Part shown: positions 1 to 32,453 of the stretch, in pieces
Layout of the letters: every line of letters starts with the position of its first letter
Numbering within the stretch: the stretch's first letter is position 1
Source of the DNA: Candidatus Bathyarchaeota archaeon
Lineage (GTDB): Archaea; Thermoproteota; Bathyarchaeia; Bathyarchaeales; Bathyarchaeaceae
DNA length: 32,453 nt
Assembly (NCBI GenBank): GCA_965602795.1
Contig: CBFCZR010000003.1
Coordinates: forward strand, 1-32,453
Direction: 5' to 3'
Translations under genes and position numbers: made by a program
Notes under the pieces: model-generated
Told to the model about the DNA's origin: nothing
Seen by the model: the letters and a program-made list of their open reading frames with translations, nothing else
Databases searched by the model: none

Positions 1-615
1 AGAATCTTGATGGACACAAGCGGCTCCTCTGATGTTCTGTCCAAGAATGTGAGGAAACTTGAAGTTGACCTTTCGGATGTTGAAGCCGTGTTTATTTCAC
101 ACTGGCACATGGACCACTGCGGCTGCTTAAGCCATGTTCTCCCCTTGTTGAGGCCGCAGACTCCAGTTTATGTGCCCTCTGAACACCCTTCTGGGATTAA
201 GACGATAAGGGAGGCTGAGGGAACTCCGGTTGTTTGCTCTGACCCTGTGTCTCTTATGGATGGGGTTATGTCGACAGGCGAGATGATGGGGGGATTAAGG
301 GAGCATTCGCTGGTGATTAACCTGAAAGGCAAGGGTTTAGTGGTCTTAGCAGGTTGCGCTCATCCCGGAATTGTGAACATTGTTAAACGTGCGCAGCAGG
401 TCAGCGGAGTATCAAAGGTGTATGCAGTTATGGACGGTTTTCACATTTCCAGTAAACGCGAAGGAGAATACGTAGCGGAATCTTTACAAAAAATGGGCGT
501 CAGACTAGTTTCTCCTTGTCACTGCACTGGCGCTAACGCAAGAAACGCTATCGCAGACAGCATGAAGGACAAATGCCAAAAAAATGGCTCAGGAAAAGTT
601 TGGACAATCAATTAA
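1..615 (+). CDS. MBL-fold metallo-hydrolase (COG1237/MJ0301-like), 5'-truncated by the window edge
   Basis: Frame is open from base 1 (RILMDTS..). Metal motif SHWHMDH, plus GCAHPG, GFH and PCHCTG typical of this family. Confidence 0.85.
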   Translation, partial: RILMDTSGSSDVLSKNVRKLEVDLSDVEAVFISHWHMDHCGCLSHVLPLLRPQTPVYVPSEHPSGIKTIREAEGTPVVCSDPVSLMDGVMSTGEMMGGLREHSLVINLKGKGLVVLAGCAHPGIVNIVKRAQQVSGVSKVYAVMDGFHISSKREGEYVAESLQKMGVRLVSPCHCTGANARNAIADSMKDKCQKNGSGKVWTIN

Positions 616-764
616 GGTTTCTAGAGACAGCTCGCCTCAGATATTAAGTTAAAAATTTCGGTGCCTTCTATGGGCGATTTGGTTTGCCTAGGAGCAATAT
701 TTATAACCTGACATTCTTATTGGAAAAGACGAACTGGGAATAACACAACAGAAGGACATCAAGC

Positions 765-1772
765 ATGGGACATAGAAAAAAGCATGCTCCTAAACATGGT
801 TCATTAGCATATTTACCTAGAGGACGCGCCAAACGAACGGCGGGAAGAATCCGCTTCTGGCCCAAAGTAGAAGAGGGACCAACTTTGCTCGGATTCATGG
901 GCTACAAAGCCGGAATGACTCACATCCTCATGGTGGAGGACAAACCAAACTCCCTAGACTTCGGCAAAGAGGCATCACATCCAGCAACAGTGTTGGATGT
1001 TCCCCCAATAACCGTTTTTGCCATTCGCGCCTACACACGAGACCAGTATGGTTTACACACCTTCACCGAAGCATGGATGAAGAGTCCACCCAAAGATTTT
1101 GACCGCGCCCTTGTTTTACCTGAAAAATTCAACACTGAAGAAAAGTTGAAGAAGATTGAAGAGAACATAGAGGAAATAGCTGAGATACGCGTACTAGCTG
1201 CAACACAGCCGAGGCTCGCAGCTGTCCCTAAGAAAAAGCCAGACATCACAGAAATCAAGGTGGATGGAGGCTCAATCCAAGAACAATTCGAGTACGCAAA
1301 GGATCTGCTAGGAAAAACTGTTTCAATCACCGACGTTTTCAAGGAAGGACACTTCATGGATGTGGTGGCAGTAACAAAAGGAAAAGGCTTCCAAGGTCCA
1401 GTGAAACGGTGGGGAATCAAAATCTTGCCGCGCAAGTCCAGAAAGACCAAGCGGGGAGTAGCCGCAATCGGACCGTGGAAACCTGCAAGGGTCCTGTACA
1501 CGGTTCCCAGAGCGGGGCAGATGGGTTACCACCAAAGAACCGAATATAATAAGCGCATCCTGAAAATCGGCATCGACGGAAAAACCGTTACTCCAAATGG
1601 CGGATTCCTGAACTATGGAGAAGTAAAAGGAACATACATACTCGTGGATGGAAGCCTTCCAGGTCCAACCAAACGTCTTGTGCGGCTGCGATATCCAGTT
1701 CGTCCTCCAAAAAAGATTGCTGAAAGCCCGCCAAACATCACTTACATCTCTTTGGAGTCTATGCAAAAATAA
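765..1772 (+). CDS. rpl3: 50S ribosomal protein L3 (uL3), archaeal type
   Basis: N-terminal HGSLAYLPR, GYKAGMTH, TKGKGFQGPVKRWG, RAGQMGYHQRTEYNK. TATA-like TTTATAA near 700. Confidence 0.98.
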   Translation: MGHRKKHAPKHGSLAYLPRGRAKRTAGRIRFWPKVEEGPTLLGFMGYKAGMTHILMVEDKPNSLDFGKEASHPATVLDVPPITVFAIRAYTRDQYGLHTFTEAWMKSPPKDFDRALVLPEKFNTEEKLKKIEENIEEIAEIRVLAATQPRLAAVPKKKPDITEIKVDGGSIQEQFEYAKDLLGKTVSITDVFKEGHFMDVVAVTKGKGFQGPVKRWGIKILPRKSRKTKRGVAAIGPWKPARVLYTVPRAGQMGYHQRTEYNKRILKIGIDGKTVTPNGGFLNYGEVKGTYILVDGSLPGPTKRLVRLRYPVRPPKKIAESPPNITYISLESMQK

Positions 1773-1785
1773 ATGGTGACAAAAT

Positions 1786-2568
1786 ATGGGTAAGATTTCA
1801 GCTAAAGTTTTTGATCTGAAAGGCGAAGAAGTGTCCACAGTTAATCTTCCTCAGGTCTTCCATACGCCCAGCAGACCAGACGTAATAAAGCGGGCGGTGG
1901 TTACAATTCAGTCTCACCGTTTTCAGCCGCAAGGCAGAGACCCCATGGCAGGAAAACGAACAACAGCAGAATCACGAGGAACCGGTTTGGGAATATCACG
2001 CATGCCCCGAATGAAGGAAAGGGGACAACGAGCCGCATTCGCCCCAGGCACCGTAGGCGGCAGGTCAGCTCATCCTCCTGTGGCTGAAAAGAAAATAAGA
2101 AAGAAGATTCCCAAAAAGGAGATGCGTTTAGCCTTGCGTTCAGCAATCGCCGCAACAGGGTCAAAAGAGATTGTGGCTTCTAGAGGGCACATGGTGGATG
2201 ATGTTCCCGATTTTCCGCTGGTTGTTGTGGATGAGATTCAAACCTTGAAAAGAACCAAGGACATTGAGGAAGCCCTCATCAACATTGGAGTATGGTCAGA
2301 CATCTTTCGGGTCAAAGAAAGCCGGAAGATTAGAGCGGGCAAAGGAAAGATGCGGGGACGAAAGATGAAACAGGCTATTGGTCCTCTGCTGGTCATAACC
2401 AAAAACGAGGGCGTGGCTGAGGCAGCTCGAAACCTTCCCGGAATAGAGGTTGCTTCAGTTGAGAACTTGAACGCTGAACTGTTAGCGCCTGGAACTCATT
2501 CGGGGAGATTGACGGTTTGGACGAATTCAGCTCTTGAGAAAGTAGAGAAGGTTTTTGGAGGAAAATAG
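1786..2568 (+). CDS. rpl4: 50S ribosomal protein L4 (uL4)
   Basis: QPQGRDPMAG, AFAPGTVGGR.AHPP, RAGKGKMRGR, LAPGTHSGRLTVWT. Follows rpl3. Confidence 0.98.
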   Translation: MGKISAKVFDLKGEEVSTVNLPQVFHTPSRPDVIKRAVVTIQSHRFQPQGRDPMAGKRTTAESRGTGLGISRMPRMKERGQRAAFAPGTVGGRSAHPPVAEKKIRKKIPKKEMRLALRSAIAATGSKEIVASRGHMVDDVPDFPLVVVDEIQTLKRTKDIEEALINIGVWSDIFRVKESRKIRAGKGKMRGRKMKQAIGPLLVITKNEGVAEAARNLPGIEVASVENLNAELLAPGTHSGRLTVWTNSALEKVEKVFGGK

Positions 2569-2569
2569 T

Positions 2570-2830
2570 TTGGATCCCTACAAAACTATCCGATATCCGG
2601 TTATGACAGAGGTTACAAGCCGCATACTTGAGTCGGAAAACAAACTCGTGTTCATTGTCAACCAAAAGGCTACGAAAAGAGACATCAGAATGGCGGTGGA
2701 GGAGCTTTATGATGTGGTAGTGGACAAGGTCAACTCTGCCATAACTCCTGAAGGCGAAAAAAAGGCTTTTGTGAAACTTCACCCCGACTACAGAGCGGTG
2801 GATGTTGCCATCAAGCTAGGAATCCTCTAG
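2570..2830 (+). CDS. rpl23: 50S ribosomal protein L23 (uL23)
   Basis: YPVMTE, ENKLVFIV, ATKRDI, KVNS, GEKKAFVKL. TTG at 2570 behind GGAGG is preferred over 2555. Confidence 0.96.
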   Translation: MDPYKTIRYPVMTEVTSRILESENKLVFIVNQKATKRDIRMAVEELYDVVVDKVNSAITPEGEKKAFVKLHPDYRAVDVAIKLGIL

Positions 2831-2855
2831 AGCAGAGGAACTTCTGGTTTTTAGG

Positions 2856-3587
2856 ATGTCAGCATCTTCCAAAATTTTTCCCGCCACAGTGTTTCTGTTA
2901 GTTGTTGTAACTTCTCTGATTCTTCTTCTCTATCCTGAACTCATATATGATATTCTAATATGGGTGATAGGGTCTTTCCAAGCTGGAGGGCTACCTCTCC
3001 TGTTTGGCATGATGATTATACAGGCCATAGCTATCCCTGTTCCCTCTGAGCTTGTTCTGATTGCTGGAGGATTAGCCTTCGAATTCCCGTTCGGATGGAT
3101 TGTTGGCGCATTAGGATCAATAGTTGCTGCTATGTTAGGCTTCTACATCTCCCGAAAAGGCGGAAGGTCACTTGCCATCCGATTTGTTGGCGAGAAAGGA
3201 ATCAAGTTTGCGGATAACTGGTTTAACAGGTGGGGTGTTTGGGCGGTTCTTCTGGGAAGGTTTGCGCCCTTCATACCCTTTGATGCCATATCCTACAGTG
3301 CAGGCTTAACTACAATGAAATTGAAGAATTTCATGATTCCCACAATAATAGGCACGTTGCCTCGAGCCCTTTTTTACACTTCTTTGGGGAACTTTTTTGG
3401 CGTAACATTCCAACAACTTCTAGACCACTATAGAGAATTTGGGGAAATACCTCCAGAACTTCAGAGCATGGTTACTCAGTTCAATTATGTTCTGCTGGGA
3501 GTGGTTGCAGTGATAGCTGTGATTTTTGTGGCATACACTGTTGTAACCAGAAGGTACACAGCGAAGAAAGAAACTAAAAGTATTTAA
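2856..3587 (+). CDS. VTT/DedA (TVP38/TMEM64, SNARE-associated) family membrane protein
   Basis: PVPSELVLIAGG, G..GSIVAAMLGFYISRKGGR, LLGRFAPFIPFDAISYSAGLT; several hydrophobic helices. Confidence 0.9.
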   Translation: MSASSKIFPATVFLLVVVTSLILLLYPELIYDILIWVIGSFQAGGLPLLFGMMIIQAIAIPVPSELVLIAGGLAFEFPFGWIVGALGSIVAAMLGFYISRKGGRSLAIRFVGEKGIKFADNWFNRWGVWAVLLGRFAPFIPFDAISYSAGLTTMKLKNFMIPTIIGTLPRALFYTSLGNFFGVTFQQLLDHYREFGEIPPELQSMVTQFNYVLLGVVAVIAVIFVAYTVVTRRYTAKKETKSI

Positions 3588-3638
3588 AACGGAGTTCCAT
3601 CTGTAGAACCTGAATGTTCCAAAGGAAGATGTTACATA

Positions 3639-4376
3639 TTGGGTAAACGAATTCGAGTTCAAAGACGCGGAAGAGGAACCTCAACGTTTAAGGCATCAAC
3701 CCACAAGAGAGTGGCTCCTGCTCAGTATCCTCCAATGTCAACCAAACAACAAGAAGGATTCATCCACGGTCAAGTCAAAGACATAGTCCACGACCCTGGA
3801 AGAGGAGCTCCTATGGTCGCCGTGAAGCTTGAGACCGGCGAAACCTACTACTCGGTGGTTCCAGAAGGCGTATATGAGGGACAGCCTACCCAAATCGGCA
3901 GCAAAGCCGCTGTGGAGATAGGAAACGTTCTTCCTTTAGGTAAGATTCCTGAAGGCACCATGGTCTGCAGCATCGAGCTTTCCCCCGGAGATGGAGGCAA
4001 AATGGCGCGTTCCTCAGGAGCCTACGCAACCGTCGTAGCGCACACGCCTGAGGGAACAATTTTGAAGCTTCCATCCAAAAGAACCAAGTACGTGAATGAT
4101 CTTTGCCGAGCAACAATCGGCGTAATCTCAGGAGCTGGACGTACCGAGAAGCCGTTCCTCAAGGCTGGAAGCAAGTTTCATCTTATGAAGGCTAAGGGGC
4201 ACATGTATCCTCGCACCCGGGGCATCGCAATGATTGCCGCTTCGCATCCTTATGGTAGCAGCAAGAAGGGTGGACGTAAGGTTACAACCGTGTCTCGGAA
4301 TGCTCCTCCAGGCAAAAAGGTTGGTTTAATCGCAGCAAGAAGTGCCGGTAGCAGAAGCAAAAGAAAACGAGAATAG
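3639..4376 (+). CDS. rpl2: 50S ribosomal protein L2 (uL2)
   Basis: MGKRIRVQRRGRG, IVHDPGRGAP, PGDGGKMARSSG, KPFLKAG, APPGKKVGLIAAR. Confidence 0.98.
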   Translation: MGKRIRVQRRGRGTSTFKASTHKRVAPAQYPPMSTKQQEGFIHGQVKDIVHDPGRGAPMVAVKLETGETYYSVVPEGVYEGQPTQIGSKAAVEIGNVLPLGKIPEGTMVCSIELSPGDGGKMARSSGAYATVVAHTPEGTILKLPSKRTKYVNDLCRATIGVISGAGRTEKPFLKAGSKFHLMKAKGHMYPRTRGIAMIAASHPYGSSKKGGRKVTTVSRNAPPGKKVGLIAARSAGSRSKRKRE

Positions 4377-4404
4377 TCTGTAAAGCAAAAATTGAACCAT
4401 AGAC

Positions 4405-5319
4405 TTAGAGCTTAAGTTGTAGGGTCTTCACTAGTTCTCTTTTTCTGTTTCTAATCGTGACTTCGGTTACGTTTGCGGCTTTGGCTAGCTGGCTCTGGGT
4501 TACCTTTTCTTTCAACAGTTTAGCGGCTATGTAAAGAATTGCGGCTGCTAATCCAGACGGGTCTTTACCAGCAGTGGCATATTTTTTCTTGGCCTCTATA
4601 AGGAGACGGAGAGCTAGACCCTCCACATCGCTGGAGACGCCAGCCTTCTCAGCTATTTTTGTAATATAATCTAAAGGCTTATCGATAGGCATCTTCATGT
4701 CTAATCTTCGCACGATCAAACGATAGTTCCGTGAAACTTCTTTAATGTCTTGGAAACTGGCTTCCGTGATTTCTTTTAATGTTCTGGGGTTTTTGGTAAA
4801 ACGATAAGCTGAGTAGAGCGCAGCGGCCATCATGCCTTTGATGCTGCGTCCCCGTACTAGTCCTTCGTTCAGGGCTTTGCGGTAGACAACAGCTGCCATT
4901 TCTTGAATTGAGGAGGGCGTGTTAAGTACGTCAGAGAGGCGTTGCAGTTCGTTCATAGCTTTCATTAAGTTTCTGCTTTTGGAGGCATGGATTTTTGAGC
5001 GCATCTGCCATCTTTTAAGGCGCCACATTTCTCGTTTAACTTTTGGTGACAGAGGGCGACCGAATGCATCTTTTCCCACCCGGATAACTGTGGATAAGCC
5101 TTTGTCAAAATGTGAATATTTTATGGGTGTCCCTGCTCTTACCTTAGTTTTTCTTTCTTCAGGAGTGAAAGCCCGCCATTCTGCTCCTTGATCAGCGATA
5201 TCCTCTCCAATAACAAGACCGCAGTTGCTGCAGACAAATTCGCCCATGCCCAAATCCTTGACTACTTTATCGCTCCCGCATTCTGGGCATCTGGTTTGAA
5301 CAACTTTTTGGGTTGGCAT
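4405..5319 (-). CDS. tfb: Transcription initiation factor IIB (TFB)
   Basis: Zn ribbon CPEC..CSNCG, EWRAF, two cyclin repeats (GRSI..MAAALY; GKDPSGLAAAILY), VTEVTIRNR. ATG 5319 behind AGGAG is preferred over 5367. Confidence 0.95.
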   Translation of the reverse strand: MPTQKVVQTRCPECGSDKVVKDLGMGEFVCSNCGLVIGEDIADQGAEWRAFTPEERKTKVRAGTPIKYSHFDKGLSTVIRVGKDAFGRPLSPKVKREMWRLKRWQMRSKIHASKSRNLMKAMNELQRLSDVLNTPSSIQEMAAVVYRKALNEGLVRGRSIKGMMAAALYSAYRFTKNPRTLKEITEASFQDIKEVSRNYRLIVRRLDMKMPIDKPLDYITKIAEKAGVSSDVEGLALRLLIEAKKKYATAGKDPSGLAAAILYIAAKLLKEKVTQSQLAKAANVTEVTIRNRKRELVKTLQLKL

Positions 5320-5564
5320 TATGATGTCTCTCCTATTGGAGATGAACCGCAAAAACAAGAATAACATTCTTTGCTGTTTTGCTCTTCTATATATATGTTA
5401 CGTATAATACCTTAAAAACCTTGGCTTATAACTGAGCAAAAAAAGCCTCCCTTATATATCCAGCTTGTCATAAAAACTCGAAATTTTGGTCGAAATTCCA
5501 GACCACTTTAGAGGCTGTGAAAATCGCCAACTAACACTTGAAGCTAACTGAAAGGCTATTGGAG

Positions 5565-5990
5565 TCAAGCTAGAATTCGAATGTTTTCAGCGATCTTCCG
5601 CATCTCCTCTTGGCTGATTCGGGGTCTACTCCCCATTATTGAATGTAAGGAACCTCCTTTGTCGTCTTTAAATCTTGGAACAATGTGCGCATGAACGTGA
5701 GGTATCTCCTGTCCGCTTTCTTTTCCATTGTTAATAGCTATGGTGGTAGCCTGCGCACCTACAGACTCCTGAATTGGTGCAATCATCTTGTGGATTGTGC
5801 AGAAAAAAGCTTCAGCTGTATCCTCGTCAAGTTTTTCCAACTTAGAGACGTGAGTTTTGGGAATAACCACGGTGTGCCCCTTTGCTAAGGGGTTAGCGTC
5901 CAGAAAAGCTAACGTTTTTTCATCCTCAAAGACTGTGTGCGGTTTAATGTCGCCTTTAACTATTTTGCAGAATACACAGTTGCTGCTCAT
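5565..5990 (-). CDS. HIT family (Hint/PKCI-like) nucleotide hydrolase
   Basis: CVFC, FLDANPLAKGHTVVIPK, histidine triad GQEIPHVHAHIVPR. Confidence 0.95.
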   Translation of the reverse strand: MSSNCVFCKIVKGDIKPHTVFEDEKTLAFLDANPLAKGHTVVIPKTHVSKLEKLDEDTAEAFFCTIHKMIAPIQESVGAQATTIAINNGKESGQEIPHVHAHIVPRFKDDKGGSLHSIMGSRPRISQEEMRKIAENIRILA

Positions 5991-6049
5991 TTCTATAATT
6001 CATCCCCACAATTGCGTTATTTCGAGCTTGTACATCGCCTAAACTGTCC

Positions 6050-6102
6050 ACATATATAGTGGGTTGTCAGAACTTATTTTTTTGCCTTGAAACATATATA
6101 AG
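6050..6102. promoter_or_regulatory. Back-to-back TATA boxes of the divergent HIT and ligase promoters
   Basis: ACATATATA at 6050-6058 and 6092-6100, inside a 141-bp divergent intergenic gap. Confidence 0.55.
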
Positions 6103-6131
6103 CCAACAAACGTTATTTATGAAATTGGGGC

Positions 6132-7910
6132 TTGCGACATCTTTTGAAGTTTTCTCATCTAGTTGAGGCGTTTAAAAATCTAGAGAAAACTTCGTCTCGA
6201 AACGGTATGATTGACATTCTGGCAAAACTGTTCAAGAAAGCTGCAGAAGAGAACATTGATAAAATCTGCTATTTTGTGCTCGGAAACATTGTTGCCGGCT
6301 ACAAGAATGTCAAAATGGGGATGGGCGATGAGATGGTGAAGACCGCAATTGCCTTTGCAGCCGATGTGGACGAAGACAAAGTGGAGAAGGAGATGCAACA
6401 GGTGGGCGACTTTGGTGATATTGCCTACAAGCTGGTTGGCAAGAAGGGGAAACGTTTTGAGGATTTTCTGAAAACTGAAGACCAACCCAACATCCAAGAT
6501 GTTCACAAGGGATTAATGAAGATTGCGAAGGCGGAAGGCTCCGGCTCTGTAGAGGTGAAAGAGAAGACCTTGGCTGCTTTGCTGTCCACCGCCTCTCCTG
6601 AGGAACGAATGTACATTGTCAGATTGGCTACCGGGGAGATGAGGCTGGGTGTGGGAGACATGACTGTGCTGGATGGGTTGGCTTCTGCGTTTCTGGGAAC
6701 AAAGGAGAAAAGACCGCCCTTGGAGCATGCCTACAATGTTTGCTCAGACATTGGATATGTGGCTAAAATTCTGGTTAGAAGTGGACTCGAAGGAGTGAAA
6801 CGTATAAGAATTGCTTTGAATAGGCCTATTCGACCTATGTTGGCTCAGCGAGTTTCGGAAATGTCCATGATTATGGAAAAAATTGGCTCTGATGTGGTGG
6901 CTGCTGAAGAAAAATATGATGGGGAACGGATTCAGGCTCACAAAAATGGGGACAAAGTGAAGCTGTTTTCCAGACGATTAAGTGATGTTACTGACCAGTT
7001 TCCAGAGGTGGTCAAAAGCGTTAGGGAGCATGTTAGTGTTGAAAAGGCGATATTGGATGGAGAAGTGGTTGCCTACGATTTTGACAAAAAGGAGTTTTAT
7101 CCGTTTCAGAAGTTGATGCAGCGAAGAAGAAAATACGATGTGGAAGATTATGCTGAGAAGATTCCTGTCAGGTACATGCTTTTTGATTTGTTCTACGTAG
7201 ATGGGCATTCGCACATGCGGCGGGGCTATCCTGAGCGGAGAGAAAAACTGGAGCAGATAGCTGAAACTGGAAAATACACAGAAATCACAAACAGAATTAC
7301 AAGCTCTAAGTTAGATGACATAGATGATTTCTTTCAGGATTGTCTAAAAAGGGGGTTAGAGGGGGTGGTCTGCAAATCTTGTGCAGCCAGTTCATATTAT
7401 CGGGCAGGAGCCAGAGAGTGGCTGTGGATAAAGTGGAAACAAAGTTACGCTTCGGAATTGTCTGATACATTCGATTTAGTGGTCATAGGAGCCTACGCGG
7501 GTAAAGGCAAAAGGGGCGGAACCTATGGCGCACTTTTATGTGCATCCTATAATCACCAAGAAGATGTGTATCAGACAGCCTGCAAACTGGGGTCAGGCTT
7601 CTCTGACGAACAGCTAGATAATCTGCCTGAAAAGCTGAAAGATGCAAAGGCGAATAAGAAGCCCGCACGGATAATGGTTACCAAAGAAATGGCCCCAGAT
7701 TACTGGTTTAGTCCCAAATATGTGCTGGAAGTTTTGGCTTCAGAAATAACCAAAAGCCCAACCCATACCTGCAACTGGAATGAGGAGGAAAAACGTGGTT
7801 TGGCGTTGAGGTTTCCGCGGTTTGAAAGATGGAGACCTGAGAAGTCGCCAGAGCAAACCACAACTGTGCAGGAAATAGCGGACATGCTGGAGGATCAACT
7901 GCATAAATGA
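6132..7910 (+). CDS. lig: ATP-dependent DNA ligase, archaeal/LigI type
   Basis: N-terminal DNA-binding domain, PMLA, motif I EEKYDGERIQAH, LDGEVV, EGVVCK, WIKWK, DLVVIG, LRFPRF. Start is TTG 6132 or 6144. Confidence 0.97.
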   Translation: MRHLLKFSHLVEAFKNLEKTSSRNGMIDILAKLFKKAAEENIDKICYFVLGNIVAGYKNVKMGMGDEMVKTAIAFAADVDEDKVEKEMQQVGDFGDIAYKLVGKKGKRFEDFLKTEDQPNIQDVHKGLMKIAKAEGSGSVEVKEKTLAALLSTASPEERMYIVRLATGEMRLGVGDMTVLDGLASAFLGTKEKRPPLEHAYNVCSDIGYVAKILVRSGLEGVKRIRIALNRPIRPMLAQRVSEMSMIMEKIGSDVVAAEEKYDGERIQAHKNGDKVKLFSRRLSDVTDQFPEVVKSVREHVSVEKAILDGEVVAYDFDKKEFYPFQKLMQRRRKYDVEDYAEKIPVRYMLFDLFYVDGHSHMRRGYPERREKLEQIAETGKYTEITNRITSSKLDDIDDFFQDCLKRGLEGVVCKSCAASSYYRAGAREWLWIKWKQSYASELSDTFDLVVIGAYAGKGKRGGTYGALLCASYNHQEDVYQTACKLGSGFSDEQLDNLPEKLKDAKANKKPARIMVTKEMAPDYWFSPKYVLEVLASEITKSPTHTCNWNEEEKRGLALRFPRFERWRPEKSPEQTTTVQEIADMLEDQLHK

Positions 7911-7928
7911 AGATGGAGAGTTGAGACT

Positions 7929-9638
7929 TTGAAAAATGTGTTGGTTGCCAAAATTCTGAATGAGATTGCTGACATCTTGGAGATGAAGGATGTAGAGTTT
8001 AAGCCTCGGGCTTATCGAAGAGCGGCGCGCAGTGTTGAGTCGCTTTCGAAGTCTATAGAAGAAGTTCATGAAAAGGGGGAACTTCAGGAACTGTCGGGTG
8101 TAGGTGAAAGTATAGCGGAAAAGATTACTGAGATAATCGAAACTGGCACTTCCCAATACTATGAGAATCTTAAAACCGAGTTGCCTGTTGACGTGGAGGA
8201 ATTGACTTCCGTGGAGGGGATAGGACCAAAAACGGTTAAGAAACTGTATCAAAACCTTGAGGTGAAGACGCTTGAGGATTTGGAGCAGGCTGCAAAGCAA
8301 CACAAAATTCGGGACATTAAGGGTTTAGGACCAAAAGTAGAGGAGAACATTCTTGAGCATATAGAGCTTGCTAAACGACAAAAAGAACGCACCTTGCTGG
8401 GGTATGCATTGCCCATTGCTGAAGAGCTGAAAAATCGGTTAAAAAAAGAGTTGGATGTTATCAACAGAATCGAGGTTGCAGGTTCACTTCGCCGAATGAA
8501 ACCAACAATAGGCGACATAGACATTCTGGTTACCTCAGAGGACCCTGAAAAAGTGGCAGATTACTTCACCGCCATGAGTGATGTTCGGGAGATTCTGGGC
8601 AAAGGCAAAACAAAATGTTCTCTAATCTTGAAAAATGACTTGCAAGCTGATTTGCGCCTAATCGAGGAGAAGAGCTACGGTTCGGCGCTACTGTATTTCA
8701 CGGGGTCAAAGGACCACAACATACAGCTCCGGAAGATAGCTATCAACAACGGCTACAAACTTAGCGAGTATGGCTTGTTCAAAGATGATGAACAGATTGC
8801 AGGGAAAACGGAAAACGAAGTTTACGACAAGTTGGGGATGCAGTTTATAGCTCCTGAACTCAGAGAGAACAGGGGAGAGATAGAGGCGGCACAAGAGGAT
8901 AAGCTGCCTAAGCTCATAGGCTACGACGACATAAAGGGAGATTTACAGTCTCATAGCACATGGAGCGACGGCGCCCAATCAATCGAAGAGATGGCTAAGG
9001 CAGCGATAGAGTTGGATTATGAGTATTTTTGTGTAAGCGATCATTACGGCAAAATGAAGGTTGCAGGTGCCTTAAACGATAAGCAGCTTCGGAAACAACT
9101 GAAACAGGTAGAGAAAGTGAACAACAGCTTAAGCAGCCTTACACTTTTGACCGGTGCAGAAATAGACATACAGCCGGACGGCAGTTTCGAGGTGAACAAG
9201 AAGCTTTTGAAGGAACTGGACGTGGTTGTTGCCAGTGTACATTCCAAGTTTAGTCAATCAGAGCAGGAGATGACCCAAAGAATGGTGAAGGCGATGGAAA
9301 ACGAGAATGTGGACATAATAGGTCACCCCACTGGAAAGAAGATAAACCAGAAAAAACCTGTCCAACTGGATATGGAAACAATCTTCGAAACTTCTAAACG
9401 AACAGGAACCTTCTTGGAAATCAACTCTTTCCCTGAACGGCTAGACTTGGATGACGCCAACGCAAAAGCGGCGATTGAAGCAGGCTGCAAACTAGTCATA
9501 AACACCGACGCACACAACAAGGAGCATTTACGTTACATGCGATTGGGAATATCCGTGGCTAGACGCGCTTGGCTGAAAAAAGAAGACGTCATCAACACTT
9601 TAAACTTGAAGGAACTAAGAAAACTGTTAAAATCGTGA
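7929..9638 (+). CDS. polX: Family X DNA polymerase with C-terminal PHP exonuclease domain
   Basis: AYRRAA, HhH motifs (GVGESIA, GIGPKT), AGSLRR, catalytic GDIDIL and ADLR, YFTGSKDHN. PHP motifs QSH..SDG, SDH, GHPTG, EIN, NTDAH. Confidence 0.97.
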   Translation: MKNVLVAKILNEIADILEMKDVEFKPRAYRRAARSVESLSKSIEEVHEKGELQELSGVGESIAEKITEIIETGTSQYYENLKTELPVDVEELTSVEGIGPKTVKKLYQNLEVKTLEDLEQAAKQHKIRDIKGLGPKVEENILEHIELAKRQKERTLLGYALPIAEELKNRLKKELDVINRIEVAGSLRRMKPTIGDIDILVTSEDPEKVADYFTAMSDVREILGKGKTKCSLILKNDLQADLRLIEEKSYGSALLYFTGSKDHNIQLRKIAINNGYKLSEYGLFKDDEQIAGKTENEVYDKLGMQFIAPELRENRGEIEAAQEDKLPKLIGYDDIKGDLQSHSTWSDGAQSIEEMAKAAIELDYEYFCVSDHYGKMKVAGALNDKQLRKQLKQVEKVNNSLSSLTLLTGAEIDIQPDGSFEVNKKLLKELDVVVASVHSKFSQSEQEMTQRMVKAMENENVDIIGHPTGKKINQKKPVQLDMETIFETSKRTGTFLEINSFPERLDLDDANAKAAIEAGCKLVINTDAHNKEHLRYMRLGISVARRAWLKKEDVINTLNLKELRKLLKS

Positions 9639-9657
9639 CTAATCTTAAAAAACTGTT

Positions 9658-9714
9658 CATATTAGAAGCCTAACAGAGGTACATTGTTGAAAACAGTACT
9701 TTTTCAGAAAATCA
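9658..9714 (-). repeat. Dispersed palindromic intergenic repeat, copy A
   Basis: Minus strand reads TGATTTTCTGAAAAAGTACTGTTTTCAACAATGTACCTCTGTTAGGCTTCTAATATG, collinear with the copy at 17637. Confidence 0.85.
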
Positions 9715-9725
9715 CGTATAAACCA

Positions 9726-10931
9726 TTACTTGTATTTGTAGAATCCTTGCCCCGCTTTTTTGCCTGTCCACCCTTTGTTCATGTAATCTTTGAGTAGAGG
9801 ACATGGTTTGTACAATGCTGTTTTGTGTTGGCTGTATGCTGCTTCCAGTTTGTCCAGAATCGTATCTAATCCTTTTTTGTCGGCGTATTCGCAGGGACCT
9901 GAAGGCCATCCTGTCCCCAGCTTCATTCCCACGTCTATGCTCTTTGGCTCGGCAACATCCTCCAGAACCATCCACGCCGCCTCGTTCACGGCAACAGCCC
10001 AAGAACGTTCCACATCGTATTTTCCAGCCAATCCGGAGGGTATGTACGGTCTACCTTTGCTCCAGTCATAGAATCCCATTCCTGTCTTCTGACCCAGCTT
10101 CTCCTCTTTGACCAGAGGTTCTGTGAGTTCTAGGCAGGGCTGAAATCGTTCACCGTGAGCTTGATGTAATATTTTGCTGACATTATATTCGAGGTCTACC
10201 CCCACAAAGTCAACTAGCTCAAACCAGCCCATGGGAAAACCTCCAATGTATCTTGCGGATGCGTCTATTTCCTCCATTGATGCTTCTCCGCGACGGAAAG
10301 TCCAGAATGCCTCGTTGAAAACAGCTACAAGGATTCTGCTGACAATAAATCCCCGAGAGTCTTTCTTGCATAATATGGGCGTTTTCTCCAGTTCTCTGCT
10401 GACATCCATTATGGCGTTTATGGTTTCGCTGCTGGTGTCGTTGCCTTTGACCACTTCAATCAGCCTAGTCAGCTGCGGGGGGATGAACCAATGCATTCCA
10501 ACAGTCTTATCAGGTCTTCCTGTTGCCTTGCCCATCTCGGTTACGCTCAATGTGGAAGTGTTAGTCGCTATTATGGCGTGAGATGGCGCCGTTTCATCAA
10601 TTTTGGCGAAAACCTTCCTTTTCAGTTCCATGTTTTCGGAGACACATTCGACAGCTAAATCAATGTCAGCTGCCGCCTTCCCATATGATGTGGTTGTGGT
10701 AATTCTTGACAGCGCCGCCTCCGCCGCATCTCTGCTGATTTTGCCTTTCTCCACAAACTTGGTTATGCTCCACTCTATCTCCTGAAGCGCCTTCCTCAAA
10801 CTCTCGTTGCGTCTGCTCAGAAGATTCACTTCATAACCTCTCATGGCGAAAGCCTGAGCTATTCCATGTCCCATCAATCCAGTTCCAATAACAGCCACAC
10901 GCCGAATCTCTCTGCCTGTCGTTGACCTCAC
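9726..10931 (-). CDS. 3-hydroxyacyl-CoA dehydrogenase (NAD-binding domain + two C-terminal domains)
   Basis: VAVIGTGLMGHGIA, E...LKRKVF, ATNTSTL, GMHWF.P, GFPMG, KLGQKTGMGFY, and a second GWPSGP..GKKAGQGFY. Confidence 0.95.
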   Translation of the reverse strand: MRSTTGREIRRVAVIGTGLMGHGIAQAFAMRGYEVNLLSRRNESLRKALQEIEWSITKFVEKGKISRDAAEAALSRITTTTSYGKAAADIDLAVECVSENMELKRKVFAKIDETAPSHAIIATNTSTLSVTEMGKATGRPDKTVGMHWFIPPQLTRLIEVVKGNDTSSETINAIMDVSRELEKTPILCKKDSRGFIVSRILVAVFNEAFWTFRRGEASMEEIDASARYIGGFPMGWFELVDFVGVDLEYNVSKILHQAHGERFQPCLELTEPLVKEEKLGQKTGMGFYDWSKGRPYIPSGLAGKYDVERSWAVAVNEAAWMVLEDVAEPKSIDVGMKLGTGWPSGPCEYADKKGLDTILDKLEAAYSQHKTALYKPCPLLKDYMNKGWTGKKAGQGFYKYK

Positions 10932-10937
10932 CCTTTT

Positions 10938-11378
10938 CTAGATTGGAATAAACTCGTAAATAGCTCGTCCATCAGAATTGACCTTAGCCTCAAGCTTAAC
11001 CCTCATGCCCACTTCTACGTCTTCTCTTTCTACGCCAGTCAACCAAGCCAACGCTCTAACGCCCTCCTTGAGCCGAGCAATAGCAACAATGTAGTCGGAT
11101 TCGTTTGAGAAGCTGGCTGGCTTCACAACTATCTGCGTGAAGGTTTCGATTTCGCCCTCCCCATCCAGCTCCGTCCACTTCATGTTTGATGAGCCACAGT
11201 CCCCGCAATCGGCAACTGGAGGGAAATGAAGCTTTCCGCATTTCTGGCATTTTGTGGTGTATATTTTTCCTTCTTCTAGTCCCTTCCAGAACTTTGATGT
11301 TCTGCTTATGGGCAGGTTATAGGTTAGGTGCAGTGTTCTGGCGCTCTTTAATGTCGGAGGTTTGTCCATGTTTTTCAT
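10938..11378 (-). CDS. DUF35/ChsH2-like Zn-ribbon + OB-fold protein (thiolase partner)
   Basis: FW..L..GK, C..CG..HFPP..DCGDC, OB-fold G.IETFT. ATGA overlap with the thiolase stop. Confidence 0.92.
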   Translation of the reverse strand: MKNMDKPPTLKSARTLHLTYNLPISRTSKFWKGLEEGKIYTTKCQKCGKLHFPPVADCGDCGSSNMKWTELDGEGEIETFTQIVVKPASFSNESDYIVAIARLKEGVRALAWLTGVEREDVEVGMRVKLEAKVNSDGRAIYEFIPI

Positions 11379-12541
11379 CTCCTCAGTATGGTCACATAGC
11401 AGTAGTGTCCTGTTCCTCCCGTGTTGTGAGCTAACGCGGTGTAGTTTTTCATGGGAGCCTGCCTTCCTTTTGGTTTTATCTCCTCTCTTAACTGCTTTGT
11501 TAACTCTACAAGCATGGCTACGCCGGTGGTTCCGATAGGGTGACCCTTAGCCTTCAATCCCCCATCAACGTTAACCGGGATTCTGCCCCCCACCTCAGTC
11601 TCCCCCTCCCTAACCATTCTTGCTCCTTCACCCTTTTCGCAAAAGCCCAAGTCCTCATACGCCATGATTTCCGCTATGGTGAAGCAGTCATGAACTGTCG
11701 CCACATCCACAGCCTTCGGCGAGACACCAGCCATCCTATAAGCCATTCTTGATGCCCTCACAGAAGCCTCCAACCCCACATAATTCTCTCTCTTGGACAG
11801 ATTAGCGGTGTCCGAAGAAAATCCTATGGACTCTATCCACACCGGGTCCTCTACTCCCAACTCCTTCACCTTCTCCTCAGATGCTAACACAACCGATGCG
11901 GCGCCATCAGTTATTGGACAGCAATCATAGAGCTTCAATGGCCACGCAATCACGGGTGAGCTGAGCACTTTTTCTGCGGTTATTTCGTGTTGTAGGTGAG
12001 CCAGCGGATTCATGGCTCCGTACCGGTGGTTCTTGACGGCGACCAAGGCAAGGTCTTCCTCTTTGGTATCATACTTTTGCATGTGCTGGACTGCATGAAC
12101 CGCATAGTAGGCGGGGAAGGTCATGCCGAAATTTTCGAATTCCCACAGATAATATCCTGCTCTGCCTATCATCTCCAATGCGGTTGGGGTATCTATCTGC
12201 CTCATCTTCTCGACTCCGACAACCAACGCCGTGTCTAGTTGCCCAGATGCTATTGCAGAGTAGGCGTTGAAGGCGGCGGCGCTTCCTGAAGCACAGGCTG
12301 CCTCGCATCGGACCAAGCCTGCTCCAGTCAGTCCGCAGTATTCTGCTATTACAACGGCGGGTAATGGTTCTTCTGACCAGACGCCCATCGAGCCGACAAC
12401 CACGTAGGGTATTTGTTTGGCTGTTAACCCTGAATCTTCTAGGGATGGCTGGACAGCCTCAAACGTCAACTCGGAGAGGTTAACGTCTGACCTGTCTCCG
12501 AATCTGCTGTGTCCCACCCCGATAATCGCTACTTTATTCGT
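11375..12541 (-). CDS. Thiolase (archaeal/SCP2-like acetyl-CoA acyltransferase)
   Basis: Catalytic EAACASG, HDCF, GHPIG, HNTGG. The conserved first strand NKVAIIGVG lies upstream of GTG 12517, and the in-frame codon at 12541 is ACG. Confidence 0.93.
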   Translation of the reverse strand, partial: TNKVAIIGVGHSRFGDRSDVNLSELTFEAVQPSLEDSGLTAKQIPYVVVGSMGVWSEEPLPAVVIAEYCGLTGAGLVRCEAACASGSAAAFNAYSAIASGQLDTALVVGVEKMRQIDTPTALEMIGRAGYYLWEFENFGMTFPAYYAVHAVQHMQKYDTKEEDLALVAVKNHRYGAMNPLAHLQHEITAEKVLSSPVIAWPLKLYDCCPITDGAASVVLASEEKVKELGVEDPVWIESIGFSSDTANLSKRENYVGLEASVRASRMAYRMAGVSPKAVDVATVHDCFTIAEIMAYEDLGFCEKGEGARMVREGETEVGGRIPVNVDGGLKAKGHPIGTTGVAMLVELTKQLREEIKPKGRQAPMKNYTALAHNTGGTGHYCYVTILRR

Positions 12542-12563
12542 ATTTCATCCCTGCCAAACACTG

Positions 12564-13379
12564 CTATCCTGATTCAACAGTGTCCCTCTTTTTTGTTTCC
12601 CTCTGAGACAAAAACGATTCTATCTTCTCCTTGGTTTCTCTTTTGGAGAAAAGCAGAGCAAAAAGGTCTGTTTCATTCTTTAACCCCGACTTGAGTAGAC
12701 TTTGTGTTACCGCATTGATGGCACGTTTTGCATGTTTCAGCGCCTCTGGCTGATATTCACATAGTCTCTGAGCTAGGGCTTCTGCTTCCGCCTTCAGCTC
12801 TTCATGGGGAACAACTTTGTCCACTAAGCCCATCTTTAGCGCTTCCTCGGCTTTCACCCTGTCCCCCACCATAATCAGCCGCTTAGCCTCTGCCACGCCA
12901 ACAGTCCATGCGAGTCTTTGGGTTCCTCCCCACCCCGGAATTATGCCCAGTTTCATCTCGGGGAACCCCAATTTTGCATGGTCGGATGCTATTCTGAAGT
13001 CACAGGCAAGCGCGAGTTCCAGTCCCCCGCCTAGAGCGTAGCCGTTAATTGCGGCTAAAACAGGTTTAGACAATGCTTCCACTTGAGAAAAGACCTGTTG
13101 TCCCTTTCTGGAAAATTCTGCAGCTGTTTCTTGTGTGAGTTTGTGGAGTTGTGTGATGTCTGCTCCTGTGCTGAATGCCTTTTCTCCTTCTCCTGTGATT
13201 ATGACGCATCTGATGTTGTTGTCTTTTTCTGTGTTGTCCAGTACTTCTGAGAGTTCCTGTAGCATGGTGGCGTTTATTGCGTTCAGCTTGTCGGGTCTAT
13301 CAAGAGTTATCCATGCGGTGGGCTTTTCTTTTCTGAGCTTTATTGTGGCATAGTGCTTTGACACGGTTAGATGCCTCAA
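12564..13379 (-). CDS. Enoyl-CoA hydratase (crotonase family)
   Basis: LDRPDKLNAI, AFSTGADI, AINGYALGGGLELALACD, PEMKLGIIPGWGGTQRL; both catalytic Glu present. Confidence 0.95.
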   Translation of the reverse strand: MRHLTVSKHYATIKLRKEKPTAWITLDRPDKLNAINATMLQELSEVLDNTEKDNNIRCVIITGEGEKAFSTGADITQLHKLTQETAAEFSRKGQQVFSQVEALSKPVLAAINGYALGGGLELALACDFRIASDHAKLGFPEMKLGIIPGWGGTQRLAWTVGVAEAKRLIMVGDRVKAEEALKMGLVDKVVPHEELKAEAEALAQRLCEYQPEALKHAKRAINAVTQSLLKSGLKNETDLFALLFSKRETKEKIESFLSQRETKKRDTVESG

Positions 13380-13410
13380 GAGGTTGATGTTGTTGGCGAA
13401 ATTTAAGATT

Positions 13411-14559
13411 TCAATATAACTTGGTGAGCTGCTTGAGGATGGCTAATCTCTGAATCTCGGATGTTCCCTCATAGATTTCGGTTACTTTTGCGTCCCTGTA
13501 GAACCTTTCAACCCTATATTCGCCTAGGTAACCGTAGCCGCCCAAAGTTTGAATCGCAACATCAGCCGCCCGCACTGCCACACTGCTGGAGTATAGTTTA
13601 GCCATGGAAGTCAACATTGAATCCACATTGTTCTGGTCTATGCTGCTTGCAGCCTTGTATGTTAGCAGTCTTGCTGCCTCGATTTCGGTTGCAAGTTGGG
13701 CTAGTTTGGCTCCTATCTGCTGGAACCTGATTATGGGTTGTCCTGCGGATTGCCGTTTTTTGGCGTGTTTGAGGGCTGTTTCGAGTGCTCCCTGTGCGGT
13801 TCCCACTGCCTGCGCGGCGATGGCTGTTCTGCTTATGGTGAAGAAGTCTATGGAGTGGCTGAAACCGTTGTTCAGTTCGCCCAGCATGTTGTTTGGGCTT
13901 ACTTTCACGTTTTTTAGGGTGACTGTGCCTGTTTGTATGCATCGGATTCCCATCTTGTTAGACAGTTTTGTTACTGTTACTCCAGATGCCTCTTTGTCCA
14001 CTATAAATAGGGTTTGGCTTTTGCGTGGTTTGTCTCTGCTGCCTGTCTGGCATAATACTGTGATGAAGTCGGCTATGGGCACGTTTGTTATGAGGGTTTT
14101 TGTTCCGTTTATTCTCCATCCGTCTCCATCTTTAACCGCTGTGGTGTCCACTGTTGTTATGTCTGTTCCCCGTTTTGGTTCTGTGAAGGCAGCGGCAGAT
14201 ATACTGTCTCCACGGCAGAGGGGTGGAAGGTAACGGTTTTTCTGTTCTTCTGTTCCGTGGAGGAGAAGCAGGTCGCTTCCGAAGGTTCCCATCATGCACG
14301 CTAACCCTAATGACGAGTCTGCTCGGCACATTTCCTCCATGGCTAAGCAATCCGCTAGGTAGCCTTGTCCTCCGCCTCCGTACTTTTCTGGAATGAATAG
14401 GCTTGGGAATCCTTGCTTTGCAGCTTTACGGTAAAGCTCTATTGGAAACTGTTCTTTTCTGTCCAGCTCCAAGGCAAGGTCTGGGTTGAATTCTTTTTCG
14501 CAGAAATTTCTGACAGAAGTTTTTAGTTTCTGCTGTTTCTCGGTTAACGTGAAGTCCAT
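13411..14559 (-). CDS. Acyl-CoA dehydrogenase
   Basis: IPEKYGG, FTEP..GTD, INGTKT.ITN, KMGIR, FQ.I..KLA, GGYGY..EY.VERFYRDAK, IYEGTSEIQR. Confidence 0.96.
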   Translation of the reverse strand: MDFTLTEKQQKLKTSVRNFCEKEFNPDLALELDRKEQFPIELYRKAAKQGFPSLFIPEKYGGGGQGYLADCLAMEEMCRADSSLGLACMMGTFGSDLLLLHGTEEQKNRYLPPLCRGDSISAAAFTEPKRGTDITTVDTTAVKDGDGWRINGTKTLITNVPIADFITVLCQTGSRDKPRKSQTLFIVDKEASGVTVTKLSNKMGIRCIQTGTVTLKNVKVSPNNMLGELNNGFSHSIDFFTISRTAIAAQAVGTAQGALETALKHAKKRQSAGQPIIRFQQIGAKLAQLATEIEAARLLTYKAASSIDQNNVDSMLTSMAKLYSSSVAVRAADVAIQTLGGYGYLGEYRVERFYRDAKVTEIYEGTSEIQRLAILKQLTKLY

Positions 14560-14654
14560 TAGAATTCACCAATAGCTAATGTGAAGGGGCTTGGAGGATA
14601 AAACTGTTCTCGAAGCTGAAAAATGCTGTCTCTGAGTTGTTGTTTATGGTGATT

Positions 14655-14969
14655 TTATCGGTCTTGATACATTTTGTCTAAGGTTTTTCTCAGTTGGCGT
14701 ATGTCATGTTCCAGATCGTTTACTTTGGCTTGGAGGTTGTTGAATGCTTCCGTGAATCGTACCTGATTTTCGAATGCTGTGATAATGTCGTTTCCATGAT
14801 TTTTGAAGCCTTTAATCACAAACTCCAATAGAAAAAGGAATTCGTTGTCCTTTTTGCTTAGCTGTCCTCTTGCTCGGAAGCCCTCTAAGAATGCTTTAGC
14901 CTTCAAATACGCCTGCTCATTCTCATTTCTGGTCTTCTGTAACTTCTGGAGCGCTTTCTCCTTATCCAT
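14655..14969 (-). CDS. Hypothetical alpha-helical protein with C-terminal coiled coil
   Basis: Fills an intergenic gap. Heptad pattern FNNLQAKVNDLEHDIRQLRKTLDKM. Start is ATG 14969 (or 15005). Confidence 0.7.
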   Translation of the reverse strand: MDKEKALQKLQKTRNENEQAYLKAKAFLEGFRARGQLSKKDNEFLFLLEFVIKGFKNHGNDIITAFENQVRFTEAFNNLQAKVNDLEHDIRQLRKTLDKMYQDR

Positions 14970-15083
14970 CAGAAAACCCTTCTCTAACACACAATATCTT
15001 TTCATTACATTTAATATTTAAGCTAAACTTAGAAAGAATCCTACCGCAAAGAATGCGGACTAGAAAAACCGAATTGTGTTGAT

Positions 15084-15143
15084 GCTTGGTTTTTCCGAAA
15101 AAAACTGTTTTTCAACAATCATCTACTATTAGGAGCCTAATAG
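15084..15143 (+). repeat. Dispersed palindromic intergenic repeat, copy B
   Basis: GCTTGGTTTTTCCGAAAAAAACTGTTTTTCAACAATCATCTA followed by CTATTAGGAGCCTAATAG (15126-15143). Confidence 0.9.
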
Positions 15144-15182
15144 AACGCCAATTTTATCTCTTTAATTGGAGAACGATAATGA

Positions 15183-15821
15183 TTAAGCTATCAACACTAA
15201 CCCGAAAGACTCTGGATTCTTCTTGAATGGGTAAGGTATAGGTATGCCGGCGTTCTCCAAAGTCTGCAGAACATTGATTCCCACAGCCTGCGCTGAGTAG
15301 CGCGCCTCTGTTGGATGAGTGCATATCTCTTCAACGTTGCATTCATCGCATATCACACAGGAGCCGGTGGTGAAGCCTAAAGCAAGAGGGTAGCCCCCAC
15401 TCATGGCCGCCTTTTCGAGGGCACGGATGTTCTTAACTAATTCTTTCTTTTCGGCTTTCCAGGAAGTCCAGAATGCATCTATTTTTTCATTCATCTCGTC
15501 TGTTAGGCTTGGGTCGTTTTTGTCTTTAGACAGCAGTTTAGCGACTTCTGCTGTTGCTTCTGCATGGCTCTTAATTTTGAAAACGAGCGCGTAACTGTAT
15601 TCGCTCAGAATTTTTTGGAATTCGTCAACGCTGGGTGCATAGGGCGGGCACATCAAAGTTTTTCCGTATTCTTTGCAGCCTACTCGGCATTTGAGCACAA
15701 CCCGGTTCTCAACAACTATTTCATCGGCTGGAATCACCTTTGCCGCTGTTGCGCCAAGCTCCAACGACAAATCCCTCAGGAATCCGAGTTTGGTTATGTC
15801 TGCTTCAGGTTTCATCATCAC
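15183..15821 (-). CDS. DUF2284 predicted metal-binding protein
   Basis: KCRVGCKEYGKTLMCPP and GSCVICDEC....CTHP..ARYS..AVGINV. Confidence 0.85.
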   Translation of the reverse strand: MMMKPEADITKLGFLRDLSLELGATAAKVIPADEIVVENRVVLKCRVGCKEYGKTLMCPPYAPSVDEFQKILSEYSYALVFKIKSHAEATAEVAKLLSKDKNDPSLTDEMNEKIDAFWTSWKAEKKELVKNIRALEKAAMSGGYPLALGFTTGSCVICDECNVEEICTHPTEARYSAQAVGINVLQTLENAGIPIPYPFKKNPESFGLVLIA

Positions 15822-15846
15822 TCACTTTTCACAAAATTTTTCACGG

Positions 15847-16653
15847 TTAAACTTTTTGGGCGTTGAACACTATTCGCTCTGGATACGTGTAAACGTTCAT
15901 TCTTTTGGCTCTGGCGAATCCGACCAAGGTTATTCCTGTCAGTTGGGCTGCTTCCAAGCCAGAACTGATTGCCGCTGCCAAAGAAGCGATTATGGGAAGT
16001 TTCATGCGTGCCGCCTTCAAAACGATGTCTCCGCTGAGTCTGCCGCTCAAGGCAAGAAAAAGGTTTCTGAAGTCCATGTTTTTTGTTGCTCCGACACCGA
16101 TGACCTTGTCCACGGCGTTGTGGCGCCCCACATCCTCAGCCAAAGCCACCAATTTTCCATCTGGTGAGTAGAGTGCCGCCGCATGAACCCCACCAGTCTT
16201 TCTGAATTGTTCAGCAATAGTGTTGAGCTGCAGCACCGACTGATAAACAACCGCTGCGTTTACGGTTGGGGTCATATACAATTTGGGAAGACTGCTGATG
16301 GCTTCTGAGAGGGGACTGTAGTCTGGGGAGCCGCAGGCGGAAACTACCAGACGCGCAAGATGCTGTGATTTTGCGATTCGCTGCTCAGCGTCAATGTCTG
16401 GTTTGAGTTTCACTAAGCATTTTCCATCTTTTTTCAGCACCAAATCGTCTATTTCGGCTGTTGATTTCAGGAGTCCTTCGGAGAGAAGATGCCCAACAAC
16501 CATTTCTTTCAGCTGGTCTGGAGAGCAGAGGATTGCGCCGTAGTGTGTTTTGTTGAGGAAGATGTGAAGGGATGTTTCTTCTGCTACATAATCGGTTTTC
16601 TCTTCGATTGTTTGGTCTGAAACGTTCATTCTGGAAACTTTGATTTTCCGCAT
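15847..16653 (-). CDS. fdhD: Formate dehydrogenase accessory sulfurtransferase FdhD
   Basis: VAEE, GHLLSEG, FRKTGGVHAAA, EDVGRHNAVDKVIG, SGRLS, TLVGFAR. Confidence 0.95.
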   Translation of the reverse strand: MRKIKVSRMNVSDQTIEEKTDYVAEETSLHIFLNKTHYGAILCSPDQLKEMVVGHLLSEGLLKSTAEIDDLVLKKDGKCLVKLKPDIDAEQRIAKSQHLARLVVSACGSPDYSPLSEAISSLPKLYMTPTVNAAVVYQSVLQLNTIAEQFRKTGGVHAAALYSPDGKLVALAEDVGRHNAVDKVIGVGATKNMDFRNLFLALSGRLSGDIVLKAARMKLPIIASLAAAISSGLEAAQLTGITLVGFARAKRMNVYTYPERIVFNAQKV

Positions 16654-16665
16654 GCACGTTTTCTC

Positions 16666-17544
16666 CTAGGACTTGAGTTCAGAGAGGATGTAGCTGACGA
16701 TTTCGTCGGCGATGTTAGTTTTTGTAACAGATTGCAGTCCTTTCCATCCCGGTTGACTATTCAACTCTATAATTAGGGGTCCATCTGGTCCTTCTATGAT
16801 GTCTACGCCTGTAACCTTGCAGCCTACAACCTTAGCTGCCTTAACTGCAAGAGTTTCCAGTTCCTCAGACAGATTTAAGGATAAAGGTTTTGCGCCCAAA
16901 CTCACGTTAGTCTTCCAGTTAGTTGATGTCCGCCGCATAGCAGCCACCACACGGTCTCCGACAACAAAAGCGCGGATGTCCGAACCTCCGTGAGGAATAA
17001 ACTCTTGCAGGTAGAGAACGCCATGATAGAAGGATATTGTCAGGAAGACTCTTGTGGCGATGTCTGGGTCAGTTATTCTGGTGGCGCCTAATCCTCTTGA
17101 ACCAAACAGCGGCTTCACTACAACATCTTCGCCTAGTTCGTGGAAACATTTCAGCGCTTCGTCAGGGTTCTCTGTAACTGCTGTGCGGGGAACAGGTAAC
17201 CCGTTCTCTTGAAGGAGGTTTAGGGAACAGTATTTGTTCACTGCTCGTTCGATGGAGAGGGGAGGATTGATTATCAGCAGTCCATGCCGTTCCAGCTTGT
17301 GCAGAAGATCCATCCTGAAGAGTAGCTGCTCTACGGACCCGCGTGCAATGGGGCGGGTGATCATGGCATCCAAGTCTTGAAGAATGTCCACTTTTTTCAC
17401 TGATGCCTCGGGAGTGTAGTTTATGCGTCCTATTACCTCTCGATAATCAAAACAGATTGGGGTAATGTTCTGTTTTTCAATAGCTTTCCGCAGTTGCGTG
17501 GAGCACCAACCATTCTGATCTCTGGTCATAATTCCCATTTTCAA
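16666..17544 (-). CDS. RimK-family ATP-grasp alpha-L-glutamate ligase (MptN/Orf5-like)
   Basis: LPVPRT, VVKPLFGSRGLG, YLQEFI, DIRAFVVG, WKTNVSLG, GVDII, ELNSQPGW. Confidence 0.9.
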   Translation of the reverse strand: MKMGIMTRDQNGWCSTQLRKAIEKQNITPICFDYREVIGRINYTPEASVKKVDILQDLDAMITRPIARGSVEQLLFRMDLLHKLERHGLLIINPPLSIERAVNKYCSLNLLQENGLPVPRTAVTENPDEALKCFHELGEDVVVKPLFGSRGLGATRITDPDIATRVFLTISFYHGVLYLQEFIPHGGSDIRAFVVGDRVVAAMRRTSTNWKTNVSLGAKPLSLNLSEELETLAVKAAKVVGCKVTGVDIIEGPDGPLIIELNSQPGWKGLQSVTKTNIADEIVSYILSELKS

Positions 17545-17636
17545 CTGTTATCCCTTCATGCATCAAACCGCGTTCTAACAGATTAAAGTAATGCCACACA
17601 AAATGTTTCTTCGCCAAGACACATTTTTCTGTTATT

Positions 17637-17698
17637 GCTTGGCTTTTCCGAAAAAAGACTGTTTTCAACAATGTACTTCTATTAGGAGCCTAATATGA
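17637..17698 (+). repeat. Dispersed palindromic intergenic repeat, copy C
   Basis: GCTTGGCTTTTCCGAAAAAAGACTGTTTTCAACAATGTACTTCTATTAGGAGCCTAATATGA. Confidence 0.9.
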
Positions 17699-17787
17699 GG
17701 CTCCCTTTTCGTGTGTGCAAGTTTTTACGCAAACTAATTAAATAGTGCTGATACACTGAAGCAAACATCAACCAAAGGTATGCTATC

Positions 17788-18738
17788 ATGAAGAATCTCC
17801 CATTTACAGAAAAGGCTGATTACATTTCTAGATGTTTAGAACTCGCCGTTCTCCTTGAGGTCAGTGGCTATCCGAAGCCCGGAAACGTCCACAGAACAGC
17901 AGACTTTCCAGAAACCAGATACGAACATTTTTTGGCGTCAGCAGTTGCAATAGCGCCCTCTTTCAAGAAGGCAGCTAAGCAGGGAATCAAACTTTCTGAG
18001 GAGAAAATCTCTCCCGCAGAGGTAGGTATCGGAAAAATAATCAAAGACGCAGTTGACAGAATGAGATTGAGCCAGAGCGGCGGCAACACCTTGTTGGGTG
18101 CGATAATTTTGCTTTCGCCCGTAGCGGCTGCAGCAGGAATGATTAGTAACAGTTTCTCTTTGTCTAAGCTTAGAGAAAACATTAAGGTGATTGTTGAGTC
18201 GACAACGCCGGAGGATGCGGTGGCTGTTTACGATGCGATTGCCCTCCTTAATCCGGGGGGGTTGAACAAGGTTAAGAAACTGGATGTTACAGACCCCGAA
18301 TCGAAGAAGAGACTTCTGGACGAAGGCGTGACTCTGTTTGGCACGTTTGAGATTTCTTCTTCGTATGATTCTGTAGCCTCTGAGTGGGTTCACAATTACC
18401 CAATCACCTTTGATCTGGGTTACCCCTATTTCGTTAAACAGCTTGAAGAGACAGGAGACATCAACACGGCTACCGTCCACACTTACCTGAAGATTCTCGC
18501 CGAAGTCCCGGACACATTAATCGCCCGAAAGGCGGGTCAAGCTAAGGCTGAAAGCATCTCAGCCGAGGCTGAACAAGTCTTGAAGGAGGGGGGTTTAGCA
18601 ACACCTTCGGGAAGGAATCTGCTCCATAAGCTGGACATCAAACTACGGGATTCAGCTCACAGCCTAAGCCCGGGAACAACGGCGGACATAATCGGGGCAG
18701 TGTTGGCTCTTAACAATCTAAACGGCTACAAAACATAA
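17788..18738 (+). CDS. CitG-like triphosphoribosyl-dephospho-CoA synthase family protein (archaeal/Orf7 type)
   Basis: LEV...PKPGNVHR, GGNT.LG, PDTLIARK.G, PGTTAD. Confidence 0.88.
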   Translation: MKNLPFTEKADYISRCLELAVLLEVSGYPKPGNVHRTADFPETRYEHFLASAVAIAPSFKKAAKQGIKLSEEKISPAEVGIGKIIKDAVDRMRLSQSGGNTLLGAIILLSPVAAAAGMISNSFSLSKLRENIKVIVESTTPEDAVAVYDAIALLNPGGLNKVKKLDVTDPESKKRLLDEGVTLFGTFEISSSYDSVASEWVHNYPITFDLGYPYFVKQLEETGDINTATVHTYLKILAEVPDTLIARKAGQAKAESISAEAEQVLKEGGLATPSGRNLLHKLDIKLRDSAHSLSPGTTADIIGAVLALNNLNGYKT

Positions 18739-18791
18739 GACAGCCTAATCTGCAAATAAACTAATATTGACCCCGATGTATATGACTGTGC

Positions 18792-19907
18792 ATGATGGTT
18801 AAGGGGTTCGAGTTTTCCGTCAGAGAGTTTGCGGGAAGCTTAGGAGACTTCGGCACACTGCTTCCCTTCACGGTTGGTTACATAGTAATCTGCGGGTTCA
18901 ACCCAACCGGGCTTCTTTTAGGAATTGGCCTCACAAACATCATTTTGGCGCTTATTTACAGGCTACCGTTGCCGGTGCAACCACAAAAAGCCATCGGCTC
19001 AGTTGCCCTTGCTGAACGGTGGACAAGAAACACGGTGCTCGGAGCAGGCTTTTCTGTTGGCTTAGTGTGGGTGCTTCTTTCATTCTCGAAGAGGCTCTGC
19101 GGTCTTCTGGAAAAGGTTCCTAAAGGCGTGACAAGAGGCATCCAGCTTGGGTTAGCTTTCACGTTGGCGCTTGCAGGAGCCGAGATGATTCACCCCGATT
19201 TCTTAATAGCCATTCCGCTGATTGTTGTGGTTTTTCTGCTTCTCAGAAACAAGTTTTTGCCCGCAGCCATATTTCTCGTTCTTTTCGGTTTCATCTACGC
19301 GATAGCCACAGGGGACTTGGTCCTCAGCCAAATAAATGTGGGTTTTTCGCTTCCCGAGTTTACCGTATTCTCCCTCAATGACATGTTTTACGGCTTCGTA
19401 TATGCAGGCTTTGCACAACTTTTTCTCACCTTAACAAACGCGGTTGTAGCCACCGTAGCTTTGGTTCATAACCTATTTCCCGACCGAAAAGACGTTAACG
19501 CAAGAAATCTGATTAAAAATATGGGAGCCATGAATATTACAATGCCGTTCATAGGAGGAATGCCTCTATGTCACGGAGCAGGAGGACTAGCAGCACAATA
19601 CCTTTTCGGCGCTAGAACTGGCGGCGCAATCCTCATGGAGGGCAGCCTAGAAATCAGTTTAGGACTGTTCTTCTCACAAAGTTTGGTGAACATCTTCACA
19701 TCATTTCCACTTTTTGTTGTTGGAGTAATGCTTCTTATGACCTCCTTTGAACTAGGCAAAATCTCGCTCAAAGTTCAAGGTAAAAAAGAAATCTATGTAA
19801 CGGTTGTAACGGCTGTGCTGGCAACCGTCTTCAACATGGCTGTGGGATTCATCGGCGGACTCATCCTATATGTTGCTATAGAGAAAAAGATAATACAAAT
19901 AAGCTGA
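18792..19907 (+). CDS. Molybdate transporter, MOT1 family
   Basis: GSLGDFGTLLP, LPLPVQPQKAI, GGMPLCHGAGGLAAQY.FGARTG; polytopic membrane protein. Confidence 0.88.
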   Translation: MMVKGFEFSVREFAGSLGDFGTLLPFTVGYIVICGFNPTGLLLGIGLTNIILALIYRLPLPVQPQKAIGSVALAERWTRNTVLGAGFSVGLVWVLLSFSKRLCGLLEKVPKGVTRGIQLGLAFTLALAGAEMIHPDFLIAIPLIVVVFLLLRNKFLPAAIFLVLFGFIYAIATGDLVLSQINVGFSLPEFTVFSLNDMFYGFVYAGFAQLFLTLTNAVVATVALVHNLFPDRKDVNARNLIKNMGAMNITMPFIGGMPLCHGAGGLAAQYLFGARTGGAILMEGSLEISLGLFFSQSLVNIFTSFPLFVVGVMLLMTSFELGKISLKVQGKKEIYVTVVTAVLATVFNMAVGFIGGLILYVAIEKKIIQIS

Positions 19908-19930
19908 AGTTAACTCCCCTCGCTTCAACC

Positions 19931-21001
19931 TTACAGAAATCTTCTTTTAGTCGCCTCAACCAAGCCGATTGGCCCGGTCATCATCACATCACCTGCAGGA
20001 GTTGCAAAATGAACATTGAGATTTGTTTCTGCCAAGACCTGCCTGTTTGGTCCCGTCACAATCACTTTCTCGATCTTAGAGAAGCCGGGTGGTTCGCTCA
20101 GATAGAACATGCCATGCCCATTGTCCTCAAAAACTTCTTCATCGCAGAGCTTCCCGTCTGCAAAATCCCTTAGAAGCTTCTCCATCTTTTGCGGATTCAA
20201 CAATCGTGTATGATGCTCCAATACTGCAGTGACTTTGCCCCTTGATATTATTGCAGCCATAGTGTGCCCATTGCCTACATTAACGGCGAGAATCGGATCA
20301 GCCTCCTCTACCGCCGGGTCCATCAGGCATCCAAGTATGGCGTCTGGAGAAGTGTCCATAACCACTACTCTAGCATTAGGCAGCTGTCTTTTCGAGGCGC
20401 TCACTGCTGAGTTCATTCTTGGATAATATGGGGGAATTTCGTTTTCCTTGAATGCGAATGCTTCAGGTTTCGGATTTTCTTTCAGCAGTTCTTTTATTTT
20501 GTTGATGCGGAATCGTCTATTGCTCATTTCTTTTGGGAAGACTCCGTGGTCTTGGACTGCAACGGCAACAAAATCTATGTCCGAGAAAGGCTCTCCAAAA
20601 AACTTCAATAAGCCACGTAGTTTAGCGATATTCACTTCTTCAAGAACTATTGTTTCTCCCTCGAAGTTTTCCGGTTCAGAGTCTTGGACGATTTCTATTT
20701 CCAGTTCTCTGACTTGATCCAGATTATTTCTTACAGTGTACGCAGCATTTTCTGTCATAAAGACCCGAAGTCCAGCTTCGACATGTCGTTTCAGGGCATG
20801 CGAAAAGGCGCCTCCGCCTATAGTGTCTCCTTTAACAAACAGGTCCTTACCTTTGCGAGTTGCGGTTTTTACTTTCTCTGCGAAAACTAGGGAGGGGGAT
20901 GGAAGAACCAGTTTTATGCAGTTCTCGACACTCCGTTTTTGGTCATCGTAAAGCAGTATGTCTTCAGTTCCAGCGCCTATGTCTATGGCTAAAATCTTCA
21001 T
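19931..21001 (-). CDS. DUF1786 family protein (actin-like/ASKHA fold)
   Basis: ILAIDIGAGTEDIL, AVAVQDHG, NVGNGHT, EHHT, GHG, PAGDVMMTG. Confidence 0.85.
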   Translation of the reverse strand: MKILAIDIGAGTEDILLYDDQKRSVENCIKLVLPSPSLVFAEKVKTATRKGKDLFVKGDTIGGGAFSHALKRHVEAGLRVFMTENAAYTVRNNLDQVRELEIEIVQDSEPENFEGETIVLEEVNIAKLRGLLKFFGEPFSDIDFVAVAVQDHGVFPKEMSNRRFRINKIKELLKENPKPEAFAFKENEIPPYYPRMNSAVSASKRQLPNARVVVMDTSPDAILGCLMDPAVEEADPILAVNVGNGHTMAAIISRGKVTAVLEHHTRLLNPQKMEKLLRDFADGKLCDEEVFEDNGHGMFYLSEPPGFSKIEKVIVTGPNRQVLAETNLNVHFATPAGDVMMTGPIGLVEATKRRFL

Positions 21002-21091
21002 GGATTGTTCCTCTTAACACTCTTGCCGAATCTGTTGACCAAAAATAGGAGATGCCTCTCATCTACCTTTCGATTAACTCCAGAAATAACG

Positions 21092-22471
21092 CTAGTGAGG
21101 CTTGTTCATTTCAGGTCTCTTAGCATGGATTGCTGCAACAGTGGCGCCAATGTTGCTTTCATCAACTACCAAAATTATTTGTGATGTATGCGGCGCAAAG
21201 ATGCCACGTTTTATGTTGATTTCTGGTATGGCTCCTATGGCGATGGAGGCGACTCCCGATGAATATTTCATTCCGTCTCCAATGAGGGTAACCACGCCAA
21301 CACCGTCTTCGATTGTCAAATCTTCGTCAAAGCCTCTAAGCCGTTCCTCATTTTTTCTCAGAAACTCTGAATCAAGGAACAGGAAATCTCTTATTCTCTT
21401 CCCGGTTTCAAGTGTCTCGGTTCCCAAATCAAGGAAATCGTTACAGTTTTCCCAAATCCTCAAAGCATCCTCCAAAGACCTGCTGTTCTGGTCATCCATC
21501 GTAAGAATTGCGCATCCCGATTTTCCGGTTACACACTTCACGGTTTGGTCACCGTTGCTTTCGGACTGAATTATCGTGTATTCTTCTGGTCTAGCTATCG
21601 GCACCACCTTTATGGGCTGCTTGAATTCTTTTGCCATTGAGATTGCTTCGCCTTGAACAATCTTCATTCCCATCTTGGAGGCTTTGTGGGCTTCGTTATA
21701 GCTGAGAGATGCCAGATGCTCGGTTGTCTGGTCTTTAACTATAGATGGGTCAGCACTTTGAACAGACACTTCCTTGAACAAAACCGTTTCAACGTCATAT
21801 CTTTCTTTCAATAGACATGAAACAAAAACTGCAGTAAGATCGGAGCCGCCTCTTCCCAGAACTGTTTCCAGCCCGTCACTGGTGATGCCGAGGAAGCCTG
21901 CTTGCACAACTACGTTTCCATCTTCGATTGACTGAATGAGATGATTAACCCTATTCTTGCTCAACTCGTAATCGGGGGTGGCGTTTTCGAAGTTGTCATC
22001 TGTTACAATGGGCCATTGCTCTTTAGGGATGTGGCAGGAATCTAAACCGCTGCTTTTTATGATGTAGTCCATGAGAACAGATGTTGGCAGTTCTCCACCA
22101 TTGGTTAGAACTTTTGCTTTAGTTGTTCCACGGAAACGCTTGTTGATTAAAGAGACAGATTCATCCATCTGCTGCCGATATTCCTGTAATTCGTCGATAA
22201 CTTCTTTCAGATACTTGCCGTTGACATAGGTTTTCGCTATTCGCTCGTATGTGTTGAATATAGAATCTATTGGGATGGGTCTAGAATGGGTGTAAGATTC
22301 GCCTATCCTGATGAGTTCGTCTGTGAACCCGTTTGGCGCAGAGAAAACAACCACAGGACCCAAATCATCCTTATCCCTTAATGTTTTTATGCAATCCAAA
22401 ATCGCAGGTATTTTTTCGCCCTCATTAGTCAATAGGCTCCCGCCAAATTTTGTCACCGAAAGCTTCCTCAT
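21092..22471 (-). CDS. Aspartate kinase, divergent, with C-terminal ACT-like region
   Basis: TKFGGS, VVFSA, TDELI, AGFLG, LGRGGSDLTA, ADP, LSYNEA, VTLIGDGM. Confidence 0.85.
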   Translation of the reverse strand: MRKLSVTKFGGSLLTNEGEKIPAILDCIKTLRDKDDLGPVVVFSAPNGFTDELIRIGESYTHSRPIPIDSIFNTYERIAKTYVNGKYLKEVIDELQEYRQQMDESVSLINKRFRGTTKAKVLTNGGELPTSVLMDYIIKSSGLDSCHIPKEQWPIVTDDNFENATPDYELSKNRVNHLIQSIEDGNVVVQAGFLGITSDGLETVLGRGGSDLTAVFVSCLLKERYDVETVLFKEVSVQSADPSIVKDQTTEHLASLSYNEAHKASKMGMKIVQGEAISMAKEFKQPIKVVPIARPEEYTIIQSESNGDQTVKCVTGKSGCAILTMDDQNSRSLEDALRIWENCNDFLDLGTETLETGKRIRDFLFLDSEFLRKNEERLRGFDEDLTIEDGVGVVTLIGDGMKYSSGVASIAIGAIPEINIKRGIFAPHTSQIILVVDESNIGATVAAIHAKRPEMNKPH

Positions 22472-22656
22472 TCCCGTTTACCTCTTCATACAGCTAACAG
22501 AAAAAGGCTAACAGTTTAAGTTTTTTTTGGCTCCACGCGCTGATTTATTGAAAAACAGAAATTCTTTCAAACTAACTTTAGGTTTGCTTTATCCCTAAAT
22601 CTTTTAGGTTGGTCAGAGGTTTTGTAAGGTCACTTCCAAGCTTAGGAGGTGAATTC

Positions 22657-22689
22657 ATGCGGCAGCGTGTACATCACGTGCTGTGGTAA
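22657..22689 (+). CDS. Putative 10-aa micropeptide MRQRVHHVLW
   Basis: AGGAGGTGA (22644-22652), 4-nt spacer, ATG...TAA. Not in the ORF track because of its size. Confidence 0.35.
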   Translation: MRQRVHHVLW

Positions 22690-22737
22690 TAAAATTTATA
22701 AGATGTTTGCCGTCATAAATTCTTTTGAGGGGGAGGA

Positions 22738-22929
22738 ATGGTAGAAACTAAGACTTTTGCATGGGCAGAAGCCATATTGGGACTTTTGGTGATAATCTAT
22801 CCATTCGTGTGGTGCTATATCCTCGGCGAGAGCGTTGAATACCTATTTGCGGTAGAGGTCGCATTGGGAGCACTAGTTTTGATTGTGGCGGCGTTGGCGC
22901 TGATGACAAGGTCTCCGTATGGAAAGTAA
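22738..22929 (+). CDS. Small two-TM membrane protein (63 aa)
   Basis: TTTATAA at ~22695, GGAGG before the ATG, two hydrophobic helices. Confidence 0.7.
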   Translation: MVETKTFAWAEAILGLLVIIYPFVWCYILGESVEYLFAVEVALGALVLIVAALALMTRSPYGK

Positions 22930-23068
22930 ATCTCCCCTATTTTTTTGCCCCTTTTCGGGATATGCGTTCGCACCTTTAATTTTTTGCAGGTATACAGGTT
23001 CCACATGTTATGATTTTGGATTTAAATTTGTAATTCACAACACATATAACACAAATTACAAAAAGCTA

Positions 23069-23524
23069 ATGGCTGAAAAGCAAATGTCACATACAATAAA
23101 CAAAGCTAAGTCACTCATTTTCGGAAAGGAAAAAAAATCTGGAAAACAAATAGCGAATCCAATAACTAAAGCTAAATCACTCATTAGCCGAAAGGAAATG
23201 AAAGAAAAGCCATATCGATCAAAGTTGGTAATATGTATCGATATTCTTTGTGCTTTGGTTTCTAAGGGCCCCATGAAGTTCACCCAACTGTCGCATAAAG
23301 TTGAACTTGACACAATCCGCCTGATACCCCATCTGAAACTGCTGATCGATCGGAATCTCGTTGAACAACAAAATTTAGGTGAGAACGAAGTCTTTTACAC
23401 TGTTACTGGAAGGGGTTTAAAAGTGCTCAAAGTCATTAGCCCCATAATCAGAGAAGCACACAAGCTTCAGATGCGCAATTTTGAAACAATCTCAAACACA
23501 CTTTCAGAAGCAGGTTACTCCTAG
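23069..23524 (+). CDS. Winged helix-turn-helix transcription regulator (HTH_45/ArnR-like)
   Basis: RSKL.I.IDIL..L, GP.KFTQL, HLKLL....LV, Y.VT.RGLKVL. Start is ATG 23069 or 23198; the 22919 start is unlikely. Confidence 0.85.
   Translation: MAEKQMSHTINKAKSLIFGKEKKSGKQIANPITKAKSLISRKEMKEKPYRSKLVICIDILCALVSKGPMKFTQLSHKVELDTIRLIPHLKLLIDRNLVEQQNLGENEVFYTVTGRGLKVLKVISPIIREAHKLQMRNFETISNTLSEAGYS
23094..23198 (+). repeat. Direct repeat, 2 x 39 bp, 66-bp period
   Basis: 23094-23132 vs 23160-23198, 33/39 identical by manual alignment. Confidence 0.85.
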
Positions 23525-23711
23525 AACTGGACATACAAAAAAATTGTGCAGTCAGTCGAAACTCGTTTTCTTTTAGTTTCGCTTTACTATCTGCTTCTTA
23601 CGAGCACTTTTCCACCCACTCTTTGTGGTGGAACTTTATATCAGAGTAACGTATAAAGAACTGAAGTTTCACTGCAGAAGGTAAAACTGCGACAACTAAA
23701 GCAAAATCAGG

Positions 23712-25229
23712 ATGTATGATATGATGGAAGAGGATCTCAGCACTGTGGGACCAGGAAGGCTAGTCACAGGCGGAGCTTGGTTCTTGGGACTAATGATTCT
23801 AAGCGGTGTTTTCTGGCTTTTGTTGGGAATTCAAGTGAGCAGGGTATACGGACCTTCTGGTTTTGGCTTATTCAGCATGGCATACTCAGTGTTCGATTTC
23901 TTGTGGGCGCTCATTTTTGGGGGACTGTTTGAGGGTTTAATCCATTTTGGTGCAGGATACTTAACCAAAAAAGACGCAAATGTCGCGCGCTATTTCTCAA
24001 ACTATGTAAGGTATCTCACGGCGATAAGTTTAGTAATTTTCATTTTCTTAACCACTCTATCTTTTCAAACATCCGACATTATATTCAGGATAATGCTTCT
24101 TTCTCTGGCATTCGCATTCCTGTTTTCAGGAACAAAAGATGCACTATCGTCAATAATAGGGTCGTTACAAAAAAGCAAACAACTTTCGATAATACAATCC
24201 AGCGGATTTTATGCAGTTTCGATATTCGGCATGATAGTTGTAGTGCTCAATTTACCCCTTAATCTATTGCCCGTCTTGATAGTAGTCGCTCCTGTCTGTC
24301 AATTGCTGTTTTGCGTCTATTTTTTAAGGCCATATATCAAAAATCTGATTTCGTATAGCGTCGAAGTTTTTGCGAATAAAGACAAGGAATATTCAATATT
24401 AGAAGACTTGAAGCAGTTCAAGCAAATACTCATTTTTGGTTTTTCTATATCAGTCGGAAAAATCTCGTTCATGATAATGAAGAACTTGGACCTACCTATA
24501 CTTAATTTGTTCTTTGATTACGCCAATGTGGGAGTTTATAGCGTTGCAGATGCAGTGTCCAGTGTACTGTTTTCCATGACGGCTTTCTCTCTTCCAATTC
24601 TTTCATCTATGTCTGAAGCATGGAGCAAAAAAGACGGAGTCCTGATGGAAAAGTATGTTAAAATTTCTGTGAAATACCCTCTAATGTTAGGCTTGCCTTT
24701 AACGATAATAATTTTTGCTTTAGCAGAACCCATTGTTGTAGGGATATATGGAGCTGCTTTCCAAGGAGCTATAATGCCTCTTCAAATTCTTATTGTCGGC
24801 ACATTCCTTCTTATGTTTGGATACACTCTTTCTTCTGTACTAATAGGCATTGCAAAACCTAAATTAGCAGGAACGTTAATGGCGGGCGCCGCTGCACAGT
24901 ATATCTTCTCGCTCTTTATCCTTGTGCCCCTCTTTGGTCTAACCGGAGCTGCAATTTCTTTGACACTAACGGGTGTCACCTCTCTTGTTTTGATTCCAAT
25001 TTTCATCAAATATCATCTAAAAACCGACGTATTTTCAGGGCTTCCTAAACTTTTATTCTCGGGCGCTATTTTGGCACTTGTTCTCTTTCTTTTACCCAAA
25101 ACCAATCCAATTATACTAATTGTTGGAACGATTGCAAGCATTGCAGTCTACGCTATACTACTATACTATACCGGATACCTTAACCAAGAAGATATTAACA
25201 TACTGAAAAAATCAAGAACACAATCATAA
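23712..25229 (+). CDS. MOP-superfamily flippase (Wzx/polysaccharide biosynthesis)
   Basis: Many TM helices; SRVYGPSGFGLF, D..IL......VGVYSVA, LVPLFGLTGAAIS. Confidence 0.88.
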   Translation: MYDMMEEDLSTVGPGRLVTGGAWFLGLMILSGVFWLLLGIQVSRVYGPSGFGLFSMAYSVFDFLWALIFGGLFEGLIHFGAGYLTKKDANVARYFSNYVRYLTAISLVIFIFLTTLSFQTSDIIFRIMLLSLAFAFLFSGTKDALSSIIGSLQKSKQLSIIQSSGFYAVSIFGMIVVVLNLPLNLLPVLIVVAPVCQLLFCVYFLRPYIKNLISYSVEVFANKDKEYSILEDLKQFKQILIFGFSISVGKISFMIMKNLDLPILNLFFDYANVGVYSVADAVSSVLFSMTAFSLPILSSMSEAWSKKDGVLMEKYVKISVKYPLMLGLPLTIIIFALAEPIVVGIYGAAFQGAIMPLQILIVGTFLLMFGYTLSSVLIGIAKPKLAGTLMAGAAAQYIFSLFILVPLFGLTGAAISLTLTGVTSLVLIPIFIKYHLKTDVFSGLPKLLFSGAILALVLFLLPKTNPIILIVGTIASIAVYAILLYYTGYLNQEDINILKKSRTQS

Positions 25230-25359
25230 GACCTGCAATTCCGCCCTTCCAATCATTTGTTAATACGCCTACCTTAGCATTTATGAGGCACCAGGAGAAT
25301 ATAGTGTGTAATGGAGCGCTAATTCACGTTTTTAGTGTAACTCTAACATAATTTCGGAA

Positions 25360-25938
25360 GTGGCTATCGATATGAGCGAGGAAAAAACGGTCAAGAAAGC
25401 TGAGCTAATTTCAGCTATGCGAGACTACAAAAGGAAAAGAACTAGAAGTAAAGAGAGAAAAGTAGATTTCACGGTTTCACCTTCTGAGGAAGATGAAAAA
25501 ATCTTGATACGAGCGATAACTGAACCTAAATCAAAATCAGGATACATTGGCGTGGACACTGTTCGAGAGATGACTGAGTTTCTGGAAAAAAAGAAATACG
25601 ACAAAGGCATCCTCATCGGAAAAAAATTCACCAACGCAGCGAAAAGAGAGATGAAAAACGCCGAAATCGAAGTGGTTTCGGAGGCAATCTCGCCTAATTT
25701 CAAGGTGAAACGACTTTACTCGACGATAGGAAATTATGTGGAGAAATTGTGTAAGGCCAAATGCGGCAAAGTTCCTGTAAAGGATTCTGATTGCAAGGGG
25801 TATGTTGACGGACATTACACATGTGATGTCAGATTAATTAGTGACAATGCTGATTTTCATTACGAGAAAGGTTGGGTAAACTTCTTAGAAAGAGATTTAG
25901 TCAAGCTTTTGGCTATCGAAAAAGACGTAAAGAAATAG
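25360..25938 (+). CDS. Mrr_cat/RPB5-N-like restriction-endonuclease-fold protein with Cys-rich C-terminal domain
   Basis: IGVDTVRE.......YDKGILIG..FTNAAK; C-terminal C-x3-C..C..C. Confidence 0.7.
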   Translation: MAIDMSEEKTVKKAELISAMRDYKRKRTRSKERKVDFTVSPSEEDEKILIRAITEPKSKSGYIGVDTVREMTEFLEKKKYDKGILIGKKFTNAAKREMKNAEIEVVSEAISPNFKVKRLYSTIGNYVEKLCKAKCGKVPVKDSDCKGYVDGHYTCDVRLISDNADFHYEKGWVNFLERDLVKLLAIEKDVKK

Positions 25939-26035
25939 TTTTATTTACATTAATTTTTATTTGGTTGAACGTGTTCCGTGCTCTTAGTTTAAATCTTTGG
26001 AGCCAATTAGTTAGCTGACAGGAGACTCTAAAGAA

Positions 26036-26755
26036 ATGTTTAACCGAGTTATAGTTGCTGTTGTTGGAGGCAGTAATTCCGGAAAAACCACCGCTGTAGA
26101 AGCCCTGATTAGGGGATTAACAAAGAGAGGCTACACGGTTACATGTGCAAAGCATATTCCTAACCAGCCTGAATTTACGATAGACACAGAAGGAAAAGAC
26201 ACATGGAGGTACTCCAAGGCTGGAGCAAACTCCGTTTTAAGTGTGGCCCTCAATGAATTGACCGTCATCAAAAAGGTTGACACCACAGAGTATAGTCTAG
26301 AACAGGTTGTTGCAGAGACCCCAGAAGCGGACATTATCCTACTTGAAGGATTCAAAGACTTAGTGGGACAAGATTCAAGCATACCTAAACTTGTAACCGC
26401 AAAAACTGTTAACGAAATACACACCGCTCTTGAACGCTACAAAAACATCCTAGCGTTTGTCACTTCCATCCCGGACGAAGAAGTGGAAACAAAAATCTCT
26501 TGTGTGGATGTACTAAAAGAACCAGAGAAGCTTGTGGATTTGGTGAATAATAAGGTTGCAGTTTTGGTGGAAAGAAAACGGAAGCGAGAAGAAAAAATCA
26601 CGATACAGATAGACGAAAAATTCGTGCCCTTAGGCGACTTTGTTCAAGACATAATAAGGAACGCTGTTCTTGCCATGGTCTCAAGTTTAAAAGGGGCAAA
26701 AATAAAAGGGGAAGAGAAGGTTTCGATAGTCGTCAAGCGGTTGTCGAGAGGCTAG
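26036..26755 (+). CDS. mobB: Molybdopterin-guanine dinucleotide biosynthesis protein B
   Basis: P-loop GGSNSGKTT, KH, D.EGKDTWR..KAGA, ILLEGFK; C-terminal FVQDII.N extension. Confidence 0.92.
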   Translation: MFNRVIVAVVGGSNSGKTTAVEALIRGLTKRGYTVTCAKHIPNQPEFTIDTEGKDTWRYSKAGANSVLSVALNELTVIKKVDTTEYSLEQVVAETPEADIILLEGFKDLVGQDSSIPKLVTAKTVNEIHTALERYKNILAFVTSIPDEEVETKISCVDVLKEPEKLVDLVNNKVAVLVERKRKREEKITIQIDEKFVPLGDFVQDIIRNAVLAMVSSLKGAKIKGEEKVSIVVKRLSRG

Positions 26756-26776
26756 CAAACTCAGGTGGCGTTTTGG

Positions 26777-26854
26777 GGTTCAGAGAGAGCATTGAAACAA
26801 GAGAGAAAGGAGATTTTTCAGCTGCTGTCAATAGAATTGACAACTCTCTGAACC
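26777..26854. other. Nested inverted repeats between the convergent mobB and cdvC genes
   Basis: GGTTCAGAGAG (26777-26787) / CTCTCTGAACC (26844-26854), enclosing TGTCAAT-AGA-ATTGACA (26826-26842). Confidence 0.6.
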
Positions 26855-26903
26855 TTTCCAAGACCACTCTTGTTAAGAGCTTGGTTAACCTCCCAGTTTC
26901 ATG

Positions 26904-28082
26904 TTAGAGTGCTTTGAATGCTTCAGACCATTCTTTGTAGGTTGATATGACCCGTGGAGATACGCTGGGCTTTCTATCCGCTAAGATGCCGTTGAAGTCG
27001 TCCATAGATAGGGGTCTAGGCTTAGCGTGCTTGTCACTTGCTTTACCTGAATCAAAGAGTTCTCCGATAACCCGCAAGTGCGCTGACTGGCAAATGTCCC
27101 GTATGTCGCTTCCAGAGAAACCACCAGCCAATCTGGCAAACTCGTCCAGATCCACTTTCGTCGACAAATTCAGATTAGCAGTGTAAAGCTTGAGCATGTT
27201 TAATCGAGCATCGTGGTCGGGCAGGGGAACCATGATTCGTTTCTGAAATCTGCGTATGAAAGGCCAGTCTAGAGCCCAAGGCTTGTTAGTGGCTCCGATA
27301 ACGTACGCATGGATGTTCTTGCCTTTGTCCATAACGCCGTCCATCTCCTTGAGAAACTGGTTGCGAACTCTGGTTTCTCCACCAACCTCATTAGAGTGCA
27401 TACCAATCAGCGAATCTAGCTCATCGATAAACAGTATAGCGGGTCGCCCATTATTCGCAGTTTTTCTGGCTTGATTAAACAGCTTTGCTACATTCTTTTC
27501 AGCTTCGCCTAACCATTTAGACATAACCGAGGCTGCATCCACCGAAACGAAGGCTGCGTCGATTTCTGTTGCTACGGCAGCGGCTAGCAGAGTTTTTCCG
27601 CATCCTGGAGGACCAAAAAGAAGTATTCCTCTAGGCCATCCTAACGGAAATAGGTCTGGTCTCTCTACCGGGTACACTATGGCTTCTTTGATGGCTTTTT
27701 TAGCGTGGTCTAATCCTACGACTTGGTTCCAGTTTACGTTAGGTTTTTCTTTGAGTACAAGTTCATCGTAGCTTGCTTTTTCATCCTTTTTTGTTTCTGC
27801 TTGGGGTTCCATTGTCTCCATCGGCTTATCTGATTGCGGCTGTACGGGTTGAACGGGGCCTTCTCCCTGCAGAGCCTTTATCCGATCTTGATACGCCTGT
27901 GCACGTTGAATGTAAACCGTGTTTAGTCCATAGTTCGGGTATAACCTGACGAGTTTCAGGAGGGTAGAGATGCCTTTCTGGTACATTGTGATGGCCATCC
28001 CCCTTGAACCCTGTTTGTCAAGGCGAACAGCCTCCAAAGCGTATTTTGTTGCCGCTTGTTCAAGTTCTTGAGAAGCACTCAT
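26904..28082 (-). CDS. cdvC: Vps4-like AAA+ ATPase CdvC (MIT + AAA domains)
   Basis: MIT region A.KYA..AV..DK.G...AI..YQK..; Walker A GPPGCGKT; pore loop SKWLGE; Walker B LFIDE; GATNKPW.LD; RRFQKR. Confidence 0.95.
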   Translation of the reverse strand: MSASQELEQAATKYALEAVRLDKQGSRGMAITMYQKGISTLLKLVRLYPNYGLNTVYIQRAQAYQDRIKALQGEGPVQPVQPQSDKPMETMEPQAETKKDEKASYDELVLKEKPNVNWNQVVGLDHAKKAIKEAIVYPVERPDLFPLGWPRGILLFGPPGCGKTLLAAAVATEIDAAFVSVDAASVMSKWLGEAEKNVAKLFNQARKTANNGRPAILFIDELDSLIGMHSNEVGGETRVRNQFLKEMDGVMDKGKNIHAYVIGATNKPWALDWPFIRRFQKRIMVPLPDHDARLNMLKLYTANLNLSTKVDLDEFARLAGGFSGSDIRDICQSAHLRVIGELFDSGKASDKHAKPRPLSMDDFNGILADRKPSVSPRVISTYKEWSEAFKAL

Positions 28083-28087
28083 ATGAA

Positions 28088-28957
28088 TCACGACGCAATT
28101 TTGATTTTACCTTTTACACCCAACTGCTCCAATGCCTTTTCGATTTCTCCGCATGCAACATTCAATTCATTGGCACATTGAGTGATATCCAGCTGTCCTT
28201 CACGTCTTTTTGCGTAATCCAACACTGATTCCTCTAATTCATCATTAACAGTCCAAGTGATTCGTTTCATTTCCGTGTCTTTGTATGACACGTAGCTCTG
28301 TTGCTTCCCTGGCTCAGAAATTTCTGAACAGGAAGCAGTGAGGGCAACCATCTTTCTCTGTTTTGCCACCCGTTGGGGTTGAGGCGTTTCCATGACCGGA
28401 GCAGAAGCTGGAGGCTCAGGTAATGTCTCGGTTATTTTGTCCTCCAGAAACTCGGCGACTTCTGCAAGAACTTCTTCCCCGCCTGGCGTCTTAACGTCCG
28501 TGGGCACTTCAAGTTTTGTGTCATCGATTTTGGACATGGAGATAACTTCGAATATGGTTTCATTTACCCTTTCCATTTCAAAGGCCATCTGAGGCATGAA
28601 GGAACCGAGGCTTTTTGTCACCGCTTGAAGGTTGTTGAGAACTGGTTTCAAATCCGCAAAGGCTGCGTTGAATTCTTTGAGTGTTTCTAGCCGTAAGATG
28701 ATGCGTTCTACAAGAATCTGAGTGTGATAGATGACTTTGGTGAGTTTTCTGATTTCAGAAAGTTCGTTAGCAAAGATTGCTGCTCGTTCCTTGTTTTTTT
28801 CTTTTAGAGCTTTTGCGCATGTTTTGAAGAGAATTTTATCTCTCCGAGTGAGTTTGACGATAACTTGTCCTAGTTTAAACTGTTGAGACTTAAGCTTAGG
28901 TACCGCCTTAACAACTACTTGTTCAAAGTTGGGGGAAGAGCGGAAAGGGTTTTTGAT
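28088..28957 (-). CDS. cdvB: ESCRT-III protein CdvB (Snf7 core, MIM2-like LPEPP, C-terminal winged helix)
   Basis: The frame is open from 28975. Manual translation upstream of TTG 28651 gives RDKILF...ERAAIFANELSEIRK...VERIILRLETL. Probable start is ATC at 28957 behind GAGGT. Confidence 0.88.
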   Translation of the reverse strand: MKNPFRSSPNFEQVVVKAVPKLKSQQFKLGQVIVKLTRRDKILFKTCAKALKEKNKERAAIFANELSEIRKLTKVIYHTQILVERIILRLETLKEFNAAFADLKPVLNNLQAVTKSLGSFMPQMAFEMERVNETIFEVISMSKIDDTKLEVPTDVKTPGGEEVLAEVAEFLEDKITETLPEPPASAPVMETPQPQRVAKQRKMVALTASCSEISEPGKQQSYVSYKDTEMKRITWTVNDELEESVLDYAKRREGQLDITQCANELNVACGEIEKALEQLGVKGKIKIAS

Positions 28958-28983
28958 GGAGATTACCTCACAGAACTAATGTA

Positions 28984-29760
28984 TTACGAACTTTCTTTGC
29001 TTGGATTCCGTACATGAACAACTACTGGGGGTTCTGGAAGGTCCGAAGAGATAGGAGCAGGTGGTTTTGGAATCTCCTGTTGTTCTGGGCTTTTTGTTTG
29101 TGGTTCTTCAGGTGTCTTTGTTTCCGCTGTTTTTGCTTCAGGTGCAGTTACAGGTTTCTCTCCGAGGAGTAGATTGGCTAATTTGCTCTTCAAAGCTTCT
29201 AAGTCGCTTTTTTCAGCGTTAACTCCCTTTAGTCCCCATTGGATTATCCCCAAAGCCTTTTGGTATGCCTCGCCGTTTAATCTGCCGATTTCACGTTCAA
29301 TTTCCAGATTTATCAAGGCTGAGTGAAGCGAGTGAACCTGTTTGTTGCATCGGTCAATCTCCTCGTCTATTTCATCCGTGAGTCCTTTGGCGTTATCTTT
29401 TAGTTGATTCAAAGCCCCTTCAAAAGTGCTGTGTAGATCATCGTACATTTCAGGCGGAATTTTCTTCTTTTCTACAAGCTCATTTAAAGCCCTGTCTTTT
29501 CTCCATATCAATGGAATTTCGTTACAGAGAGCTTTAGCTTTCAGTTTGAGCGGCGGCGAGATCACTAGGCTCCCGTTGTCAATTTTTATTTGATCGCTGG
29601 AGTAACTAAGGAATTCTCCGTCCCCGTGTTCAACAAAGATTCCATCTATGCGACCTGTGGGTGTTACCTTGAATGAAGCTACTCGACCGATTTGCCTTCC
29701 ATATTCATCCTTTATTTGTTTACCAACAAAAAGAAAGGGGTTGGAAATGGATTTTGACAC
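28984..29760 (-). CDS. cdvA: CdvA-like cell division protein
   Basis: PRC barrel FVGKQIKDEYGRQIG, long coiled coil, Pro-rich linker, C-terminal strand PPVVVHV; SD AGGAGGTGA. Confidence 0.92.
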   Translation of the reverse strand: MSKSISNPFLFVGKQIKDEYGRQIGRVASFKVTPTGRIDGIFVEHGDGEFLSYSSDQIKIDNGSLVISPPLKLKAKALCNEIPLIWRKDRALNELVEKKKIPPEMYDDLHSTFEGALNQLKDNAKGLTDEIDEEIDRCNKQVHSLHSALINLEIEREIGRLNGEAYQKALGIIQWGLKGVNAEKSDLEALKSKLANLLLGEKPVTAPEAKTAETKTPEEPQTKSPEQQEIPKPPAPISSDLPEPPVVVHVRNPSKESS

Positions 29761-29810
29761 AGTGTCACCTCCTTAATTTCCGTGTACATCCGTGTTTTTA
29801 CAGACCTATT

Positions 29811-30458
29811 TTATTGCGAACTGGCCTCACCAAATGATGGGATGCCCGTGGGCAAGTCTGGGAATTTCTCTTTGACTTTCTGTTCTGCAACAGTAGCTGC
29901 CTCGTTCAGTATCTTCTGTGCGTCGTCTCCTGCTGTCTGGAAGTCGATGTTCATACCTGAGTTGTAGCCTGCGTCCATGATGATTCCGCTGAGCAAGTTT
30001 CCGATGCTTCCGATTTCACGTTCTGCTTCTGGAAAGACTGAAGACATTCCGGTTTTGACGCTGCGTAGCACATTAATTGCTGGCGCCAAAGTGCTGACTA
30101 CGTCGCCTAGTTCTGAAACTGTGCTTAATCTAAGGACTATCTGTTCTAGGGCTAGCCTAGAGTGCATGATCATTTTTTCCATTTTGCGTATTTCAGCTAG
30201 TTCGTTGGCAAAGACGTTGGCTCGTGCCATGTCATGCTTTGTGTAGGCTTGAACGATTTTTGCGAATATTGACTTGTCGCGTTCTGTGAAGCGGTCTGCT
30301 GCTTTGTCTAATTTCTGTATCTGCATTTCCATTCTTTTTACGGCGAAATCTAGTCTTGGTTTCAAAGGACCTGGAGGTCTAACGGCATCCTTAATTTTAC
30401 TGCTGAGAGGTGTGTCGTCAACTCCTTCTCCCCATTTTTTTGCAAATTTTTCTGACAT
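29811..30458 (-). CDS. ESCRT-III/Snf7 paralogue (CdvB1/2-like, no winged helix)
   Basis: RANVFANELAEIRK, ALEQIVLRLSTV.ELGD, AQKILNEA, C-terminal FPDLP. ATG 30458 behind GAGG. Confidence 0.93.
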   Translation of the reverse strand: MSEKFAKKWGEGVDDTPLSSKIKDAVRPPGPLKPRLDFAVKRMEMQIQKLDKAADRFTERDKSIFAKIVQAYTKHDMARANVFANELAEIRKMEKMIMHSRLALEQIVLRLSTVSELGDVVSTLAPAINVLRSVKTGMSSVFPEAEREIGSIGNLLSGIIMDAGYNSGMNIDFQTAGDDAQKILNEAATVAEQKVKEKFPDLPTGIPSFGEASSQ

Positions 30459-30499
30459 ACTAATTTCCTCACGCAAGGAGGTATGTTTAAAGCGTATTA

Positions 30500-30537
30500 T
30501 TACATTGTTAACATGTAACGAACATCTACATATATAC
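30500..30537 (-). promoter_or_regulatory. Putative cdv operon promoter with palindromic operator
   Basis: TATATA at ~30531-30536; near-perfect palindrome TTACAT-T-GTTAAC-ATGTAA at 30500-30518. Confidence 0.5.
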
Positions 30538-30683
30538 CAGACATAGTGTGCCTATTCCGTCGCCGTTTTGAGCTTTAAATTTAAGATTGAAAGAGAGACG
30601 GGGCGCAGAGGCGAAAATAAACAGTTTCGTGTAAGTTACACTCAAAAGCGCGAAGATTTAACTGTTAAAACAAGGTGAAACGA

Positions 30684-30899
30684 ATGGGTGACAGAATAAA
30701 AATACTAGGAGCATTTGCCCTGCTAGGTTTCATGGGCGGAGTAATCGCTAACATCGGTTTCCACACAGTGTGGCCTTGGTTGGCAGCTAACTTCCCTTCG
30801 CTATTCGCATCAGAAATCGTCATATCAGGCATTGCAGGCGCTCTGATAACTACATTCTTTGTAGTGATCTGGGTATATCTAAGCAAGCCATCTCAATAA
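30684..30899 (+). CDS. Small two-TM membrane protein, divergent from the cdv cluster
   Basis: GGTGA SD before ATG 30684; two Gly-rich hydrophobic helices. Confidence 0.72.
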   Translation: MGDRIKILGAFALLGFMGGVIANIGFHTVWPWLAANFPSLFASEIVISGIAGALITTFFVVIWVYLSKPSQ

Positions 30900-31190
30900 A
30901 GGGAAAAACCTCGCTCCCCCCAATTGATTCGATGCTGCCGGCATCTTTCTATAGCGGTAAGCAAATTGTAATAGCGTAGCAAAGCGGGCACCAAAGAAAT
31001 GACTTTGTATTTGTTGCATTACTGTATCCAGTGATTAATGTCTGCGCGGTGTAGTAGGCGGGGATAGACCGAGGCTTGATATAGCTGGAGTTAAAGGGTG
31101 TTTTCACAGCGTATCGTGGGGTTGTGGAAAAGCGGGCGAATTTCAGACTGATGAACGTGTGAACCTTAGACAGGAATCTTTTGTTGTGCT

Positions 31191-31248
31191 GCTGGTTTTC
31201 AGAAAAAAGTTTGTTTTCAACAATCCACTGCTATTAGGAGCCTAATAG
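31191..31248 (+). repeat. Dispersed palindromic intergenic repeat, copy D
   Basis: GCTGGTTTTCAGAAAAAAGTTTGTTTTCAACAATCCACTG followed by CTATTAGGAGCCTAATAG (31231-31248). Confidence 0.9.
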
Positions 31249-31290
31249 GGTCGGCTGGTTTGGTTTGTGTTAGCAAAAATTTGTGAACCC

Positions 31291-31359
31291 CTGTCCTTCA
31301 ACAATATTCTGTTATCAGGAGCTTTAATGTGATTGTTGAGAAGCAGTTTTTTCCAAAAA
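31291..31359. repeat. Degenerate two-armed copy E of the dispersed repeat
   Basis: CTGTCCTTCAACAAT, then a decayed core TTATCAGGAGCTTTAAT, then the inverted arm ATTGTTGAGAAGCAGTTTTTTCCAAAAA. Confidence 0.65.
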
Positions 31360-31484
31360 TTAGGTTAACCGCCGAATTGTGTGTACTCTGGGGTTTCAGC
31401 GAATGGAATGGGGTAATTCAAGCCAGCCTTTGGTTAAGGTGTTCTAATCAGTCGCTGACTCACGCGGGGGGTTAGGTAGGTTGG

Positions 31485-31718
31485 TTAGAAAAAGGTGCGA
31501 TTTTCTTCTTTTTGTCCTTGCCAGTCATCGCCGCGTATTGCCCATGCATTCTTCATGTCAAATCTTTTGTTTACATTAGAGTCACTTCGTTGCTTACGTC
31601 TGCGTTTCGCGTAACAACTTTTACAGTAAACAGGTTTTCCAGCAGTAGGCTTGAAGGGCACGGTAGCAGGTTTGCCGCATTCACTACACTTAATTTCAAA
31701 CATTGTTTTTTGAGACAT
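31485..31718 (-). CDS. CxxC-x17-CxxC zinc-ribbon domain protein
   Basis: CSECGKPATVPFKPTAGKPVYCKSC; SD GAGGTGA at 31725-31731. Confidence 0.9.
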   Translation of the reverse strand: MSQKTMFEIKCSECGKPATVPFKPTAGKPVYCKSCYAKRRRKQRSDSNVNKRFDMKNAWAIRGDDWQGQKEENRTFF

Positions 31719-31949
31719 ACAAAATCACCTCTTTCTCTCTTGTATAAGATGAATTAGCACTAGGTCTCCGCGGTTGAGTTTCACAGCGCTGCGACAATAG
31801 TTATACAGATTCATCCAACTCGGTTTTCAGATTTCTAAAAGATTTCGTTTATTCGAGGGACAAGCCCATGCGACAAAAGAACTCTTTTGGTATAGTAACG
31901 TTTGCACTCTTATAAAGGGTAGGTGAATGGGAGCACTTGCAGCCTGTTT

Positions 31950-32321
31950 CTAGAACAGACCCATTTGGATCAATTTACGTAGGTTATTAATTTCGATTTC
32001 TGTTGTCCCTGTTAGCAACTGAGAAAAGTTGGGCTTCGCATCCGAACCTAATGTCAGCACAGTGACACCCTTGTAAGAAATTGTTACAGTTACTCCTTCG
32101 CTTTTCAGTTCTTCAGCTGCATTCTTCAGATGTCTAAGTAGTTCCCGAAAAGACCTGATTCCTATACTGTCTTTTAGTACGCCTTTTATGAACCTGTTAT
32201 CAACTATGTTCAGATCGATTTGATGAGGCAAGACCGATAGTTGCAGCAGCCTTTCGTTGCTACTAGATAGGTTAACTTTTCCCGATTTAAGCACATGACT
32301 TAACAGGGTTAGTAACTGCAA
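31950..32321 (-). CDS. Hypothetical protein
   Basis: 123-aa ORF with protein-like composition and no competing ORF. Confidence 0.65.
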   Translation of the reverse strand: MQLLTLLSHVLKSGKVNLSSSNERLLQLSVLPHQIDLNIVDNRFIKGVLKDSIGIRSFRELLRHLKNAAEELKSEGVTVTISYKGVTVLTLGSDAKPNFSQLLTGTTEIEINNLRKLIQMGLF

Positions 32322-32342
32322 TTTTGCACCATTTTAGAGAGG

Positions 32343-32453
32343 TCACTTCTTTTCTGCAACGTAGAGAACGTCTAAAACAACGGAGCCATTTAGTTTTGCT
32401 TTGAACATTCCAGCGTCTAAGGTTAGGTCCTGAAAGCTAAGCTTGATATCTGA
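32343..32453 (-). CDS. 3' end of a hypothetical protein, truncated by the window edge
   Basis: Open frame SDIKLSFQDLTLDAGMFKAKLNGSVVLDVLYVAEKK*, ending 21 bp before the next ORF. Confidence 0.55.
   Translation of the reverse strand, partial: SDIKLSFQDLTLDAGMFKAKLNGSVVLDVLYVAEKK

Follow-up and report, generated by a model that had tools for sequence, protein, structure and literature searches.

Candidatus Bathyarchaeum genomes carry a dispersed family of short intergenic DNA repeats, possibly protein-read and recombination-prone

A family of ~62-75-bp intergenic DNA repeats spans the genus Candidatus Bathyarchaeum and extends to further genera of the same order. As its best explanation we suggest, with a probability of roughly 45%, a REP/BIME-like DNA element of putative function, which is read by proteins, prone to recombination and devoid of a recognisable transposase. 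The family was first noticed in a 32,453-nt stretch of DNA (the window), whose initial annotation described four copies of a palindromic repeat and offered three readings: an element mobilised in trans, a chromosome-organising protein site or a repeated small RNA.

Repeat copies in the window

The four copies, A to D, are all real and lie where they had been reported (Table 1). With up to two mismatches, the 13-mer TGTTTTCAACAAT matches the window 7 times, compared with 2.17 expected, a number reached in none of 100 shuffles; the 16-mer TATTAGGAGCCTAATA, with up to three mismatches, also has 7 matches, all at four loci, versus 0.16 expected. In four public DNA runs, contigs accumulate at the three window copies examined, and their loose ends are clustered at 9657/9658 (copy A) and at 17635-17644 and 17695-17698 (copy C). 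As these ends cluster at the element boundaries, they indicate a unit of ~62 nt, in agreement with the ~60 bp originally estimated.

Table 1. Repeat units located in the window
Unit	Position	Strand	Basis	Internal features
Copy A	9652..9723	-	profile search	P3 palindrome 9660-9675; core 13-mer 9683-9695
Copy B	15075..15146	+	profile search	core 15107-15119 (one extra T); P3 15127-15142
Copy C	17631..17701	+	profile search	core 17660-17672; P3 17680-17695; ATG 17695-17697
Copy D	31182..31257	+	profile search	core 31212-31224; P3 31232-31247
Fifth, degenerate unit	~31275-31331	+	sequence reading and alignment	AAAAATTTGTGAA..CCTTCAACAAT..TTATCAGGAGCTTTAATG; direct tandem with D

The gene contexts assigned earlier hold for A (convergent), B (tandem) and C (divergent), while that of D is uncertain, the small ORFs downstream of it having no Pfam match. 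Copy A occupies an 87-nt gap between the convergent genes of PolX (stop 9638) and 3-hydroxyacyl-CoA dehydrogenase (stop 9726). A copy in the same orientation is found at the orthologous place in G024, G019, G001 and G004; in G006 this place holds a degenerate relic. At site A the core is invariant, whereas the flanks are not alignable. Copy B, which terminates in ...CTAATAGA without the ATG, is antisense to both of its minus-strand neighbours: the 3' end of a DUF2284 gene is 37 nt away, and the ORF 14655-15005 starts at a distance of 70 nt; it has an orthologue in G019 and G024, and none at the corresponding place in G001. Copy C lies within the divergent RimK/CitG intergenic region, 87 nt from each start. 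Of the 24 other congeners searched, 23 gave a match, and in none of them do the two halves, RimK and CitG, match contiguously; in several, both loci have a copy of their own. Copy D belongs to a subfamily with an upstream GTGTGAAC motif and a tail ...CTAATAGGGTCGGCTGG..., and aligns with C134, C143, C42 and C121 of the window's own genome (G000). The fifth unit, unreported by the profile search, aligns with the second units found behind other members of this subfamily.

Abundance and architecture of the family

G000 is a fragmented MAG of 1,567,377 bases. An nhmmer profile built from 52 seeds gave 99 matches in it at E<0.01 and 92 at E<=1e-6, the latter being taken as copies. They are dispersed at a density of about one per 17 kb, and 83 of the 92 lie outside crude ORFs, although those ORFs make up 88% of the genome. 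The prediction of a dispersed, unannotated intergenic family with many genome-wide copies was thus borne out. By a strict pattern, for which the reversed control gave 0 matches, the family is present in 22 of 24 congeners, and copy numbers among congeners range from 0 to ~100. The strict pattern undercounts, as shown by the sensitive model R1 (27 candidates scored per genome), which identified at least 25 copies in G006, a congener negative by the strict pattern. In other genera R1 found 8 copies in G032 and 2 in G112, with the same four blocks kept.

The four conserved blocks are arranged at near-fixed spacing: GAAAAAAG, 3-4 nt, TGTTTTCAACAAT, 7 nt, TATTAG-N4-CTAATA(TG). The description of the repeat as palindromic is correct for the 3' block TATTAG-N4-CTAATA (P3), a true palindrome, but only in part for the 5' block (P1), whose left arm is variable (36-67 of 80 copies paired per position). 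Conservation drops sharply right after ...CTAATA(TG); the 3' end of the element is sharp, whereas the 5' end is fuzzy, and beyond the conserved part each copy runs into unrelated sequence. An ATG stands at the 3' end in 69 of 89 copies, T5-T6 runs occur on both strands, and the top strand downstream is G+T-rich (71% over the first 20 nt). Direct tandem pairs number 7 in G000; the fetched parts of G019 and G001 contain 9 and 10, respectively.

P3 has accumulated 33 one-sided changes and 0 compensatory ones, and the folding energy of the element is no better than that of shuffles (z-scores 0.06 and -0.88). As P3 changes are one-sided, the P1 left arm is variable and there is no folding signal, the constraint is on the sequence rather than on a hairpin. 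A search for a catalogued family in Rfam returned no match for the element at gathering or relaxed thresholds. Together, the missing folding signal, compensatory changes and Rfam match led us to reject a structured RNA, and they leave the suggestion of a repeated small RNA unsupported. The length of ~60-75 nt, the high copy number, the intergenic location and the G+T-rich downstream strand would suit a family of small structured RNA genes; nevertheless, given these results and the passage of each conserved part into unrelated sequence, we consider such a family extremely unlikely.

Position relative to genes

Copies in G000 show no preference for gene orientation, as had been argued from the window alone (19 divergent, 15 convergent and 36 tandem), and their distance to downstream starts is not fixed, ranging from 14 to 581 nt; an ordinary promoter site was rejected. 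Orientation relative to replichores, proposed as a further check, was tested in G024, a closed congener, and revealed no polarity (p=0.64). A copy is found at most 100 nt downstream of 7 of 26 tRNA genes, compared with 56 of 1714 ORFs (p=2e-5), while none occurs in the 60 nt read upstream of the 26 tRNA genes. In tandem intergenic regions 30 of 36 copies are closer to a gene 3' end. Divergent promoter regions are not depleted of copies (19/70), which argues against a pure terminator role.

The proximity to tRNA genes and to 3' ends would be consistent with a transcription-signal cassette, i.e. a compact promoter, terminator or insulator, an alternative which we regard as rather unlikely. Under it, GAAAAAAG would be a BRE-like box and TGTTTTCAAC a weak TATA-like box, with a start near the conserved ...AATATG; short, leaderless or antisense transcripts would be expected, and the T-runs on both strands would block read-through. 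The sharp conservation boundary and the frequent ATG fit this arrangement, as does the retention of ...ATATG in other genera. Moreover, the tRNA promoters of G000 read GAAA(A)-N2-3-TTAAATA, a layout similar to that of the GAAAAAAG-N4-TTTTCAAC block. However, G and C occur in the putative TATA box, in contrast to those tRNA promoters, and besides the variable distance to downstream genes, the D side of the element faces convergent and co-directional genes equally often (37 versus 41). The ATG-started ORFs are short (median 16.5 codons versus 10.5 in another frame, a difference arising partly from the fixed first codons); a coding start was also rejected. Termination, finally, leaves the strong conservation of CAACAAT, TATTAG and CTAATA unexplained.

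Persistence, homogenisation and the question of mobility

Copies persist beside the same flanking genes across species. When 62 flanks of G000 copies were placed in G019, the element was on the same side in 39 cases, on the switched side in 1 and missing in 22, and the reverse comparison gave identical values (39/1/22); between G019 and G001 the corresponding numbers were 37, 2 and 27. Since 22 of the 62 flanks have no copy in the sister species, gain or loss is frequent. Orthologous copies exceed background similarity in their outer parts (up12, 0.53 versus 0.34; P1 left arm, 0.71 versus 0.49; tail, 0.54 versus 0.37), whereas their 7-nt spacer is at background (0 of 37 exact matches; similarity 0.38-0.44 versus 0.44). 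The P3 centre is most often GAGC in G000 (40 copies); in G019 it is most often TCTC (31 copies). The element interior is homogenised within each genome, i.e. it undergoes concerted evolution.

The range of copy numbers by the strict pattern, the roughly one third of flanks lacking a copy in the sister species, the species-specific predominant subtypes, the sharp 3' and fuzzy 5' ends and the vicinity of tRNA genes might all point to an active non-autonomous element (MITE- or REPIN-like), moved in trans by an enzyme absent from the assemblies or of an unrecognised family, with the blocks as recognition sites. We consider this unlikely, as the expected traces of transposition were not found. Own and shuffled flank pairs score alike for direct repeats (5.81 versus 5.68) and inverted repeats (5.04 versus 4.89), giving no signal of target duplications (TSD) or terminal inverted repeats (TIR). 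In the two comparisons of filled with empty sites, the difference is 114 and ~152 nt, with no ends in common, one insert containing a second tRNA-3'-end-like stretch, and no contig of the four DNA runs skips a copy. A classical MITE, with its TIR, TSD and clean empty sites, was rejected on these grounds.

Nor did we detect a suitable enzyme. None of the 31 window ORFs scanned encodes a transposase, as the initial annotation had noted, and none of the transposase families tested is common to the copy-rich genomes. G000 contains no TnpB above the family cut-off, and IS-like repeats are lacking both there and in the 1.19 Mb fetched from G019. Of 24 congeners, 22 have no serine recombinase; of 5 genomes, 4 have no reverse transcriptase and 4 no IS110. 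The copy-rich G019 and G024 lack DDE_Tnp_1. A REP/RAYT system was rejected as well, for no Y1 transposase was found in G000 and adjacent copies form direct tandems instead of inverted doublets.

Rearrangement breakpoints and recombination

Copies coincide with synteny breakpoints far more often than other sites do. Between G000 and G019, 11 of 15 element sites are broken, compared with 12 of 256 element-free gaps (p=1.3e-10), and between G019 and G001 the values are 8 of 19 and 4 of 155 controls (p=1.7e-6). Head-to-head fusions, in which two elements have one common P3, are located at breakpoints. Assembly errors at repeats could inflate this association: the three G000 breakpoints that were checked in the 24 congeners occur only in this fragmented MAG, and some of its breakpoints may therefore be mis-joins; 13 of 350 G000 contig ends fall at an element, versus ~3 expected. 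Furthermore, breakpoint enrichment at dispersed repeats is generic and alone is no proof of function.

It is very unlikely, in our opinion, that the copies are sites of specific recombination (attC-, dif- or lox-like), in which the 16-bp P3 would be the crossover core of a tyrosine recombinase and the 5' blocks accessory. P3 does have symmetric arms of 6-7 bp round a short centre, which occurs in both orientations (GAGC 40/GCTC 15, TCTC 9/GAGA 2), and the fusions are joined exactly at P3, their two heads having separate single-headed orthologues in G019. Flank partners are exchanged while sides are kept (39:1), and inverted repeats TCAACAAT ... ATTGTTGA surround P3 in 22 of 83 copies, reminiscent of the R''/R' boxes of attC. 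Tyrosine recombinase counts, however, do not follow copy number: there are 10 in G006 and 22 in G020, which have few or diverged copies, but just 3 in G000 and 2 in G001 despite 75-96 copies. The scarcity of serine recombinases among the congeners also speaks against such sites, and copies are solitary or direct tandems rather than cassette arrays. As for the loss of the orthology signal on either side of the spacer, homology-driven exchange in the invariant blocks would produce it equally well.

Comparison with known repeat families

Integrons have also been reported in archaea. Integron attC sites are likewise ~60 bp long, with an inner palindrome and an association with recombination, and the outer inverted repeat of some of our copies adds to the likeness. 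On the other hand, the core reads TTTCAAC, whereas the RYYYAAC box calls for a purine at its first position, roughly three quarters of the copies lack the outer right box, and the copies are dispersed and not arrayed as cassettes beside an integrase.

Further parallels are found among bacterial repeats. BOX of Streptococcus pneumoniae, ERIC of enterobacteria and Correia of Neisseria are ~100-150 bp long and form long hairpins. Like the Bathyarchaeum element, they comprise several conserved blocks, subtypes and partial or tandem forms, lack a transposase of their own, contain transcription signals and have been linked to genome rearrangements. In sequence they are unrelated to the Bathyarchaeum element, which is shorter, with one true 16-bp palindrome and no folding signal.

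REP/BIME and REPIN-RAYT sequences of bacteria are similarly short, intergenic, partly palindromic and often clustered, with about a hundred copies per genome, species-specific variants and long persistence within a lineage. In contrast to REP, the Bathyarchaeum element is A+T-rich, has no stable stem or compensatory changes and lacks the REP/REPIN 5' tag GTAG or CGTC in its consensus; its clusters are direct tandems (7, 9 and 10), whereas those of REP/BIME are alternating or inverted doublets. Unlike in REPIN-RAYT systems, the host is an archaeon, and no Y1/RAYT gene was found in the 94% complete G000. MITEs, including archaeal ones, are also small, non-coding, intergenic and multi-copy, with copy numbers varying between related genomes, yet no parent IS was found for the Bathyarchaeum element, in addition to its lacking their hallmarks. 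The main text of a MITE-Tracker census of 8220 archaeal genomes does not contain the string 'Bathyarch' (PMC11602168).

A putative protein-read element

REP/BIME, ERIC, BOX and Correia elements work through protein reading of double-stranded DNA blocks. We suggest that the conserved blocks of the Bathyarchaeum element may likewise be bound, as double-stranded DNA, by one or more putative sequence-specific proteins. Accounts of REP/BIME describe binding sites for several proteins (PMC2817692, PMC3733652 and the RAREFAN preprint). Among the options raised at the outset, a protein-binding or chromosome-organising site is the preferred, possible reading. The family would then spread and be homogenised through homologous recombination between copies and through gene conversion, not through cut-and-paste transposition. 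For the host, the copies might provide insulation or termination between transcription units, or play a role in DNA topology. The range from 0 to ~100 copies among congeners, although obtained with the strict pattern that undercounts, is nonetheless more suggestive of a selfish element than of an essential host site in its dynamics.

Copy number and anatomy of the element

The four intergenic copies of the repeat lie where the initial annotation had placed them, as re-reading of the sequence confirmed, and its expectation of many further copies in the genome was borne out. The genome of the window (G000; 1.57 Mb, 175 contigs, 45% G+C) was searched by nhmmer with a profile of 52 seed copies, which gave 99 matches with E<0.01, including 92 with E<=1e-6, i.e. 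approximately one per 17 kb. The earlier observation was right, and the family is far larger than is visible from the window. Within the window, the 13-mer TGTTTTCAACAAT was matched 7 times with up to 2 mismatches (2.17 expected; 7 reached in 0 of 100 shuffles), and when up to 3 mismatches were allowed, the 16-mer TATTAGGAGCCTAATA also had 7 matches, all at the four loci (0.16 expected). The sequence bears archaeal markers, namely TFB, the CdvA/ESCRT-III/Vps4 cell-division genes and archaeal-type ribosomal proteins.

Positions of the repeat copies and of other features in the window
Feature	Position	Strand	Remark
Ribosomal protein operon L3-L4-(91-aa ORF)-L2	765-4376		
VTT/DedA-type membrane protein gene	2856-3587		between 91-aa ORF and L2
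DNA ligase and family-X DNA polymerase genes	6132-9638		ends 14 nt from copy A
Copy A	9652-9723	minus	
Copy B	15075-15146	plus	
Copy C	17631-17701	plus	
Low-G+C stretch	22000-26000		
Vps4-like AAA ATPase	26904-28091	minus	Cdv cluster
Unassigned 187-aa ORF	28088-28651	minus	Cdv cluster
CdvA	28984-29760	minus	Cdv cluster
ESCRT-III/Snf7 protein	29811-30476	minus	Cdv cluster
ORF-poor stretch	30477-31181		~700 nt upstream of copy D
Copy D	31182-31257	plus	
Degenerate fifth unit	~31275-31331		after copy D

Apart from the repeat, the window carries a complete Cdv cell-division cluster (26904-30476, minus strand). The VTT/DedA-type gene is an insertion unusual for a conserved ribosomal operon. A gene for an ATP-dependent DNA ligase and, directly after it, one for a PHP-domain-containing family-X DNA polymerase look like a repair pair. 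The low-G+C stretch (0.38-0.41 versus 0.45-0.49 elsewhere), encoding a winged-helix protein, a polysaccharide-biosynthesis flippase-like protein and a protein with an Mrr-type restriction endonuclease domain, may be an island. The stretch upstream of copy D holds no convincing ORF besides a 90-aa ORF overlapping the Snf7 gene, and has no Rfam match.

The consensus, composed of a 5' imperfect 'palindrome' (P1), a conserved middle block (P2) and a 3' palindrome (P3), reads (ttgTTGCTTGG)TTTTYCnGAAAAAAG, 3-4 nt, TGTTTTCAACAAT, 7 nt, (C/T)TATTAG-N4-CTAATA(TG). Its information content falls steeply past ...CTAATATG and fades slowly toward the 5' side. When contigs of four public DNA runs were aligned to the window copies, their loose ends, accompanied by depth spikes, delimited copy C at 17635-17644 and 17695-17698, the same boundaries as those given by information content, and copy A at 9657/9658. 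Apparent copy-to-copy 'joints' in these data (for example 15142 to 17651, or 9700 to 15103 on opposite strands), whose short sides fall inside the repeat, were read as multi-mapping. The 20 nt 3' of the element are 71% G+T, and recurrent subtypes are seen for the spacer (7 nt) as well as for the P3 centre (4 nt).

Direct tandem pairs are frequent: G000 has 7, and the parts retrieved of its congeners G019 and G001 have 9 and 10; neighbouring copies are in direct orientation in 7/7, 9/10 and 10/10 pairs, respectively. Head-to-head doubles with one common P3 are few (G000 C17:10140-10238 and C15:17515-17620; G019 C2:247952-248040). Outer inverted motifs, GTGTGAAC...GTTCACAC, are found in one subfamily only.

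Distribution across genomes

A strict pattern matched 75 times in G000 and was present in 22 of 24 further genomes of the genus, with 1 to ~100 matches each, while the reversed-pattern control gave none in any genome. Outside the genus, one genome out of 16 gave a single match. A more sensitive search used a covariance model of sequence alone, for which 60 copies from several species served as input; it found at least 25 matches among the best 27 candidates scored in G006, a congener lacking any strict match, and so shows that the strict pattern undercounts. Among the best 27 candidates scored in each, the model also gave 8 matches in G032, which belongs to another family of the order, and 2 in G112, of another genus. 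In a class-wide sample 12 of 151 genomes had a match, most of the remaining matches being single and weak. The blocks kept in the distant members are GAAAAA, GTTTT(C/T)AAC, TATTAG and C(A/T)AATATG.

Perfect copies were also noticed in MAGs labelled Saccharibacteria, Christensenellaceae and Alphaproteobacteria, on short contigs (L035, L081, L105), and on contig G071:C163 (L240), from another family. The contigs concerned look like mis-binned Bathyarchaeum contigs, and their matches were left out of the family's range. As they are probably mis-binned, the element could be used as a binning marker.

The element as RNA, coding start or promoter

The initial annotation had considered a repeated small RNA. 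No Rfam match reached the gathering threshold in the window, and around copy C, with E up to 10, only chance-level matches appeared. Folding of 40 copies was not better than that of shuffles (z = 0.06 and -0.88). The term 'palindromic' suits the 3' block, TATTAG-N4-CTAATA, and fails for P1, the left arm of which is paired in only 36-67 of 80 copies per position. Of the changes in P3, 33 are one-sided (8 of these still pair) and none is compensatory. Lacking an Rfam match, a folding signal and compensatory changes, a structured small RNA was rejected, and we consider a small RNA highly improbable. A C/D-box sRNA was dropped because conserved C and D boxes are absent and the downstream sequence is variable. 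An ATG stands at the 3' end of the element in 69 of 89 copies; a coding start was rejected, as the ORFs opening there are short (median 16.5 codons).

Conserved 330-460-nt stretches beside four copies, which resembled a possible non-coding RNA, proved to be a small cassette of three genes on the opposite strand, without an Rfam match. The cassette (G000 C42:11815-12266; L160:316-767, minus strand) has paralogues on C86, C134 and C123 with 79-85% nucleotide identity, and all four end ~40 nt away from a copy belonging to the GTGTGAAC subfamily. It encodes a 56-aa protein, which has no Pfam match and on visual inspection resembles a ribbon-helix-helix fold, as well as a protein of 45 aa and a zinc-ribbon protein of 47 aa.

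In agreement with the initial annotation, which argued against a simple promoter or terminator, no fixed spacing to gene starts was observed, the distance to the co-directional downstream ORF being 14-581 nt. By crude ORF calls, the downstream neighbour is co-directional for 41 copies and convergent for 37, and the copies are distributed over divergent (19), convergent (15) and tandem (36) intergenic regions, with 22 at contig ends. The tRNA gene promoters of G000 display a clear GAAA-N2-3-TTAAATA, to which the element is dissimilar. An ordinary promoter or transcription-factor site was rejected on account of the variable spacing, the mixed orientation of neighbours and this dissimilarity.

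The element has T5-6 runs on both strands, and 83 of the 92 copies lie outside crude ORFs, which span 88% of G000. In tandem regions 30 of 36 copies are closer to the 3' end of the upstream gene. Of 26 tRNA genes, 7 are followed by a copy within 100 nt (for ORFs, 56 of 1714), and among the 26 for which 60 nt of upstream sequence were read none is preceded by one. This bias is compatible with a terminator or insulation role. However, divergent regions hold an equal share of the copies (19 of 70), an observation that speaks against a pure terminator. The placement fits either termination/insulation or survival at positions where insertions are least harmful, and we regard a promoter/terminator cassette as a somewhat unlikely explanation of the family.

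Comparison with mobile elements and recombination sites

The resemblance expressed by the label 'REP/MITE-like' is apt, but tests of membership failed for both classes. In a comparison of the two flanking 20-22-nt ends of 79 copies, neither terminal inverted repeats (best inverted 8-mer match 5.04 in own versus 4.89 in shuffled end pairs) nor target-site duplications (direct 8-mer match 5.81 versus 5.68) were found. Clean empty sites, sought at the suggestion of the initial annotation, did not emerge: two filled/empty comparisons differed by 114 and ~152 nt, with no common ends. Contigs skipping or bridging a copy were absent from the four DNA runs. A classical MITE was rejected, since terminal repeats specific to a copy, whether direct or inverted, are lacking and the filled/empty pairs have no common ends. 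IS-like repeats were absent from G000 and from the 1.19 Mb of G019 searched.

Two features of G019 were recorded in passing. Downstream of tRNA-Pro (G019:C2:50690-50960 versus G000:C59:1340-1540) there is a 114-nt segment present in G019 only, which starts with a second, tRNA-3'-end-like ...CCCACCAA stretch and looks as if it had been copied by recombination from behind another tRNA gene. A tandem duplication of ~870 nt with 95% identity (G019:C3:105313-107089) is the sole repeat of at least 300 nt above ~90% identity in the 1.19 Mb.

REPs of the REPIN-RAYT type are G+C-rich, 20-40-nt imperfect palindromes in inverted doublets, whereas the consensus found here is A+T-rich and its doublets are direct. 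The REP tag, defined in PMC3733652 as GTAG or CGTC, is absent from the consensus. The Y1 (HUH) RAYT transposase, PF01797, had no match in G000 (94% complete), although the same search was positive in 6 of 14 control genomes. The lack of a Y1 transposase in G000 and the direct doublets led us to reject a REP/RAYT system. As to other enzymes, no TnpB exceeded the cut-off in G000, serine recombinases are absent from 22 of 24 congeners, reverse transcriptase and IS110 are each missing in 4 of 5 genomes, and the copy-rich congeners G019 and G024 lack DDE_Tnp_1. Tyrosine recombinases are present everywhere, in numbers that do not follow the element copy number. A transposase between inverted copy pairs was rejected, since the enclosed genes are ordinary housekeeping genes. 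A still-active non-autonomous element mobilised by an unseen partner, akin to what the initial annotation envisaged, is in our estimation unlikely.

Integron attC sites possess boxes R''/L''-L'/R' (RYYYAAC...GTTRRRY) and form cassette arrays with or without IntI. The left box of the element mismatches the first base of this motif, the right box occurs in 22 of 83 copies, and the copies are dispersed outside arrays. A polar motif of the KOPS/Chi kind should switch its bias at replichore boundaries; in the single-contig congener G024 (41 loci, positioned by strict-pattern matches) the orientation check proposed in the initial annotation disclosed no replichore-like strand bias (best two-arc split 15/41, permutation p=0.64).

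Persistence and concerted evolution

At site A, the congeners G024, G019, G001 and G004 have a copy in the same orientation, and G006 retains a relic; the flanking intergenic DNA is unalignable. In 1.19 Mb of G019, the closest relative (~87% identical), 62 flanks of G000 could be placed: the element was on the same side in 39, on the other side in one (a double-headed case) and lacking in 22. The reverse comparison gave identical figures (39, 1 and 22), and G019 versus G001 gave 37, 2 and 27.

The outer parts of orthologous copies are more alike than those of random pairs, whereas the 7-nt spacers are not (0 of 37 exact). Subtype preferences differ between the genomes, the P3 centre being GAGC in G000 and TCTC in G019, and the spacer ending in C and T, respectively. 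As the spacers are not orthologue-like and the preferred subtypes differ, the interior of the element is homogenised within genomes; that this happens while the blocks stay constant across the order points to recognition of the sequence itself.

Rearrangement breakpoints

Synteny was assessed with 1200-nt flanks. Only 4 of 15 assessable element sites of G000 are collinear in G019 (6 inverted, 4 on other contigs, 1 displaced), versus 244 of 256 element-free intergenic gaps (p=1.3e-10). Segments of 19 kb and 4.2 kb with inverted copies at both ends are flipped in orientation between genomes, and both heads of one head-to-head fusion of G000 correspond to separate single-headed copies in G019.

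The three G000 breakpoints that were followed (RimK|CitG, C5:1891 and C17:10179) are unique to G000 among 24 congeners. At the C17 site the opposite arrangement is common to at least 15 congeners, at the C5 site the inverted one is common to three (G019, G007, G002), and the two halves of the RimK|CitG site, located in the window, are contiguous in no congener. The exact RimK-element-CitG junction had no match among metagenome contigs, in a collection that may omit the records of the window's own genome. Contig ends of G000 fall at an element in 13 of 350 cases (~3 expected). Given this enrichment, the uniqueness of the three breakpoints and assemblies whose validation is not established, some of the G000 breaks may be mis-joins. 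A second pair, G019 versus G001 (1.17 Mb), in which 8 of 19 element loci but only 4 of 155 evenly spaced controls are broken (p=1.7e-6), keeps the association alive and does not prove it.

Based on these observations, we suggest, with a probability of roughly 0.45, that the family is a REP/BIME-like DNA repeat read by a protein, maintained and homogenised by recombination between copies, and used as a preferred site of chromosomal exchange. By analogy with REP/BIME sequences, a putative protein would read the element as DNA; copy-to-copy recombination would maintain and homogenise the family, and the copies might act as favoured exchange sites.

Site-specific recombination sites seem very unlikely. 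A bolder, though improbable, reading is that the blocks are recognition and crossover sites of a dedicated, non-HUH recombination system not recognised so far. Such a system could be likened to REPIN-RAYT, transferred to archaea, or to a shufflon acting on the whole genome; it would be actively exchanging and homogenising copies, and thereby reshuffling the Bathyarchaeum chromosome, with the palindrome TATTAG-N4-CTAATA as the exchange point. The occurrence of the P3 centre in both orientations, the head-to-head fusions joined at P3 and the swapping of flank partners with sides retained 39:1 fit this reading.

Significance

Among uncultivated archaea, Bathyarchaeia rank as one of the most abundant groups. 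Their non-coding repeats seem to be absent from the published literature: we found no paper on intergenic repeats of Bathyarchaeota, the portions consulted of Bathyarchaeum and Bathyarchaeia genome papers mention no repeats, transposons or intergenic elements, and 'Bathyarch' is absent from the main text of an archaeal MITE census (PMC11602168).

The family described here, present in about a hundred copies in each genome, is conserved at the order level, without any hallmark of the known mobilisation routes, and a large share of the rearrangement breakpoints between the species compared lies at its copies. It offers a handle on the reshuffling of these small genomes, on the archaeal protein that may read such repeats, and on the way short repeats fragment or misguide the assembly of metagenomes from this group. 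Should a dedicated enzyme stand behind the family, this would be a new kind of archaeal repeat-and-partner system; if not, it would be a clear archaeal case of REP/BIME-like "genomic furniture".
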